A stretch of 64,000 bases of DNA from a virus. A model generated the notes under the pieces. The model was given only the letters and a program-made list of their open reading frames with translations, ran no database searches and was not told the origin of the DNA. The position numbers and the translations under genes were made by a program. Positions 1 to 64,000 of the stretch are shown in pieces; the first letter of the stretch is position 1, and every line of letters starts with the position of its first letter. Where the stretch lies: IMG/VR virus record IMGVR_UViG_3300036795_000250, positions 1 through 64,000 of that record, one strand, 5' to 3'.

Positions 1-30
1 TCATCATCATCATCATCATCATCATCATCA
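1..30. repeat. (TCA)10 trinucleotide repeat = (GAT)n poly-Asp on - strand
   Basis: tcatcatca... seen directly. Confidence 0.95.
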
Positions 31-623
31 GCCAGTTCGGCCATCTCGGCGCGCCAGTCCGCTGCCCCCGCCGTCTCATGCGCTGGCGTCTCCTTCAGGC
101 GCTCCCAGATCGGCAGACCATCCATATCAACTCCGTCGAACTCCAGGCGCCCGACCATGTTCTGGTGGCTGCCGAAGGCCGACCAGCCAGCCAGCGTGGC
201 CAACCGGAACGCTTCGGCCACCCAGTGCTTCAGCAGCGCCTCGGAGACCCAGAGCTGCTCGCGGAGCTCTGTCGCCTCGGTGATCTGGGCCTGCACGGCG
301 AGTTCCCGGGCCTGTTCACGCTCGGTCACATGCTTCTTGATCTTACGGATGGCGGGTGTGTCCAGTTCCTTGCCGAGGTCGATCAGTCGGTTATCGGGGA
401 GCAGGAAGAGTTGCAGGCCCTTCCAGAGCCTCCCCCAGACCTTCTCATCGACCGAGCTGTTCGGATACCAGCCATCGACGACCATCTCCGCGTTGGCCAG
501 GATCTCCTCCGTCACGTCCTCTTCTGAGAAGACGGTGTAGTAGCGATCGGCTGGCCGTTCGTGCTCGCTTTTCCAGCGTCCCCGTGCTCGGAGCCCACGA
601 AGCTCATAACTCTCGCCGCTCAC
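1..623 (-). CDS. Hypothetical protein with poly-Asp tract, 3' end cut by window edge
   Basis: Not in ORF track; read by hand from a GTG at 623 overlapping the upstream TGA (GTGA), open to position 1, ending ...WRAEMAELADDDDDDDDD. Confidence 0.7.
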   Translation of the reverse strand, partial: MSGESYELRGLRARGRWKSEHERPADRYYTVFSEEDVTEEILANAEMVVDGWYPNSSVDEKVWGRLWKGLQLFLLPDNRLIDLGKELDTPAIRKIKKHVTEREQARELAVQAQITEATELREQLWVSEALLKHWVAEAFRLATLAGWSAFGSHQNMVGRLEFDGVDMDGLPIWERLKETPAHETAGAADWRAEMAELADDDDDDDDD

Positions 624-1024
624 AGGAATTGCCTCTGCTTGCGTGCGGCGATCCAGCCGCGCTCGAAGGCGGCCGTGATGTCCGTAATGCCCACTGGTAG
701 GTCGCGGATGGCCTCCTGGATCTGCGGATGGGCTGTGGGGGTGACGGGCCGCTTGGCGTCGTGTGCTTCCCGGCCGAGGCGTTCGTAGGCGGTGTCCAGC
801 GCCCGAGCCCAGTCGGCACACCACGCGTCGCAGGGAACCTCCCGTGTGCAAGTGCACTGCTGGGTGCGGTGGGCTTGGTTGGCGTGTCGGACGGCCTCGC
901 CGTACCGAGCCATGGTGTCATCGGAGCGGATGAACGTGCGCCAGTCGGGCCGGTCCTGGCGACGGGAAATCATCTCGCGGTAGGTGCGGAAACGGTCGGT
1001 GTTGCTGATCGGGGTACGGGTCAT
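620..1024 (-). CDS. Hypothetical phage protein
   Basis: AGGAGG RBS before ATG 1024 (MTRTPIS...); part of ORF 620..1399. Confidence 0.7.
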   Translation of the reverse strand: MTRTPISNTDRFRTYREMISRRQDRPDWRTFIRSDDTMARYGEAVRHANQAHRTQQCTCTREVPCDAWCADWARALDTAYERLGREAHDAKRPVTPTAHPQIQEAIRDLPVGITDITAAFERGWIAARKQRQFL

Positions 1025-1071
1025 CGCGGGCCTCCTGTTTTCGGTGCGGTGTGCCAGAATCGCGTCGGAGG

Positions 1072-1365
1072 TCATGGCGTGATCGCTCCCAGCGTGCCGA
1101 CACACGGGCCGTCCCCATCCTCCAGCAGGGCGCCGCAGACGCTCCCGATTTCGGTCGCGTCCAGGCTCTCGCGGCCACACACCGGGCACCGTGCCGCCAC
1201 GCCATCCGGGCGGGCCAGCTCCTCCGGGCTCGCCCCGGCCAGGATGCTGTCGATGTAGTCCCGAATCAACCGTTGCCGGGTGGTATGTCGAGACAGAGCG
1301 ACTCGCTCGAAGTCCGCCCAGGCGCGAGGTGTGACCATCACACCGACAGTCCGGAAGTTCCGCAT
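1072..1365 (-). CDS. Putative ribbon-helix-helix DNA-binding protein with C-terminal Cys motif
   Basis: Strand FRTVGVMVT followed by two helices (..TRQRLIRDYI); CPVC..C..C. Confidence 0.5.
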   Translation of the reverse strand: MRNFRTVGVMVTPRAWADFERVALSRHTTRQRLIRDYIDSILAGASPEELARPDGVAARCPVCGRESLDATEIGSVCGALLEDGDGPCVGTLGAITP

Positions 1366-1395
1366 AGCGTGAAGATAACACACGAGTACATGGGT

Positions 1396-1411
1396 ACATG
1401 AGTACTCATGT
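1396..1411. promoter_or_regulatory. Perfect 16-bp palindrome ACATGAGTACTCATGT, candidate operator between divergent genes
   Basis: Palindrome plus GTACATG repeats in the 1365-1453 divergent gap. Confidence 0.6.
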
Positions 1412-1452
1412 GTTAGCCTGAATGCTCACCCACGCCACAGGGAGAGGGCGCC

Positions 1453-1713
1453 ATGAGCACCGTCGCCAACTTCGAGATCCTCGGCACCTCAACCACGATC
1501 ACCCGTTGCGGGAGGTGCGACCAGGAGGCGCCGTGGACGGTCGAGCTGGACTGCCTCGACGATGTTGGCAACGCCACCGGTCGTACGGTGTTCTATGGCG
1601 TCGAGTGTGCCGCAAGGGCGGCCGAATGGACAGCGATCGACACTCGGGTCGCGGCGAGGGCAGCTGAGCGGTTCCGTACGCGTCGGGGCACGCAGAAGGA
1701 GAGCATATTGTGA
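1453..1713 (+). CDS. Small putative Zn-binding hypothetical protein
   Basis: GGAGAGG RBS; CGRC...GVEC. Confidence 0.7.
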   Translation: MSTVANFEILGTSTTITRCGRCDQEAPWTVELDCLDDVGNATGRTVFYGVECAARAAEWTAIDTRVAARAAERFRTRRGTQKESIL

Positions 1714-2441
1714 ACAACAAGACCAGTATCGATGGCCCAGAGATCGCGGTAGGGACGGTACCGACTCCCTTCCGGTACACGGATCAGTTCCACGCCACCC
1801 AGCTTGCCCTGGTGTTCGACGCTGACGGCGGAGCGACGCTGAACGTCGAACACCAGACCGGAGACCTCGTCCAGATCTCTGCGGGGGTGGAACTGGACGC
1901 GGTCGACCTGGCCAGTCTGCACGCGGCGCTGGCGCCGTCCGTGGCGTTGCACGAGCGGATCGAGGCTGAGGCGGTGCGTCTCGCGGGCATGACGAGAGGG
2001 ATCGAGCGGGCGCAGGACGCACTGAAAGTGCTTGTCGTCGTGCCGCAGTGGTCGGCGGGCCGGGTGAGCAAGTTGTCCCTGCACCGTCGCTCGTGTGTGC
2101 ATGTCCGGGGTCATCAGCCCTGCACCGTCGAGCAGGCGATCGCGCAGACCCAGGCGGTCGGCGCACCGCCCGTCAAGTTCTGTGGCACGTGCCATCCGGC
2201 CGGGAGCACCGGCAAGCGCTATGAGCACGCCATCAACGAGCGCGGGGTGACGGTCGACGCCGATGGCCGCGAGCTCCGGGATGCGCTCGTCGCGGAGAAC
2301 CCGGTCCCGGTGTTACCCACTGCCGAGCAGCAGGCATATGTCGACCGCGTCGGTGAGGCGTTGGCTGAGGAGGACACCCTGGATGATCTGGGCAACCCGC
2401 TCGTCCAGCGGATTGCGGCCAGCCTGTATCTGGAGGACTGA
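1710..2441 (+). CDS. Hypothetical protein with DUF6233-like HxxxC...CxxCxP motif
   Basis: AGGAG RBS, GTGA overlap; LHRRSC...FCGTCHP. Confidence 0.65.
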   Translation: MNNKTSIDGPEIAVGTVPTPFRYTDQFHATQLALVFDADGGATLNVEHQTGDLVQISAGVELDAVDLASLHAALAPSVALHERIEAEAVRLAGMTRGIERAQDALKVLVVVPQWSAGRVSKLSLHRRSCVHVRGHQPCTVEQAIAQTQAVGAPPVKFCGTCHPAGSTGKRYEHAINERGVTVDADGRELRDALVAENPVPVLPTAEQQAYVDRVGEALAEEDTLDDLGNPLVQRIAASLYLED

Positions 2442-2444
2442 TCG

Positions 2445-2762
2445 ATGGACGAGCCTCAGCGCCTGGACATCGGCCAGGCTCACGCGCTCGCGATGATTTC
2501 CGCGAACGCGGTCGGGATGTCCCTGGGTACGTGGGCCGGTCGTGGCGCCTGGGCCAGCATGACCGACGCCGCGCGCGATCGGGCCGGGGCCCGCGCGCTC
2601 ACCGAATTCGACACCGCGATCGCGGAAATGATCGCCGTGCGTGAGAGTCTGGCTGCGACGCTCGCCGCCAGCGAAGTACCGACGGTGCAGGTGATCGCGG
2701 AGCTGCCGAGCGGTGTGACGGACATCCGTGCTGCTCGCAGCCGGAGCCACCGGAGCGAGTAG
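2445..2762 (+). CDS. Hypothetical protein
   Basis: GGAGG RBS; operon spacing. Confidence 0.65.
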   Translation: MDEPQRLDIGQAHALAMISANAVGMSLGTWAGRGAWASMTDAARDRAGARALTEFDTAIAEMIAVRESLAATLAASEVPTVQVIAELPSGVTDIRAARSRSHRSE

Positions 2763-2770
2763 ACGCCTGA

Positions 2771-3064
2771 TCACGTGGCCCGCGCACGGGCCAGATCTCT
2801 GATGTCGGCCATCAGCCGATCCGGCAGGACGCCGGTTCCCAGCACCGCGCGCAGCAGCTCCAGGGCTACGTCCTGCGGGATGACGAGGTTGATGGTGTCG
2901 GTGGGCCCGGAGCCGGTGAACTGGATGTCGATCGCACTGGTTTGCGTGTGGGTCTTGAAAAACACCACGTCTGGGCTGGCTGTTACCTGAGTCCCTGGCT
3001 GCACAGTGACGGCGTAGACGTCGCCGCCCGGAGCTTGCGTGTGAGTGCGGATGCGCTTTGGCAT
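2771..3064 (-). CDS. Hypothetical protein
   Basis: GGAGG RBS before MPKRIR at 3064. Confidence 0.6.
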   Translation of the reverse strand: MPKRIRTHTQAPGGDVYAVTVQPGTQVTASPDVVFFKTHTQTSAIDIQFTGSGPTDTINLVIPQDVALELLRAVLGTGVLPDRLMADIRDLARARAT

Positions 3065-3286
3065 CGCTGACCTCCATGGACGTTTCCTGCTGGGCCCGGC
3101 AGCACCATGGCCGCATTGCGTGTCCAGCAGCATAGCGACCCTAGCCTCACCGTACGTGGTCAACATCGCCGTCATGATCATGCCGGGCTCTTGCTTCAGG
3201 GTTGACCTGGGACGAGTTGTCCGGCTAGGAGGCGGTCTGCTAAATTGCACTCTGCTCCTAACATCTCGTCTCGTGTCGGAGTACGG

Positions 3287-3376
3287 GGCCCGGTCTCACA
3301 CCAGGTCGTTGTCTGAGCAGCAACTCAGCTAATGGCCGAGACCGGGCCTTTGCGTGTTCTCACCCGCAAAGGCCCG
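3287..3376. terminator. Overlapping alternative hairpins (terminator/attenuator-like)
   Basis: GGCCCGGTCTC(3287)/GAGACCGGGCC(3338) followed by TTTG; competing CGGGCCTTTGCG(3343)/CGCAAAGGCCCG(3365). Confidence 0.5.
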
Positions 3377-3384
3377 AGATGATC

Positions 3385-3481
3385 TTTCCAGTAGGTTTCC
3401 AGTAGACGCGCGGGGCCGACATCAGCGCAGGTCAGACTGCCTGGCCCGCCTGAGGCGATCCTTCTAGTGGGTTTCTAGTAA
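3385..3481. repeat. Two pairs of 10-bp direct repeats (T/C)TTCYAGTRR with 11-bp period
   Basis: TTTCCAGTAG at 3385 and 3396; CTTCTAGTGG at 3461; TTTCTAGTAA at 3472. Confidence 0.7.
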
Positions 3482-3505
3482 CGCTAAGTTATTTTCCGGG
3501 CACGA

Positions 3506-4735
3506 TTAGCCATGCTGGATGGCATGGGCGACGATGTCGACCGCGCTGCGCTCGGGGCTTCTTGCCGCGTGGACGTAGACACGTCTGGTGACCTCGGTCG
3601 AGCTGTGCCCCAGATCGAGGGAGACGTCAGATTCTGGAGCGCCCGAATCTACCCCTGCGGTGGCGTAGAAGTGGCGCAGCGCGTGCGGATGTATTGCCTC
3701 GGCGATGTCCGCCAGCTCGTCGCCACCCGACGCAGCGATACGGCGCAGCACCCGCCACAGCTCTTGCCGCGTATAGCGGTTACCGCGACGGGTGACGATG
3801 AGCGGCGTCATGGCATGAGGCTCGTTGGCGCGGAGTTGCGTCACCACCGAGCCTGCCGCGCTGTCCAGCATCGTCAGGTAAGCGGCGAGTCCATCGTCGG
3901 CCAACGTACTCAGGTAGACCACGCGCTCCTTGCCTCCCTTGCCATGCACGCGCAAAGCGCGGCGACCTCGGGTGACGTGCAGGTCCGCGCGGTTGAGGTA
4001 GCACACCTCGCTCACCCGCAGGCCCAGAGTGAACAGGGCGACCATGGCCAGCTCACGAGCCACGCTGAGCGCCGTCTGGCGTGGGCTTCGGGTGCCAGCG
4101 GAGCGGAGCAGTGCTCGGACTTGAGCTGGTGTCAGGACGATGGTGGGTGACGTGTTCTGCGTGACGTCCAGGCCGAGTCGTCGCCGGTTGATTGCGACCG
4201 GGTTGGCGTCCACCAGTTCCACCTCGGCCAGGTACTCGTACAGCGCTTTGGCTGCCGTGCGAAACGCGTCCCGGGTGCTGGGAGCAGCGCCCGCGTCGGC
4301 CAGATCGCTGAGCCACTCCTTCACATGCACGCTCTTGACATGGAGCGGGTCGAGCTCGTGTGCGACGAGCCAGCGGAACCAGTGCAGAGAGCGAAACGGG
4401 CCGCGTGCGCGAGACCAGTGACTGGTGCTCGGCTGCGGAGCCGGGATCTTCAGGGCGCGCTTGTAGCTGGCTCGGGCAGCGGCCCAGCCGTCCGGTTCCT
4501 GCTCTGGGAAGGCCCAGGCCGCGAAATCGTTGCCGGAGACCGGCAGGCCCAGATGTTCTGCGTAGGTGTGCTGGGTGCGCTGGGTCTTGTATCCGAGCAG
4601 CCATTCGGTGATGGCAACCAACAAGGCGGCAGGGTCAGTAACGAAAGGCCAGAGGGCGTCGGGTCGTGCTCCGGCGGGTAGTGCCGTGGTGTCGAGGGTT
4701 TCTTCGCTGGAGATGACAATTCCGTCGAATGTCAT
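3506..4735 (-). CDS. XerC/D-like tyrosine recombinase
   Basis: GLRVSE, GKGGKER, HALRH, LGH...Y catalytic set. Confidence 0.92.
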   Translation of the reverse strand: MTFDGIVISSEETLDTTALPAGARPDALWPFVTDPAALLVAITEWLLGYKTQRTQHTYAEHLGLPVSGNDFAAWAFPEQEPDGWAAARASYKRALKIPAPQPSTSHWSRARGPFRSLHWFRWLVAHELDPLHVKSVHVKEWLSDLADAGAAPSTRDAFRTAAKALYEYLAEVELVDANPVAINRRRLGLDVTQNTSPTIVLTPAQVRALLRSAGTRSPRQTALSVARELAMVALFTLGLRVSEVCYLNRADLHVTRGRRALRVHGKGGKERVVYLSTLADDGLAAYLTMLDSAAGSVVTQLRANEPHAMTPLIVTRRGNRYTRQELWRVLRRIAASGGDELADIAEAIHPHALRHFYATAGVDSGAPESDVSLDLGHSSTEVTRRVYVHAARSPERSAVDIVAHAIQHG

Positions 4736-4889
4736 TACTCACCGTTCTGTTGGCTAAGATTCGCACCTGCTCATGGTAACTATAGAGACCCTGCAACAGA
4801 TATATCTTCATGCTAGGACTGAGGGTTACGCTCGTAACGAGTCGCTAACCGTGCACAGTCATAATCCCAAAGCGAAAGGCGACACAGCC

Positions 4890-5393
4890 ATGGTACTCGC
4901 TCAAGCTTTCCAATCAGCTCGGTCGACTGCACAGACTCTGGTACAGCGAGCTGTGTTCGGAACCCTACGTGCTGCCGATGTGGACACCGTAGAGAAGCCG
5001 ATTCCCGGGTTCTCCAGTATGCGCACCGTGCCAGCCGATTGGCTCAACGGTATCGTCGCCGCCCGGGTGGTGGCGAACGTTGCTCGTAACATCATGCATG
5101 ACTACGCCCGGGAAGCCCGAGGCGACGGCATTACCTGGTTGGCCCTGGCCGACTCGTTGGGCGTCCCTACCGATGAAGATCTCGATCGCGCGGATGCCGC
5201 GTTCGAACTGATCGCTGGACAGCCAGCGCAGCGCTTCGACCGCGTCACCCTCACGTGGCGGTGCTCGACCTGCGACAAGTACGTCACCGACAACGGTCCG
5301 TATGAGCCACACCCGGACGACCGAGAGACCGGCCATGCCAGCGACTGCACCCGGCACCTCGGTGCAATCCGCGCGTACCAGGTCGATGACTGA
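4890..5393 (+). CDS. Hypothetical protein with HTH-like segment and C-terminal Zn finger
   Basis: GAAAGG RBS; ARGDGITWLALADSLGV; CSTC...H..DC. Confidence 0.65.
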   Translation: MVLAQAFQSARSTAQTLVQRAVFGTLRAADVDTVEKPIPGFSSMRTVPADWLNGIVAARVVANVARNIMHDYAREARGDGITWLALADSLGVPTDEDLDRADAAFELIAGQPAQRFDRVTLTWRCSTCDKYVTDNGPYEPHPDDRETGHASDCTRHLGAIRAYQVDD

Positions 5394-5515
5394 CCGGCCT
5401 GGCAATGCGCCCGGTTACGGTGAAAGCTCGCGGAATCACCAGACAGCGTGTCCGTGCACTGTGCTACGGCGGTACTGTCTAGATCGCCAAGGGCAGTGAG
5501 CAGAGAGGCCAGATC

Positions 5516-6319
5516 GTGACAGAGCGCTGGATACCAGAGGGCGTCGACACCGACACACCTAGCGTCGCGCGGATGTATGACTACTTCCTCGGTGGGGGCT
5601 ACAACTTCGCCGTGGATCGCGACCTCGCTGAACAGATCATCACCCAGTTTCCGGACATCAGGGTCGCAGCTCGCGCTAACCGTGACTTTGTGCTGCGAGC
5701 CACCCGTCACGTCGCCACCTTGGGCATTGATCAGTTCATCGACATCGGCTGTGGGCTGCCGACCGCCAATATGCTGCATCAGCAGGCACGGTCGATCAAC
5801 CCGGAGACTCGGGTGGTGTATGTCGACAATGAGCCAGTCGCGTTCGAGCACGGTCAGCTGATGCTCGAACATGTGGCCGGGGCCGAGATCATCCAGGCGG
5901 ATATGCGGGACCCTGACACGATCCTTGATCACCCGGTGACGCAGGAACTGCTCGACTTCGAGCGGCCGATCGCGGTCCTGCTGGCAGCGGTGCTGCATTT
6001 TGTACCTGACACCGACGGGCCAGCCGAGATCGTCGGAACGCTGCGCGATCGGCTCGCCCCCGGCTCTATGCTGATCCTCTCCCACGGGACCGCCGACGGC
6101 GAAGAGACGGGTGTCGGTCTCGCACGGAACCTGTACGCGCGCTCCCAGACTCCGGCATCGACGCGGAGCCGGGCCCAGGTGCAGGCATTCCTGGCTGGCT
6201 GGGAGCTCATACCGCCAGGGCTCGTGTGGGTCCCGGAGTGGCATCCCGACATGACGGCCCTGGTCCAGACCCCGCCAGCGCAGAGCCACTTCTATGGCGC
6301 TGTCGGGATTCGCCCGTAG
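5516..6319 (+). CDS. Actinomycete SAM-dependent methyltransferase (Methyltransf_19/DUF574-like)
   Basis: PSVARMYDYFLGG..NFAVDR, QFIDIGCGLPT, VVYVDNEP, LAPGS.L.LSH. Confidence 0.92.
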   Translation: MTERWIPEGVDTDTPSVARMYDYFLGGGYNFAVDRDLAEQIITQFPDIRVAARANRDFVLRATRHVATLGIDQFIDIGCGLPTANMLHQQARSINPETRVVYVDNEPVAFEHGQLMLEHVAGAEIIQADMRDPDTILDHPVTQELLDFERPIAVLLAAVLHFVPDTDGPAEIVGTLRDRLAPGSMLILSHGTADGEETGVGLARNLYARSQTPASTRSRAQVQAFLAGWELIPPGLVWVPEWHPDMTALVQTPPAQSHFYGAVGIRP

Positions 6320-6542
6320 CCTCACGCCGCGCCCATACGGCTAGCCGCTCTGTTCTTCTCCACCGCAGAGCGGCTAGCGTAGTGACGGGCGCGACGGTGC
6401 TGTGTGTGGAGGTTCTTCGGGTGACACGACGACGGCTCCGGCTTGCCGGTTGCGTGCTACTCGGGTCCCTGTCGTTGGCTGCGCTGCTGGTCTGTGGCGT
6501 GCTGTATGTAGCACGCCCATTGTAGGTAAGGTGCGACCTGCT

Positions 6543-6737
6543 ATGGATGACAACACCGACCTCACGCGGGCTCTGCGGTACGCCGATGACATCACCGACG
6601 CCCAGGCGCGGTATATGGACGAGCTCGGGAAGGCCAGCCGTCAGTTTGCTCGGCAGCTGGAACTGCTGCGGATACAGCACGACGCAGCTATTGCTCAGGC
6701 CCTCGGCCAACGCGGTGAAGGAGCCAACCATGACTGA
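6543..6737 (+). CDS. Small hypothetical protein
   Basis: AAGG RBS; MDDNTDL...; overlaps next start. Confidence 0.55.
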   Translation: MDDNTDLTRALRYADDITDAQARYMDELGKASRQFARQLELLRIQHDAAIAQALGQRGEGANHD

Positions 6738-7011
6738 GGACACGTTCCAGACCCGTTACCAGCAACTCACCGACCTGCGCACCGCCTTGCAGACCGCCTT
6801 CGGCGAGATGACCGCCGAGGATCTCGCCAACGTGGCGATGCTGGCTCAGGTGGCGGCCACGGTCGTCGTTCCCCTGCTGGAGGAGCGCAACACGCTTGTC
6901 CGTGATCTGGCCGCCGCGAACGAGGACCTGGCCGAGGTCAGAGCTCAATGTGCGGTGCTCGCCAAGCAATGTGAGGTTGTGGCAGCACGCTTGAGTGAGG
7001 GCACTGACTAA
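6730..7011 (+). CDS. Coiled-coil hypothetical protein
   Basis: AAGGAG RBS; MTEDTFQ... Confidence 0.65.
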   Translation: MTEDTFQTRYQQLTDLRTALQTAFGEMTAEDLANVAMLAQVAATVVVPLLEERNTLVRDLAAANEDLAEVRAQCAVLAKQCEVVAARLSEGTD

Positions 7012-7020
7012 GGCGAGCGC

Positions 7021-7554
7021 ATGGTGCTCGTGCATGAGAAGATCCGTGCTGCCGCGCTCGCGTTCCTCGACGAGGGGAACATCAGCTCTCCTCCTGTCCC
7101 GGTCGAGCAGATCGCCGTAGCCCATGAAATCCAGATCGTGCGGTCCTATGCGGACTCGACCGAGTCAGGCTTCTTGCTTCGTGCCGGTCAGAGAACCGTC
7201 CTTGGCGTGAACAGCAGATACTCACCACAACGGCAGCGATTCATTATCGCCCATGCGTTAGGACACTGGCGTCTTCACCACAATATGCGTTTGATCGTCG
7301 ATCATTCTGTCTCGGGGCTTAGCCGCTGTGACCGTATTTCCAGCAACCCTAGCGACACACAGGAGATCGAGGCCAACCAGTTCGTTGCCGAGCTGTTGAT
7401 ACCGTCTCGCTTCGTCACCGAGGCGCTAGAGGTCATCATGACTGCCGGAGTGGGGTCCCGGACCGACGTCGTTGCTGGGCTCGCGACTCAGTTCGACGTG
7501 GGTACCGAAACAATGAGCTGGCGATTGACTAATCTCGGAGTGCTGTCGCACTGA
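7021..7554 (+). CDS. ImmA/IrrE-family metallopeptidase-like protein (HExxH changed to HALGH)
   Basis: PVPVEQIA, RQRFIIAHALGH, EIEANQFVAELLIP. Confidence 0.88.
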   Translation: MVLVHEKIRAAALAFLDEGNISSPPVPVEQIAVAHEIQIVRSYADSTESGFLLRAGQRTVLGVNSRYSPQRQRFIIAHALGHWRLHHNMRLIVDHSVSGLSRCDRISSNPSDTQEIEANQFVAELLIPSRFVTEALEVIMTAGVGSRTDVVAGLATQFDVGTETMSWRLTNLGVLSH

Positions 7555-7576
7555 ACCACGGCCGAGCAATCATGCC

Positions 7577-7585
7577 GCCGATAGT
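7577..7585 (+). promoter_or_regulatory. Putative late promoter -10 GCCGATAGT (protease/scaffold)
   Basis: Intergenic, 32 nt before ATG 7618; recurring motif. Confidence 0.7.
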
Positions 7586-7617
7586 AGTGGCGTCGCTGAT
7601 TGCACTGGAGGCTGGAA

Positions 7618-8769
7618 ATGGATCCCGAGGTCATCATTGTCCCAAGCCGGGAACCCGACTTCGTGTTCCTGTCGCGAACGAAACAGGGACGGCTATTCCG
7701 TAAGCACATTCTGACCAAGGGCGAGCTGATTCACCCCACCACTGGCGCGAAGCTCACGATCGATGACGCCTTCGTTGCCACGATGAAGGCCAATTTCGAT
7801 GCTGGCGTCTGTGACCATGTCCAGGTCCCGTTGGCAGACAAAGACAACTCGCACGATGAACGACCAGACCGCAACGTCGGCGAGGTCATCGACCTGCAAG
7901 AAGAAGGCGGCAAGATCTACGCTGTCATCGACGCTCGCAAGCACGCGGACGACTTCGGCAAGACTCTCCTCGGGGCTAGCGCATTCATTCACTTGAATTA
8001 CAAGGACACTAAAACCGGGGAGCGTGTAGGTCCAACTCTCTTACACACTGCCGTCACAAACCGGCCTTACATTACTGGCCTTGAAGACTTCCGCGAGATC
8101 GTCGCAGCCAGCGCCGATAGTGTGGGTGAAGCTGAAGCGGTCCTGTTCACCGAAGTTCCGACGGCGCCAGCTTCAGTTCCTGATACGGGACAACCCGAAC
8201 CGGTGAGCGACCCTACGAGGACGGCGCAGAACATGCTTACGAAGGACGAGCTGCTTGCAGCGTTGAAAGATCAGCACGGCGTGGACGTCGTCGCGCTTCA
8301 GGCTCAGGCCGACGCGGGCAAGACGGCCTCCGACGTCGCCACCGAACTGACCGCCTCGCTGTCGGCGAAGCTGACCGAGGCCGGCGTAATCAAGCTGGCT
8401 GGCGGTAACGAGGACACCATCACCACCGAGGACGTCATCGGCGCGGTCACCGAGCTCGCCTCGACCAACCTCGCCCTGACCGGCCGGCTGGACACGCTGG
8501 AGAAGCGTGACGCGGAGTCTGTTGTGGACGGCTTCGTTCGCGAAGGCCGGATCCTGCCGGTACAGCGGGACACCTACGTGGAACTGCGTCTGAGCAACCC
8601 CAGCATGTTCGAACGCATGGTCCCTGCGGAGGCCATCGTCAAGATGGACACCGAGGCCGGTGTCACGCCGCCCGAAGACGAGAAGCACAAGAAGAACATC
8701 GACGAGGAGATCGCTCGTCTCACCGCTCCCAGCGGTTCCAATGCCCACATGTTCAAGGTCCAGAGCTGA
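7618..8769 (+). CDS. Mu gpI-like capsid maturation protease with C-terminal scaffold
   Basis: GGAGG RBS; GPTLLHTAVTNRPYI motif; helical C-terminal half; position before decoration and capsid genes. Confidence 0.82.
   Translation: MDPEVIIVPSREPDFVFLSRTKQGRLFRKHILTKGELIHPTTGAKLTIDDAFVATMKANFDAGVCDHVQVPLADKDNSHDERPDRNVGEVIDLQEEGGKIYAVIDARKHADDFGKTLLGASAFIHLNYKDTKTGERVGPTLLHTAVTNRPYITGLEDFREIVAASADSVGEAEAVLFTEVPTAPASVPDTGQPEPVSDPTRTAQNMLTKDELLAALKDQHGVDVVALQAQADAGKTASDVATELTASLSAKLTEAGVIKLAGGNEDTITTEDVIGAVTELASTNLALTGRLDTLEKRDAESVVDGFVREGRILPVQRDTYVELRLSNPSMFERMVPAEAIVKMDTEAGVTPPEDEKHKKNIDEEIARLTAPSGSNAHMFKVQS
8113..8121 (+). promoter_or_regulatory. Internal GCCGATAGT upstream of likely scaffold start (ATG 8233)
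   Basis: Exact motif in the protease/scaffold linker. Confidence 0.5.
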
Positions 8770-8795
8770 TTCGGGACACAAGGAAGGGCTGAACG

Positions 8796-9233
8796 ATGAC
8801 TAATCCTACTCCTTCGTTCCCGAAGATCCCGGTTCCGACCAACTCGGGAGTAATCAAGCAGTTCGGTACTGGCGGAGGCCCTGTTGCCGCACCGCTGGAC
8901 AACGAGCTTCAGTACAGCGCGCACGCCTTTACGCAGAAAGGCGTTACCGTGGCCGGTGGCCAGGGCATTCTGCCGATGGGGTGTGTGCTGGGTCAGAAGA
9001 CGGCCGACAAGAAGTTCTACGTCTACGTCACCGGCCACTCTGACGGCACCCAGACCGCACGCGGCATCCTCCGCAACGCTATCGACACCGGAGCCGCCGG
9101 CTCGCCTGACCAGCAAGCGAACATCGTGATTCGCGGGATCCTCAAGCTCGCTCTCGTATCGGGCGCGGATTCTGGTGCGATCACTACGCTTGCCGCTCGT
9201 ACCGACTCGGTGCTGGGCACCTTCACCTTCTGA
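8796..9233 (+). CDS. Head decoration protein (lambda gpD-like)
   Basis: GVTVAGGQGILPMGCVLG...SDGTQTARGIL; between scaffold and gpE-type capsid. Confidence 0.8.
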   Translation: MTNPTPSFPKIPVPTNSGVIKQFGTGGGPVAAPLDNELQYSAHAFTQKGVTVAGGQGILPMGCVLGQKTADKKFYVYVTGHSDGTQTARGILRNAIDTGAAGSPDQQANIVIRGILKLALVSGADSGAITTLAARTDSVLGTFTF

Positions 9234-9244
9234 GTAACAGGCTT

Positions 9245-9277
9245 CGCCCGGTCACTAAGGACTCTAGTGACCGGGCG
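9245..9277 (+). terminator. Intrinsic terminator
   Basis: 13-bp stem CGCCCGGTCACTA/TAGTGACCGGGCG followed by TTGTTGT. Confidence 0.8.
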
Positions 9278-9457
9278 TTGTTGTCTCTTGGGCATTAATA
9301 TCGCTCAGTCGCGTGTCTATTCATTGTTCGTTTCCGTGAACCGTTTCTGGTTATGTCCGCGAGGGTTCTGCTACATTGACCACTCCCGCCGCCCCTCAGC
9401 CGCTGCCTTCCTTGGTGCTACCCCGCTGCGCGGCACGTGTCACTCACGGAGCTAACC

Positions 9458-10027
9458 ATGAGGTTCTTTTACGACCTTGAGTTTTGTGAAGACGGTTGGT
9501 CTATCGAGCCAATCTCTATCGGCATTGTCAGTGAAGCCGGTGATGAGTATTACGCGGTCTTCGATGACGTCCCGATCATCCAGGTCTACGCTAATGACTG
9601 GCTCGTCGAGCACGTCATGCCCTACATCCCGACCACGCACGCGACTCATGCCGTCGTGTGGCCAGCGGTGAAGCTGGATCCGTTGCACCCCGACGTCAAG
9701 AAGCGCACCACCGTTCGCGCCGAGATCGAGGAATTCCTGTTGAACCCGGTGGGTGGCCGGGGCGAAGAGGACATCGAACTGTGGGCGGACTGTGGCGCCT
9801 ACGACCATGTCGCTCTCATGCAACTGTGGGGAACCATGGTCGACAAACCTGCAAAGCTCCCTTATTTTACGCATGATCTCATGCAGGAATGGCATCGGCT
9901 AGGCAAGCCGGAGTTGCCACAGCAAGCCGAGAACGAACATCACGCGCTATACGATGCGCGCCATGACCGAGACGTCTGGCATTTCCTCGATGAGTACGCC
10001 CATCTGAGTTATAGCAATCAGCCCTGA
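9458..10027 (+). CDS. DEDDh 3'-5' exoribonuclease (Rv2179c/RNase AS-like, DUF5051)
   Basis: YDLEF, ISIGIV, ELWA..GAYDHVAL.QLWG, HHALYDARH. Confidence 0.88.
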   Translation: MRFFYDLEFCEDGWSIEPISIGIVSEAGDEYYAVFDDVPIIQVYANDWLVEHVMPYIPTTHATHAVVWPAVKLDPLHPDVKKRTTVRAEIEEFLLNPVGGRGEEDIELWADCGAYDHVALMQLWGTMVDKPAKLPYFTHDLMQEWHRLGKPELPQQAENEHHALYDARHDRDVWHFLDEYAHLSYSNQP

Positions 10028-10045
10028 CTTGCGAGGAGTCTTGTT

Positions 10046-10261
10046 GTGCCCGTTGACACATCTCCCGAGCGACGAGCAGCACGCCAGGTGGCCATGTATG
10101 CGCAGGACGCCGAGGAGTGTCGAGCATTCCTCGAAGCTCTGGGCTTGTTGGAATATTTGACGGACAGCGATGGCCTCTCCAGCCAATCACCTTCGATGCT
10201 GACGACGCCTGTTCACATACCATTCTATAAAATAGTCGGGCCAAACACGAAGCATGCGTAA
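10046..10261 (+). CDS. Small hypothetical protein
   Basis: GAGGAG RBS. Confidence 0.5.
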   Translation: MPVDTSPERRAARQVAMYAQDAEECRAFLEALGLLEYLTDSDGLSSQSPSMLTTPVHIPFYKIVGPNTKHA

Positions 10262-10465
10262 GCAGCCCTTGCACTATAAAAGCCTATCTGAGCCCCTTCG
10301 GGTTCGGCTCACTGAGGTCGATACATGTAACTGAGTGGAATTCTTAGACATTCCGCAAGGCCAACCAAGTGATCCCTGTGGCGGATGGTGCAGGCCGGGC
10401 TCCCTTATACGGAGTCGCTGACGAAGTGTTCACCAGCCAACCGAGCTTTCAAGGGAGCGGCGGCA

Positions 10466-11476
10466 ATGCCTGACATCAGCCTCCTCGAACCGATGGTCCT
10501 GCGCGGGGTCGTGGAAAAATTCACCACTCCCGAAAACCTCGTCCTGCTCAACTCGGTGCCGCGCTCCCCGTGGCCCTTCCCGAGCGTGACGTGGGACGTC
10601 ATCAAGGGTTCGCGGATGGTCGCGAAGCCCAACGTGCCCAACTCTGAAGCGCACATCGTGCCTCGGCTGGGCCGCAGCCAGCAGTCCGCCGCCTTCGTTT
10701 ACCTGCGGGAAAAGAAGGTGTTCGAGCCGACCACGCTGCACTGGCTCCGCACTCCCGGCGAGATCGCGGCCACCAACGCGGAGAAGGCTGTGCTACGGGA
10801 GGTCAACGACCTCAACCAGCGCTTCGACAACTTCGCTGAATACTGCCTGTGGCAGGCGCTGACCGGGACCATGGTCTTCGACTACCCGGACGTGCAGGCC
10901 AACGTCTCCTACCAGTTCGCCTCCAGCCACACCCCGACGCCGGCCGTGGGTTGGGACACTGCGACTCCGCAGTCCATTGTGGCTGACGTGCGGGCCTGGA
11001 AGCGCATCGTCGCTCGCGAAGGCCGGGTGCCGATCAAGCAGGCATACGCCACCGAGTTCACGCTGGCCTACATTTTCGACAGTTTCGCCCGCACCGGGGT
11101 CGCGAACACGTTCTTCGGCGGCACGTTGTTGAGTGACCGTATGAAGGACCAGTACTACTCGACCGGTATCCTGCCGGGCTTCATGGGCATTGACTGGGCT
11201 CCGGTCGAGCAGGTTTACGAGGACGACAACCAGAACCTGACTCTGTTTGTCCCGGACAACGCCTTGTTCATGGGGAACTACACGGACAACCGTCCGATCG
11301 AGATGATGGAAGGTCCGACCGCCGACGACGAAGCGCCTGACCAGTTCACCGGCAAGTTCGCTAAGTCTTGGAAGGACCACGACCCGTCGGCTCGACAGTA
11401 TCTCCTGGAGTGGAACCTGTTCCCCATCATCACCAGGCCGGAGCAGATGATCTACGTGGCCAATGTGACCTCATAA
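10466..11476 (+). CDS. Major capsid protein (lambda gpE family)
   Basis: GGGAG RBS, MPDISLL; EYCLWQALTG, DPSARQYLLEWNLFPII; follows decoration gene. Confidence 0.9.
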   Translation: MPDISLLEPMVLRGVVEKFTTPENLVLLNSVPRSPWPFPSVTWDVIKGSRMVAKPNVPNSEAHIVPRLGRSQQSAAFVYLREKKVFEPTTLHWLRTPGEIAATNAEKAVLREVNDLNQRFDNFAEYCLWQALTGTMVFDYPDVQANVSYQFASSHTPTPAVGWDTATPQSIVADVRAWKRIVAREGRVPIKQAYATEFTLAYIFDSFARTGVANTFFGGTLLSDRMKDQYYSTGILPGFMGIDWAPVEQVYEDDNQNLTLFVPDNALFMGNYTDNRPIEMMEGPTADDEAPDQFTGKFAKSWKDHDPSARQYLLEWNLFPIITRPEQMIYVANVTS

Positions 11477-11540
11477 GCACGTCCAAGGCTGTCACGACGC
11501 GGCTCTATGAACGAGAGCGCAGTCTGCTCAGCGCCACGTG

Positions 11541-11586
11541 CGAGAAGCCTCTGAATGAGTTCTCATGGACTCGCAGAGGCTTCTCG
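11541..11586 (+). terminator. Hairpin terminator after capsid gene
   Basis: CGAGAAGCCTCTG / CAGAGGCTTCTCG. Confidence 0.75.
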
Positions 11587-11644
11587 TGTCTCTAACGGCA
11601 TGTTCGCTGTAGCGCCCTCGATGTAAGGGCTGTCGGGCTGTTCC

Positions 11645-11653
11645 GCCGATAGT
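11645..11653 (+). promoter_or_regulatory. Putative late promoter -10 GCCGATAGT
   Basis: Just after terminator, 39 nt before ATG 11693. Confidence 0.7.
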
Positions 11654-11692
11654 GCCTCGTGACAGATCTCCACCAGAGAGAGGCTTGTAGCC

Positions 11693-12334
11693 ATGGGCGC
11701 TGGGCAACCGAAACGGCTGATTGATCCTACCGAAGCGTTCGAGGACGAACCGACCGCGCCTGATCTCGCTGCTGACGATGAGTCCGGCGCCGGCACGGGC
11801 GGATCCGATCCGTGGGCCTCGCTCCGCAAGCCAGGCGCTCCCGCCCGACCGGCGCCGGACTCCGACCTGACCGCAGACCAGCTCCGCATTCGAGAGCTGG
11901 AGGATCGACTGGCCAAATCGGAGGGTCAGAAGGACCCGGAGCCGCAGCTGGTCGCGGCCGATCCGGGAAGCGATCAGAACATCCTCATCCACTTCCTCGA
12001 AGACGGCTTTACCGCGCTGGGCCAGGTGTGGATGCGCGGCCAGGAACTGGAGTTCACTCCTGGCTCGCCCGCCTACAACGACACGATCGACCGCGAGGGC
12101 AAGTCGTGGCTGGACTACCGGGACCGTGAGTTCGATCAGGTCGACAAGTGGGGCAAGATCATGTTCCGCAAGGGTCCCTGGCCTGGTAAGAGCTTCAAGG
12201 ATGCCACGTTCGTCGCGCTGAAGTCCTTATCTGGTGCGGGCACGGTACCGGTGCCGACCGAAGACGAGCTGACGGCCGCTGAGCAGCGCGAGCGTTCGCG
12301 GCGGCGGGCGGCGCCCACCTTCCCGAAGGCGTGA
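11693..12334 (+). CDS. Hypothetical virion-module protein
   Basis: GAGG RBS; position after capsid. Confidence 0.75.
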   Translation: MGAGQPKRLIDPTEAFEDEPTAPDLAADDESGAGTGGSDPWASLRKPGAPARPAPDSDLTADQLRIRELEDRLAKSEGQKDPEPQLVAADPGSDQNILIHFLEDGFTALGQVWMRGQELEFTPGSPAYNDTIDREGKSWLDYRDREFDQVDKWGKIMFRKGPWPGKSFKDATFVALKSLSGAGTVPVPTEDELTAAEQRERSRRRAAPTFPKA

Positions 12335-12341
12335 GGATGCG

Positions 12342-12911
12342 ATGCCCTCCATTGGCGACTACCCGATCCCGACCGTAGCGGCCCTGGCGAACTACTCGGG
12401 CCGAGCAGCGAACTCCTACACTGCATGGGCTGATGAGGCGCTCGCGCAGTCGACGCTGTTGTTCGTTCTGACGGTCGAGCTGGCGGTGCCACCTGACCCG
12501 GTAGCAGATCCAGCCAAGAGCCAGTTGGCTCTCAACGCAATCCTTCAGATGGCTGATGACGTCTATCTGAGGCAGCCGTATGTGCCCTTGCTGGCCAAGC
12601 CGATCCAGTCGGAGACTATCGGTTCATACACGTACAACAAGGGCTTAGGCGCCTTTCGCGAGACGCCGTCATTCCTGAAGGCTCAGATCGGTCACTACAC
12701 GGGTCTGCTGTGGTGGGACCTCGCTGTCCGCGAGTTTGGCGAGACCTTGTATGTCTTGTCCGGCGCAATCTCCGTCTTTGATCGCAGTGCGGATGTAGAG
12801 CTGGATGAGACAGGGCGGCTCGTGTTCTTGGGGCCGGCCGACAAAGACGCGATGCCTTACCCATTTGACGTCAATGCGCCGGAATGGCCTGGGCCCTCGG
12901 TGACAGGGTGA
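12342..12911 (+). CDS. Putative head-to-tail adaptor
   Basis: IQSETIGSYTY motif typical of adaptors; synteny. Confidence 0.65.
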   Translation: MPSIGDYPIPTVAALANYSGRAANSYTAWADEALAQSTLLFVLTVELAVPPDPVADPAKSQLALNAILQMADDVYLRQPYVPLLAKPIQSETIGSYTYNKGLGAFRETPSFLKAQIGHYTGLLWWDLAVREFGETLYVLSGAISVFDRSADVELDETGRLVFLGPADKDAMPYPFDVNAPEWPGPSVTG

Positions 12912-13001
12912 GCTTGTGTCTAGCAGCCGTGCACATCTACGACCTGTATATGAACACGTCTAGTGGGAAGGTTGCGACCACCTCGGTCTCTCGATCTTGA
13001 G

Positions 13002-13010
13002 GCCGATAGT
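13002..13010 (+). promoter_or_regulatory. Putative late promoter -10 GCCGATAGT
   Basis: Intergenic, 43 nt before ATG 13054. Confidence 0.7.
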
Positions 13011-13053
13011 AGTGGGTGAGTCAGGCACTGTTGCTCAAGGGTGGAGCGTGTTC

Positions 13054-13650
13054 ATGGAGACTATGCTCGGGTTTGTGGAGCCTCGCGAGGACCTCCATTG
13101 GTCTTCGACTTCCTTAGTGGAGAAGTTTTCTCCCACTCAGGTGGCCTACGCGACAGCCAAGCTGGGCCACAACCCCTCTCGCGATGAGCTTGTGATGCTG
13201 TGTGGCGCGCCAGAAGAGGGTGTGCATGAGGACCTGACGAGCAACCTGCTCACCACGGCCGGTTTGACCAGGCTTACTAACCTGTTGACTGGCGGCGGGG
13301 CTCAGGCTGCCAGTGCGACGGCGGCTCGATTGGGCGTTGGTAACTCGGCAACGACAGCGCTGGTCGCTGACACCGACTTGAACGCGGCCAGTGGTGCTGG
13401 CAACCGTCAGTTCTACGTCATGGACGCGACGTATCCCACTGTAGCTGCTGGTGTGTTGACAGTAAGGTCGACGTTCGCCACCGGGGACGCCAACTTTGTC
13501 TGGAACGAGTGGGGCATTGACATCGGTACTCCGACGGTAGCCAATGGCACGACTGTGAATGCGTGCTTACTGAACCACAAGATCGCATCGTTGGGCACGA
13601 AGGCCAGTGGCAGCGCGTGGGCTCTGACGGCAACTATCACCCTGAGCTGA
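13054..13650 (+). CDS. Virion structural protein (collar/fibre-type)
   Basis: NLLTTAG, LGVGN..T...ADTDL, F..GDANF.WNEWG. Confidence 0.7.
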   Translation: METMLGFVEPREDLHWSSTSLVEKFSPTQVAYATAKLGHNPSRDELVMLCGAPEEGVHEDLTSNLLTTAGLTRLTNLLTGGGAQAASATAARLGVGNSATTALVADTDLNAASGAGNRQFYVMDATYPTVAAGVLTVRSTFATGDANFVWNEWGIDIGTPTVANGTTVNACLLNHKIASLGTKASGSAWALTATITLS

Positions 13651-13678
13651 TCGGGTATCCTGAAATAGAGGTGTGAGG

Positions 13679-15148
13679 GTGAGTTACACACCTAACCCAA
13701 CGTGGGAAGACGGCTCCGCTGGCGGCACGCCATTTGAAGCCGCCCCATTCAACCATATCGAAGCGGGCATCCTCGATGCCTCAAACCGACTCGACTCACT
13801 ATATATCTCAAACTTCAGCGTCGCCGCGCAGTACCTGAAGATCGGCCCCACGCTATATTCATTTTCCGCAGTGGGGGGCGGCAGCAGTTATGCCGTGATC
13901 GACAAGACCTCCACTCCCAACGATGCTAGTGTCTACTTCCGCACTACCGGCATCGGACGTGGCGAGGTCGGGCTCGCTGCTGACGATGACATGCACTTCA
14001 AGGTTGTCACCGGATCGGTAGCTGGTTCGGAAACGTTCGTTGACGGCCTGATTATCAAGAATGCTGCACCGAACACTGGCAAGGTCTGGGCCCCAGTCGG
14101 TTTCGGTGTAGGTACGGTTCCTGCCGTCCCCCTCCATATCGCTGGCAGCAGCACCAGTGGCCGCGTCGCTGCCAAGGTAGAGAACACCAACGTCACCGCG
14201 AGCACCAGTGCCGGCTCCCAACTGGAGTTCAAAGGAAATAGCGCTCCGGTCGACTGGGTACTGGGCACCGACTACGGAGCGAACGGCGGGAACAACTACT
14301 TCCTCCAGGACGGCAACGGCGGCCTGCGCCTCTTTGTCGACGGCAATGGTCGCATCGTCATTGGCGACTACACGGCTGGAGCCGCAACCAATAACTCTCT
14401 GGATGTCGTCGGCTCTATCCGCACCCGAGGTACGAACTACAGCCTCAACCCGCTGAACTTCTGTGGGCACCTGACGGCGCCAGGTGCTCCCACCACCGGC
14501 ACCTACGCTGTTCACGATGTGGTCATGGACAGCATTGGCATCTGGTATATCTGCACGGGGGCCGGGACCCCGGGAACATGGGCTCGGTCCGCAGGCGATC
14601 CCAACGCTACCAAGGCCGCTTCTATGGGCCTCGTGGGCATGACCGAAGACCTGGCCCTGGTGCCCTCCCAGAGCCCGGTGACTGCCGGGCGCCTGTTCGT
14701 TTATCCGTTCGTGGCCGGCTTATCTGCGACTGTGTATTACGCCATTGCTGCCTATGCTAGCGCCACGTCGGGCAATGTGAACACTGGCTCCTTCATTGGT
14801 ATCTACAACGCCGCGGGGACGACGCTGTTGGGAGCAACCGCCGATCTCGCGTCTCAGCTTACTACCGTCGGTGGCGCCCGTGTCATTGGCACGATGGGAA
14901 CGCCATTCGCACTAACGGCCGGGGTCGCGTATCAAGCAGCATTGCTCAACAACTACACCACAACTGGACCTCAATGGATGTGCACCCGGAACTTTGGCAC
15001 GAACTGGGGTAGCGGCACCGGCATCATTCCCCGTGTTCAGGTCAGCTCCGGAACCATGACGACCATGCCCGCCAGCCTGGCGTCGCTTGGATTAGCAGCA
15101 TCTGGGACCAACCAGCTTGTTGCTATCGGCTTTGGTAAAGGGCCGTAA
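13679..15148 (+). CDS. Fibre/spike-like virion protein
   Basis: G/T/A-rich beta-type sequence, GAPTTGTY..WYICT.AGTPGTW; N-terminal ~40 aa shared with next gene. Confidence 0.7.
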   Translation: MSYTPNPTWEDGSAGGTPFEAAPFNHIEAGILDASNRLDSLYISNFSVAAQYLKIGPTLYSFSAVGGGSSYAVIDKTSTPNDASVYFRTTGIGRGEVGLAADDDMHFKVVTGSVAGSETFVDGLIIKNAAPNTGKVWAPVGFGVGTVPAVPLHIAGSSTSGRVAAKVENTNVTASTSAGSQLEFKGNSAPVDWVLGTDYGANGGNNYFLQDGNGGLRLFVDGNGRIVIGDYTAGAATNNSLDVVGSIRTRGTNYSLNPLNFCGHLTAPGAPTTGTYAVHDVVMDSIGIWYICTGAGTPGTWARSAGDPNATKAASMGLVGMTEDLALVPSQSPVTAGRLFVYPFVAGLSATVYYAIAAYASATSGNVNTGSFIGIYNAAGTTLLGATADLASQLTTVGGARVIGTMGTPFALTAGVAYQAALLNNYTTTGPQWMCTRNFGTNWGSGTGIIPRVQVSSGTMTTMPASLASLGLAASGTNQLVAIGFGKGP

Positions 15149-15169
15149 CCAGAGTCTAGGGGCGCAGCA

Positions 15170-16543
15170 ATGAGTTACACACCGAATCCAACCTGGGCCG
15201 ACGGGCCCGGGGGCGGCACACCTGCCGAAGCCGTTCCGTTCAACCACATCGAGGCCGGTATCCTGGACGCCTCGAACCGTCTGGACGCTCAAGTCGTACC
15301 GGCACAACTCAACCGGGGTCGAGCCACCGTTGTTGCCACCTACGCCAGCGGCCACGGGTGGACGGCGGCGGGCGGCTGGAGCACTTCGAACGTCAACGAC
15401 ACCTCAGATGGTCGACTGTCCGGGCAGATGCTTACTGGCACGACCCCGGGCAACACAGGTACCTTTCCCACCTTCACGAAGCTCAGTGCTCCAGCTATTA
15501 ACCTGACCGGTCAGTGTTTGCGCGTGTGGGTTAAGGTCGATGCTCCTACCAACGTCGCCGCAATTACCCTTCGCGCAGCTGCCTCGGGAGGCATTGCCGC
15601 CAGCAACTACGTGAGCTGGACGGCGCTGGCGAGCTCGGGCGGCGTCTACCGCACCAACGGCATCATGATCCCGCCCAACACATGGACCGAGCTGTCGTTC
15701 TCCCTAGGTTCGGCCTTCAGCGCGGGCACACCGAATATCACCGCGATCACCGACTATCGGTGGATTGCTCAGGACAACGGGACCGCCTTCACCGTCAACT
15801 TCGGTGGCATCACAGCCTATCCAGCACTGTCTGCTCGCTATCCTAACGGTGTCGCGTGCTTCGGATTCGATGATTGCTACGCAGGCCAGTTCAGTCAGGC
15901 CATGAACCTCTTCAGTAGCTTCGGATACACAGCGACGCTGTTTCCCATCATCGACCAAATCGGCGCGGGAGGTTCCTACACTCTAACGCAGCTAGGTCAG
16001 ATGGCTAACATTGGTTGGGAAATAGCGCCGCACGCATATACCTTAGCTAACCACTCTGGCTGGAACTCTCTTAGCTTGACGCAGGCGTCGGCGGATGTGC
16101 TGGCCTCAAAACAGTGGATCGCTACTCACGGCTTTGGACTCAGTGGTGTATTTGCCTACCCACTCGGCGGGTTCAACGGCGGCTTCTCTGGTGCAGTGGC
16201 ACCACTCTGTCAGGTAGCCAGGACGATTGACTCGACCATGTTGACCGAATCCCTGCCCGTCGGGAATCCGCTCCAGTTGCGCAGCCCTGCGGGAATCGGT
16301 GGGTCGGGCGGCATTGGCGTGACCACCTACACGACTGCCACGACTGGTGTTATTGCCCTGGCCAAAGCTGCCGGGGCCCTAGTCCCCATGACGTTCCACG
16401 ATATATCCAGTGGCACGTCCGGTAACATCAACCAGTGCTCGATTGCCGACCTGACGACACTGGTTACTGCGATCAACACTGCCGGAATGGCCGTTGCGAC
16501 CTACGGTGAGGTGCTTCGCTACGCCATGCTGGGCATCTTCTAA
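15170..16543 (+). CDS. Virion-module polysaccharide deacetylase (NodB/CE4 domain)
   Basis: FGFDD, GWEIAPH..NH, FAYPLG, MTFHDI; fibre-type N-terminus. Confidence 0.82.
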   Translation: MSYTPNPTWADGPGGGTPAEAVPFNHIEAGILDASNRLDAQVVPAQLNRGRATVVATYASGHGWTAAGGWSTSNVNDTSDGRLSGQMLTGTTPGNTGTFPTFTKLSAPAINLTGQCLRVWVKVDAPTNVAAITLRAAASGGIAASNYVSWTALASSGGVYRTNGIMIPPNTWTELSFSLGSAFSAGTPNITAITDYRWIAQDNGTAFTVNFGGITAYPALSARYPNGVACFGFDDCYAGQFSQAMNLFSSFGYTATLFPIIDQIGAGGSYTLTQLGQMANIGWEIAPHAYTLANHSGWNSLSLTQASADVLASKQWIATHGFGLSGVFAYPLGGFNGGFSGAVAPLCQVARTIDSTMLTESLPVGNPLQLRSPAGIGGSGGIGVTTYTTATTGVIALAKAAGALVPMTFHDISSGTSGNINQCSIADLTTLVTAINTAGMAVATYGEVLRYAMLGIF

Positions 16544-16560
16544 TGGGAAGTGAGTAGGTT

Positions 16561-17100
16561 ATGCCTGCACAATTCTGGGAATCCACACTCAACTCGCCAC
16601 AGCTCGGAGCAGGCGCATCCCTCAACACATCGGCGGCTCTCACCGACATCTCTCCCGCTCCGCAGTTGGTGCTGCCGGGAAACTTCCTCTATGTCGGGTC
16701 GGCACTGCGACTGACCGCGTTCGGCACCTTCGCCACATCAGGCACGACGCCGACGCTGCTCCTTGGGTTCTACTACGGCGGTATTGCTGGCATCGCACTG
16801 GCCGCGACCGCTGCACTGACGGCGCCGAACACTGCGACGGTCAATTGGCCATGGCGCCTGGAAGCAACGGCCACGGTGCGCACGGTCGGCGCCAGCGGGA
16901 CGATCATGGTCCAAGGATACTGCGACATTGCTGCCACATTGACCACGGTGACCCATGTGCCAATTCCTGCGACTGCACTAGCTACTGTCCCCATTGACAC
17001 AACTGCGGCTAAGGCCATCACGGTTGGTGCGCAGTGGGGCACGTCGGCTGCGGCGAACATCGCGTTCTGCCAGCAGTTCATTTGCGAGGCACTCAACTAA
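16561..17100 (+). CDS. Hypothetical structural protein
   Basis: A/T/G-rich beta protein in structural operon. Confidence 0.7.
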   Translation: MPAQFWESTLNSPQLGAGASLNTSAALTDISPAPQLVLPGNFLYVGSALRLTAFGTFATSGTTPTLLLGFYYGGIAGIALAATAALTAPNTATVNWPWRLEATATVRTVGASGTIMVQGYCDIAATLTTVTHVPIPATALATVPIDTTAAKAITVGAQWGTSAAANIAFCQQFICEALN

Positions 17101-17118
17101 GTCAGGTAGGAGTGCGTC

Positions 17119-19593
17119 GTGGCGCTCGTAACTAACAACTTCGAGGGCGGCACGGCTACTAGCACCATCACTACAGCTGGTAGCGGTGCCGCTAGCGGCA
17201 CCGCCTTCGACGTCGTCACCATCGGAACTGGCGCGGCCGTTACGTGGGACTCTACGCACTCAGCGCATGGCGCACTATCAGCCAAGATGTCCACCGGCAC
17301 CACGGCGTCCGGGGCCGATGTGGAATGGACGACGTCGGTCGGCGCCCAAGGTACCATTTACGGACGCTTCTATCTCTACGTTACCGCTAACCCGACTGCC
17401 AGCCAGCGCGTGATGACGACGGCTACATCTGGCGGCGCGACGCTGTGCAGCGGAATTTACCTGATGACTGACGGCACACTGCTTATGACAGATGCGGCCA
17501 CATCCACGATACTACAGACGACTAACTCGGTTAACCTCAACGGGTGGACGCGTGTAGAGTTTAAGGTGATCGGGAGTGCTACTGTAGGTCACATTGAGTT
17601 GGGTATATACAAGACAATGGACTCCAGTACAGCCACGGAGAGTTTGTCTTCGTCCAGCATCCTGAATACTGGCGGGACCATAGCTCTCTATTCAATAGGT
17701 AGTGGTGCGGATGTCAAAGCCAACCAGGTCGCAGTGTGGTTTGATGACGTCGGCTTCAGCACCACAGGGTATCTTGGTTCTACCTTTGTTGGTGGGAGCA
17801 CTTTTCCAGGAGCCTGGCCAGGGACCTATGCTCCACAATTCGCAGCAGCCCATCTTAACGTGCTGCTCCCGAACTTCTGGACCCACGACAGAACAGGCCC
17901 TTTTGTTGGCATTACCAGCTCAGACGCAGGGTCAAGTGTAGAAGGCACGAGCCAGGCCGTGAGCCTAAGCTCTTCGGATACAGGCTCAGGGTTTGAGTCA
18001 GGTCCCGGCCTGGTCTATCTGGGAGCCACCACCTTCCCTGGTTCTGCGCTGTACCTCGGTAGTGGCATACAGACGACACCAACATACGTAGCCGCCTCCT
18101 ACCCCGACGTTGGTTCGGGCACCGAGATCTCCAGCATTGCCGCGACGACCTCCGCTCCGGACACTGGTTCTGGAGCCGAGACCGGCAGTGTCGGCATCAC
18201 CGTCACCGACACAGGTGCCGGTACTGAGCTGGCCGCTGTCGCAGCTACTGCTACCGCCGCCGATACTGGCGGGAGCTCGGACCTCGGTGCCGTTGAGGTA
18301 CTGAGCGCCGACGCGGGTACGGGTGCCGATGTCGCTGTATTGGCGCTGAGCTCGGCAGATGGTGGCCTCAGCACTGACATGAGCGTTCTTGCCGCTACCA
18401 CCGCTCAATCAGACATCGCAGCTGGGCTCGATGGACAGTCTGTCTCTACGCTCCTGTCGGCAAATGACACGGGCAGCGCCGCCGAAGGGCAGTCCACTAA
18501 CGTCACTGTGACAGCTGACGACCTTGGCTCGGCTGTTGACGTCGCGGGCGTGGCCTCTCTTGAGGTCCGAACGAGCGACGCCGTCCAGAGCAGCGAAGCA
18601 ACAATTGTTTCGATCGTCGATGGGGACGTGGGCCAGTACATCGACCTAGCTGCTGCATCCTTGGCGCCTCCGGGGCCGACCAGCTTCGAGCTCGAATCCC
18701 CGACCGTCGTGCAGGTGTTGCGCCAGGTGACCACGCGAGCCAACGGGAGCATGTCCATCGCGTGGGTGCCGATCTCCCAGCTCGTGGGCGGCGAACTGTA
18801 CGGGCTGACGCCCCGGCGACCCTACGGAGACATCCTCGACGGAGGTCAGCTGGCGGTACGGCTTGATCTGCACTTCGTGCGCCCCGGCACCGTCGCCCAG
18901 CCGCCGCTGGCCGCTGGCTTCATGCCCGATCGAACGGGTGTGATGTTCGCCGACGTTTCAGCCGCCGGGATCCTGAAGGCGGGCGATCGAGTCCAGTGCG
19001 TGTCTGGACCTATCGACGGCATCTTCGAGATCCGAGTCATCCCGGATACACCTGCTGACTACAGCAAAGCTCACCACCTCGAAGTCGAAGTGATTGAGGT
19101 GAGCCAGCATAACGCGGACGGTTCCTATTTCAGTCCGGACATAGACTCTCTCTCGTTTCACAGCTTCATGCGCAACCTCTATGACCTCCGGGTCGCGGTT
19201 CTGCGTCGGGCCACGGTGTCAGAGTCCGGCGGGTCGGCGCGCGAGGTCTGGAACCAGATTGCCGACATCCCGGACGTCATGTGGGACACACCGGGTGAGA
19301 TGTGGTGTCGTCTGTCGCTGCGGCTGGTGCGCCGACACAAGGACGCGCTGCCTCCTCTGGTGGCCGGGCGTGCACCCGATCGATTCGGTGTGCTGTACTG
19401 CGACGTCACGCCCTTCCTGCGAGCAGGTGATCGCGTTGTCTGTCTCGAAGGGCCGATCGCGGGTACCTTTGAGCTACGAGTCGCACCTGACCTGAGTCCC
19501 AACCTGACGACGATTCATCACCTCGAAGTCCAGGTCATCGAAGTAGCCCAGTCGTTGGCCGGTATCTTTCCCCGGCCCGAAGTTGGCGCGTAA
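17119..19593 (+). CDS. Fusion: putative carbohydrate-binding domain, S/T/A repeat stalk and two head-closure-like domains
   Basis: DxGxGxE repeats; duplicated L(K/R)AGDRV.C..GPI.G.FE.RV.PD...HHLEV.VIEV. Confidence 0.7.
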   Translation: MALVTNNFEGGTATSTITTAGSGAASGTAFDVVTIGTGAAVTWDSTHSAHGALSAKMSTGTTASGADVEWTTSVGAQGTIYGRFYLYVTANPTASQRVMTTATSGGATLCSGIYLMTDGTLLMTDAATSTILQTTNSVNLNGWTRVEFKVIGSATVGHIELGIYKTMDSSTATESLSSSSILNTGGTIALYSIGSGADVKANQVAVWFDDVGFSTTGYLGSTFVGGSTFPGAWPGTYAPQFAAAHLNVLLPNFWTHDRTGPFVGITSSDAGSSVEGTSQAVSLSSSDTGSGFESGPGLVYLGATTFPGSALYLGSGIQTTPTYVAASYPDVGSGTEISSIAATTSAPDTGSGAETGSVGITVTDTGAGTELAAVAATATAADTGGSSDLGAVEVLSADAGTGADVAVLALSSADGGLSTDMSVLAATTAQSDIAAGLDGQSVSTLLSANDTGSAAEGQSTNVTVTADDLGSAVDVAGVASLEVRTSDAVQSSEATIVSIVDGDVGQYIDLAAASLAPPGPTSFELESPTVVQVLRQVTTRANGSMSIAWVPISQLVGGELYGLTPRRPYGDILDGGQLAVRLDLHFVRPGTVAQPPLAAGFMPDRTGVMFADVSAAGILKAGDRVQCVSGPIDGIFEIRVIPDTPADYSKAHHLEVEVIEVSQHNADGSYFSPDIDSLSFHSFMRNLYDLRVAVLRRATVSESGGSAREVWNQIADIPDVMWDTPGEMWCRLSLRLVRRHKDALPPLVAGRAPDRFGVLYCDVTPFLRAGDRVVCLEGPIAGTFELRVAPDLSPNLTTIHHLEVQVIEVAQSLAGIFPRPEVGA

Positions 19594-19631
19594 AAACTGA
19601 TGCATGAGCGCGGTCGTGGATAGGGGCATAG

Positions 19632-20042
19632 GTGTCTATTCGTATAGAAGTCGATATGCACGAGGTGCTGGACGAGCTCGACCGACTCAAGGACATGCCT
19701 AACCTCCCGATGATTACCGGATTGGAAGGCGTCCTCGCTACTACCTTCACCCAAACTCAGCTAACGACGCCCGTAGATACTGGCTCATTGCGTGGCTCGG
19801 GCAAGATTTCCAGCGAAGTAACAGACGATCAATGGGATGGCGCCATTACTTACGGCGGTGCATCGCCAGGGTTTCCCCATGATCCGGTCAACTACGCGTG
19901 GTTTGTCCTCGGAGGACACATTATTGTGGCGTGGGGTCGCCGCATCCATGAAGGTAAGCAATACCAAGAAGCAGATAACTACATGCTTCCGTGGGCCTTG
20001 GGCGAAGAGGACTTTACGGAATCAATTCTTAGGGAACTGTGA
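19632..20042 (+). CDS. HK97 gp10-like tail completion protein
   Basis: TPVDTGSLRGSG, NYA motif; synteny. Confidence 0.75.
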   Translation: MSIRIEVDMHEVLDELDRLKDMPNLPMITGLEGVLATTFTQTQLTTPVDTGSLRGSGKISSEVTDDQWDGAITYGGASPGFPHDPVNYAWFVLGGHIIVAWGRRIHEGKQYQEADNYMLPWALGEEDFTESILREL

Positions 20043-20050
20043 GAGGACGC

Positions 20051-20542
20051 ATGATGAGCTCTCCAGTAATGACTGACGACGTAGTGCAGGGCGTGTGTAA
20101 GTGGCTGGCCACATTTGATGACGTCACCTCGCTCCTCGGGTCTGCTTCGGACGGATCTCCTTACATCTTTCAGGACACTCTGCACGCAGTGATGGAAGGC
20201 ACGCAACATGCTGCCATTGTCCTGAGCACCATGGGTGGCTGGGCTGCGCCCAACAACTACAACACGGCTGAGTTCCCCCGACTCCTGCTCGATCTCTGGG
20301 TTGACCCCATCCGAGACTCCAGCAACAACTACATCGAACTCGCCGAGACGCGGCGCCGCGCGCGGCAGATTTACATCGCGCTGAACTGGCACCTCCACCG
20401 GCCGCAGGTCGGCGATCCCGTCTACTGGGGAACCGTGCGCACGATTGGGTGCACCCGGCTGGGAGAGGTCGTCATCGCGTCGGTCCCCGACGGTGACGGG
20501 CTCATCAGGGCTCAGGTCTTTTACGGTGTGATCCTCGGATAG
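20051..20542 (+). CDS. Putative tail terminator
   Basis: GAGG RBS; size and position between gp10-like gene and tail tube. Confidence 0.6.
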   Translation: MMSSPVMTDDVVQGVCKWLATFDDVTSLLGSASDGSPYIFQDTLHAVMEGTQHAAIVLSTMGGWAAPNNYNTAEFPRLLLDLWVDPIRDSSNNYIELAETRRRARQIYIALNWHLHRPQVGDPVYWGTVRTIGCTRLGEVVIASVPDGDGLIRAQVFYGVILG

Positions 20543-20553
20543 GAGGTACGGCG

Positions 20554-20733
20554 TTGCCAGCTCCGCCGATATTCTTTCAGAACCTGACGCTCATGCTGGA
20601 AAGAGCGACCAGCCCAGCTGAGTGCGACGACTTGCTGGACTTGTGGTGGGATGCGCGCACACGAGCCTCCCAATGGGACGCTGATCAGTGGGGCTTAGAG
20701 AGCACTGACTCCGATGAGAACGGGACAACATAG
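20554..20733 (+). CDS. 59-aa acidic hypothetical protein (not in ORF track)
   Basis: AGGAGG 7 nt before TTG; fills the gap before the glycosyltransferase. Confidence 0.55.
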   Translation: MPAPPIFFQNLTLMLERATSPAECDDLLDLWWDARTRASQWDADQWGLESTDSDENGTT

Positions 20734-20737
20734 CTCA

Positions 20738-21793
20738 ATGCGTATTTTGGTGAAGACGTCCCTGAGCCCTTACTCCGGTTACGGCCAGGACGGGCTGGGA
20801 GTGGTACGTGCGCTGACCAACGCTGGCCACGATGTCTACGTCCAGCCAGAGCATGTCGATGCGCCGCTGCCGTTCGAGGTGGCCCGGTTGCTGACCAAGC
20901 GCCTGGTGGCGCCGTTCGATGTGCTAGTCCATCACACTGACCCAGGCCAGCTCGGGCTGACACCGGAGGCCCGCAGTGCGGCCAGAGTCACCGTCGGCTG
21001 GACCATGTGGGAGTCCACCTCGCTGGTTCCGCAACTGAAGAACGTGCGCCTATTGCCCAAGAAGCTCAAGAGCTACGATCTCATCTTGGGGTATGACGCG
21101 GTTAGTACAGAAGCACTGCGCCCCTACGTCCGCACGTCGAAGTTGGCTGTCCTCCAGGGTGGATTCTGGCCGGACGAGTGGAAGGCCGCCGAGCGCAGTT
21201 GGTTTTCCGACCGGTTCGGTTTCGCGATGGTCGGTCAGCTCCACGAGCGCAAAGACCCGTTCGTCGCTATTCAAGCATTCCAAGAGCTCAAGACCGAGTT
21301 AGGCAGAGAGTTCGACGGCGCCGAACTGCATCTGAAGACTAATCTGCCTGGACTCCATTCTGCGATGGAGACCTGTATTCCGAAGCTTCGGGTGCATTAC
21401 GATGTGTGGTCGCAGGACATCCTCTATCAGTTCTACGCCAAACAGCATGTGCTGCTCGCCCCGTCGCGCGGTGAAGGCAAGAACTTGCCGGCCCTGGAGT
21501 TCCAGTCGACCGGAGGCGCCGTCATCGCCACCAACTGGGGAGGCATGACGGGGTGGCTGGACCGATCGTTCGCCTACCCTCTTCGGTACTCGCTGGCTCC
21601 GGTGGACCCTCAGCACCCCGAGTGCCTCCAGGCGAGAGCTGACAAGGATCACCTCAAAGAGTTGATGCTGCATGTCTTCCGCAACAGGGCCGAGGTGCGC
21701 GATAAGGCTGCCTTGGCTGCAAAGGTGATACCGCAGTCGATGAGCTGGGACTCAGTGATCAGTCGGCTTATGGACAACATCAATGCGATGTAG
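20738..21793 (+). CDS. GT4-family (GT-B) glycosyltransferase in tail operon
   Basis: YSGYG, TMWE, ERK, PSRGEGKNLPALE (Ex7E). Confidence 0.88.
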   Translation: MRILVKTSLSPYSGYGQDGLGVVRALTNAGHDVYVQPEHVDAPLPFEVARLLTKRLVAPFDVLVHHTDPGQLGLTPEARSAARVTVGWTMWESTSLVPQLKNVRLLPKKLKSYDLILGYDAVSTEALRPYVRTSKLAVLQGGFWPDEWKAAERSWFSDRFGFAMVGQLHERKDPFVAIQAFQELKTELGREFDGAELHLKTNLPGLHSAMETCIPKLRVHYDVWSQDILYQFYAKQHVLLAPSRGEGKNLPALEFQSTGGAVIATNWGGMTGWLDRSFAYPLRYSLAPVDPQHPECLQARADKDHLKELMLHVFRNRAEVRDKAALAAKVIPQSMSWDSVISRLMDNINAM

Positions 21794-21817
21794 GTAGAGA
21801 GGTCAAAGAGAAGAGGT

Positions 21818-22075
21818 GTGCAAAGGGTGGCTATCGAGGTAGAGATCCGTTGCCCTTCGGACTTGCGCAGGCTCTTCATGAAGCTTCAAATCTCTGGAGA
21901 GAAACCCAAATATGTCGACGGCAACCTCTTGGAGATAGCGTGCTCGGATTGTAAGCGCGAGCTACGCAAGCAGGGTGTTGAGATAGTTCGCGTGCTGCAT
22001 TACTTCAACTTCGTTGGTGAGTTGATTACGACAGAAGTAGTGCGTGGGGAGCCAGCCGATAGTAAAGGCGACTGA
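21818..22075 (+). CDS. Small putative Zn-binding protein
   Basis: EIRCP...EIACSDC...H. Confidence 0.6.
   Translation: MQRVAIEVEIRCPSDLRRLFMKLQISGEKPKYVDGNLLEIACSDCKRELRKQGVEIVRVLHYFNFVGELITTEVVRGEPADSKGD
22055..22063 (+). promoter_or_regulatory. Putative late promoter -10 GCCGATAGT (tail tube)
   Basis: 37 nt before ATG 22101. Confidence 0.7.
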
Positions 22076-22100
22076 TCCTCCGCACGGTTGAAGGTGAACT

Positions 22101-22670
22101 ATGTCGACTGGCATTTTTGAGGGCTTCAGCGTCTCTCATGCCGCGATTCTCGATGGAACGACTGGTGCGGAAGCGGCGTCGGTCTATGGCGTGCACACCG
22201 CATCCATTGCGGCCAACACGGGCAACTTCGACAACACGGGTGACGACACCATCCTGTCGACCTGGTACTGGATCGACTATGCCACGCTGACGGTCGAGGG
22301 CGGTTACGTGCCCTTCAGTACCATCGCGCTGTTGACTACGTCGACCCAGGTGTCGTCTGGTAGCTCGCCCAACGACTACTTCAGCCTGCCTCTGTGGGAG
22401 GCGGCTTCTGCCAACGTCCCGCCTAAGCCGGTGAAGATTACGTTGCCGTCCAAGGATAGTGCGGGCACCGTGCGGAACATGGACTATGTCCTGTTCAAGG
22501 TCCAGTTTAGCCCGATCTCCTTCACCGGTCCGGTGTACAAGTCTGGCCTGCGGCTGAACTACACCGGCCGCGCCATCATGTCGAACGTCGATGAGACCGG
22601 CGCCACCTTGGCTCGTCCCGCCATCGGCAAGATCGTCAACTACCCGGCCAACGCGGCAAGCCCACTGTAA
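22101..22670 (+). CDS. Major tail tube protein
   Basis: 189-aa beta-rich protein directly before chaperone and tape measure genes. Confidence 0.75.
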   Translation: MSTGIFEGFSVSHAAILDGTTGAEAASVYGVHTASIAANTGNFDNTGDDTILSTWYWIDYATLTVEGGYVPFSTIALLTTSTQVSSGSSPNDYFSLPLWEAASANVPPKPVKITLPSKDSAGTVRNMDYVLFKVQFSPISFTGPVYKSGLRLNYTGRAIMSNVDETGATLARPAIGKIVNYPANAASPL

Positions 22671-22724
22671 GCCGGTCGGCGAGTTCTTTCGTAGCGTCAA
22701 TGCCTAGGAGACCTGGAGTCCACA

Positions 22725-23348
22725 ATGGCTGAATCCGAACTCGATGCGCTGGCCCCTGTTGCGGAGACGACCAAACTGTCCACGGGGACCGCTGTCGTCT
22801 ATGAGCCCTTGAAGACCCGGCAGTTTTTCGGCTTGCTTCGGATCGTGACGCGAGGCGCGGGCGCAGCGTTGGGCGACCCCACCTTGTTCTCGCTGAACTC
22901 GGACACGACCGCCCAGGAGTGGGGCCAGAAACTGCTGGCCCTGATTTTGGTCGCGGTACCCAACGCCGAGAACGAAACCGTCGCTTTTATCCAGTCAATG
23001 GTGAAACCAGACGGCCTGGTGGACAAGCCTGCGCGGTCGTTGACCAAGGCTGACACCGCGCACAACGCCGCACTATGGGCCACCCTCAGCGAGGAGCTGT
23101 TCAACCCGGAGCTGGAAGACACGCTGACCATCCTGGAGGACGTCGTCAAGCGCGAGTCGTCAGATCTGGTCGCCCTGGGAAAACGCCTAGCCACGATGAT
23201 GAAAGTGGCTCAAAAAACGGGACAGGTGCCGGAGACCGCGCAGCCGGCCCTCGAATCCCTGATATCCCCGGATCTGACCTCCTCGGAGGATTCAGCCGCG
23301 CCTTCGACATCATCGCCAGCGAGTACGGATGGACCGACGACGTCGTGA
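22725..23348 (+). CDS. Tail assembly chaperone (G)
   Basis: GGAG RBS; synteny; contains slippery site. Confidence 0.8.
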   Translation: MAESELDALAPVAETTKLSTGTAVVYEPLKTRQFFGLLRIVTRGAGAALGDPTLFSLNSDTTAQEWGQKLLALILVAVPNAENETVAFIQSMVKPDGLVDKPARSLTKADTAHNAALWATLSEELFNPELEDTLTILEDVVKRESSDLVALGKRLATMMKVAQKTGQVPETAQPALESLISPDLTSSEDSAAPSTSSPASTDGPTTS

Positions 23349-23617
23349 TGGAACTGACCATCAAGCGACTGCGTCAGTGCGTCGCCGCGATCTCTGAGCG
23401 GAAGTGGCTGGAGAGCCGAGCTCAGTGGCAGAACCTGACTTGGCAGACCAGGATGATCTGCCGATTCGTCGCCGCCACCGTGCCCATTCAGCCGGGAACC
23501 CGATCGTCCTTGTTGGAGGCAGCAGAAGACATCGGCGAGGAGCCGAATCAACCGGAGCAGTCGAAAGAGCCAGAGGTTGGCTCGTATGAACGGTTTATGG
23601 CCTCGTTCGGCAGGTAA
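23177..23617 (+). CDS. Tail assembly chaperone -1 frameshift extension (GT)
   Basis: In-frame G GGA AAA at 23177-23183; -1 frame open to TAA 23617 (IASEYGWTDD...). Confidence 0.8.
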   Translation, partial: GKTPSHDDESGSKNGTGAGDRAAGPRIPDIPGSDLLGGFSRAFDIIASEYGWTDDVVMELTIKRLRQCVAAISERKWLESRAQWQNLTWQTRMICRFVAATVPIQPGTRSSLLEAAEDIGEEPNQPEQSKEPEVGSYERFMASFGR

Positions 23618-23654
23618 GTCGATTTTTACAGTGGTATCAGGAGAGTGAAATCGG

Positions 23655-26600
23655 ATGCCTGACGCTGAGAAGCTCATCGTCTATCGGGCAGTAGCCGACT
23701 TCGCCGACTTGATCGCACAGGCCAAGCTTGCTCAAGAGGAACTGAAGAAGCTAGAGGATCAGCAGAACAAGACGCTTAGTGGTGGCGGGGTCGGTTCGAG
23801 CGCGGCGGCAGCCGCTAGCGCGAAGACTCTCGCTGACAGCGTCCAGCAGGTCAGTGCTCGTACGGCGGAACACGCGGCGGCCGTCCAAAGTGACAAGGTA
23901 GCCCAGGACGCGAATACCGCATCCCGCGCTGCCGCGACGACCGCCGCTGCCACCGAGACGAAAGCCGTCCAAGGCTCCTCTGCCGCCAAAGACGTCGAGA
24001 CCAAGTCCATCACCGGGGCGACCGCAGCTCGTGCGGCGGAGACAGTGTCGCGTAAGAGCGCCGCCGATGCCGCCGCCACCGAGACCAAAGCCGTCCAAGG
24101 CTCCTCTACCGCCAAAGACGTCGAGACCAAGTCCACACAGAGCCAAACGGCAGCGCTGACCGGTAGCACCAAGGCCATCGGAGACAACGTCCAGGCGAAC
24201 GTTGCCAATGTATCCGCTGTGGCAGCGCATGCCGATGCGCTAGACCGTGAGAACGCCCGGCTAGAACGCAATAGGCAGGCTATCGAGAAGTCTGGTATCT
24301 CTGTCAAGCAATACAACCAGACACTCCGGAACCTGTCAGGCAACCTGGCCAAGCTGTCTGAAACGAGCACCTCCGCCGGGGTCATGGGCATCCCCAGTGC
24401 AGGCGGTGGTGCTCCCGGGGCCGGTAGCACTGGCAGTGCAACACTTCCCGTCTCTGAGATGGATAAGTGGCTCGTCGAGCAGAATAGGTTGCGCAACACC
24501 GGGCAACTCCGCGACGGCGGGGTAGGTGGGGTTGCTGTTCCGAGTGACCTCAAGCCGGGGTCCGCGCCGGAGGGGGACCTGACCAAGATCTCCGGGTCCT
24601 TCAGCGGCTCAGATCTCCTCGCCAACGTGACTACGACCAGCAAAGCCAATCAAGACGCATTCGACAAAACCTTCAAGACTATCGAGGGGGACATCGAAAG
24701 CTTCTCGGGCTCGTTCAATGGCGCCGACCTGCTGACCCATGTCACGACGATCAGCAAGGCCAACCAAGAGGCGTTCGATAAGACCTTCAAGACCATCGAA
24801 GGGGACATCGAGGGCTTCTCGGGCTCGTTCAGCAGCACCGATCTCCTCAGCAAGGCCACTACCAACAGCAAAGCAGAGCTGGATTCATTCGAGAAGTTCT
24901 ATAAGGACACACAAGCCAGCGTCAAGAAGTACGCCGACGATCTAGGCAACGACACGCTTGACAGGTTCGTGCCTGATCTCAGTGGAGGCGGCGGTGGAGG
25001 CGGAGGCAGTGGAGGCAGTGGAGGCAGTAGCGGAAGCCGAGGCGGTGGAGGAGGCGGCAGCAACTCCGCGCTGGGCAGTCTTTTGCCAGGGCCGACCGCC
25101 GCAGCTCCCGTCGTCGGTGCCGCTGCCGCAGCCGGAGCTGGTGCGCTTGGTGGCGTAGCGCTGTCCACTATCCCGGCTTTGTTCCTGGCGATCGGGGTGG
25201 CGGCAGAGAAGAGCAACACCCAAGTCTCGTCGGCCTTCGACCAAATGCTGCTCGCGGCTAAGCAGACAACGACTGCCGGCTTTGAGCCTATGATCCCGGC
25301 GCTAGTCAGTGTCGCGAAGCAAGCCACGTCGACACTCGGCGGGCTAGAGCCTGTATTTAACCAAGCCGCTCATGCGATGACGCCGTTGATCGAGGCTGTC
25401 GGTGCCGGGTTCCTGCAAGCCGCAAAGCAGGGCATCGGCGCTGCTGTACCTATCCTGCAAAGCCTCGGTCCACTGGCAACAGCAATCGGTGGCGGGTTTG
25501 TGCAGGTAGAGCAAGCCATCATGGGGTTCTTTAAGAACATCGACGTCGGCGCGGCTGCCGATGGACTCAAGGCTCTGGGAGGTCTGCTTCAAGCGCTAGC
25601 TCCGGATGTTGGCACGCTGATTTCCGCGCTAGCCCCGCTAGGTAGCGTGTTTCTGAATATCACCAGCTTGCTACTCAACGGCCTCGAACCGGCGCTGAAG
25701 ACGATCGCGGCGCTGGTAAACATACCGGGCATCCCCTACCTGGTTGCCGCGTTTGGTGCCCTGGAGGTTGCGTCCAAGCTGCTCTCCGGTTCATGGATCA
25801 ACTTCAGCTCGATCATGAAGACTTTCAAGAGCGATGCGGATAGCTCGACGAGCACCATGTCCACTCTGGGACAGCAGTTCGGCGTCACGGCGGGCGCAGC
25901 AAAAGACGCCGCCGACAAGACACTTCAGCATGCAGCGAGTCTCGCCCAACTCCAAAAGAACGCTGATGCCAGCGCAGTGTCGGTGGCTAACCTGGCAGTG
26001 GATACGGCAAGGAACGCCGACGCTAGCCAAGGCTCCGCCAAGTATGTGTCAGATCTGGACAACGCGCTATTGTCCCAACGGCAAGCCACGGACAAGGCAA
26101 CCCAGTCGGCTAAGGACTATGAAAGCGCGGCCAAGGCCGCAAGCGAAGGCTCGAACACCTTCAGCAGCGCACTGAAGGGTATCGCTGGTGGCTTGGCTAT
26201 TGGCGTGGCGCTTACTGCTGTGGACATCGTTGTACAGCACTTTGCAGACAATGCCGCGCGAGCCGCTCAGTACACAGCGGACATCCAGACGGCGGCTAGC
26301 GCCACCGCATCCGTACTAGGGACGTATGGAAGTGCCGTCGATGCTCAGTCGATCGCGGCCGAAAAGGCAGCAATCGCTGGGCAGGACTGGGTCAAGGTCC
26401 TGACTGATGAAGGTTTGTCGCTGGATACCGTCGCCAAGGCGTCACTGAACAGCCTGCCAGACTTGCTGGAAGTGATAAAAACTAGTGAGGAAGCAGCCGC
26501 TGCTGCCGAAAAGAAGCTGGACTTCCAGGGCGCTACCGCAGATTTCGCCTCTATCCTCACGATCGAGAAGCAATATACACAAGCGCAAAAAGATGCGGCC

Positions 26601-29486
26601 CAGGCGACGCAGGACGCGGCGACCGCACTTCTGAATGTGGGCCCTGACCTCCAAAAGCAGGCCGAACTGCTCGAAGCTGGCACGATACGTACCGACGCCC
26701 AAACTGCCGCCACCGCAGCGTTGGCACAAGGGATGACTGCTGGCGAGGCGACGGTCCAGGCTTACTCAGCAGGCGTCCTCGCCATGGGCAGTGCTTACTT
26801 GGCTGCCATTAAGCCTTCCGAGGACTTGGCCACTGCTCAGCAAACCTTGCAGTCCTCGATGAACGCCATTGTTGACACCGAGAGGACGAACGCGACAGCC
26901 GCCGCATCGGCGTATCAAGCATGGCAGTCGGCCATCAACGGTGTGACCACGGCGCAGAACTCTCTCGTCACCGCTCAACAAGGTGTCGCGGCAGCGCAGC
27001 ATGCGCAGACGGAAGCTGCCTACACCAGCCAGCAGGCGCAGGTCAGCTACACGCAGTCGGTGACAGCCGAGGCTCTGGCGGAGACGAATCTGGGCCTGGC
27101 GCAGAAGGCGGCGGCGCAGAACCTGATCGATCTGGGCCTCCAACTCAAAGATCAGGCCGACTCGCAGGCATCAGCTGAGCTGAAGCTGTATAACGCGCAG
27201 GTCGCTGTTAACAACGCGGGCCTGGCTCATACGACGCTGAGCCTGAACGATCTTAATGTTGCCGGTAAGGTCAATACCTCGAACGAGTCCCAATACCAGT
27301 TGCTATTGAACTTGTCGGAAGCGCAGAACGCGCTGAATGACACCCAGAACACTGGCGCACAGCTGACTGCGACGAACAACCTAGCGGTGTCGCAAGGCGT
27401 TGAGGGTGCTCCCAGCGTGGTCGCAGCTCATTTGAGTGTGACGGACGCTCAGGCTCAGGTGGCGGCGTCGGCCAAGGCAATGACTGACGCGCAATATGCC
27501 CAGCAGCAAGCTGTCGACGCAACAAAGCAGGCGGTGTTTAATCTCAGCCAGCAACAGATTGCATTGAAGACAGCTCAGAACAACGTCACGACCGCCCAGA
27601 ACACTAATGCTCAGGCTCAACTGCCGTTGCAGGCGAAGATCGGTGGCACCTCCGACGCCAGTATAGCGTTGAACACCCAAGTAACCAACATGTTCAACGC
27701 CTATGCTGCGCTGCATTCGCAGGACCCTAACCTGATTGCGGACTTTGAACAGCAGTACCAGACTATTACCGGCAGCAAAGGTCCTGTGGCAGGTCTGGAT
27801 GCGTGGCTCCAGAGGCTGACCGGTAACGGTGGCTTGAACGGAATCGTCGCCAACTACAGCGTGGTCGGCACGCCGAGCCTGAACCTGAACAACATCATCA
27901 CCCAAGCACAAGCACTGGGTATCAGCCCCTCCAGCCTCGGATTCAGCTCCGCCCAGATTCAAGGAGCACAGATCTCGGCCGGGAATCCGACCGCGACGGC
28001 GGGCGGGACCGTCAACGCGCAGGTGCCTGGCGGTGCGACCGGCGGCCAGATCGGCGGGGTGAGCCCGTCCAACACAGCGGACAACATTCCCTTGTGGGTC
28101 ACCGCTCGTGAGTGGATTCACCCAGTGGACGCGGTGGACTACTACGGCCCCGAGGTCATGGCCGCTGTCCAGAAGCGCCAGATCCCCAAAGAGCTCTTCA
28201 CATTCGCCAAAGCTGCGGCCCAGGGTTGGGATGGAGCAGCTATCACCCGGGCACTTCAGGCCCCCGGCATGGCGGCTGGAGGCTCGGTCGGGACCGTGCA
28301 GTCGTGGCTCCAGAACGTCGCGGGCTCCAAGCCCTATGTCTGGGGCGGAGTAGGACCCGACTCCTATGACTGCTCGGGTCTAGTGGGAGAGGTCTATAAC
28401 CAACTGCGAGGACTGCCGTCAGACCACCGAGTGTTCACGACCTCCAACGAAGAACAGTTCTTCACCCCCGGCAAGGGCACCTTCACCGTCGGCATCAACC
28501 CTGGCGTGCACACAGCGGGGAACCTGGGTGGTCTCGCGTTCGAGGCAGCCAGCCCCACCAGCGGCATCCACATCGGCGCCAGTGCTCAAAGCGTCGACAA
28601 CTTCCCGGTCGTCATGTACCTGCCGCTGGAAGGCAGCACCTTCACTCCGGGTGGCTCCGGCGTGGGCTCGGGCGTGGGATCCGGGCCGTCAGTGGCCGAT
28701 GCGCGGAAGTTGTGGGGCGCCAACTTCAAAGAGGCAGCCGCTCAGGTCATGGGTCAGACCGTCATCGACACCATGAAGTCGATGGGCGCGTCGAACATCC
28801 CTCGTGGTCTCGCTCCGAGCAATGCCAACGCCCAGATCGACTTCGGCGCGTTTGTGCCTTCTGTGGGTGGAGGCGCTGCCGGCCCGATCCCTACTGGGCA
28901 ACACCGGGCCATCATCGACGCGGCCTTGGCGGCTGACAGTGTCCCGGCGAATCAGTGGCCTGCCTGGGAAGCCGGTATGAACACGCTGATTCAGCGTGAA
29001 TCCAGCTGGAACCCCAACGCTATCAATCTGACTGACGCTAACGCCCGAGCAGGCCACCCGAGCGAGGGGCTTGCTCAGATGATCGCTGGGACCTTCGAGG
29101 CGAACCGTAACAGGTCCCTACCAGACAATGTTCTAGATCCTGAAGCCAATGTGGCGGCGGCCATCAATTACATCGACACGCGATACGGCGGTATCGGCAA
29201 CGTCCAGCAGGCCAACCCGAATCTTCCACCGAAGGGTTATGCACTCGGTGGCCAAGTTTTCGATCCCAGCATGCTCTACGCCGGACTCAGCACGAGCATG
29301 CCGAAGTTTGCTGCGGGCGGCCAGGCCGTGATGCCTCCGGTCGCTGCGTCGAATCCGCTGACGGTAGGCAAGAGTGGCTTGACCATCGACGGCAATATCA
29401 CCGTGAACAACCCGGTGAGAGAGCCATCGGCGAAGAGCTTGCGCCGCAAGCTGGAGCTGTTCGCGACTCTGGGTGAAAGAGGGTGA
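23655..29486 (+). CDS. Tape measure protein with C-terminal NlpC/P60 and lytic transglycosylase domains
   Basis: 1943 aa, Ala-rich; KPYVWGG..PDSYDCSGL..HT; RESSWNPNAIN..GLAQ..TF..DPEANVAAAINY. Confidence 0.93.
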   Translation: MPDAEKLIVYRAVADFADLIAQAKLAQEELKKLEDQQNKTLSGGGVGSSAAAAASAKTLADSVQQVSARTAEHAAAVQSDKVAQDANTASRAAATTAAATETKAVQGSSAAKDVETKSITGATAARAAETVSRKSAADAAATETKAVQGSSTAKDVETKSTQSQTAALTGSTKAIGDNVQANVANVSAVAAHADALDRENARLERNRQAIEKSGISVKQYNQTLRNLSGNLAKLSETSTSAGVMGIPSAGGGAPGAGSTGSATLPVSEMDKWLVEQNRLRNTGQLRDGGVGGVAVPSDLKPGSAPEGDLTKISGSFSGSDLLANVTTTSKANQDAFDKTFKTIEGDIESFSGSFNGADLLTHVTTISKANQEAFDKTFKTIEGDIEGFSGSFSSTDLLSKATTNSKAELDSFEKFYKDTQASVKKYADDLGNDTLDRFVPDLSGGGGGGGGSGGSGGSSGSRGGGGGGSNSALGSLLPGPTAAAPVVGAAAAAGAGALGGVALSTIPALFLAIGVAAEKSNTQVSSAFDQMLLAAKQTTTAGFEPMIPALVSVAKQATSTLGGLEPVFNQAAHAMTPLIEAVGAGFLQAAKQGIGAAVPILQSLGPLATAIGGGFVQVEQAIMGFFKNIDVGAAADGLKALGGLLQALAPDVGTLISALAPLGSVFLNITSLLLNGLEPALKTIAALVNIPGIPYLVAAFGALEVASKLLSGSWINFSSIMKTFKSDADSSTSTMSTLGQQFGVTAGAAKDAADKTLQHAASLAQLQKNADASAVSVANLAVDTARNADASQGSAKYVSDLDNALLSQRQATDKATQSAKDYESAAKAASEGSNTFSSALKGIAGGLAIGVALTAVDIVVQHFADNAARAAQYTADIQTAASATASVLGTYGSAVDAQSIAAEKAAIAGQDWVKVLTDEGLSLDTVAKASLNSLPDLLEVIKTSEEAAAAAEKKLDFQGATADFASILTIEKQYTQAQKDAAQATQDAATALLNVGPDLQKQAELLEAGTIRTDAQTAATAALAQGMTAGEATVQAYSAGVLAMGSAYLAAIKPSEDLATAQQTLQSSMNAIVDTERTNATAAASAYQAWQSAINGVTTAQNSLVTAQQGVAAAQHAQTEAAYTSQQAQVSYTQSVTAEALAETNLGLAQKAAAQNLIDLGLQLKDQADSQASAELKLYNAQVAVNNAGLAHTTLSLNDLNVAGKVNTSNESQYQLLLNLSEAQNALNDTQNTGAQLTATNNLAVSQGVEGAPSVVAAHLSVTDAQAQVAASAKAMTDAQYAQQQAVDATKQAVFNLSQQQIALKTAQNNVTTAQNTNAQAQLPLQAKIGGTSDASIALNTQVTNMFNAYAALHSQDPNLIADFEQQYQTITGSKGPVAGLDAWLQRLTGNGGLNGIVANYSVVGTPSLNLNNIITQAQALGISPSSLGFSSAQIQGAQISAGNPTATAGGTVNAQVPGGATGGQIGGVSPSNTADNIPLWVTAREWIHPVDAVDYYGPEVMAAVQKRQIPKELFTFAKAAAQGWDGAAITRALQAPGMAAGGSVGTVQSWLQNVAGSKPYVWGGVGPDSYDCSGLVGEVYNQLRGLPSDHRVFTTSNEEQFFTPGKGTFTVGINPGVHTAGNLGGLAFEAASPTSGIHIGASAQSVDNFPVVMYLPLEGSTFTPGGSGVGSGVGSGPSVADARKLWGANFKEAAAQVMGQTVIDTMKSMGASNIPRGLAPSNANAQIDFGAFVPSVGGGAAGPIPTGQHRAIIDAALAADSVPANQWPAWEAGMNTLIQRESSWNPNAINLTDANARAGHPSEGLAQMIAGTFEANRNRSLPDNVLDPEANVAAAINYIDTRYGGIGNVQQANPNLPPKGYALGGQVFDPSMLYAGLSTSMPKFAAGGQAVMPPVAASNPLTVGKSGLTIDGNITVNNPVREPSAKSLRRKLELFATLGERG

Positions 29487-29490
29487 GCCT

Positions 29491-30384
29491 GTGACATCAG
29501 CCGAAGACCTCATGCGCGCCGTATCCACCACCGACGAGTTCTGGGATATCGACGGCGTCAGCCTGAACCAGTACGGCTGGAACATCAAGACGTTCGGCGG
29601 CTCGCGCTACGACCTCCCCCCTCGTCGTGGCACGAACATCACCTTCGCCTACCGGCCGGGTCAGGTCCATGTCGTGAAGACAGCGGACTCGCGCCCGATC
29701 ACCCTGTCCATGTGGCTGGCCGGCTGCGACCCGGTGTCCGGAGCCCCGGTGAGCGATGCCACGTTGCAGTACAACGACTCGTGGGACTTCATCCGCCGTT
29801 TGGTGTGGAAGCCGAATGGCTCGCAGATCCAACTGACGCGACGGTGGCGGCTCACGTCCGCGCTCGGCCTCGGCACACCCACGCTGCGGGCCACCGGCCT
29901 GGCCGAGATCACGGATGCGATGACGCCGACGATGACCGGCCGTATCCGCACGGACTTCGTCATGGACCTGTTGATGGCCGACCCGTTCTTCTATGGCGCC
30001 GTCGAGGCAGTGGAGATCGCGCTGGGGCGCTCGCTGTCGGTGTTCAACCGTGGGCACGATGTCGCGGCCTACACCGGCATGTCGATTATTTTGACTGGCC
30101 CGCTTATCCATCCCGTGACGTTGACCAACTACTCCACCAATCCGGCAGTCTCGGTCACCTACAACGGAGACATCGGCATCGGCCAGAGCGTGGGACTGAA
30201 CGTCAGCCAGTTTCAGGCAAGCTTGGTGACGCCTGGGTCGCCGACCACCAACGTCATCGGGAACGTGTCGCACCTAGGTTCCCGCAACTGGTTTGGCCTT
30301 ATGCCAGGCGACAACGCCTTGAGCTTTCAAGATGGCGGCGGGTCGGGCAGCGCTCAACTCTTGTGGCAACCACCGTACGTGTGA
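29491..30384 (+). CDS. Distal tail protein (Dit-like)
   Basis: Follows tape measure; ADPFFYG, L.PGDN.L motifs. Confidence 0.75.
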   Translation: MTSAEDLMRAVSTTDEFWDIDGVSLNQYGWNIKTFGGSRYDLPPRRGTNITFAYRPGQVHVVKTADSRPITLSMWLAGCDPVSGAPVSDATLQYNDSWDFIRRLVWKPNGSQIQLTRRWRLTSALGLGTPTLRATGLAEITDAMTPTMTGRIRTDFVMDLLMADPFFYGAVEAVEIALGRSLSVFNRGHDVAAYTGMSIILTGPLIHPVTLTNYSTNPAVSVTYNGDIGIGQSVGLNVSQFQASLVTPGSPTTNVIGNVSHLGSRNWFGLMPGDNALSFQDGGGSGSAQLLWQPPYV

Positions 30385-30396
30385 AGGGAGGTAGTG

Positions 30397-30975
30397 ATGA
30401 CTCAGGCATATATGTACGGCAAGGCGCTGATGCGTTTTGGTGGGGCTGACACGAGCATCGGCGGGACGTTAGACCTAACCGGAAACAAGACCTACACGGT
30501 GGCCTTGGTGAAGGCTGCTTACAACCTGTCTGCCGATGTCTTAGCCAATCAGGAGTACGTGAGCCAGGGCACTATCTATGACGTAGCGTCGAATGAAGTC
30601 TCTGGCGGCTTGGGCTACATGCGTACCAACCTGACTATGCCTAGGCTTTCGTTCATTGCTGGCGTGCCAGGGGACATCAGCAATAAAGCTAGTTTTAGCG
30701 ACACATCAGGCGCCCCTACATTCTTCATCAACTTTACCGGCGTGTTCCGTTACGCAGTTCTGTTCCAGAACAATGGCGTGGATGCTACGTCGCCGTTGGT
30801 GATGGTGGTGGACTTCGAGCAGGAGTTCACGATCTCCGCTGCTAACTTCGTCATCGACTGGGACATCGCTGGTATCTTTCAGTTCAAAGCCGTCGCGACG
30901 ACGGCGCTGCCCACGACCACAGGCGCGCCGGGTACGGCATTCCCCATCACACTGCCGGTTTCCATCGGTGCATAA
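30397..30975 (+). CDS. Minor tail protein
   Basis: GGAGG RBS; NEVSG..GY, RYAVL motifs. Confidence 0.7.
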   Translation: MTQAYMYGKALMRFGGADTSIGGTLDLTGNKTYTVALVKAAYNLSADVLANQEYVSQGTIYDVASNEVSGGLGYMRTNLTMPRLSFIAGVPGDISNKASFSDTSGAPTFFINFTGVFRYAVLFQNNGVDATSPLVMVVDFEQEFTISAANFVIDWDIAGIFQFKAVATTALPTTTGAPGTAFPITLPVSIGA

Positions 30976-30990
30976 GAGAGGTGAACCACG

Positions 30991-31974
30991 GTGGCAAACA
31001 CGGTGATTGTTTCCACGGTCACGCCTAATATGGTGAGTGAGCCGTTTGCGCTTCAGGCAGCAGGTGTCGATACGCCTGTGCAGTATACGGCTGGCGCTGT
31101 TCGCGGATTGCTGGATGGTCTCTACACTCCCGGCGCGTTCGGTCAGTCCTTCCAGGTCACCCAGCGCGGGGCCGGCGCCAATTTCTCGGTGGACGTATCC
31201 AGCGGGTTCGTTGGCATAGCCGGTGGAGACATTGCCAACCAAGGCAAGTACCTGGTCGATGGCATTGGCGTCGTGAACGTGCCGACGCCAGCCGCTCCCG
31301 GCTCCGGCACTCGGATCCACCGCGTCATCGCCCGGGTGCGCGACAAGCAGTCCAGCGGGACGTACACCACCTATGACTGGACGTTCGAGTTGCTGGAGGA
31401 CACCGGGGGTGGCACGCCAGCGACTCCGGTGTCAGCTCTGTCGCTGGCCTACGTGACCATCGCGTCCGGTCAAGCGAGCGTGACGACGGCGAACATCGTG
31501 GATGATCGTGTTCAGGCACGTGCTGCTGCGGCGTGGTACGCCGAGGCGAAGTTCACCACGACCTCGTTTACTCTGTCCTCAGGAAATAGCGGCACCGGCC
31601 CCGACTGGCATGCTTCCGTCGACCCGCATGCACTCTGGACAGCAGGAAGCCCTGGGTTCTTCACTGTCCCCTTCAACGGGAAGTGGGATCTGACCTTCGA
31701 AGTGTTCATGGACAGTGCCACGACGGGAGCACTGTTCCAGGCGAAGATCTGCCGAAACGCTGCGGCTGACACCAGCATGGTGGGCGTGCGGAGCGAACTG
31801 GCGATGGGCTCGGCAGGAGTGAACAGTCTCAAGGCTCAGAAGCGCCTCGACTTGGTAGCGGGTGACAAAGTCTACTTTATGATTTATGTCAGCACTTCCA
31901 GCACGATCTACGCCACCTACTTCAGCACGCAACTCTGCTCGCAGATGTCGATGTCTTATGCAGGCGTTGGGTGA
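30991..31974 (+). CDS. Minor tail protein
   Basis: ANFSVDVSSG, RIHRVIARVRDK, LSLAYV..I.D.R, as in actinophage minor tail proteins. Confidence 0.75.
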   Translation: MANTVIVSTVTPNMVSEPFALQAAGVDTPVQYTAGAVRGLLDGLYTPGAFGQSFQVTQRGAGANFSVDVSSGFVGIAGGDIANQGKYLVDGIGVVNVPTPAAPGSGTRIHRVIARVRDKQSSGTYTTYDWTFELLEDTGGGTPATPVSALSLAYVTIASGQASVTTANIVDDRVQARAAAAWYAEAKFTTTSFTLSSGNSGTGPDWHASVDPHALWTAGSPGFFTVPFNGKWDLTFEVFMDSATTGALFQAKICRNAAADTSMVGVRSELAMGSAGVNSLKAQKRLDLVAGDKVYFMIYVSTSSTIYATYFSTQLCSQMSMSYAGVG

Positions 31975-32027
31975 TATGCGGTCGAGGCTAATACGTACGT
32001 TAGCCAATCACTAGGGAGTGGATTAAC

Positions 32028-32510
32028 ATCGGAAACATCGTCTTCGACGTCGCCAAGGGCCGCGTCAACGAATACATCCACCGAGTGTTCGTCGAGGATC
32101 CGGCTAACGCTGTGATTGTTCTCGTCGCGATTCAGACCTCGGGTATTCAGGCCGATGGGACGCTCAAGCGGTATCTCACGTTAGGAGCTCTCCTGGGCTC
32201 GACCAATCTGGAGGCGACCAACACTGGCTATGCGCGCAAGTCGCTCAGCAACTCGGTGATCACTGATGTCACCGTCGACAACACGGTCAGCGACTTGGCC
32301 AAGTCCGCCATTCCCAACCAGACCTGGTCGGCAGTTCAGGCTACCGGCGGTGCTTGGTCGAAGTTGCTGGTCTGTTTTCGTCCTGACTCGACGAGTGGTA
32401 CCGACGCGAGCATTGTGCCGCTCACCGCACACGACTTCATCGTCACGCCGGACGGGAACGACATCATCGCTTCGTTTAACGCGTCTACCGGCTTCTTTTC
32501 CGCAGCGTGA
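32028..32510 (+). CDS. Virion protein, probably ATC-initiated
   Basis: GGGAG 9 nt before ATC; in-frame GNIVFDVAKGRVNEY precedes the tracked ORF at 32085. Confidence 0.65.
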   Translation: MGNIVFDVAKGRVNEYIHRVFVEDPANAVIVLVAIQTSGIQADGTLKRYLTLGALLGSTNLEATNTGYARKSLSNSVITDVTVDNTVSDLAKSAIPNQTWSAVQATGGAWSKLLVCFRPDSTSGTDASIVPLTAHDFIVTPDGNDIIASFNASTGFFSAA

Positions 32511-32536
32511 GTTGGTGTTGCTAAGGAGATCACCTC

Positions 32537-35512
32537 GTGGTTCTGGGCATCACGTTCCCGATCACGCTGCCGCTAGCAATCCCGGCTGCGGTAGCTGACG
32601 CGGATACGGGGGCGGGAGCCGATGGGACAAGTCTGGGTGTTGCGGGCAGTACAGATGTAGGCGCGAGCGTTGACAGCGCGAGTATCAAGGTCGTGTCGCT
32701 GTTTGTTGGTCTCACATCGGAGACTGACTCCGCGAGCGCTGTCGCGCCGCAGCACTCGGTGCTGGTGAGGACGGCATCAGAGTCTGAGGCTGTCTTCGCA
32801 GTATTCCCTCAGATACCCGTTGCGTACGATACGGAGACCGCTCAACCCGTATCCCCACAACAATCTGTGCAGGTCTCGGCAGCAGTAGGTGCTGATGCTG
32901 CCTTCGGCGTGGCAGCCGTACATTCGGTCCGTGTTGTTGCCGCCTCGGAGTCGGACAGTGTATCGGCGGTCTCCGTAGCGAATGTCTCGGTCCTCGCCGC
33001 CACGGAGGTCGACGCTGTTTCAGCGGTCAGCCCTTCGCATGTCGCACACATCGTCACGGCCACCGAGACGGACAGCAGCATCGGCGTACCAGCCGCTCAC
33101 TCCGTTCTTGTTCGTGCTGCCACGGAGCAAGACTCAACGTTCGTCGTCAAGCTCCCCTTTGTGACTGCCGTTTTCACGTCCGAGGTGGACACAGCGCTTG
33201 CTGCTCATGCGGCGCACAGCGTATCCGTCGTGTCCACGCCCAGCGACAACGAGCACGCGCAGCCGATGTCGGTTGTCCGAGGGGTTTCGGTAGGCGTCCC
33301 GGGCTACGTGGAGACCGCTCAAGTCGTGGGCGTTATCCACAACCACGTTGTGGCGGTGGGAGTCGCTCATGATGTCGAGGTAGCTGAAAACATCCCGGTC
33401 AGCAATTCTCACATCGTTGTGGTGGGTACGGCGGCTGAGACCGAGACTGTCGGCGTTGTACTCCAGACGCACTCGCACACGATCCCGGTCGCGGCTGCGT
33501 ACTCCGGCATCGTCTCAGGGTTTGTCTACCCAAGCTCCACCACGTTCCCCAGCTCGACGCTGTACGGCGGCAGCACCGTGGCGGGAGCCGACCGTGCGTT
33601 CCCGGTCATTCCTGCGAGGAAGTCAGCTGCTCCGCCGCTGATGGACGTGACGATCACGGCGATCGCACCGTGGTCGTACCCCTTGCAGCCCGCTCCGCTG
33701 TTGACCGTTGAGTTTGACACGTTCATCCCGTCTGCTCGCATCTCCTATGGTGACGAGCTGTCGTTGCAGCCGGTCGGGTTTGAGGTACGCGTCTTGGCTG
33801 CACCGACCTACAGCACTGTGCTCGCGATTATCGCGGACTGGTCAGAGTTGGTGTTCGGTCCGGCGTTGTCGGCCGAGGGCAATGGCTCGGTCACCATGAG
33901 CTTGGACTCTCCATTTTGGCTGACGACACTGCCCGGGGGCCTGGCGGCCACCGCATTGTTGGACGACGAGCATCTATGGGAGGTCTGGGAAAACGGTCAA
34001 TGCCGGTTCCAATTCCTCGGGATGACCGTCCAAGAAGAGATCTTGGAAGCGTCGGGAGGGCACGCGGTCTCGGTGTCCGGGCCAGGAACGGCGGAGGTGC
34101 TCAAGTGGGCGCAGATCTTTCCGCCAGCTTTCCCCGCGATGACAGGAGATCTCGGGCTCAACTGGCAGTTCAACATGCTGGGAACTCCGTCAACCAGCTC
34201 AATGGACTGCTGGCTCCAACTGCTCCAGGCTGCACAGGGCCGAGGCACCATCCCGTTCGTTGATCCCCAGTTCACTACCACCACGGACTCGAACGGCGCT
34301 CCGTGGTCGGATATCGGCATCGCTGGGCCCTGGCTCCCGGTTCTGGGTATCGACCTGTTGGCCGCGTTGAACACCGCGACCGGGCAAGACACCAGCACGG
34401 GACAGACCGGCACCTCTGGTCAGGACTCCACCGCGTCCGTGACTCTGGTGGCCGACTGGAAGATGCTGCCGCAGTTCAAGTTGCTGGCGGCTCCGGTGCT
34501 GGGCACGCATAAAGAAGACACAGTCATCTTCTATGACAACAACAGCAACGTCACTCGGACGCGGGTGCGCAGCCGACAGAGCATCGCGAACTATGAAGCG
34601 GTCATCGTGAACAGCGTCATCGACTACTCGCTGGTCACAGATTCCACCTCGATCGCGAAGTGGAACCAGCGTGAAATGCTGTCGTACAACGAGGCCATGA
34701 CTGATCCAGCTCAGCGAGATGCGCTGGCGACCGCGTTGCTGGATGGGCAAAGCGACGAGCAGTCTGAGTGGGTGCTGGCCGTCGCATACGGCGTGAAGGG
34801 CAGGATGCCGTTTGTTGACTTCGACGTCGGCGATTGGATCGGGGTCGAGCAGTACTCCCCGACTGGTGTGGACCCGCTGACAGGCACCCCGACCGGCGGC
34901 ACGACGGTCGTGGAGTCCAACCGAGTCGTCGCTATCGTGATTCAGGTGAGCGCCGATAACACCGTGTCGATGGAGCTGACGCTGAACAGCACCCTCACCT
35001 CGTGGCAATCCGCTATCCAGCAGAACATTGCTCGGGCGCTGACGATTGCCAACACAGTGCCGCCCGGGTTCGGCACCAACCAGGCCAGCTATAGCTCATA
35101 CAGCGCTACCGTTTCGCCCACTACGGTGTCGACGTTGATCGGCGGATGGGTCGAGACGAGCAGCCCGTCCAACACTCACGTGAGTGTGGATAGTGGCGGG
35201 TTTCCCAGCGTGCCCGGGAGCACTGCGCTGACGATTCAAGACTCTGGCTCATACGCCATCACCCTCCAAGCCGCCGACACGCCAGGTGCAGGTGGTGATT
35301 GGGTTGTGAGGTTGACGTACAACAGCTTTGATTCTTACGCTCCTGCAACGCAAATGGTCTTGTATGTAGGGTCTACTGTCGTTGCTACTTCCCCGAGTGT
35401 TAGTCAAGCGATCTATATTCCGCGCGGTGGGTATTTGACCTTCTCTGTACAGGGCACCGCGTCGTCGCCGTCAGGGCAGCAGGTAGTTCTGGACGTGTTG
35501 AAAGTGAGCTAG
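32537..35512 (+). CDS. Minor tail/baseplate hub protein with long N-terminal repeat stalk
   Basis: A.E.D.A repeats in ~370 N-terminal aa; hub-like L...GNGSVTM, DFDVGDWI, RVVAI. Confidence 0.75.
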   Translation: MVLGITFPITLPLAIPAAVADADTGAGADGTSLGVAGSTDVGASVDSASIKVVSLFVGLTSETDSASAVAPQHSVLVRTASESEAVFAVFPQIPVAYDTETAQPVSPQQSVQVSAAVGADAAFGVAAVHSVRVVAASESDSVSAVSVANVSVLAATEVDAVSAVSPSHVAHIVTATETDSSIGVPAAHSVLVRAATEQDSTFVVKLPFVTAVFTSEVDTALAAHAAHSVSVVSTPSDNEHAQPMSVVRGVSVGVPGYVETAQVVGVIHNHVVAVGVAHDVEVAENIPVSNSHIVVVGTAAETETVGVVLQTHSHTIPVAAAYSGIVSGFVYPSSTTFPSSTLYGGSTVAGADRAFPVIPARKSAAPPLMDVTITAIAPWSYPLQPAPLLTVEFDTFIPSARISYGDELSLQPVGFEVRVLAAPTYSTVLAIIADWSELVFGPALSAEGNGSVTMSLDSPFWLTTLPGGLAATALLDDEHLWEVWENGQCRFQFLGMTVQEEILEASGGHAVSVSGPGTAEVLKWAQIFPPAFPAMTGDLGLNWQFNMLGTPSTSSMDCWLQLLQAAQGRGTIPFVDPQFTTTTDSNGAPWSDIGIAGPWLPVLGIDLLAALNTATGQDTSTGQTGTSGQDSTASVTLVADWKMLPQFKLLAAPVLGTHKEDTVIFYDNNSNVTRTRVRSRQSIANYEAVIVNSVIDYSLVTDSTSIAKWNQREMLSYNEAMTDPAQRDALATALLDGQSDEQSEWVLAVAYGVKGRMPFVDFDVGDWIGVEQYSPTGVDPLTGTPTGGTTVVESNRVVAIVIQVSADNTVSMELTLNSTLTSWQSAIQQNIARALTIANTVPPGFGTNQASYSSYSATVSPTTVSTLIGGWVETSSPSNTHVSVDSGGFPSVPGSTALTIQDSGSYAITLQAADTPGAGGDWVVRLTYNSFDSYAPATQMVLYVGSTVVATSPSVSQAIYIPRGGYLTFSVQGTASSPSGQQVVLDVLKVS

Positions 35513-35820
35513 ACCGTCGCGGGCGCGTGTATGCTCGACACCAGCACAGATGTCCCATGCTGTGTGTCTGGCCGCGAAGGATCCGGCCCGAGCCTCCGGG
35601 ATAGCCGCTGTGGAGGTTAACAACAATGGTTGCTAGCTTTGTCGCGTTAAGATATGAAGCCCTCAAAGCGTTCCGCACCGACGATTCGTACGCTGTTTTA
35701 ATCGCACGCACCGCTGTCGTGATAGGTCGTAAGCGCTGCGCCCGGGGATCACACCCGCAGCTGGCACCAGATCGCCCGCTATCCATGCGTGAGAACGCGT
35801 CCTGAGAGGGTATCTCGCAG

Positions 35821-37449
35821 GTGACTTCTCTGATGCCGTCGTCAGGACGGTTCACCGACGCACGTCGGTTCGAGTTCGGCGAGGCCGTCCGTCGGGCCGC
35901 TGACTTCCAGCTGCCTCCTCTGTCCTATTTCAACAGTGACCCATGCCCGCAACACCAGGAGATTCACGCCGACTGTCGGCAGTGTGGCATCGTCTTGCGG
36001 CGCCACCAGCGGATCGGTGTCGCCTGGTTGTACGTGGTGCGGCGCGGCTTGATAGCCGACTCGATGGGTACGGGTAAGACCGCCCACGTGGCAGGTTTGT
36101 TGGCGCTGCTCATGCAGGCTGGTGAGCTAGACGATGACCGAGCAGTCATCGTGGTGCGTTCGGGGAGCCCGGTGATGCAGTGGCAAGCCGAGCTGAACAG
36201 GTTGGTCCCGACACTGGGCGTCAGCGTGGCTACCGGCACGCGACAGGAGCGTGTGGAGCGCTATCTGTCTCCGTGGCGCGTGATGCTGATGGGCTACCAC
36301 ATGTTCTCACGCGACCTGGAGGATATGCTCAACTTCCCGATCAACACGCTGATCGTGGACGACGTGGATGCCTTACGGCACCGGGAAAATAAGACTGCTT
36401 ATGCCATCAAGCGTCTAGCGCGAGACTGCAAGCGAGTGGTCATCCTCTCGGGCACACCACTTCAGAAGCGGCTGCCGGAACTGCACTCGGTGCTGGAGCC
36501 GATTGGCGGGCGAGAGATCTTCGGTTCCGAGCTGGCCTTCCGCCAGCGGTACGTGCGCGAGGAGAAGGTGAAGGTCTACGCCCGTCGCCGCGAGGGTGCG
36601 CCGCAGGCGATCAACACCACCAAGGCCGTCGGCTACAAGAACATTGACGAGTTCATTCAGCGAATTCGGCCGCTGGCCCTGCGGCGCACGGCCGCCGACA
36701 TCACCGATGTCGACCTGCCCGCTGTCGTGTCCCAGGACGTGTTCCTAGATTTGTATCCGGTACAGCACGCCCGGTACCGCGAATTACAGGCCGGGGTCCT
36801 GAAGATCATCAAGGCGGAGGGCACCACCGTCTCCCGCCCGGCCGCAGTAGCACAGTTCACCTACGGCGCGATGCTGTGCTCCGGGCTGTGTACGTTGGGC
36901 GAGGCAGATCGGCCGAAGTCCTCGATCAAGCTGGATTGGCTGGAGGAGAAGCTGGTCGAAGGAGACCTCAGCGACGAGAAAGTCGTTTGCTTCATGAATT
37001 TCAAGAATTCCATCCGGGCGATGCAGGAGCGGCTGACTCGGGCTGGGGTCGGCTACGTCACCATCTGGGGCGAGGAGAAGAGGCCGGCGGCGCGGTTCGC
37101 GGCTCAGGAGAAGTTCTGGCAGGATCCGAACTGCCGGGTGCTGATGGGGACCAGTGCGATCGAGCAGAGCCTGAACCTCCAGATTGCTCGGCATCTGGTC
37201 AATGTGGACACCATCTTGAACGCGGCACGGATGGCCCAGCTCTCGGGTCGGATCAGACGCGACGGGTCTAGCCACTCGACCGTCTATGTGCACAACCTCC
37301 TGACGACGGGGACTCAGGAGGAGCAGTACCTGCCACTGCTGGAACGAGAGCAGGCACTCCAGGACGCCGTCTGGAATGAGCAGAGCGAACTGTTTCATGC
37401 CTTGTCGCCCTTGGCATTGTTGTCTTTGATCGGTAAGAGCAGCGTGTAG
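35821..37449 (+). CDS. SNF2-related helicase/ATPase
   Basis: HQ..G, DSMGTGKT, IVDDVD, LSGTPLQ, SLNLQ, Q..GRIRR. Confidence 0.88.
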   Translation: MTSLMPSSGRFTDARRFEFGEAVRRAADFQLPPLSYFNSDPCPQHQEIHADCRQCGIVLRRHQRIGVAWLYVVRRGLIADSMGTGKTAHVAGLLALLMQAGELDDDRAVIVVRSGSPVMQWQAELNRLVPTLGVSVATGTRQERVERYLSPWRVMLMGYHMFSRDLEDMLNFPINTLIVDDVDALRHRENKTAYAIKRLARDCKRVVILSGTPLQKRLPELHSVLEPIGGREIFGSELAFRQRYVREEKVKVYARRREGAPQAINTTKAVGYKNIDEFIQRIRPLALRRTAADITDVDLPAVVSQDVFLDLYPVQHARYRELQAGVLKIIKAEGTTVSRPAAVAQFTYGAMLCSGLCTLGEADRPKSSIKLDWLEEKLVEGDLSDEKVVCFMNFKNSIRAMQERLTRAGVGYVTIWGEEKRPAARFAAQEKFWQDPNCRVLMGTSAIEQSLNLQIARHLVNVDTILNAARMAQLSGRIRRDGSSHSTVYVHNLLTTGTQEEQYLPLLEREQALQDAVWNEQSELFHALSPLALLSLIGKSSV

Positions 37450-37479
37450 CGGGGTCTGAGTCGAGGGTGAGGTGGCAGG

Positions 37480-38466
37480 GTGGAGGAGCCCTACGCAGTC
37501 TTGCAGGGCTATTGGAGCTGGCGACAATTCATTCAACCGGTGCCGCGTTATCTGACCGTGCTGCTGGGGATGGTGCGTTCATGGGTGATTGACGGCTCCG
37601 AGCCGTCTCGTCAAGCCATCAGCTCGTTCCTGGATGATAAGCGTGCCCTCATCGAGGGCGAGTTGCGCTCCCACGACAATGCGCCCGACCTGATTCCGTT
37701 GCTCGATGCATGTTTGGCGCTGGACGCGATGCATCGTCCGGAGCGCCCGGAGGTTCCGGTCCGAGCGATGCGGCCTGAGCTGGCCGCGTTGGTGCGGCAG
37801 TACGAGCGGTTGCCGAAGGCTGTGGCCTGGAAAGTCTGGCGCACCGCGCCCACCCAACTGGATTTGGATGAGCTGACCGGCATCGCCAATGCCGCCCTGG
37901 TCGCCTCGGCCGCCCGCTGGCCGGCGCACTGCGCGAAGCACGGCTACAGCCCGACCAGTGTCGAATATTTTCAGTACGTCGCCACCCTGCGCATCCGTGG
38001 TGCGGTCTATGACGCGCTGCGCTCCGAGGACTGGGTCACCCGCAAGATCCGCCGGAACGCCAAGGCATTGCTGGCTGCTGGTCAGGAGACCGGGGCCTCA
38101 CTGCACGAACTGTCACAACGAACCGGGTTGTCGCGCGATGACGTGCAGGAGACCTTGCTTGCCATGACGCAGGCGCCAGTCTCCTTAGAGCTCCAGGAGG
38201 TGGAGTTCAGTGCTCCCGAACAGGCTATTGAGTCGCAGGTTGCCGCGAAACAGATCCTGAACGTGTGTGCCGACGCTATTCAGACACTGTCCGAGGAGAA
38301 GCAGAATGTGCTGGTGCTCAAGTACTACTGCGACATGTCCTTGGATGAGATAGCGGAGCAGCTGGAGCTGCCGAAATCTCGAATCTCCGCTCTCCACATC
38401 GAGGCTGTACTCGCAGTGCACGCTGCGATGCGCGCCTACGTCGATGATGTGTCCGAGGCGAGCTAG
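37480..38466 (+). CDS. FliA/WhiG-family (sigma28) RNA polymerase sigma factor with N-terminal extension
   Basis: RIRGAVYDALRSEDW (FliA/WhiG RIRGA..DELR..DW); region 4 L...YY..MSL.EIA..L....SRIS.LH. Confidence 0.9.
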   Translation: MEEPYAVLQGYWSWRQFIQPVPRYLTVLLGMVRSWVIDGSEPSRQAISSFLDDKRALIEGELRSHDNAPDLIPLLDACLALDAMHRPERPEVPVRAMRPELAALVRQYERLPKAVAWKVWRTAPTQLDLDELTGIANAALVASAARWPAHCAKHGYSPTSVEYFQYVATLRIRGAVYDALRSEDWVTRKIRRNAKALLAAGQETGASLHELSQRTGLSRDDVQETLLAMTQAPVSLELQEVEFSAPEQAIESQVAAKQILNVCADAIQTLSEEKQNVLVLKYYCDMSLDEIAEQLELPKSRISALHIEAVLAVHAAMRAYVDDVSEAS

Positions 38467-38468
38467 CG

Positions 38469-38891
38469 ATGACTAAGGCACATGAGAAGAACATGCTGAG
38501 CCGCCACCGCGTAGTCGGCGGTCGTCGCCACGGCAAAGTCTCCACCTATGCCCACGGCTGCAAATGTGTGCTGTGCAAGGCGGCGCACAGTGCCTATGTC
38601 GCCGAGTTCCGCAGGAAAGCTGTAGCGGCACGCTTCGTCGACGCGGACGGCAACCTGTGCGCACCGGTCCCGGAGCACATGCACGGCAGGCTCAGCACCT
38701 ACGGCAATCGCTCCTGCCGCTGTACCCGGTGCCACCAAGCCCGGAGCGACTACCACTACCGGATGTACGGCCCAGCGCGCCAGAAGCTCGCACCAGAGGA
38801 ACTCGCCCGCCTGCGGCGCTCGGTCGGGCTGGCCACCGACACCAGCACGGCGACTATGGCACAGAACACGGCACAGACCAAGGAGTACTGA
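38469..38891 (+). CDS. Protein with two HG..TY..CxCxxC repeats
   Basis: HGKVSTYAHGCKCVLC; HGRLSTYGNRSCRCTRC. Confidence 0.75.
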   Translation: MTKAHEKNMLSRHRVVGGRRHGKVSTYAHGCKCVLCKAAHSAYVAEFRRKAVAARFVDADGNLCAPVPEHMHGRLSTYGNRSCRCTRCHQARSDYHYRMYGPARQKLAPEELARLRRSVGLATDTSTATMAQNTAQTKEY

Positions 38892-39265
38892 TGGCCGGAC
38901 TCGATATGTCCAAAGGCATCCCGCGTGGACGTCCGACGCGGAAGATGCCGACCCCGTTTCAGCGGAAGAGTATTGCGGTCGGACCGCGCGCCGATGAGCA
39001 GCGCCGGGTATGGCAATGGATCCCGCCGTCCGCGCTGACCGAAGGTGACGTCGTGCCAGGCATGGGGCTGGTACACCGGGTGCGGGAAGTGGTGGTCGCA
39101 CCCGGCTTTGAGAGCGGCATGGCGCCGATCGACATCGTCGATGCGATCCTGTGGGCGGTGCGCATCGACGCGGGAGTACCCGACTCGCAGGAGTACGAAG
39201 TGGACGCCTCGACGAACCTCTGGGCGTTCAGCTGCGAGCGAGAAGGGACGAGTGCTGGTGGGTAG
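38891..39265 (+). CDS. Hypothetical protein
   Basis: AAGGAG RBS; TGATG coupling. Confidence 0.7.
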   Translation: MAGLDMSKGIPRGRPTRKMPTPFQRKSIAVGPRADEQRRVWQWIPPSALTEGDVVPGMGLVHRVREVVVAPGFESGMAPIDIVDAILWAVRIDAGVPDSQEYEVDASTNLWAFSCEREGTSAGG

Positions 39266-40769
39266 CAGTTCCTACGAACACTGTCAGACGGTGCTGGTTG
39301 GCATCCTCGCTGGCCGGCGAGACCTCTTGGAGCGCGCGAACCGGCGCCTGATGCCCGAGCACTTCAACGATCAGACACTGCGCAACGTGTTCATCATGAT
39401 CAACCGCTACTTCGAAGTGACCGGCGGCATCCTGACTCGATCCGCCGTGGACGACATCCTGCGTGGCAGTGCGGCCGACGCGGGCCGAGTGGCGCTGTAT
39501 CAGGAGACGTTCGACCTGCTGGTCAGCCGGGCAGCGGATGACGTGGCCGTGCTCTGGTCAGTCGACCAGATCGTGGAGCTCGCCGCCGAGCGAGCCACCA
39601 GCGACGCGTTGGTGCAGGCGATGGCCATCCTCAATCATGGTGCGCAGGATGAGAAGGGTGAGACCCTGCGCGGGCACGGCGATGCGCGTCATCACGTGCT
39701 GGCTGCGTTCGCCGAAATCGACAAGGAGCTGGCCAAGCAGGCTTCGCCCGAAGGCGACATGCGGAGTGAGGGTCGCGAAATCGCCGACGAGTACGAGACT
39801 CGCAAGCAGCTCAAGCGCTCCAACCTCGCCGACGGCTACCGCTTCGGGATCCCGTGTGTCGACGATCTGACGGGCGGGCTCCAGCCTGGGGACCTCGGTC
39901 TCATCGCTGGGTACACCAGCGCAGGCAAGAGCGCGCTGTTGGTGCAGTTGGCCTGGCACATGGCTATCTGCCAAGGCAAGAACGTCGTGGTGGCGACAAC
40001 GGAGACGCTGCGGCCGGCGGTTCGGCGCAAAATTATCTGCCGACATTCCCTGCTGCCCCAGTTCGGCCTTGCCGAGGGGATCAACTCGCGAGACATCCGC
40101 CGTGGCAGCCTCAGCACGGAGCACGAGAAGATCCTGCACGATGTGCTCAACGATTTTACAACCAACCCCGCCTACGGCCACCTACACATCATGCAGGTGC
40201 CCTATGGAGCGACGATCCCCGCGCTGGAAGCACGCCTGATGCGGGTTCACCGGCAGTGGCCGATTCATCTGGTGGCGATGGACTACCTGCAACTGCTGCA
40301 CGGTGAGCGTGAGCGGCGTCGGCACTCCGATCGCGAGGAGCAGTCCTCCATTGTGAAGGCGGCCAAGCAGTTAGCCACGACGTTCGATGATGGCGGTGGC
40401 TTGTGCGTGGTCTCGCCGTGGCAGGTCAATCGGACCAGCCGGGAGATCGCCGGTCGGGAGCATCACTATACGTTGCAGGCACTCTCCGAGACGGCGGAGG
40501 CGTCCAACAGCCCTGACGTGATCATGTCCATCTTGGAGCCGGCCGACACCGCATCGCGCTACGTCGATCTCTTGATGCAGGTGTTGAAGAACCGCGACGG
40601 TATGCGGACCTCGGCGCAGACCATGGCCGTGCGCGGGGACTATGCGACCTCTTCGTTCAGCGAACCCACCCAGGGTGCGTCGCTGACCGCGCTTGCCGCC
40701 GGGAGCGGCTCTCTGGCTGCATCCCCCGCGAACTCCACTGATGGCGAGTCGTTGTTCGTGTCGGGCTAG
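39252..40769 (+). CDS. dnaB: DnaB-like replicative helicase
   Basis: GLQPGDL, AGYTSAGKS, MDYLQL, QVNR, LKNRDG. Confidence 0.9.
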   Translation: MLVGSSSYEHCQTVLVGILAGRRDLLERANRRLMPEHFNDQTLRNVFIMINRYFEVTGGILTRSAVDDILRGSAADAGRVALYQETFDLLVSRAADDVAVLWSVDQIVELAAERATSDALVQAMAILNHGAQDEKGETLRGHGDARHHVLAAFAEIDKELAKQASPEGDMRSEGREIADEYETRKQLKRSNLADGYRFGIPCVDDLTGGLQPGDLGLIAGYTSAGKSALLVQLAWHMAICQGKNVVVATTETLRPAVRRKIICRHSLLPQFGLAEGINSRDIRRGSLSTEHEKILHDVLNDFTTNPAYGHLHIMQVPYGATIPALEARLMRVHRQWPIHLVAMDYLQLLHGERERRRHSDREEQSSIVKAAKQLATTFDDGGGLCVVSPWQVNRTSREIAGREHHYTLQALSETAEASNSPDVIMSILEPADTASRYVDLLMQVLKNRDGMRTSAQTMAVRGDYATSSFSEPTQGASLTALAAGSGSLAASPANSTDGESLFVSG

Positions 40770-40836
40770 CCAGCCCAGAGCACCCGATTTCGCCCGTATG
40801 CAACTGGTTACGGGAACCGATGCCGGTTCCCTGTCC

Positions 40837-41712
40837 TCACGCGGCTAGCTGTACCGGCTCGACGCCAGTGCTCGGCAGGATCACCAATTCCAGCTCACAC
40901 TGACATTGTGGGTGCCGTGGCGGTCCTTGCAGGTCCCGGAATACCGGGATGGGTTTGCGTCCGAGGGTGGCCGTGTAGCTGAACTGCGTGTCCAGCCCGA
41001 TGATGGTGCCCTCCAGCGCCAGGCACATGTCACAGGGATCAGCCGAGGTCGTCATCCACCGCTTCCCCAACCGCAGGGTGGGGTGCTCCCGGCCGAACTC
41101 CTCATAGCTGTCCTGCTGGATCTCCGACTGTGCCTTGGTCACCAGCACGCTCATCACGCCCCGCACGCGCAGATCGAGCCGCTGCATGGCCGTGTTCACC
41201 GCTGCCGCGACGGCGAGCGCGCGCAGGCGCCCCAGCTCCCGCGTCACGTTCGTCGTACCGCCGGGGCGTTGCTGGTAGGAGGGTGGCGGGGTGACACCTC
41301 GATAGGCGGCCGAGGCTAAATTCAAGATGTCGGTCTTCGCGTCGTCCATCGCCCGGTCGAGATCCGCCAGCACGCCGGAGAGATAGCCCGATGGCCACAA
41401 CTCGACGGCGGGTGGCTCGTAGCCCAGGCCGGCGTACTCGCGCTCCAGCTTGCTGCGCGCGAACCGCATCGACGCCTGGTAGCTGGCCGTGGCGAGGTCG
41501 GCCAGTTTGGTGTGGGCGTCGTGCAGCTCGGTGTCCAGCGCCTGCAACACGTCGGCTCGATGCAGCACCGCCTCGGGAGGCTTGCCCGGGTTGTTACGCA
41601 CCACCTGCCCGGCATAGCGGGTGAAGTGTGCCGCGATGCGCCGCACGTCAGCGAGGGCACGCCGCTGTACTTGTTCCTGGAGGCGTTTCGTCGCCATCGA
41701 GCTAGCACTCAC
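40837..41712 (-). CDS. Head morphogenesis protein (MuF/SPP1 gp7-like)
   Basis: KRW.....PCDMCLALEG...PPRHPQCQC. Confidence 0.8.
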   Translation of the reverse strand: MSASSMATKRLQEQVQRRALADVRRIAAHFTRYAGQVVRNNPGKPPEAVLHRADVLQALDTELHDAHTKLADLATASYQASMRFARSKLEREYAGLGYEPPAVELWPSGYLSGVLADLDRAMDDAKTDILNLASAAYRGVTPPPSYQQRPGGTTNVTRELGRLRALAVAAAVNTAMQRLDLRVRGVMSVLVTKAQSEIQQDSYEEFGREHPTLRLGKRWMTTSADPCDMCLALEGTIIGLDTQFSYTATLGRKPIPVFRDLQGPPRHPQCQCELELVILPSTGVEPVQLAA

Positions 41713-42059
41713 TGTGGTTCACCACGTCCCGCTGACCCTGTGAGCGTCTCGTGCGTGTCATGGGTGAGGTCCCGACGCAGCCGCACATCGGCCAGGCTGT
41801 TGACTTGCCAGAGCAGTGCGGCACCCGTGTACACCGCCAGCGCCACAATGGACAGTGTGGATCGGTCAATGAGGTTGACCACACCTATCCCCGAGTACAC
41901 CGACATCACCGCGACCCGGCAGGTCACTGTGCGAACCAGGTGTCGGTGCACTCGATCTGGCGGCCCTCCGCGCAGCCGCACCAATGACACGGTCTGTATC
42001 GCCACGCTCTCTAAAGACACGAACAGGTACAACGCGGCGAGGACTAAGTCAAGGATCAC
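41709..42059 (-). CDS. Membrane protein (~3 TM)
   Basis: Hydrophobic segments; coupled overlap. Confidence 0.7.
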   Translation of the reverse strand: MILDLVLAALYLFVSLESVAIQTVSLVRLRGGPPDRVHRHLVRTVTCRVAVMSVYSGIGVVNLIDRSTLSIVALAVYTGAALLWQVNSLADVRLRRDLTHDTHETLTGSAGRGEPQ

Positions 42060-42433
42060 AATGAGCCTCCACCGCGCAGAGCTTGGGTCAGCTGCTGGTT
42101 CAGTACCGCGATCTGTGACTCCATGCCAGACATTCTGGCTTGCTGGGTAGCCATCCTCGCTTCCCAGTCATCATCCAAGGTCTTAATTTGCTCTCGGTGC
42201 TTGGAGGCCATGTCATCTAATTGCTTCTGGTAGTCTTGCTCCGACTCGCGCAATTGAGCTCTCAGCCGCGCAACTTCAGCCTGTAGGGCCTTCACGATTT
42301 CTTTCCAGGATTCTATGTCGGTCATATCTTGATCCTGGTTGCGCTTACGCTTTGCCGCATAGACCGGAATCACGATAGCACCGATCGCAGTAACTATGAT
42401 TGCTACGATCGCAGTGATATCAGACGCTGTCAT
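42056..42433 (-). CDS. N-terminal TM plus coiled-coil protein
   Basis: ITAIVAIIVTAIGAIVIPV then KRKR and heptads. Confidence 0.75.
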   Translation of the reverse strand: MTASDITAIVAIIVTAIGAIVIPVYAAKRKRNQDQDMTDIESWKEIVKALQAEVARLRAQLRESEQDYQKQLDDMASKHREQIKTLDDDWEARMATQQARMSGMESQIAVLNQQLTQALRGGGSL

Positions 42434-42857
42434 GCGGCTCCCCCTTAGTTGTTCGATCAGCTAGGTTGATAAATGACCGAATCGTCAAGTAGAGGAACAC
42501 TCCCCACGACAACACGTTGACAATCGTGGTTCCGCCGTCAGTCGCCCAACGAATCCAAAACGCCAACCACCACACCAGCACCAGAATGGTCGAGTAGGTA
42601 ACCGATATCACCACAAGCAGCTGATAGGTCGCCTGTAGGCAGGCTATCGATAGCGCACCAGCAGCTAGGTAAGCTAAGCCCCAGCCCCAAGCTGGGATCA
42701 AATCCAGCAAGTTGGCATAAGAAGGTGTGTTGTGGTAGCGGTCAGACTGCAACCAGAGTGTCGCGCCGAGACACAAAAAGACGACGGCCATGATGACCAG
42801 GTGCGACTTCGTATCGGTCAGTCGCAACCATCCCCGCATTTTTCGTGCTCTATTCAT
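42420..42857 (-). CDS. Membrane protein (~4 TM), holin-like candidate
   Basis: Four hydrophobic segments; PAWGWG. Confidence 0.7.
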   Translation of the reverse strand: MNRARKMRGWLRLTDTKSHLVIMAVVFLCLGATLWLQSDRYHNTPSYANLLDLIPAWGWGLAYLAAGALSIACLQATYQLLVVISVTYSTILVLVWWLAFWIRWATDGGTTIVNVLSWGVFLYLTIRSFINLADRTTKGEPHDSV

Positions 42858-42934
42858 TCGCTGTCACGTCCCTGATGTCGGCCACTGAGATGGTCGTTGG
42901 CTCTACTGTCTCGTTTCTGACCCAGGCCCCAAGA

Positions 42935-44614
42935 TCAATCCTCGGCGATCAGCGCATTGAGTTCAGCTAGCGTGTGAATCACGGCCGGAGGCCCCGCCGC
43001 GTCCAGGAGCAATTCCCGAGCCAACCCCGAGAGCGTGATCTCGCCAGGGTCGTCCTCGGCGCTGAACCGGGTGGTGCCACCAACCGAGGTGCGGACCCCG
43101 TGGCCGGGGCCGGGGCCGCCTTGTGGCGCTCCGGTGCTCCTGCTCTGCCGGACAGGTCGCCCCGGGCGAGGTGCGCCGCTGGGCCCGAGCGAGCCACCCG
43201 CAGGCGTGCCGCCGGGCGCTGTCGCGGGTTCCGGTGCCGGGGCAGGCGCGATGTTCGCCTCAGCCTTGGCAAGCTTGGCGGACTCTGCCATCCGTTCTTC
43301 GATGGTCTCGTAGTCGATCTCCAGCCCCAGCTCTTCGGCGACTTGTTTCTCCAGCTCGTGCATGAACTCCGGAGTGCAGCTCTGGAACTCTGGGGAAACG
43401 ACCGCCAGAGTGTTGAACATGTTGGTGGCGATGCCCTTTTGCTCGGCCGTGAGCGGACCAAATCGAAATTTAGGGTAGAGACCACTATCGAAGTTCCAGT
43501 CAATGAACCGGGGGATTATCTTATCGTTGATGAAGCTCTCCACCTCGGCCATGATGGTGTCGAGCATCAGAATGAACATGGCGTCAGACTGCTTGCCGAA
43601 GTCGACCAGCGTCGTCTCGCTCGCCCCGCCACCCTGAGCGTCATCGAAGAACGGCGCGAGAATCGACTTGCTCATCTGGCTGTTGTGGTGATTGATGAAG
43701 GAGAGGAAGTCGAACTGAGTACCCTCCTTCAGCAACTCGACCGTGTACCCGTCCGGGACGGCCAGGTACTGAGCGAAGCCGAGGTCACTCAATGCCTTCG
43801 TGAAGTTTGCTCGCTCCTCCGGAGTCGGCGAGGGGGGTAGGTGACCGACACGGGTACCCGTTGCTGCTCGCTGCGCAGCCAGGTGCGCGACAAAATACAG
43901 ACGGACCTTCTTGTCCCAGTGATAGAAGGCTGCTTCGAAGTAGCTCTTGCCGTAGAACAACTGCTCTTCTTCTTGGCAGGCATGGTAAACGGCTGAGTCC
44001 GGAGGGATCTCTACGTCGATGTACCGGCCCATGAACATGACACGTTGCCGAAATCCCCAGAAGTTTCCGTTCTTGTCCAGCAAGAAGTAGATGGTTTGCG
44101 GGGGGCGCCAGGCCATCTTTTTGAGGGTCCACTTGCCTTTGAGTGGACCCTTCTTCGGTGACCAGTACACTAGTTCGAAGGGCGCGAAGCCATCGAACAC
44201 GGAATTAAGTACCTGTGAGATCACCCGAGTCCACGGTGTCATCATGCCGCCTTGTGATGATGGCATCGTAAACATCTGCTCCACGAAGGTAGCCTCGTCT
44301 TGACCGCCCTTCTGACCGGCCGCAGGAACGAACGTGCAGGTCGACAAGGCAGCGCGGATCGGCAGCACGATCAAGCGGAACAGCGCGCGAGCCTGACCGT
44401 CGGTCCGTCGCATCGAGACAAGCTGCTCGGGAGTGACCTGATCGTCTCGGTAGACTTCCCAGGCGTTACGGTAGGGAGTGACAAAAGGCTGCCACATCCC
44501 GACACCGACTTCGATGTCACCCTTCGGCGATTTCGGAGTGACGCCGTTCAGGATCGTCTTCGACGAATCGACTAACCCCGCCAAAGCAATGACGTCGTTA
44601 TCGTTGTCTGCCAT
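42935..44614 (-). CDS. Portal protein (DUF935/Mu gp29-like)
   Basis: DGFAPFELVY, FINHHNSQMSKSIL, IN.KIIPRFIDWNF...YPKF; follows terL. Confidence 0.88.
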   Translation of the reverse strand: MADNDNDVIALAGLVDSSKTILNGVTPKSPKGDIEVGVGMWQPFVTPYRNAWEVYRDDQVTPEQLVSMRRTDGQARALFRLIVLPIRAALSTCTFVPAAGQKGGQDEATFVEQMFTMPSSQGGMMTPWTRVISQVLNSVFDGFAPFELVYWSPKKGPLKGKWTLKKMAWRPPQTIYFLLDKNGNFWGFRQRVMFMGRYIDVEIPPDSAVYHACQEEEQLFYGKSYFEAAFYHWDKKVRLYFVAHLAAQRAATGTRVGHLPPSPTPEERANFTKALSDLGFAQYLAVPDGYTVELLKEGTQFDFLSFINHHNSQMSKSILAPFFDDAQGGGASETTLVDFGKQSDAMFILMLDTIMAEVESFINDKIIPRFIDWNFDSGLYPKFRFGPLTAEQKGIATNMFNTLAVVSPEFQSCTPEFMHELEKQVAEELGLEIDYETIEERMAESAKLAKAEANIAPAPAPEPATAPGGTPAGGSLGPSGAPRPGRPVRQSRSTGAPQGGPGPGHGVRTSVGGTTRFSAEDDPGEITLSGLARELLLDAAGPPAVIHTLAELNALIAED

Positions 44615-44620
44615 AGCTTT

Positions 44621-44629
44621 ACTATCGGT
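44621..44629 (-). promoter_or_regulatory. Putative late promoter -10 ACCGATAGT; probable leaderless portal mRNA
   Basis: 6 nt before portal ATG; no RBS. Confidence 0.65.
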
Positions 44630-44671
44630 GGCGAGTCAGCGATCGTTGTGCAACCAGGACCGGCTGTGTCG

Positions 44672-46516
44672 TCAGGACGGTCCGAGGAACTGTTGCCACC
44701 GCATGTGCTCGCTGCCTTGCAGTGGCGAGCCACCCTCCATGTCCCGAGGGACGCCGGCCAAGGATCCGATCGCGGGCCCGACCTCGAAGCTGGCGTTGCC
44801 GAAGAACGCTTCCCGCTGCTGCGGATCTTCCTCGCCCCCGACCTCGACCGCTCCCTGGGCCGCACACGCGAACGCGTCGGCGAGATCCTTGCTGCTACTC
44901 GCCGGGTGATCGATCTTGCCGTTGACCAGCTTGGTCAGCGAGAGCAACTCCTCGCGCAGCAAGGTGTTCTTAGGCGTGGCCAGCCTGCCTTCGTACATGA
45001 TGTCGCGCAGGTTGCGATAGGGCTCGATGTTCGCGTCGGTGCTGACCTTCTTCGAGTCGATGCCACGGGACCGCAGGATCTGCATGCTGTCCTCGGACTG
45101 GAAACCGTCGTAGGTCATTTGCTTGATAGTGAAGCCACGCTGCACCAACTCGAACGCGAGTTGCCGAGCCCATCGAATCTGGATCTCACGGGCAGGCTTC
45201 AGGGAGATGTCCGCCTCGAACGCCAGGACGAAGTCCACCTTGATGACGGGCCGGCGGTCCAGGAACGGGACATCTTCGCCTTCCGGCCCGGCCAGGATCT
45301 TCTCGTACGTTTCGTATTTCTGCACGTGCGCCAGCGCGATGCCAGCCTTGTCTCCGCTGATGGCCATGTCCGCGTGCATGGCGTACACCGCGCCAACAAT
45401 AGGCTTGAAGTCAGGCCGGTAAGCATAGAAGGGAACCCATGCCTTGTGTTCTCGCTTGTAGCTGACCTTGACTGGTGGCGGGACGTCGAGGAAGGTCGCA
45501 TCGACCGCGTCGTGGTTGCGAAAATACGGGTTGACCGCACGAGACGGCTTGCACTCGTACTTGCTCCGTGCCATCACGGGATCGGTCTCATAGTCATCGG
45601 CGAACATGTCCTTGCCGGTGACGCGCGGATTGACCTCCCAGGTGGCGAGTGGGCCGGACAGGAAGTGCCGGGACGCCTCTCCCTTCTTCTTGAGGTCCTC
45701 GCGAGCGGTGCGGGTGAGCTGTTGGATCATGGAGCCGAGGTACCGGGGGTAGGAGATGCGGACGTTCTTGAAGACCTGGGGAAACCGGGTGGATCCGCTG
45801 GTGCGGATCATGTCGAGAATGTTCTCTACGGACTTGGTCGGTTCCCGCGCCGACCGGATGCGCCGGACGACGATCTCACCCTTGCTCTTGAACGCGTCCA
45901 CCTCGTCAGCGATCCCGAGCATGAGGTTGAGACCCTCCTGGGTCTCCGCGTCGCTGTGGCCCGAGATGCACTCAATGTTCTTGGCGTAGGAGATGGTGTT
46001 GATATGCGGATCGCAGCGGTCCTTGAACCAGCCCGACTTCACCGCGCGAGTGATCGGCGTAAAGAATGCTTGCTGGGCCTGAGTGGACGAGGACGCGACA
46101 TTCAGCATGTGGATCGTGTCTTGTTCTGGTATGCCGTAGTACTCCTGAGGGCTAATCAAACACATCAGTAAATACGCGATGCGCATCGAGGCAATGCGGC
46201 AGATATGGTCCTTACCAGAACCTTTACCCCACTGAAGGGTCACGAAGTTTACCATCCTCGTGATATCCGTCCAGTAGGTATCGTTGAACTCTTTAGCCAT
46301 CAACGGATACAGCTCGGGATAGTAGATCCGCTCGGTGTAGCGGACAGCTTCATACTGCACGTCAGACAGCGGCGGGTTACCCAGGTACTTCTTGTCCCGC
46401 ACGAAGATGTCCAGCGGTACTGGTTCTTCGGAGAAGATACGACTGAGGTCAGTGCCGCCCGCCGACGATGTGATCAGGCCGGCGGAGGCACGCATCATGT
46501 CACTGAGAGACGCCAC
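44672..46516 (-). CDS. terL: Terminase large subunit
   Basis: GKGSGKD, IADEVD, HADM...GD, TYDGFQS, KIDHP...SKDLADA. Confidence 0.93.
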   Translation of the reverse strand: MASLSDMMRASAGLITSSAGGTDLSRIFSEEPVPLDIFVRDKKYLGNPPLSDVQYEAVRYTERIYYPELYPLMAKEFNDTYWTDITRMVNFVTLQWGKGSGKDHICRIASMRIAYLLMCLISPQEYYGIPEQDTIHMLNVASSSTQAQQAFFTPITRAVKSGWFKDRCDPHINTISYAKNIECISGHSDAETQEGLNLMLGIADEVDAFKSKGEIVVRRIRSAREPTKSVENILDMIRTSGSTRFPQVFKNVRISYPRYLGSMIQQLTRTAREDLKKKGEASRHFLSGPLATWEVNPRVTGKDMFADDYETDPVMARSKYECKPSRAVNPYFRNHDAVDATFLDVPPPVKVSYKREHKAWVPFYAYRPDFKPIVGAVYAMHADMAISGDKAGIALAHVQKYETYEKILAGPEGEDVPFLDRRPVIKVDFVLAFEADISLKPAREIQIRWARQLAFELVQRGFTIKQMTYDGFQSEDSMQILRSRGIDSKKVSTDANIEPYRNLRDIMYEGRLATPKNTLLREELLSLTKLVNGKIDHPASSSKDLADAFACAAQGAVEVGGEEDPQQREAFFGNASFEVGPAIGSLAGVPRDMEGGSPLQGSEHMRWQQFLGPS

Positions 46517-46615
46517 ATTCGGTCCTCTCCGGAACCGGTCAGTAGAGGAAAATCCCCACCAGTCCCGGAGGACGGTGGGGAGCTAGGGACGGCTGGACTG
46601 CGCGCTGTTCGCGAG

Positions 46616-46894
46616 TCAGGAGTCTTCCGAAATCTCGATTCCGATCTTTTTGGCCGCAGCCTTGATCCGGCCCTTGACCTCAGACAGCGTCACGCCGTTG
46701 AGTGGATACTCAGCAGCATTTTTCGGCACGTTGATGTACGCCCATGCCGCTCGAATGCGCTTCTCGTTGTTGAGCGGGTACTTGCCGTTCTTGGGGTCAG
46801 CGTAGACAACCGCACCGTAGGGCTTGGTGCTGGCAGGCTTGGTCTCAGTAGCGGCAGACAGCCGCAGGAACTTGGCTGTATAGGTTCCGGGCAT
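46616..46894 (-). CDS. DUF6582-like protein
   Basis: YADP...KYPL.....IRAAWAYIN. Confidence 0.75.
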   Translation of the reverse strand: MPGTYTAKFLRLSAATETKPASTKPYGAVVYADPKNGKYPLNNEKRIRAAWAYINVPKNAAEYPLNGVTLSEVKGRIKAAAKKIGIEISEDS

Positions 46895-46895
46895 C

Positions 46896-47816
46896 TTATT
46901 TACCCTGCTTCTTGTGCATGCTGATGACCGCGTTACCGGCGGCTTTGCGGGTTGCCATTGGAGCCGTCTTCGCCCCGGAGCGGTGGACGCCGATGTGCTT
47001 GCCGCCGGCCGCTGCCTTGACCATGCCGACTCGACCCTGGCCCGGCATCATCACGGCGCCCGCGCTGGTCAGACTGCCGCCGTCGAGGTCATCGCCGTCA
47101 GCGTCCCCATCGCTGTCCGAACTGCTGTCCGTGCTGCTGTTTCCGCTGAGCGCCAAGAGCCTCCCCAGGCTGCGGCTCGACGCCGGGGCCGACATAGCGG
47201 CCGGCGCAGAGCCCTCATCCGGGTCAGGCACGCCCATCGCCTGCAACAGCTCGTCGACCGTCGAACTGGCGGCGTAGACCAGCGCGATGGCCTGCTGAAC
47301 TTCAGGCGGCAGAGACGTCAGAGAGACGCCGTGCAGCAGATCGCATGCCTGATCCAGACAGGCATCCACCGCAGCGGCCAGACTCCTCGGATCGTCGTCC
47401 GCGTCAGGGTACGCAGCCTCGCCTTGGCCAGTGGACAACTGGAGGACCTTGCTCAGCGAACTGCTCATCGTCGCCGCTACCTTTCCATGAGGAGCTGACG
47501 ATGTGTGCGCTTCAGCTCGTTTGGCTTCCCACTCTGCCCATGCTTTGGCTGCCGCCGCTTGTACGTCAGGGTGTACGTGACCCTTGCCGTTAGGAGTGCG
47601 GCCGTCCTTCCAGTCCTCGACGATGCCGACTGCTTTGTGGATGGCCTGTGATTCGCCGAGGCCGCCTCGGGCGAGTGCTTTGGATACGTTTTGAATGTAG
47701 GCGGGCAGCATCAGACCTTTGTGGTGCCACAGACCGGGTCCATCCGGCGTGCCCCACGGGTTGGGCTGCGTCGATGCCCGGGGAGTGTCCAGCGTCAGCG
47801 CGAGACGGTTGTCCAT
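46896..47816 (-). CDS. Hypothetical packaging-operon protein
   Basis: LPAYIQ.V..AL...AI..AVG.V..W; acidic low-complexity middle. Confidence 0.7.
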   Translation of the reverse strand: MDNRLALTLDTPRASTQPNPWGTPDGPGLWHHKGLMLPAYIQNVSKALARGGLGESQAIHKAVGIVEDWKDGRTPNGKGHVHPDVQAAAAKAWAEWEAKRAEAHTSSAPHGKVAATMSSSLSKVLQLSTGQGEAAYPDADDDPRSLAAAVDACLDQACDLLHGVSLTSLPPEVQQAIALVYAASSTVDELLQAMGVPDPDEGSAPAAMSAPASSRSLGRLLALSGNSSTDSSSDSDGDADGDDLDGGSLTSAGAVMMPGQGRVGMVKAAAGGKHIGVHRSGAKTAPMATRKAAGNAVISMHKKQGK

Positions 47817-48274
47817 CACAGACCGGCCGCCTGGAACGCCTCACTGAACTTGATCATCAGGTCCTGCCGCGTGGCAGCATCGCTGACCCCGCCCAGCGTG
47901 GCCAGGACCAGGTCCCGCACTTCGGCCAGGATGGCGTCGCGGTTGCCTTTGTCAGCACGCTCCAGCAGGGAGTTGAACTCCCTCGTCATGCTCAACCAAA
48001 ACGTGTTGTAGTCCTTCTGGACAGTCGCGTGAGCGAACCCATCAGCGGAGCCAACCGGCTGGCCTTCCCGCATGCGCAGTACCACGTAGTTGAATGCGAT
48101 GCGCTCGATCAGTAGCTGTTGCACCGTATTCATGGGAAGGTACTGTGCTTCGCGACGCATGCGATGCACGATGACCTCGTAAAGCTGACGCAGCCCTGGA
48201 TCGTCACACACTTCGTCAGGAAGGTTGAATGCTGCGTCGAGAGCATCCAGAGGGCCGAGATCGTCGCTACGCAT
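47816..48274 (-). CDS. Putative terminase small subunit
   Basis: AGGAGG RBS; helical 152 aa; first gene of the terL operon (positional call only). Confidence 0.5.
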   Translation of the reverse strand: MRSDDLGPLDALDAAFNLPDEVCDDPGLRQLYEVIVHRMRREAQYLPMNTVQQLLIERIAFNYVVLRMREGQPVGSADGFAHATVQKDYNTFWLSMTREFNSLLERADKGNRDAILAEVRDLVLATLGGVSDAATRQDLMIKFSEAFQAAGL

Positions 48275-48309
48275 GGCGTCCTCCTGGCTGGCTTACCGTG
48301 CTGCCTGTA

Positions 48310-48318
48310 ACTATCGGC
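48310..48318 (-). promoter_or_regulatory. Putative late promoter -10 GCCGATAGT (packaging operon)
   Basis: 35 nt before ATG 48274, just downstream of a terminator. Confidence 0.7.
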
Positions 48319-48337
48319 GTGACCCGGTATGGGCGCA

Positions 48338-48377
48338 CAACAAAAGGAGGGTCGCCCTACAGGTGAGCGACCCTCCT
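48338..48377 (-). terminator. Intrinsic terminator
   Basis: AGGAGGGTCGC/GCGACCCTCCT stem then TTTGTTG on - strand. Confidence 0.8.
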
Positions 48378-48413
48378 GATTCCGCCGCGCTACCGCCGCC
48401 GACCCAGCATAAC

Positions 48414-48611
48414 TCAGTAAGTCAGCGTGCAGTTGATGATTCCGTCAAGGAGTTGTTTTTTGCTCAACGGGTCGAGGCCGCGCCAGTCGACTGTGAACTG
48501 GGCCATCGAGTAACCGTTGGTCTTGCCGTCCGACAGATACTGATAAACCGTGGAGATGCCAGCTACCTTGGTGGGTTGTGTAGTTGCCGTCACAGGTACG
48601 AAACCTTTCAC
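48414..48611 (-). CDS. Small hypothetical protein
   Basis: GTGA overlap with upstream gene. Confidence 0.5.
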   Translation of the reverse strand: MKGFVPVTATTQPTKVAGISTVYQYLSDGKTNGYSMAQFTVDWRGLDPLSKKQLLDGIINCTLTY

Positions 48612-48934
48612 TGTGGGCCGATAAGTTCATGGCCATGTTTCTTAGCGTCGTCGGAGATTCGTGCTCTGACATAACTCAGATCGTCATCCAGGCCGGGACG
48701 CCAGTCCTCCGGTAGGTCGTTGCTGGCGAGCCTACGCACGAGGGATGCTTCGGTAACGAGGTCTTCCGCTAATGCTAGATAGCCGTCACTGACTAGATAC
48801 CTGACGATCGCTTCAGCTCTATCCTGATTGCGCTGTCGAGCTATCATGCTTTGTGCCGAATGGCCTTGGATCCGTCGCAGAAGCTTGCGGTATTTGCGAT
48901 AGGTCGACACGGCTTCAGTGACAGTCATTCCCAT
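48608..48934 (-). CDS. Hypothetical protein
   Basis: GGGGTGA RBS-like site; ORF. Confidence 0.6.
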   Translation of the reverse strand: MGMTVTEAVSTYRKYRKLLRRIQGHSAQSMIARQRNQDRAEAIVRYLVSDGYLALAEDLVTEASLVRRLASNDLPEDWRPGLDDDLSYVRARISDDAKKHGHELIGPQ

Positions 48935-49004
48935 GAGCAGATCTCACCCCTTTGACGGTATGTTACCGAATACGATGTCGTGCTGGCCGCAGGCAGGGTG
49001 AGAT

Positions 49005-49256
49005 ATGGCAGTCCGGATCATGATCGACCCGAATGTCCGCGTGCGCGGAAACCAGACCTATGTAGACCTGGACAGCGACGTGCTCAGCGGCGATGTGCCG
49101 CAGGTCGGCACCGAGGTCGAGGTGTGCGAGGAAGAGGCTGGACTTGTTGGCCGTGCCCGGGTCAGTGAGGTCAACCGGTTGACCGGCTTGGTGTACCTCG
49201 TCGTGGACTGGTCGTCCTTGCGGCGAGTTGAGCCTCCGGAAGGGGAAGGACCTTGA
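49005..49256 (+). CDS. Small beta-barrel-like hypothetical protein
   Basis: ORF with RBS-like GGGTGAG. Confidence 0.6.
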   Translation: MAVRIMIDPNVRVRGNQTYVDLDSDVLSGDVPQVGTEVEVCEEEAGLVGRARVSEVNRLTGLVYLVVDWSSLRRVEPPEGEGP

Positions 49257-49312
49257 TGAGCAGGGTCTGGTACATCGACGAGAATTGGGCACAGTGAAGG
49301 AGCCTCAGGTCC

Positions 49313-49531
49313 ATGGATGGCGACACCGTAGATCGCTTGTATGACGCTCTGGGGAATCATCGGTACAAGAAGATCGAGTCCCGCAAGGAACTCGTTCTGC
49401 TGGCGGTTGCGCTGCACGATCGCCTGACAGAGGTGGAGGGTCGCTACGCGGTCGCCCTCGAAGAGGTACGACATCTTGACACCCTGTGCGAGGTCAACGC
49501 CATCGCAGCCGCCGAACCGGGTCACGGGTGA
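49313..49531 (+). CDS. Small hypothetical protein
   Basis: AAGGAG upstream. Confidence 0.55.
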   Translation: MDGDTVDRLYDALGNHRYKKIESRKELVLLAVALHDRLTEVEGRYAVALEEVRHLDTLCEVNAIAAAEPGHG

Positions 49532-50210
49532 GCTGAAAGGTGTTGCACGATAGCGATGCCCAGGTCTCTGGGGTCGCGTGCGCACCACCGAACTGGCCGA
49601 TGTGCTTCGACCTGCTCACCTCAGGATGCACAAACGGTAGGTTGGTTCGGTTGGAGGTGCGTACCAGTTGGTAGTCCCAGCCAGCCTCGACTCCAGGAAT
49701 CCCGTTGTGAGTGGAGTAATCCTTGTCCCAGGTGTCTCGTAGGTGCTGGAACCAGGTCTCACCCCAGGTGCCCCAGATCAGCGGTGAGAAGTGGTGCGCG
49801 AGGTAGATCATGTCGACATCACCCGAGGAACGCTCGGAGAATGCACACACCCCGAGGGCGCGCTGCGGGCCGCACCTAGCGGTTGCCTCAGTGAAGTATT
49901 CGAGCACATCCTGACTGACCACAATGTCCTCTTCGGCCAGGACGGTGAAGCCTGCGCCGGTACGGCGGAAGACGTCGTTCAGCGCCGTCCACGGGTTGAC
50001 CAGCACACCCAGACGCGTCTCGTTCAGCGTGGTTTCAATGGGAAGGCCCGAGTCCTTGATGACACCAAGCATCTCCGGCATCACGTCGCTCGGCTCCAAG
50101 TAGAGGTATAGCTGCACATCATCGATCCCTCGAACTTCTGCCCAGCTTGCTAACGTCTCCTGTAGATAGTGCGGACGTTGATACGCGGTGAATACCACCG
50201 AGATCTTCAC
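49494..50210 (-). CDS. GT-A glycosyltransferase with GnT-I (GT13)-like motifs
   Basis: GGGAG RBS; TAYQRPHYL, EEDIVVSQDVLEYF, GWD, PEVSRSKHIG. Confidence 0.8.
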   Translation of the reverse strand: MKISVVFTAYQRPHYLQETLASWAEVRGIDDVQLYLYLEPSDVMPEMLGVIKDSGLPIETTLNETRLGVLVNPWTALNDVFRRTGAGFTVLAEEDIVVSQDVLEYFTEATARCGPQRALGVCAFSERSSGDVDMIYLAHHFSPLIWGTWGETWFQHLRDTWDKDYSTHNGIPGVEAGWDYQLVRTSNRTNLPFVHPEVSRSKHIGQFGGAHATPETWASLSCNTFQLTRDPVRRLRWR

Positions 50211-50466
50211 GGTTGGCTCCCGTGGCCATAAGACGGTTGATAAATAAGTGTCAACGCAGATGCAGCTCATCTCTGGGTTGCATGCGGCTGCTGTGTCAGT
50301 GTGCTCGGGATCCGAGCTGGCCGCCACACCGTGATCGAGTCCGGGGAGATCAGGAAGCAGTGTGTATGTACCAAAAACAGGCAATGAGTACCGGCATCGA
50401 TACAGGAATAGGGTGTGTCATCGCGGGACACAGGTGTGGTCGTTGTCCTACCCTGTACCCACCTAC

Positions 50467-50495
50467 CGGATCACTAGCGGATCACTAGCGGATCA
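50467..50495. repeat. 11-bp tandem repeat CGGATCACTAG x2.6
   Basis: Seen directly, just upstream of the 50508 gene. Confidence 0.85.
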
Positions 50496-50507
50496 GGGTG
50501 AGTGCTG

Positions 50508-51134
50508 ATGATGGAGACGATTTCCATACCTGCGCGGATCGCAGCGTTGCCGGTCGACAAGATCGGGCGCCCGGTGCCGTGGTTTGTCGAGTGGATTCAC
50601 GGTGTACCGGACTTCCGGGTCGTCGGCGCGGCCAAGATTGCCGACGCGGTGCGGTTCTCTCTGTGCTGGGTGTGTGGTCAGCACCTGGGACGCTACATGA
50701 CTTTCACCGTGGGCCCGATGTGCGCGGTGAACCGGACGAGTGCCGAACCCCCGTCCCATCAGGAATGTGCGGAGTTTTCGGTGCAGCGCTGCCCATTCCT
50801 GATCACACCGGCCATGGTGCGGCGAGATCGGCACCTGCCCGCCGGGACGAGCGCGCCTGCGGGGATCATGCTCGCCCGCAATCCCGGGGTGGCCTTGCTG
50901 TGGGTGACCCGCACGTTCGGCCTGCGGCGCACGCCGACCGGACCGTTGTTCGTGTTCGGCGATCCCATCAGTGTGCAGTGGTGGGCACAGGGCCGCCAGG
51001 CCACCCGCGCCGAGGTCGTGGCGTCGATCGATTCGGGGTTGCCCGCGTTGCAGGCGCTGGTAGAGACGGATGCCGAGCGAACGATGCTGGACGGCCAGGT
51101 GTCGAAGGCCATGACTCTCGTCCCGGCTGCCTGA
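50508..51134 (+). CDS. Hypothetical phage protein, putative Zn-binding
   Basis: PVPWF, PDFR, LCWVCG, EPPSH.ECA..S...CPFL. Confidence 0.75.
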   Translation: MMETISIPARIAALPVDKIGRPVPWFVEWIHGVPDFRVVGAAKIADAVRFSLCWVCGQHLGRYMTFTVGPMCAVNRTSAEPPSHQECAEFSVQRCPFLITPAMVRRDRHLPAGTSAPAGIMLARNPGVALLWVTRTFGLRRTPTGPLFVFGDPISVQWWAQGRQATRAEVVASIDSGLPALQALVETDAERTMLDGQVSKAMTLVPAA

Positions 51135-51148
51135 GCAGGAGGTGCTCA

Positions 51149-51328
51149 GTGATCACGGTCTCTCGACATTGGGCCGACTACCGCTGGGCCGGGTGGCAGT
51201 ACGCGCACGCCAACGGGCATGCCGTGCTCAAGACGGACACGAACTGGCGCCTGATCAGCGGATGCCACCTCAGATGGGGCAAACGACACCTCTGGCTCAA
51301 TTGGCGCCGGACAGACATCCGGCCATAG
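51149..51328 (+). CDS. 59-aa Trp-rich hypothetical protein
   Basis: AGGAGG before GTG 51149. Confidence 0.5.
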   Translation: MITVSRHWADYRWAGWQYAHANGHAVLKTDTNWRLISGCHLRWGKRHLWLNWRRTDIRP

Positions 51329-51596
51329 ATCCATACCGTGCTGAGCCGCTGGCCAGGGAAGAACCACTGCTGGTTACAAGTAGCTAACGGTTGAGGATCT
51401 TGCCCATCAAACTGCGGGGCGCGAAAACCGAACTGCGGGCGCGTCGGGTAGTTGGCGCGGATGCTGTCGGTTCCAGCGACGATCAGCATCCATCACCACA
51501 TACGCACGATCTCATGTCCGCGCTGGTTGTTCAGGTCTCAGTCGACCAGTTGGCACGCATTTGTGCACGTTGCCGGATGATGACACTGTTTGATTC

Positions 51597-51899
51597 ATGG
51601 ACATTGCCTTGGTTGTCGCAGCGCTTAGCAAGTTCAACGACGCGGAGTCACCCACGAAGAAAGAGGTGGAGAAGCTTGTCGACGCGGTTAGGGGATCGGG
51701 TATCAACGAGCTCCAAGAGTGGCTGGAGGAGTTGACGGGGCAGGTGGAAGAAGCAAGCAACTCGATCGAAGCGCTGACTGATGCGGATAGCGACGAACGA
51801 GAAGAGTGTTTTGAGGCCGCGACCGTCGATGTAGCTCAGGTGTTGGAGTCACTGAACGATGCATTGGAGTCGGTCAGAGCTGTCGCCCCATCCAGCTAG
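51597..51899 (+). CDS. Small acidic protein
   Basis: E/D-rich helical ORF. Confidence 0.6.
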   Translation: MDIALVVAALSKFNDAESPTKKEVEKLVDAVRGSGINELQEWLEELTGQVEEASNSIEALTDADSDEREECFEAATVDVAQVLESLNDALESVRAVAPSS

Positions 51900-52111
51900 G
51901 CGCTGGTACGCACTCGCTTCATATAGCGTGAGGTGCTACAGTCATTCCTGTCCGTGCTTCATGAGTTCAACTCTCTTGTCGCACAGCGCAGGACAGCGTG
52001 GCCTCCGATCTTCGGGTTGGGGGCCACGCATTTGTGCGTAGGGGCGAGATCAGAGGCGGTATGGTCATGACTTCGCCGTATCGAGCGCTTGTCGCGAGTG
52101 GAGGATATGCC

Positions 52112-52546
52112 GTGATCTCGGTAGAGCCGTGCGTATTCTGTGAGATCGTGGCTGGACGAAGCCCTGCCGAGATCGTGGGTACCTGGCCCGATGCCACAGC
52201 GTTCATATCGCTCGATCCGGTCACTCCGGGACATACGTTGGTCGTGCCGAACGAGCATATTGCCGACGCGGTGGAGCGCCCTGGGGCGACGGCCATGGTG
52301 ATGCAGCGCGCCGCAGAACTCGCTAGCGAGTACCAGTATTCGAACATCCTCACCAATACCGGTACACCGGCCCACCAAAGCGTGTTCCATTTGCACATTC
52401 ACGTCATCCCGCGCTCGGCCGACGACCAACTGATGCTGCCCTGGGGCACGACCGGGGATCCCCATGCTCCGCACTGGTGCCGGGTGGCTGAGCGGTTGCA
52501 GCGCCAGATCGACGCTCTGCTGAACCAGAACGACCGTACTGCGTAG
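52112..52546 (+). CDS. HIT-family nucleotide hydrolase
   Basis: CVFCEI, GHTLVVP, QSVFHLHIHVIPR. Confidence 0.92.
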   Translation: MISVEPCVFCEIVAGRSPAEIVGTWPDATAFISLDPVTPGHTLVVPNEHIADAVERPGATAMVMQRAAELASEYQYSNILTNTGTPAHQSVFHLHIHVIPRSADDQLMLPWGTTGDPHAPHWCRVAERLQRQIDALLNQNDRTA

Positions 52547-52610
52547 TCACCGGGCTCGCCAACGCAACTCCAAGATTTGGAGTTACTTGGAGCAATTTGG
52601 AGTTGGGGAA

Positions 52611-52641
52611 GGAAAAAGACGGCCCCAAAATCGGGGCCGTC
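52611..52641 (-). terminator. Intrinsic terminator
   Basis: GACGGCCCC/GGGGCCGTC stem then T tract on - strand. Confidence 0.75.
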
Positions 52642-52668
52642 CTCCAGCGGTGCACGGTGATCGTGTTG

Positions 52669-53517
52669 CTAGCTGTCCTTGTCGAAGGCAAGCTCGGCAT
52701 AGACGTAATCATGGTCGGAGCCGGGGCACGGAATCACGCGGTAGCTGCCCTCGACGTAGTCCGCTGGATGTTCCTTGGACACGACGATGCGATCGATCCG
52801 CAGACCTCCCGCACTCGTCGGGGTGAAGTCGCGTGCTCGCTCGCCGACGTCCCAGAGCCCGGAACTGAGCACCGTGTCCATCGACTCGGTGTTCGTGGTC
52901 CACCTCCCGCTGGAGTCCCGCCGACCCTTCTGTGTTCTCTGCCATGGCCGACCACGCTCGTCGCAGCGCGCTCCCCAGTCCTCATAGAGATGCTCGCCGT
53001 CGGCGCTGCTCGTGGTGTTGAAGTCTCCGCCGATGATCGACGGGAGTTGGCCGAGCTGGGCGGAGAGGCTGGCCTGGATGTCCATCCCCACTGGACCTCG
53101 TGCTCCGGTCCAGTGGATCGGGGAGAGGAAGGTCCTGATCCCGGCGATGGTGGCCTCTAGCACGTCGTAATAGACCTCGCGAACGTCGGGATCGGCTACC
53201 TCATGCACTTCCTTCGGCTTGACCAGGCGGGCGGAGGTGACCATGCCCGGCTTGTTCCGGCTGCCCTTCCGTTGCGACATCCAGGGTCGGAAGAAATCGT
53301 CTCCTTCCCAGAGGTCGTCGAGTAGTCCTACCGCTTCCCAGAGCGGTTGCTGCTGGAACGCCATCCACATTGTGCATTCAGACAAGAAGAGAACATGTGG
53401 TGTGGGTGCTTTCGCCACGATATCGCGTAGCCTGTGTAGCTCGTGCCAGCGCGTTTTCGCGTTCCAGCAGCCGCGCTTAATGTTCAGCACGCCAATGCGC
53501 ACAACCGTCTCAGCCAC
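52669..53517 (-). CDS. Endonuclease/exonuclease/phosphatase (EEP) family protein
   Basis: LNI, LSE, GGDFN, RIDRI, SDH. Confidence 0.88.
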   Translation of the reverse strand: MAETVVRIGVLNIKRGCWNAKTRWHELHRLRDIVAKAPTPHVLFLSECTMWMAFQQQPLWEAVGLLDDLWEGDDFFRPWMSQRKGSRNKPGMVTSARLVKPKEVHEVADPDVREVYYDVLEATIAGIRTFLSPIHWTGARGPVGMDIQASLSAQLGQLPSIIGGDFNTTSSADGEHLYEDWGARCDERGRPWQRTQKGRRDSSGRWTTNTESMDTVLSSGLWDVGERARDFTPTSAGGLRIDRIVVSKEHPADYVEGSYRVIPCPGSDHDYVYAELAFDKDS

Positions 53518-53792
53518 GTGTCGTATCCCTTGGATCTTGTGTGCTTGGGTAGGCCGATGGGCGAGCTTACTCAGCCCACCCCGATCCCGGGGCAGTTACG
53601 GATTGATTCGTCGCTACTTTCTGCGGCGCCACGGGAATCCGCCGACCACTCTGCCCGGGTGATCTACTGGGTAGCTGGTCTCGGCATGCTGGCAGTTCGT
53701 GCAGCGGTCAGTCCACGATCCCACTGTCTCATCCACGTCCGTGCTAGTGGTGTTGCCGCCGCACTTCGGACACGTTTCCATGGGGACACAGG

Positions 53793-54224
53793 CTAGTGGC
53801 TGACCATTTCGCGCTGGACCGACCTCGCCCGATACCGCAAGAATCGAGCGAAAGCCACGATAGTGTCCTGATCCTCGCTGCTCAGATGCTGGACGAGTCG
53901 CAACAAAGCCACGATAGTGTCTTGATCCTCACTGCTCAGCTGTTGGACCAGCAGTCCCGAGATTCTGGCGATCACACCTGCGGCAGGTCCAGCGTCCTCG
54001 GCGAAGAAGTCGGACACCGGGCGGAGGTATACCCGTGCCAGCTTCGCGAGTTCCAGGCAATCGACTCGCCGACGGCCGCACTCGATCTCAGAGATCGCGC
54101 TGCGCGCGATGCCGGTCAGGTTCGCCACATACTGCTGGCTGAGCCCTTGGTCCTCGCGGGCCGCGCGCAGGCGCTGGGCTAGCTCGCGCTGTTCTGCGGA
54201 TATGTTCTCAGTGGGTGTGCGCAT
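53793..54224 (-). CDS. XRE-family HTH regulator (repressor candidate)
   Basis: LRAARE..GLSQ..VA...GI.RSAISEIE.GRR. Confidence 0.88.
   Translation of the reverse strand: MRTPTENISAEQRELAQRLRAAREDQGLSQQYVANLTGIARSAISEIECGRRRVDCLELAKLARVYLRPVSDFFAEDAGPAAGVIARISGLLVQQLSSEDQDTIVALLRLVQHLSSEDQDTIVAFARFLRYRARSVQREMVSH
53851..53948. repeat. 54-bp-period in-frame tandem duplication in XRE gene
   Basis: VQ(Q/H)LSSEDQDTIVA x2. Confidence 0.9.
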
Positions 54225-54299
54225 GGGGAGATCAGCTGACCGGGTTCCCAAGATCCAGGATGGCGGCCACTGCGTCGATCGCGTCCTTGGACCAGTCGC

Positions 54300-54590
54300 T
54301 CATCGGCGTGCTGCTTCCTCGTCGTATGCGTGCACTGCTTCCTCAACCTGCTCGACACCGTAGTCTCCCGAGTCAAGCCATTCGACGGCGCGCCACACTT
54401 CAGTCAGAGTGCCGTCGCCTTCGATTCCGGCAGCGGTCAGCGTCTCGTACAGGTGGTCAGTTGCCTTGGTGGCGAGTGAATCGGGCGCTAGCTCACGTAG
54501 CCGGTCACGCACCACCATCAGATCGTTCAGGTCAAGGTTGTTGTTCCAGGCGATCTGTCGGTACAGGAAGTTGTAGTTACCGCCGCTCAC
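54300..54590 (-). CDS. Hypothetical protein (MSGGNYNFLY...)
   Basis: GTGA overlap; VWRAVEWLDSGD. Confidence 0.7.
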   Translation of the reverse strand: MSGGNYNFLYRQIAWNNNLDLNDLMVVRDRLRELAPDSLATKATDHLYETLTAAGIEGDGTLTEVWRAVEWLDSGDYGVEQVEEAVHAYDEEAARR

Positions 54591-54823
54591 CGAGTCACCT
54601 TGCGGGTCGCCGCCCCGAGCCAACCGGTCAACCGAGCGAGCCGGTGACGACGAGCAGCCTTCCGCTCGGTCCGCCGTACGGCCACGATGCGATCGATCTC
54701 TCTGGAGACGTACTCATGTGCGTCGATCGCGGCCTGGGCTCGGCAGCGCAGAAAGTAGCCGGTCGGATCGTCGACCAACGCGTCCGCGTCAGCCCGGATC
54801 GCGTCCTTGGACCAGTCGCTCAT
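54587..54823 (-). CDS. Hypothetical protein
   Basis: MSDWSKDAI... ORF coupled to next gene. Confidence 0.55.
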   Translation of the reverse strand: MSDWSKDAIRADADALVDDPTGYFLRCRAQAAIDAHEYVSREIDRIVAVRRTERKAARRHRLARLTGWLGAATRKVTR

Positions 54824-54981
54824 GAGGCGCGAGTGTAGCGGCCCGTCAGGTGTCCTGGGAGCGCTGCCCGCAAGGGAGCAACCTCGGCGCGGAGCGGCGT
54901 CACGGTGTCCTCTCGTGGCCATACCTGTCCAGCCGTGTCACTCGTTCCAGGACCCAGTGGGCACGGAGTGGGCACGACACA

Positions 54982-55008
54982 GAAAAGCCCCGGCTGAAAA
55001 CCGGGGCT
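54982..55008 (-). terminator. Terminator downstream of the att core (replacement tRNA terminator)
   Basis: AGCCCCGG/CCGGGGCT stem then TTTCT. Confidence 0.8.
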
Positions 55009-55024
55009 GACCTGCACCAACGAG

Positions 55025-55052
55025 TGGTGGGCGATACTGGGATTGAACCAGT
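55025..55052 (-). other. att core = 3' end of a tRNA (probably Val)
   Basis: ACTGGTTCAATCCCAGTATCGCCCACCA: T-arm, acceptor 3' strand and CCA; no 5' half. Confidence 0.88.
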
Positions 55053-55206
55053 ATCATGGGCAGGGTGGCGATACTGGGTTGAGCAGGAAAAACGCCGTCT
55101 GACCAGCCAATACGGACACCAGTGTCGCCTGCCATAGGGGACACGACAGGACACAAGATGTACATTCGTGTGGGCACGTAGAGGGCACGAAATCTTGGAG
55201 GTCTAA

Positions 55207-56499
55207 ATGGCTCGTGGACAGAGACAGTTCGGCAGCATCCGCCTGCTTCCTTCGGGCCGCTTCCAGGCCCGGTACATCGGGCCGGACGGGCAGCGCTACA
55301 CCGCGCAGACGCCCGCAGGCAGACCTCGGACGTTCACTACGAAGGGTGACGCTGGGACCTGGCTCGACGGCAAGCACACGGACATCGAGCGCGGAGTGTG
55401 GGTGGCACCGGGTAGCCAGCCCTCGGTACCCGAGGAGCCTGCCAGACCCGTGACCTTCGGTGTCTACGCCGAGCAGTGGATGGCTGACCGGGCCAGTGAG
55501 CTCGCACAGACCACCTATGACCACTACACCCAACTGCTGCGTGATCACATCAACCCTACGTTCCAGGACACACCGCTGAGCGATATCAAGCCAGCAGGGG
55601 TCCGTGCGTGGCATGGCCAACTGGCCCGCGCCAAAGGGAAGAAAATCAGGGACAGGCCGACGACGCGTGCGCACGCCTACGGGCTGCTGCGCACGATCCT
55701 GGGTGCGGCGGTCGCTGATCACGACCAGAAGTTGATCAGCGTCAACCCTTGCCACATTAAAGGCGCCGGGGTGGCAAAGCGGGCTGTGGACATCGAGACC
55801 GTCACTCTGGACGAGCTGACCATCATCGTGGCGAAGATGCCACCTCGGTATCAGCTGATGGTGCTGTGGGCTGCCTGGTGTGCGCTGCGGTTTGGCGAAC
55901 TGGCCGAACTTCGTCGCTCGGACGTGGACGTCGTCAAATCTGTGGTGCGTATTCGGCGCGGCGTCACGCGCAGCAAGGGCAAGCGGATTGTCAAAGGCCC
56001 GAAGTCCGAGGCAGGGAAGCGGTCGGTCGACATTCCGCCGCACCTGATGTCGTTGGTCATCGCGCACTTGCGAGACCATGTTGGCACTGAGCCTTCGGCG
56101 CTGTTGTGGCCCTCGTCGAGCGATCCCAACCGACACCTGGCGCCGTCCACTCTGTACAAGGTCTATTACCCTGCCCGTGAGGCTGCCCATCGTCCCGATC
56201 TGCGCTTCCATGATCTCCGGCACACTGGTGCAGTGTTGACTGCCGCGACTGGTGCCACCATCGCGGAACTGAAGGCACGGCTAGGTCATGCGACCTTCAC
56301 GGCTGCAATGCGCTACCAACATGCCTCGAAGGAGAGCGGGAAGAGAATCGCCGCTGCGCTGTCCGGCCTCGTGGCGGTTCCCGGTGACACGAGGCCGCAG
56401 GACCAGGTCGACCAGATCCGTCAGCTTCTCGCTGAGGCAACTCTGACTGACGAGATGAAGGCGGTACTGCGCAAGGCAATCGAGGGCGACGCTGCTTAG
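55207..56499 (+). CDS. int: Tyrosine integrase (L5/D29-like)
   Basis: FGSIRLLPSGRFQARY.GPDG arm domain; LRFGE, HDLRH, LGH, RYQH. Confidence 0.95.
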   Translation: MARGQRQFGSIRLLPSGRFQARYIGPDGQRYTAQTPAGRPRTFTTKGDAGTWLDGKHTDIERGVWVAPGSQPSVPEEPARPVTFGVYAEQWMADRASELAQTTYDHYTQLLRDHINPTFQDTPLSDIKPAGVRAWHGQLARAKGKKIRDRPTTRAHAYGLLRTILGAAVADHDQKLISVNPCHIKGAGVAKRAVDIETVTLDELTIIVAKMPPRYQLMVLWAAWCALRFGELAELRRSDVDVVKSVVRIRRGVTRSKGKRIVKGPKSEAGKRSVDIPPHLMSLVIAHLRDHVGTEPSALLWPSSSDPNRHLAPSTLYKVYYPAREAAHRPDLRFHDLRHTGAVLTAATGATIAELKARLGHATFTAAMRYQHASKESGKRIAAALSGLVAVPGDTRPQDQVDQIRQLLAEATLTDEMKAVLRKAIEGDAA

Positions 56500-56672
56500 T
56501 CCTGCGAGCTGCGGAATGCGCGGAAGGCTTGGGTCGTTCCACACATGAGCAGGACACACACTGGCAGGGTGTCCAGAAGCGTGCCAAACCCCACATAGCC
56601 AGCTACCCAGCCGCTGAAGATGTAGAACGCCCAGCTTCCGTAGGCGTAGCGGATTACCTCAGCTCTGCTCAC
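56496..56672 (-). CDS. Small membrane protein (58 aa, not in ORF track)
   Basis: Hydrophobic ORF read by hand; no clear RBS. Confidence 0.35.
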   Translation of the reverse strand: MSRAEVIRYAYGSWAFYIFSGWVAGYVGFGTLLDTLPVCVLLMCGTTQAFRAFRSSQD

Positions 56673-56738
56673 GAGGATCTACGCTAGCAGAGCCTTCTTC
56701 GCCGCTCACCAAGCCGCCATGCAAGAGAGTTACTGATC

Positions 56739-56972
56739 ATGCCTAGTGTTCATGACCCGAACACCGTCCGGAGCGGTCTTGACCAGTTCTCCGGCGACCT
56801 CGATGCTGCGGTGGCCGCACTGCGCAAGATTGTGGAGCATCCGTTCGCCCAGCGCGATGATATCCTTCTGGACGTTATTCGACCGGCAGAGAATTCAGCC
56901 AATGCCGCGTCCCGTTTGGCGCTCGTTCTAGCCGATCACATTGACCCTATCGCCGAGCCCCCGAAGGACTGA
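56739..56972 (+). CDS. Hypothetical protein
   Basis: ORF in a small operon. Confidence 0.55.
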   Translation: MPSVHDPNTVRSGLDQFSGDLDAAVAALRKIVEHPFAQRDDILLDVIRPAENSANAASRLALVLADHIDPIAEPPKD

Positions 56973-56974
56973 TC

Positions 56975-57349
56975 ATGACCGATGATCCCGGGCAACTCGT
57001 CAAGGACTACCGCACGAACCAGGCCGCGTCACGGCGGCTGCGGGGTGCCCGCTTCGGGGCTGGAGGCTACGCGAACGCGGGCATCGAGGCGATAGCTCGC
57101 AGCCGCAGTAACGCTGCGCGCGACCCACTCGTTGAACCGTCGGTCGCGATCAGAACAGCGATCGCCAAGCTTCCGTGCGGCGAGGACTTGATCGCCGCAT
57201 TGAAGGAAGAGGACAGGGCACAGGAGGACCTTAGGAGCGCGCACAGTTGGGGTGAGGAAGGGCTGACGCCCGCCCACCGCGAGACTCTGCGCAACAAGAA
57301 GAAGATCGTGGACGAGTTGGCAACCAAGATGCGCTCGATGGTCTTCTAG
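56975..57349 (+). CDS. Hypothetical protein
   Basis: AAGGA RBS. Confidence 0.6.
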   Translation: MTDDPGQLVKDYRTNQAASRRLRGARFGAGGYANAGIEAIARSRSNAARDPLVEPSVAIRTAIAKLPCGEDLIAALKEEDRAQEDLRSAHSWGEEGLTPAHRETLRNKKKIVDELATKMRSMVF

Positions 57350-57900
57350 GACTCATCGACGAACGTGTCGCCCGGCTCACTCCACTTACGGAAGCACGCT
57401 TCCCGCTCGCCTGGTTTCCACGGCTTGAGCACCCATGCTGGGTCGCTGTCGCCGAACAGGTAGTCGGTCGAGACCTTCTCGGGCAATGCGGCGCGGCCCG
57501 CATGCTCCCAGGCCGGGAGCCCGCACTTGTCGCAGTATCGAAAGGACTGACCGATCCAGTGATATCCCTCGGGGCACGGCACCTCAGGAGACGGCTGGGT
57601 GCTCCGCTCCTCGGTCTCGTCCACGAACAGACCTATGGCGGTGACGGTGATACGTGCCGCTCGGCGGTATTCCCTGTGAATGTCGTCGTGTAGCTCATTC
57701 CATGGCTTGATTGACCACGGAGATACCCGGTTGTCGGCGATGTAGGCAACCTCTGCGGCTTGCTCGATCTCCTTCGAGGTGACACTGCGCCGGAACCCGG
57801 CCGCCAGGATGGTCTTGGCACACCTGACAGGGTTCCCTACGTAGCCCCACGACTTGATCCCTGTCACAAGCCTGGCGAGGTCATCTTGGTCGTTCATCAT
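57346..57900 (-). CDS. Hypothetical phage protein
   Basis: Coupled start; CPEGYHWIGQ...CDKCG.P.WEH. Confidence 0.65.
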   Translation of the reverse strand: MMNDQDDLARLVTGIKSWGYVGNPVRCAKTILAAGFRRSVTSKEIEQAAEVAYIADNRVSPWSIKPWNELHDDIHREYRRAARITVTAIGLFVDETEERSTQPSPEVPCPEGYHWIGQSFRYCDKCGLPAWEHAGRAALPEKVSTDYLFGDSDPAWVLKPWKPGEREACFRKWSEPGDTFVDES

Positions 57901-58466
57901 TCACTGCACCCGTGCTGGTGGTCCGGGGTTGCACTCCACTGCCTCAACAAGGCGCGGATCTCGGTGACGGCGTCGCTGGAGGTGGCCGATGCAGCGACCG
58001 TGTCGTAGAGCGTGTACGCCGCGAATTCAGGAAGGATAGTGGCTCGGCGCCGCATATCATCCAGCTCACTACGCAACTGCTCGTTCCGCTCGGCGAGAGC
58101 TTGCGCGTCCGCGAGGTTCGCTTCGTCGTTCTCCTGAAAGGCGCGGTATGCCTGCCCTAGCTCGATACGTGCCTGTGCCAGCTCGGAGCGCAGCTGGGCT
58201 ATCGGATGTCGATGAGACGCTGCGGCTGCTGAGGACGCTGCTGCCGAGGACACCCGTGGGCCAGCGGGCCGGAGCGAGTTGGTGTAGACAAAGGCTGTGT
58301 TGCCTCCGCTAGGGTCGTCGGCGCGCCACCGATCGTCAGCGATCTCTGTGTATTCCGGAGTGGAGTGATGCGGACCGACGTAGGTGCCGGTACACGTACC
58401 GGCGATGTCCGTGCAGCTGTCGCCCGTGACGGGGTCTCCAGGGGCGAACCTGTGTTCCTCAGGCAC
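57897..58466 (-). CDS. Hypothetical protein with coiled coil
   Basis: AAGGAG before GTG 58466. Confidence 0.6.
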   Translation of the reverse strand: MPEEHRFAPGDPVTGDSCTDIAGTCTGTYVGPHHSTPEYTEIADDRWRADDPSGGNTAFVYTNSLRPAGPRVSSAAASSAAAASHRHPIAQLRSELAQARIELGQAYRAFQENDEANLADAQALAERNEQLRSELDDMRRRATILPEFAAYTLYDTVAASATSSDAVTEIRALLRQWSATPDHQHGCSE

Positions 58467-58701
58467 CGCTGGTCTCCTTCGCACCGGCATTCCCAGCAGC
58501 ATCCCCTGCGGGCGGCCGATTCTGGTGCCGCGCCAGATAGCCACCGAGGAACGCGACCGCGCCCGGTACGACCACGTCAACCAGAGCTTCAACAGGCACG
58601 GGGAGCACGCCGTGGAACAGGTACTGCGTGAGTAACCAGCACACACCGGCCGCGACGATCGCGCCTGAGGTGGCTGCGGTGACTTTCGGTTCGATATTCA
58701 T
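58459..58701 (-). CDS. Putative holin (2 TM)
   Basis: EPKVTAAT...AVAFLGGYLA.H..R, an actinophage holin-like pattern. Confidence 0.7.
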   Translation of the reverse strand: MNIEPKVTAATSGAIVAAGVCWLLTQYLFHGVLPVPVEALVDVVVPGAVAFLGGYLARHQNRPPAGDAAGNAGAKETSGA

Positions 58702-58711
58702 GATTTGTTTC

Positions 58712-58897
58712 CTACTCTCGGGCTTCTTTCCAGGGGATGTGCGGTCCACTGTGAGGATGGGTTAGCGGACATCCTCGTTTGACGACAACCAGTTCAGGGA
58801 TTGCTAGTTCTTGTGGAATAGCCGCAATAGCGGCTTCGTGCGGCGCATCATCATGAAACCCGTACGGTGCTTGACACACCGGGCACGGTACCATCAC
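58712..58897 (-). CDS. Small hypothetical protein (CxxC...H)
   Basis: GAGAG upstream; fills operon gap. Confidence 0.5.
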   Translation of the reverse strand: MMVPCPVCQAPYGFHDDAPHEAAIAAIPQELAIPELVVVKRGCPLTHPHSGPHIPWKEARE

Positions 58898-58925
58898 GCT
58901 CTCTCGCCCCGTCTCTGTCGTCGCT

Positions 58926-59138
58926 TCAGGCCGTCGGCAGTTGTCTGGCCAATGCTTCGACGTCGTCCAGACTGACCTTCAGCAGGCGTGGACCGACCCG
59001 GTATCCAGGAAGTCGCCCCATCGAGATCCAGCGACGCATGGTGCGCGGCGAGACATCCGCGACCGCAGCCGCCTTCGCCACCGACGCGAGTCGTGTCGGG
59101 AGCCGTGTGCCGGTAGTCTTCGCTTTTGCTGCACTCAC
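58926..59138 (-). CDS. xis: Excisionase/recombination directionality factor (HTH_17)
   Basis: AA..ADVSPRTMRRWI..GRLPGYRVGPRLL.V...DVEAL; GGAGG RBS. Confidence 0.85.
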   Translation of the reverse strand: MSAAKAKTTGTRLPTRLASVAKAAAVADVSPRTMRRWISMGRLPGYRVGPRLLKVSLDDVEALARQLPTA

Positions 59139-60016
59139 GTTGCCTCCAAGGCTTCGGTGATGCCTTGCGCCAGACTGATTGTGGGTTGATAGAACGACAG
59201 CATCTTGCTGGGGTTGCCAACCCGGTGAAAGACACCCGTTGGCGCATCGAGTTTGTGCTCGATCACGGGCGAGTAGCCGACCTGTTGTGCCACGAACCGG
59301 GCCAGTTGGTTGAAGGAGGTGCTGGTGCCCGAGCACAGGTTGGTCGGCCCGTCGATCTCTTGCTCCACGGCGACTAAGGTCGCGCCCACGATGTCATCGA
59401 CATGGATCCAGTCCCGCACTTGCTCACCGTCACCCCAGACCTCAAACGGATCCATCCTGCGCTTCGCTCGCCGGATGAAGCTGGGGAACGGATAAGTGAG
59501 GTCCTGGTCGGACGCGTAGCCAGAGAATGGGCGCAGCACGGTGACCCGGGATGTCGAATAGGACGCCAGCACCTCGCCCGTGAGTTTCACCCAGCCGTAG
59601 GTCTGATCCGGTGACCCACTGAGATCCTGGAAGTTGATGTCGATTTCGGACAGTCGCCGCGCCACGGACCGTCCTAGGTCTGGCCAGTGTTGCTGGAGCC
59701 AGGTGGGGTAGGCGGCCGAGCTGGAGTAGTACACCGCTCGCGGGGTGCCGGAGAGCTCCAGCCACCGGAAGAACCAGGCATCCAACGCTAAGTTTGTGGC
59801 TATCATGATTGGCGCGTTCTCAATACTCTGACGGCCGCCGACAATAGCTGCGCAATGGATCGCGAGGTCATATCGATGTGTGTTGTTGCGGAACATGTGC
59901 AGGCAGTCGATGCCGTCCTTAACATCCCAGCCTTCAACGAAGTCGCCTCGTGCCACCAGCGCCTTCGTCAGATGACGCCCGAGCAGACCGCTCGACCCGG
60001 TCACCAATACCCTCAC
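59135..60016 (-). CDS. NAD-dependent epimerase/dehydratase
   Basis: VTGSSGLLG, SSSAAY, YGWVK, GDGEQVRDWIHVDD. Confidence 0.93.
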   Translation of the reverse strand: MRVLVTGSSGLLGRHLTKALVARGDFVEGWDVKDGIDCLHMFRNNTHRYDLAIHCAAIVGGRQSIENAPIMIATNLALDAWFFRWLELSGTPRAVYYSSSAAYPTWLQQHWPDLGRSVARRLSEIDINFQDLSGSPDQTYGWVKLTGEVLASYSTSRVTVLRPFSGYASDQDLTYPFPSFIRRAKRRMDPFEVWGDGEQVRDWIHVDDIVGATLVAVEQEIDGPTNLCSGTSTSFNQLARFVAQQVGYSPVIEHKLDAPTGVFHRVGNPSKMLSFYQPTISLAQGITEALEAT

Positions 60017-60621
60017 GACCGTACCCCTGCCACTACTTGCGCTCCACCAACGATGTCATGCTTGACCACTGTGAAACCGCCCGCGTTGAGCAGTTCGACA
60101 TACCCCGCCTTGTCCCACGCCCAGGTGTGGAAGGGGTAGTGCGCGTCTGGAGACTCAAACGCGGGCGAGGATGCGATGAGGATCCGCGAGTGTTCAGCGA
60201 CGCGTTGCACGAACAGCTGGGGCGCCGTCAGATGTTCGAGCACCTCCGTCGCAACCGCGACATTCCCCCACTCGATCTGCGGGCCCCAGATGTCGCCATA
60301 GCGCGCATCGACATGCCGAGCGGCCACCGCCGGCCGGATGTTGGAGGGTTGCAGGTCATATCCCCAAGCCCGGCAGGGCACATGCGAGGACTTCAACAGA
60401 GACAGCAGGCCCCCGTCCCCGCAGCCGAGATCGACCACCGTCGGGACAATGCTGGGTGGCATCAGGCTGGTGACCGCCCAGTCGACCAGGCGGGCCGCCG
60501 CTAGCAGTCGCTCCTTATGGTCCGGCTGCTCTAGATGTGCTGCACGTTCCCGCGCCGCATACCATGACGCCGTCGTGTGCTCAGGGATAGTGTCGTCCTC
60601 GAAAAGCTTCCATTCAGCCAC
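60013..60621 (-). CDS. Class I SAM-dependent methyltransferase
   Basis: VDLGCGDG, TEVLEHL. Confidence 0.9.
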   Translation of the reverse strand: MAEWKLFEDDTIPEHTTASWYAARERAAHLEQPDHKERLLAAARLVDWAVTSLMPPSIVPTVVDLGCGDGGLLSLLKSSHVPCRAWGYDLQPSNIRPAVAARHVDARYGDIWGPQIEWGNVAVATEVLEHLTAPQLFVQRVAEHSRILIASSPAFESPDAHYPFHTWAWDKAGYVELLNAGGFTVVKHDIVGGAQVVAGVRS

Positions 60622-61351
60622 TGTTCACATCACCATTCGCGCGAACAGACCGCTCATTGGCGAGATCTCGAATCAGCTTTGCCGCAACAGGGAGCTCGAA
60701 CTGTTGCCACAGGCGGAATTCCTCCATGTCGTGGCTGTTGGTGTCCGAGCTGTTGCGCGTGCGGTAGCCGTCATCCCAATCGCTCAGCCCAGCGCTCGGG
60801 TGTAGGTGCTGGATGTGCATGTGCGGCAGATACGTCAGACAGTGTGCTGCTATTCCCAACTCCAGCCAGGCATTGTCCACCCAGAGGTGGTGCATTCGCG
60901 GTGGTGCCATGTAGCCGATGGCCTCGACGATTGCGGCGGTCATGACAATCGCGGTCGGCAGCCGAGGACCTTGGATGCCGTCATCGCCGTACACCATGCC
61001 GGTGCCCATCCCACGGAGCACGCGGATCGCATGGTCGGCCCAGTCGCCCTGCGGCAGGTGGTCATCACCCATGAACGCGAGCATCTCGTAGCGATCCAGG
61101 CAGTGTGCTGCCAACAGGTTGAGCGCCATCACCATGCCTGGTCGATGTCCTTCGGGCAGGATCACGATCTCGCCGGACGTGATGCGCTCTGCCGCGAGCT
61201 CCCGGTATCCGGCCAGCTTCGGATCATCCGCGTCCACGCCCACGAATACGTCGACATCCGGTGCTGTCTCGCGGCAGGTGCGTAGGAGCCGACGGGTATT
61301 GTCCGGGCGCCCTCGGGATGGGACCAGCACTGCGAGTGTGAGTTCGGGCAT
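60614..61351 (-). CDS. GT2-like (GT-A) glycosyltransferase
   Basis: LVPSRGRP, FMGDDH, HHLWVD, HLHP. Confidence 0.87.
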   Translation of the reverse strand: MPELTLAVLVPSRGRPDNTRRLLRTCRETAPDVDVFVGVDADDPKLAGYRELAAERITSGEIVILPEGHRPGMVMALNLLAAHCLDRYEMLAFMGDDHLPQGDWADHAIRVLRGMGTGMVYGDDGIQGPRLPTAIVMTAAIVEAIGYMAPPRMHHLWVDNAWLELGIAAHCLTYLPHMHIQHLHPSAGLSDWDDGYRTRNSSDTNSHDMEEFRLWQQFELPVAAKLIRDLANERSVRANGDVNSG

Positions 61352-61378
61352 CAGGTCCTCGTTTGCGGAAGTGGGGGG

Positions 61379-61687
61379 TCAGACGGCTGTATGCGGGTGA
61401 GTTGCGTTGACCGCGTCTCGGTAGTCATCCAGCACCTGCTGCGCGGTCGGGGCGTCGTGCGGATGATGCTTGCGGCACACCATGTGCTGCGTGCCCTGGA
61501 CCTGGAGCTTGCCGAGTCTCCAGCAGCCTTTGACGTGGCAGTTCTTGTGTCGTAACCAGCCAACCGCGACGCCGACAATGGTGACTTCGCCGATGTCTGA
61601 TCCCGGGCCGGACCAGAATGCGTAGTGCGGGCCGGTCCCGCTGATACCGAAGAAGACATAGAGCCAGTTGCCGATGTCGGTCCACAT
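61379..61687 (-). CDS. Small membrane-anchored protein with Cys/His motif
   Basis: GAGG RBS; YAFWSG.GSD, NCHVKGCWRLG...CRKHHP. Confidence 0.7.
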   Translation of the reverse strand: MWTDIGNWLYVFFGISGTGPHYAFWSGPGSDIGEVTIVGVAVGWLRHKNCHVKGCWRLGKLQVQGTQHMVCRKHHPHDAPTAQQVLDDYRDAVNATHPHTAV

Positions 61688-61712
61688 GGCATCGTGTCCT
61701 CTCCGCGCTCAT

Positions 61713-62852
61713 CTACATTGCCTGCATTTCGTCCAGAGAGAGCCGGCGCACGGGTATGGGCGTGGGAATGGGAAGCGGGGCTGGCTGGGCCGAGGGGCGC
61801 CCCTTGCTCAGTTGCTCGCTCATCACCACGATCGCCAGTTCGAGCGTGCAGCGCCCGTCATCTCCCAACCGGGCCGTGGTCTGCACCTGCCACAACACCG
61901 TGAGCGCGGCGAGAATCCGATCGGCGCCGATCTGCACGGCTAGGCGCTCGCGGGCCGCCAGCGCGCTGGCTTGGCAGGTCAACCTCGATCCGCCTTTGAG
62001 GACCATCAGATCGCGCAGGCAGCGGACCAGAGCCGTGGTGATCGTCTGTGGGTCGCCGGTCCGGTACAGTTGCTCATCGACCGCGCGCAGTGCGCTCACC
62101 ACATCAGCGTCATACATCGCCGCTATCAGACCAGGGGCGAAGTCGTCCTCACCCAGCACCTCCAGGAACTGTTCCACGGTGCGGATGCCGACCCGGGTGA
62201 CCTGGTCCAGCAGCATGACGGCATCCCGCATCCCACCATCGGCACGCTCAGCGATAAGGCGCAGCAATGGCTTCTCCGCGTCGAGGTTCTCCTGTGTACA
62301 GATGTGAGCCAGCCTGTCTGTCATGTCGTGTACGGTCAGGCGCCGGAAGTTGAACGTCATGCAACGGCTCAGCACCGTATCTGGTATCCGCCGTAGCTCT
62401 GTGGTGAGTAGAACGAAGACATTGTCGGGAGCGGGTTCTTCGAGCATATTGAGCAGTACGTTAAAGGCGTCCCGACGCAGAGACTGACATTCGTCGAGGA
62501 TCACCACTCGCTTGCGCCCGTTGATGGTATAACGCACAGTCTCCCGGAGCGCCCGGATGTCGTCGACCAATCCGTTGGACGCACCATCGATTTCCAGCAC
62601 GTCCAGCGATTTTCCCTGCAACACCGCCACACAGGACACGCAGGAGCCGCAGGGACCGGGCGTCATGTCGCAGTTGAGGGCCGCGCCGAGGATGCGAGCG
62701 CTGGAGGTCTTGCCGAGGCCAGCGGCCCCTTCAAACACCATGGCCGCTGGGATGGATTCCTTGATAGCCATCTGGCGCAGGATCAATGACACTGATCGCT
62801 GGCCCACTATCTCACCAAAGCCGGAAGGGCGATATTTGTTCGCCAACAACAT
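61713..62852 (-). CDS. dnaX: DNA polymerase III gamma/tau-like clamp-loader subunit
   Basis: KYRP..F.EIVGQ, G.GKTS.ARI, PCGSCVSC, EIDGASN, LEEP, SRC, GGMRDA. Confidence 0.93.
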   Translation of the reverse strand: MLLANKYRPSGFGEIVGQRSVSLILRQMAIKESIPAAMVFEGAAGLGKTSSARILGAALNCDMTPGPCGSCVSCVAVLQGKSLDVLEIDGASNGLVDDIRALRETVRYTINGRKRVVILDECQSLRRDAFNVLLNMLEEPAPDNVFVLLTTELRRIPDTVLSRCMTFNFRRLTVHDMTDRLAHICTQENLDAEKPLLRLIAERADGGMRDAVMLLDQVTRVGIRTVEQFLEVLGEDDFAPGLIAAMYDADVVSALRAVDEQLYRTGDPQTITTALVRCLRDLMVLKGGSRLTCQASALAARERLAVQIGADRILAALTVLWQVQTTARLGDDGRCTLELAIVVMSEQLSKGRPSAQPAPLPIPTPIPVRRLSLDEMQAM

Positions 62853-62916
62853 CGCGAGGCACGCTCCTTCAATCTGTCACCATCAGCCCGGCTCGCAAGC
62901 TGGCTGCATCGTCACG

Positions 62917-63486
62917 TCACCAGTCGTGAGGTTGCGAACTGGTTCGCAGTTGCCGGTACTGCCGCACAGCACCAGCGCCGTCTTGGCAGAAGTCGATCCA
63001 TGGTTCGATCCTGAGCTGTGTGCCGACGAGCCAGAACCATTCTGCGCAGCCCGCAGCACGCACAGCAGACAGGAAGCTGCCGAAGCCATAGGCACCCACA
63101 GGTCCACGCCATGCTCGGGCTTGAGTCTGTTCGAAAAAGCCTTGCTGATATTCCAGAGCTAATGGTTGATGCTGGCTGGTCAGGTGCTGCTCGATGACCG
63201 CACATATCGGGGTGTAGCTTGACAGCAGCATCGCGTTCAGATCGTCAATCACAGCATCAGCGTGCGCAGCGCCGTCGTACCAGCCTTCCCCGAAGTTGGC
63301 AGGTTCATTGCGATAGACACCAATGAATGACAGTCCACTCGCGAGCCAGTCGTCAATCACGACGGCGTTCGCAGCGCGACCTGGCCGAGACACACCTACC
63401 GAGCCGAACACACCGGCATAGCCAGCAGCTTTTAGCTCTGCTCCACTAGAAAAGGTGTCGGCGTATGCGTAGCGGCCTAGCGACAC
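62917..63486 (-). CDS. DUF1906 (Rv2525c-like) glycoside hydrolase-like protein
   Basis: LKAAGY.G, G..DGA.HA, PI..VI, VGAYG, WFW, A..RQY. Confidence 0.65.
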   Translation of the reverse strand: MSLGRYAYADTFSSGAELKAAGYAGVFGSVGVSRPGRAANAVVIDDWLASGLSFIGVYRNEPANFGEGWYDGAAHADAVIDDLNAMLLSSYTPICAVIEQHLTSQHQPLALEYQQGFFEQTQARAWRGPVGAYGFGSFLSAVRAAGCAEWFWLVGTQLRIEPWIDFCQDGAGAVRQYRQLRTSSQPHDW

Positions 63487-63553
63487 GCCGACACCTCACA
63501 GACCTCTAGCTCTGAAAGACACACCATCTCGAAACTGTTTCACCCGTGCGAGC

Positions 63554-64000
63554 TCAGAGCTTCTTAGCACGGATCCATGCAAGTGCTTCCTCAGCCAAGT
63601 GCGGCAGCCGAGTGAACCGATCGAGACGCTCGTGCCCCAGCCATGTACGTAGTGCCGCCGCAAAGGAGTGATCCGCTGACTGCGCCGCCGCAGTGAAGGG
63701 GTCTGGGTGCCCGGTGAGCGTGGTGTAGGCCGTTCCCAGTCCCACCAGATCCAGCCCGGATGGCGTGGTGCCGGCCGCGCTCAGCCACTCGGGCGTGATC
63801 GGCACCCAGACCTCGTCGACGTACTTGTGCCACCACGGCACGGAGATCTCTTCCACCGCGCCCCAGGTGACGCACCGGAAGTCGCTGCCGTCGTAGCCGA
63901 CGTGAATGCAGTGACCGCCGATGCTGGCAGCACCGTCCACCACGGTCCACGGCTGGTTGGCGTTGAACTGATCCATCGCCGACTCCGGGAAGGACACCCC
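63554..64000 (-). CDS. Papain-like cysteine peptidase C-terminal part (5' end outside window), possible lysin
   Basis: GGHC...GYD, VTWG, W..KYVDE.W. Confidence 0.6.
   Translation of the reverse strand, partial: GVSFPESAMDQFNANQPWTVVDGAASIGGHCIHVGYDGSDFRCVTWGAVEEISVPWWHKYVDEVWVPITPEWLSAAGTTPSGLDLVGLGTAYTTLTGHPDPFTAAAQSADHSFAAALRTWLGHERLDRFTRLPHLAEEALAWIRAKKL

Follow-up and report, generated by a model that had tools for sequence, protein, structure and literature searches.

Late promoters of phage T4 consist of a -10-like element only. T4 gp55 and SPO1 gp34 with gp33 are factors through which a phage redirects the core polymerase of its host to late virion genes, and SPO1 is described as having phage sigmas for middle and late genes (PMC13401047). 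Cellular sigma-28 factors (E. coli and P. aeruginosa FliA, B. subtilis SigD) control flagellar genes instead. The fliC promoter of P. aeruginosa reads (-15)GCCGATAA(-8) (PMC12784957), and the consensus given for actinobacterial WhiG (Streptomyces WhiG2, Actinoplanes WhiG1) is GCCGATAA or GCCGAACT, with an invariant CGA as its most conserved part (PMC12871210). Conservation of a -35 element, T(A/C)AA or CTCA, is reported there for cellular WhiG and FliA promoters, and WhiG promoters keep it at a spacing of N16-17 (PMC12871210); WhiG itself is controlled by RsiG and c-di-GMP. The authors of work on P. aeruginosa sigma-28 describe -35 recognition as essential.

Phage-borne group-3 developmental sigmas are also on record. 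Sporulation-type sigma homologs of Bacillus phages, for some of which the GenBank records are titled "RNA polymerase sigma 28 subunit," have been discussed as modulators of host dormancy (PMC9429907), and the main text of that article does not contain "FliA," "WhiG," "Actinobacteria," or "flagell." These homologs are only weakly similar (E values of 1e-4 to 1e-3) to a member of the sigma family considered here. In the literature, we found no published description of a sigma-28-type phage late regulon.

Number and placement of the box

We analyzed a 64,000-nt window, positions 1 to 64,000 of the 129,193-bp IMG/VR record IMGVR_UViG_3300036795_000250, which derives from a large phage from soil. 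An earlier note on this DNA had reported six exact copies of GCCGATAGT and one ACCGATAGT, and our scan confirmed all seven positions. The boxes and three of the genes that they precede or lie within are as follows.

7577 to 7585, + strand: box GCCGATAGT, proposed -10 element (-15 to -7) of the protease/scaffold gene (7618 to 8769); predicted +1 at 7592
8113 to 8121, + strand: internal box GCCGATAGT, at the protease-scaffold linker, in frame within 7618 to 8769; predicted +1 at 8128
11645 to 11653, + strand: box GCCGATAGT, post-capsid unit (11693 to 12334 and following genes); predicted +1 at 11660
13002 to 13010, + strand: box GCCGATAGT, unit from 13054 to 13650 and then head-fibre-like genes (13679 to 16543); predicted +1 at 13017
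22055 to 22063, + strand: box GCCGATAGT, major tail protein gene (22101 to 22670); predicted +1 at 22070
48310 to 48318, - strand: box GCCGATAGT, packaging unit (48274 to 44672), comprising three small genes and then the large terminase; predicted +1 at 48303
44621 to 44629, - strand: box ACCGATAGT, portal gene; ATG 6 nt after the 9-mer and 7 nt after the 8-mer ACCGATAG
7618 to 8769, + strand: Mu-like prohead protease fused to a scaffold domain; Pfam Mu-like_Pro, 36% identical to "scaffolding protein" gp19 of Microbacterium phage Magritte
42935 to 44614, - strand: portal gene; Pfam Portal_Mu
44672 to 46516, - strand: large terminase gene; 46% identity to the Magritte terminase, matches a PHROG terminase family

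The six exact copies compare with a mean of 0.37 (standard deviation, 0.54; maximum, 2) in 100 dinucleotide shuffles of the window, none of which attained six. The earlier note had expected approximately 0.4 copies at an assumed GC content of about 65%, which is in fact 61.7%. The remaining 65 kb of the record holds no extra copy, and the Markov-1 expectation for its whole length is 0.72. In a genome that is 85% coding, five of the six exact copies and ACCGATAGT are intergenic and in sense orientation, 5' of virion or packaging genes, while the copy at 8113 is within the protease/scaffold gene. By our own gene calls, the start codon follows the end of the box after 32 nt (box at 7577, with GGAGG between), 39 nt (11645), 43 nt (13002), 37 nt (22055), and 35 nt (48318, ATG at 48274, with AGGAGG between), the same 32 to 43 nt given before for five boxes. 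Of the 18 unit heads in the virion and packaging modules, 6 have CCGATAG in the 70 nt before them, compared to 0 of the 96 in other parts (Fisher p = 7e-6), in a partly post hoc test with module borders drawn from gene content. The full scan bears out the enrichment upstream of late genes, and, as had been noticed by eye, replication and integration genes have no box in front. Matches to sigma-70-type promoters were not enriched in the late modules (3 versus 4.6 expected and 3 versus 3.1 expected).

Two boxes had been said to follow terminators directly, and strong hairpins are present upstream of both. The 48318 box lies 26 nt downstream of the first, and the 11645 box is 3' of the second.

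48345 to 48377, - strand: intrinsic terminator upstream of the packaging-unit box; 13-bp stem and then TTTGTTGT (T-run), -43.4 kcal/mol, z -5.74
about 11537 to 11590, + strand: long hairpin between the capsid gene and the 11645 box; fold of 11500 to 11644, -68.6 kcal/mol, z -5.03

Two of the sites differ in their layout from those with a leader. No Shine-Dalgarno sequence lies between the portal box and its ATG, and because this ATG stands 7 nt after ACCGATAG, the predicted +1 falls on the A of this codon, which would make the portal mRNA leaderless. The 8113 box is proposed to be an internal promoter for a nested scaffold protein, with ATG 8233 as the candidate start. In phage Mu, gpI and gpZ combine protease and scaffold in one frame, and a shorter C-terminal scaffold is made separately. 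The phage studied here shares the single protease-scaffold frame but would produce the shorter product from an internal promoter and not only by internal translation initiation.

Three weaker variants had been proposed in addition, two of which we retain as candidates.

10317 to 10325, + strand: weaker candidate GTCGATACA, between a small hairpin and the capsid gene (10466 to 11476)
20565 to 20573, + strand: weaker candidate GCCGATATT, 165 nt upstream of the glycosyltransferase gene (20738 to 21793)

TCGATA is a normal box variant in Magritte, and the IMG/VR relative G001 and several other relatives have a full CCGATA(G/A) approximately 110 to 120 nt before the capsid start. The region upstream of Magritte gp31 has no counterpart of the 20565 candidate. 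The third variant, GTCGATTTT at 23618 to 23626 (+ strand) by the tape-measure gene, was rejected, as it has no CGATA core and lies within a terminator-like hairpin and T-run (23607 to 23622).

Counterparts in related phages

In Magritte, CGATATCCCTG occurs 10 times, always on the gene strand, compared to 0.044 expected. By position, the Magritte boxes provide counterparts for five of the seven box sites described above, at gp19 for the 7577 box (18361), within the same gene for the internal box (18889, a full CGATATCCCTG), at the gp23 ortholog for the 11645 box (21966), at gp33, a "major tail protein" 49.7% identical to the product of 22101 to 22670 (29541), and at gp9, the ortholog of the first gene in the packaging unit (5340). 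Only five of Magritte's 10 boxes are matched in this phage, and Magritte has no separate portal box. In G001, CCGATA(G/T) stands before the terminase, portal, protease/scaffold (74335), and capsid genes and before the ortholog of the 13054 gene (CCGATAG 36 nt upstream of 8085 to 8864), and also inside the scaffold gene (74873, aligned with the 8113 box). The 7-mer alone is not enriched in G001 (14 seen versus 10.1 expected), so that the support from this genome is positional. The portal-box geometry recurs at Magritte gp19 and gp98 and at the G001 portal. The proteins of phages with counterpart boxes at orthologous positions are only 27 to 62% identical. The flavor of the box varies by phage (GCCGATAGT here, CGATATCCCTG in Magritte, cCCGATAG in G001); in none of the three do C at -13 and G at -12 vary.

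In a dereplicated set of 62 viral loci from relatives, the gene strand has 121 matches to CCGATA[AGT] and the opposite strand 35. A following ATG is most frequent at offsets of 7 nt (14 sites) and 8 nt (11 sites), and 36 of the 121 gene-strand sites have ATG or GTG at 7 to 8 nt, compared to 4 of the 35 on the opposite strand. Since this distance equals the sigma-28 spacing from -8 to +1, the peak implies, as far as spacing in sequence can tell, that these mRNAs are leaderless. At the internal-box position, CGA[TA]A is present within a 135-nt window in 41 of 69 related loci; this conservation may be partly protein driven, because the box overlaps conserved Ala-Asp codons (GCC GAT).

The phage-encoded sigma factor

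37480 to 38466, + strand: phage sigma factor of 328 amino acids with a divergent sigma-28 (FliA/WhiG)-type core at residues ~100 to 320

The sigma gene is flanked by SNF2 helicase and DnaB helicase genes, a setting also found in Magritte, and its product is the only match to sigma region 4 above cutoff in the 129-kb record. TIGR02479 (FliA_WhiG) was its top NCBIfam family, with 101.8 bits over profile positions 1 to 223 of 224 but below the curated cutoff of 189.6; the WhiG equivalog gave 83.7 bits (cutoff, 343) and the SigB/F/G model 26.8 bits. In the Pfam search, Sigma70_r4 passed, with r2 and r3 below threshold. The top PDB matches by sequence and by fold were FliA and WhiG, S. venezuelae WhiG among them, with E. 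coli FliA (6pmi) as the best sequence match (E = 2.6e-14); the structure model itself is of low confidence (pLDDT 63.5). The earlier assignment to the FliA/WhiG family therefore holds for the nearest family and not for the curated cutoff. Because of this score, the protein is best read, on its profile matches, as a divergent phage-type branch and not as a plain captured WhiG. It has an 8-residue insertion in region 2 and, like others in its clade, an N-terminal extension of ~100 amino acids. No FlgM-like partner was recognized in the two neighboring genes scanned. The sigma is encoded in 12 of the 13 large records from relatives, including all 10 that are at least 90% complete, which marks it by gene content as a core gene of the phage group.

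The protein keeps equivalents of R80, R82, D87, D93, R97, and R101, residues with which sigma-28 reads the -10 element, and has Val at the Y76 position. Among 105 family representatives, taken as sequences alone without genomic context and presumed to be of phage origin, the equivalents of R80, D87, and R97 are found in 95, 101, and 100, respectively, and 101 have an aromatic residue at the Y76 position. In sequence, the box matches the sigma-28 -10 element, of the GCCGATA(A/G) type, as the earlier note had recognized, and its predicted -10-to-start spacing is the same. In the E. coli FliA promoters described in PMC4203485, the -10 of flxA is exactly GCCGATAGT, that of motAB is GCCGATATT, and that of ycgR is ACCGATAA, with ACCGATA found in ycgR and fliDST.

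In contrast to cellular sigma-28 promoters, neither the seven sites of this phage nor the 10 of Magritte carry information at -35, which extends the earlier remark that no shared -35 was visible. In parallel to this missing TAAA-type element, the sigma family has lost the glutamine that reads the -35: the Q228 equivalent is Q in 14 of 105 members, compared to 24 of 24 cellular FliA-like proteins, and is not Q in this phage. Recognition through the -10 alone is without precedent in the sigma-28 family. The analogy to T4 gp55 drawn earlier holds for function, in that this sigma would likewise redirect host core polymerase to virion genes; we found no sequence relationship to gp55 or the SPO1 late factors. 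In contrast to those, this factor belongs to the sigma-28 branch and is complete over regions 2, 3, and 4, its box coincides with the -10 of cellular sigma-28, and many late mRNAs are predicted to be leaderless.

Alternative readings and the proposed regulon

We consider it probable that GCCGATAGT serves as the -10 in a class of phage-specific promoters, read by the phage's own sigma-28-type factor on host core RNA polymerase, and the enrichment, the relatives, and the geometry lend the late regulon proposed in the earlier note computational support. The boxes are, however, identical to cellular sigma-28 -10 elements, and WhiG homologs are reported from many Actinomycetota (PMC12871210), the likely host phylum, so a host WhiG or FliA could read them while the phage sigma acts elsewhere, in reprogramming host genes or at some promoters only. 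We regard this as unlikely, since the phage sigma is core to the group, the conserved -35 of cellular WhiG/FliA promoters is missing, and the box flavor is phage specific, which would follow if it were set by the sigma that each phage encodes.

An RNA processing or stability signal would also be compatible with the strand bias and the intergenic position, and the Magritte sigma-like protein is annotated merely as "DNA binding protein," so the box might instead be such a signal or the site of another late activator or repressor. This is quite improbable, as starts lie either 7 to 8 nt after the box without a Shine-Dalgarno sequence or 32 to 43 nt after it with one, two classes that fit leaderless and leadered promoters and not activator or cleavage sites, and as the box core coincides with the -10 of the very sigma family that the phage encodes.

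Genes for leaderless mRNAs with a -10 at such a distance are common in Actinobacteria, and the box in this phage has A at -11 and T at -7, so the host primary sigma SigA might read GATAGT as a weak TANNNT-like hexamer in ordinary host-type promoters. We give this very little credence, since -12 is never T but always G, next to an invariant C at -13, Magritte has C at -7, and the boxes are restricted to virion and packaging genes. Chance, or a recombination-spread repeat without regulatory role, has in its favor that one-mismatch variants as a class are only mildly enriched (21 seen versus 11.6 expected, with 1 of 100 shuffles attaining 21). It is nonetheless scarcely credible, since no shuffle reached six exact copies, counterparts persist at orthologous positions despite the protein divergence, and the flanks outside the 9-mer are not conserved, which argues against repeat copies.

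Under the phage-sigma reading, the product of the sigma gene, which is situated within the replication module and has no box in front, would, once made, direct host core RNA polymerase to seven units: packaging, portal (with a leaderless mRNA), protease/scaffold, a nested scaffold transcript starting within the protease/scaffold gene, post-capsid head, the fibre unit, and major tail. The first transcribed base would lie 8 nt beyond the G of GCCGATAG, with recognition through an extended -10 alone, by a sigma without the -35-reading glutamine at promoters without a -35. We infer from these features the late timing, the starts, the binding of the box by the sigma, and the dependence on it. A phage-encoded late sigma as such is already known; the sigma-28-type version looks new. 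Thus, this phage and its similarly arranged relatives seem to use a previously undescribed route for switching on late genes.

Distribution of the box and its genome setting

The exact 9-mer GCCGATAGT occurs six times in the window, compared with 0.37 copies in shuffled sequence, and is absent from the remainder of the record. The over-representation reported in the earlier note (0.4 expected, six seen) therefore held, with the ~65% GC that it had assumed replaced by a measured 61.7%. When gene calls were made independently from codon usage (85% coding), five of the six exact boxes were found to be intergenic and in sense, 32 to 43 nt 5' of a start codon with a Shine-Dalgarno sequence between, in agreement with the spacing first described. 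The sixth lies in frame within the protease/scaffold gene. At the portal gene, the variant ACCGATAGT is found upstream, and the ATG starts 7 nt after ACCGATAG, without a Shine-Dalgarno sequence.

Boxes in our phage and the starts predicted from box geometry
7577 (+), exact box before the protease/scaffold gene; predicted start 7592
8113 (+), exact box within the protease/scaffold gene; predicted start 8128
11645 (+), exact box before the post-capsid unit; predicted start 11660
13002 (+), exact box before the gene at 13054; predicted start 13017
22055 (+), exact box before the major tail gene; predicted start 22070
48318-48310 (-), exact box at the head of the packaging unit; predicted start 48303
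44629-44621 (-), variant box before the portal gene; predicted start 44614

The shorter word CCGATAG is present no more than 70 nt upstream of 6 of 18 heads of virion and packaging units, compared with none of the 96 unit heads in other parts of the record (p = 7e-6), which bears out the claim that boxes stand ahead of virion and packaging genes and not ahead of replication or integration genes. Strong hairpins precede two boxes, in line with the description of two boxes as following terminators, and the sequences flanking the 9-mer have nothing in common among sites. The weak variant proposed before the tape-measure gene was rejected. Further copies of GCCGATAA at 87400 (+), 122553 (+), and 123022 (+), all antisense to neighboring genes, were not counted, nor was one at 48617-48624 (+) that is part of a weak hairpin, with the next plus-strand gene 380 nt away; this last copy sits in the divergent gap facing the packaging-unit box.

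The window covers the initial 64 kb of a virus record of 129,193 bp, which CheckV estimates to be ~96% complete. Its sequence is present in one soil-metagenome DNA run, perhaps from the source sample, with no RNA run listed among the sequencing runs that contain it. It contains a Mu-like head module (Mu-like protease/scaffold, lambda-D-type decoration protein, E-type capsid, and Mu-type portal) and a 1,943-aa tape-measure open reading frame, and it also codes for an SNF2 helicase, the sigma, a DnaB helicase, and two tyrosine integrases. The integrases, an M78 peptidase, and a palindrome-rich gap suggest a temperate lifestyle or an immunity switch.

Other features of the window
1366-1452, palindrome-rich divergent gap (GAGTACTCATGTAC...)
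3506-4735 (-), tyrosine integrase
5516-6319 (+), Methyltransf_19 SAM-dependent methyltransferase, upstream of the head module
7021-7554 (+), ImmA/IrrE-type M78 peptidase, directly upstream of the predicted protease/scaffold promoter
9458-10027 (+), Rv2179c-like 3'-5' exoribonuclease, between the decoration and capsid genes
55207-56499 (+), tyrosine integrase

At all seven sites the box contains GCCGATAG or ACCGATAG, both of which are GCCGATAA-like with an invariant CGA. The Pseudomonas aeruginosa fliC -10 element is given as (-15)GCCGATAA(-8) (PMC12784957), and the actinobacterial WhiG consensus is given as T(A/C)AA-N16-GCCGATAA and CTCA-N16-17-GCCGAACT, with the central CGA best conserved and the last bases variable (PMC12871210). 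Elements reported for the Escherichia coli FliA regulon include ...TGCCGATAGT at flxA, GCCGATATT at motAB, and ACCGATAA at ycgR and fliDST (PMC4203485). Given these matches, our box and its variants are normal sigma-28 -10 elements. When sigma-28 numbering is applied, the A of the portal ATG falls at +1; in leaderless cases, the box-to-ATG spacing is 7 to 8 nt, compared with ~8 nt from a sigma-28 -10 element to its start, the starts in our phage being predicted ones.

Related boxes in Magritte and in a wider phage group

The nearest deposited phage is the 133-kb Microbacterium phage Magritte (laboratory host, Microbacterium foliorum NRRL B-24224), which is 46% identical in terminase and 62% identical in capsid and has the gene order helicase-sigma-DnaB in common with our phage. 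Relative to Magritte, everything but the head-tail-replication arm is inverted as one block (window 40837-64000 and beyond), so that the packaging genes are on the minus strand in our phage. The boxes at 48318 and 44629 have turned together with their genes.

GCCGATAGT is absent from Magritte. We found 10 copies of CGATATCCCTG there, all on the gene strand, compared with 0.044 expected. They precede gp9 (the head of the terminase unit), gp17, the scaffold gene gp19, gp23, the major tail gene gp33, gp41, gp88, gp98, and gp232, and one lies within gp19. For gp19 and gp98, the annotated ATG is exactly 7 nt after CGATAT. The box at 5340 falls inside the annotated start of gp9 (5332; region 5332-5360), and an in-frame ATG at 5353 is exactly 7 nt after CGATAT; thus, the true start of gp9 is probably 5353 rather than 5332. 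Ortholog mapping places a Magritte box at the corresponding position for five of our seven sites: the one at the head of the packaging unit, those before and within the protease/scaffold gene, and those before the post-capsid unit and the gene for the major tail protein. In a protein alignment, the internal boxes of both phages fall in the same poorly conserved linker.

In a second relative, from IMG/VR (G001; 100,988 bp, sigma 32% identical), CCGATA(G/T) is in sense in all seven intergenic cases, with a start codon 7 to 8 nt downstream at five sites (terminase, portal, protease/scaffold, and two others). Boxes are also seen before its capsid gene, before the ortholog of the gene at 13054, and at the internal scaffold site. 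Since k-mer analysis of G001 taken alone gave no significant enrichment of the box word, the evidence from this phage is positional only. As expected of a phage-encoded late sigma, the sigma gene is carried by our phage and the predicted promoters are limited to virion and packaging genes, and the same is found in Magritte and G001.

A capsid profile search identified 182 related viral contigs, from which 80 loci were returned, and counts were made on 62 dereplicated loci (606 kb) from these. CCGATA[AGT] occurs 121 times on the gene strand and 35 times on the opposite strand. The offset from this word to an ATG has a sharp peak, with 14 cases at 7 nt and 11 at 8 nt; each of the other offsets between 0 and 30 has at most 6. 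An ATG or GTG lies at 7 to 8 nt for 36 of the 121 gene-strand sites, compared with 4 of the 35 on the opposite strand and with 3/21, 4/38, and 8/57 for three permuted control words. Start codons thus fall into two classes, 7 to 8 nt from the box without a Shine-Dalgarno sequence or 30 to 45 nt away with one, a signature of promoters for leaderless and leadered mRNAs that speaks against an activator site or a signal for RNA processing. Of 13 large related records, 12 encode a single copy of the sigma, among them all 10 that are at least 90% complete.

Two other repeated elements were seen. A conserved element in the capsid gene 5' leader is found in three phages (window 10330-10470; Magritte 19990-20125; a third phage, L012, 17090-17226) whose DNA is otherwise unalignable. 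It reads AGGCCA(A/G)(A/C)CA(A/T)GTG ... GCAGG(C/T)CGGGC ... GG(A/T)GTCGCTG, and from these three sequences only, RNAalifold suggested two small helices with some compensatory changes; a AGGCCAGCCA-like word from it also lies downstream of capsid-proximal boxes in other relatives. Beyond the window, an intergenic repeat of ~60 nt occurs in at least nine copies between small genes (record positions 114000-122300, minus strand), laid out as TGAC(C/A)(G/A)CTTGC(A/G)TGG, a GC-rich hairpin, TGTTGGTTGCCAGAC, and a ribosome-binding site. This repeat is distinct from the sigma-28 box and may be an early-gene promoter, a terminator, or a processing element.

The sigma protein and the -35 element

The sole clear sigma in the record is the 328-aa product of 37480-38466 (+). 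Its top NCBIfam family is TIGR02479 FliA_WhiG, with 101.8 bits over profile positions 1-223 of 224, below the curated cut-off of 189.6 bits; its relatives score 53.1 to 106.6 bits, and two other viral sigmas (L006 and L007) exceed the cut-off at 216.8 and 217.0 bits. Competing models score far lower (SigB/F/G, 26.8 bits; RpoD, 26.1 bits). Among sigma-70-type sigmas, the protein is therefore nearest to FliA/WhiG, having complete regions 2-3-4 and lacking regions 1.1 and 1.2; in Pfam, region 4 passes and regions 2 and 3 are under threshold. The closest solved structures are E. coli FliA, P. aeruginosa FliA, Streptomyces venezuelae WhiG, and Aquifex FliA. Foldseek also places sigma-28 and WhiG first, and since the TM-scores are low and the quality of the AlphaFold model, computed from 8 sequences, is poor (pLDDT 63.5), we take this ranking as weak support. 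Automatic JGI names include "FliA" for some family members, and the Magritte counterpart, gp47, is named "DNA binding protein."

Seven closer relatives (P0002-P0008) are 43 to 85% identical to the sigma. The only JGI member among them is on a 1,680-bp contig, and searches of viral contigs by single protein and of genome contigs by alignment recovered no contig of P0002-P0008. A Pfam scan of the two downstream neighbors (38469-38891 and 38891-39265) gave no match. Residues 1 to ~100 (window 37480-37780) form a confidently predicted four-helix domain (pLDDT ~75-90) that is kept in the eight closest relatives and absent from Magritte and G001; it has no Pfam match, and no listed fold match accounts for it.

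The sigma retains the readers of the -10 and extended -10 elements, with R171, R173, D178, D184, R188, and R192 corresponding to R80, R82, D87, D93, R97, and R101 of P. aeruginosa sigma-28, in which R80 is reported to read -12G and R97 to read -15/-14 (PMC12784957). The equivalent of Y76 is V167 in our sigma; an aromatic residue occupies this position in six of eight close relatives and in 101 of the 105 representatives of the family. The equivalent of Q228, the -35 reader in region 4.2, is Ala304, and an alanine mutant at Q228 is reported to cripple the P. aeruginosa protein (PMC12784957). For the family comparison, a profile built from eight sequences, the sigma plus seven close relatives, retrieved 108 representatives of 50%-identity clusters (E <= 1e-30; mostly 225 to 250 aa), and 105 of these (200 to 360 aa, taken without genomic context) were aligned with 24 cellular FliA-like hits, which are the cellular sequences that resemble the query most. 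Across the 105, conservation of the -10 readers is at least 90%. The Q228 position holds glutamine in 14 of the 105, compared with 24 of the 24 cellular sequences, and 103 of the 105 have a region-2 insertion of 17 to 25 residues (18 in 72 of them), compared with 8 to 10 in cellular proteins.

The promoters show the same pattern. No conserved -35 element of the TAAA, T(A/C)AA, or CTCA type stands 16 to 17 bp upstream of the -10 element, and a search by eye found no -35 motif at variable spacing. Upstream of -16, no alignment column exceeds 0.9 bit for our 7 sites or 0.7 bit for Magritte's 10, which does not rise above small-sample noise and confirms the earlier remark that no -35 element is shared. 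Protein and promoters thus agree: the sigma still reads the -10 element and has lost canonical reading of a -35 element. That a host WhiG or FliA reads the boxes fits poorly with this missing -35 element, with the phage-specific flavors of the box, and with the phage sigma being a core gene of the group; the main text of the WhiG paper (PMC12871210) does not mention Microbacterium. Recognition by host SigA is unlikely, given that position -13 is always C, position -12 is always G, and position -7 of the Magritte box is C. A chance origin of the boxes is excluded.

An otherwise unrelated large record (IMGVR_UViG_3300018481_000018; G003, 144 kb; L015-L022) encodes a sigma that passes the FliA/WhiG cut-off at 217 bits. 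It contains ATCCGAACAT 12 times, compared with 0.15 expected. Of the 21 CCGAACAT sites in this record, 17 lie between genes, and the word is similar to GCCGAACT, the -10 element of actinobacterial WhiG1. This record may hold a second, independent phage sigma-28 regulon.

Proposed late-gene control and its meaning

In the mechanism that we infer from sequence, the helicase-sigma-DnaB module, which has no box in front, would presumably be read by the host holoenzyme, and the sigma would then direct core polymerase to each of the seven boxes. Transcription from the box inside the protease/scaffold gene would yield an mRNA for a nested scaffold protein, for which a candidate start is the ATG at 8233 (near residue 206), with GAGGA 11 to 15 nt upstream and alignment to a Met in Magritte, and would raise scaffold output over protease. 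Mu-type heads have nested genes, and an internal scaffold promoter in our phage would be a twist on that arrangement.

T4 and SPO1 are textbook cases of phages that encode a late sigma. What appears to be new, and is well supported by sequence, is a late sigma derived from sigma-28 (FliA/WhiG) whose regulon can be read from the DNA. Full-text literature searches turned up no account of a late sigma of FliA/WhiG type in phages, nor of GCCGATAGT-type boxes, and the main text of a phage sigma-factor survey (PMC9429907) does not contain "FliA," "WhiG," "Actinobacteria," or "flagell." A broader reading, to which we give about an even chance, is that the sigma belongs to a large, unnamed phage-specific sigma-28 branch (108 cluster representatives) that has given up -35 recognition for an extended -10 element alone, and that its gene is part of the core of a clade of ~125- to 186-kb soil phages with a wide distribution (182 capsid-related viral contigs). 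Under this same reading, late genes would be largely leaderless, the protease:scaffold ratio would be set by a promoter inside the gene, and the region-2 insertion or the N-terminal domain may replace the missing -35 contact.

If true, these findings would provide a simple annotation rule for late operons and true start codons, such as that of gp9, and a compact orthogonal sigma/promoter pair for actinobacterial genetics. They would also describe a natural group-3 sigma that is active without a -35 element, informing the minimum needed for promoter recognition, and would tie phage late transcription to leaderless translation. Finally, they would account for how late genes are controlled in a large group of big actinobacterial soil phages, of which Magritte is one cultured member.
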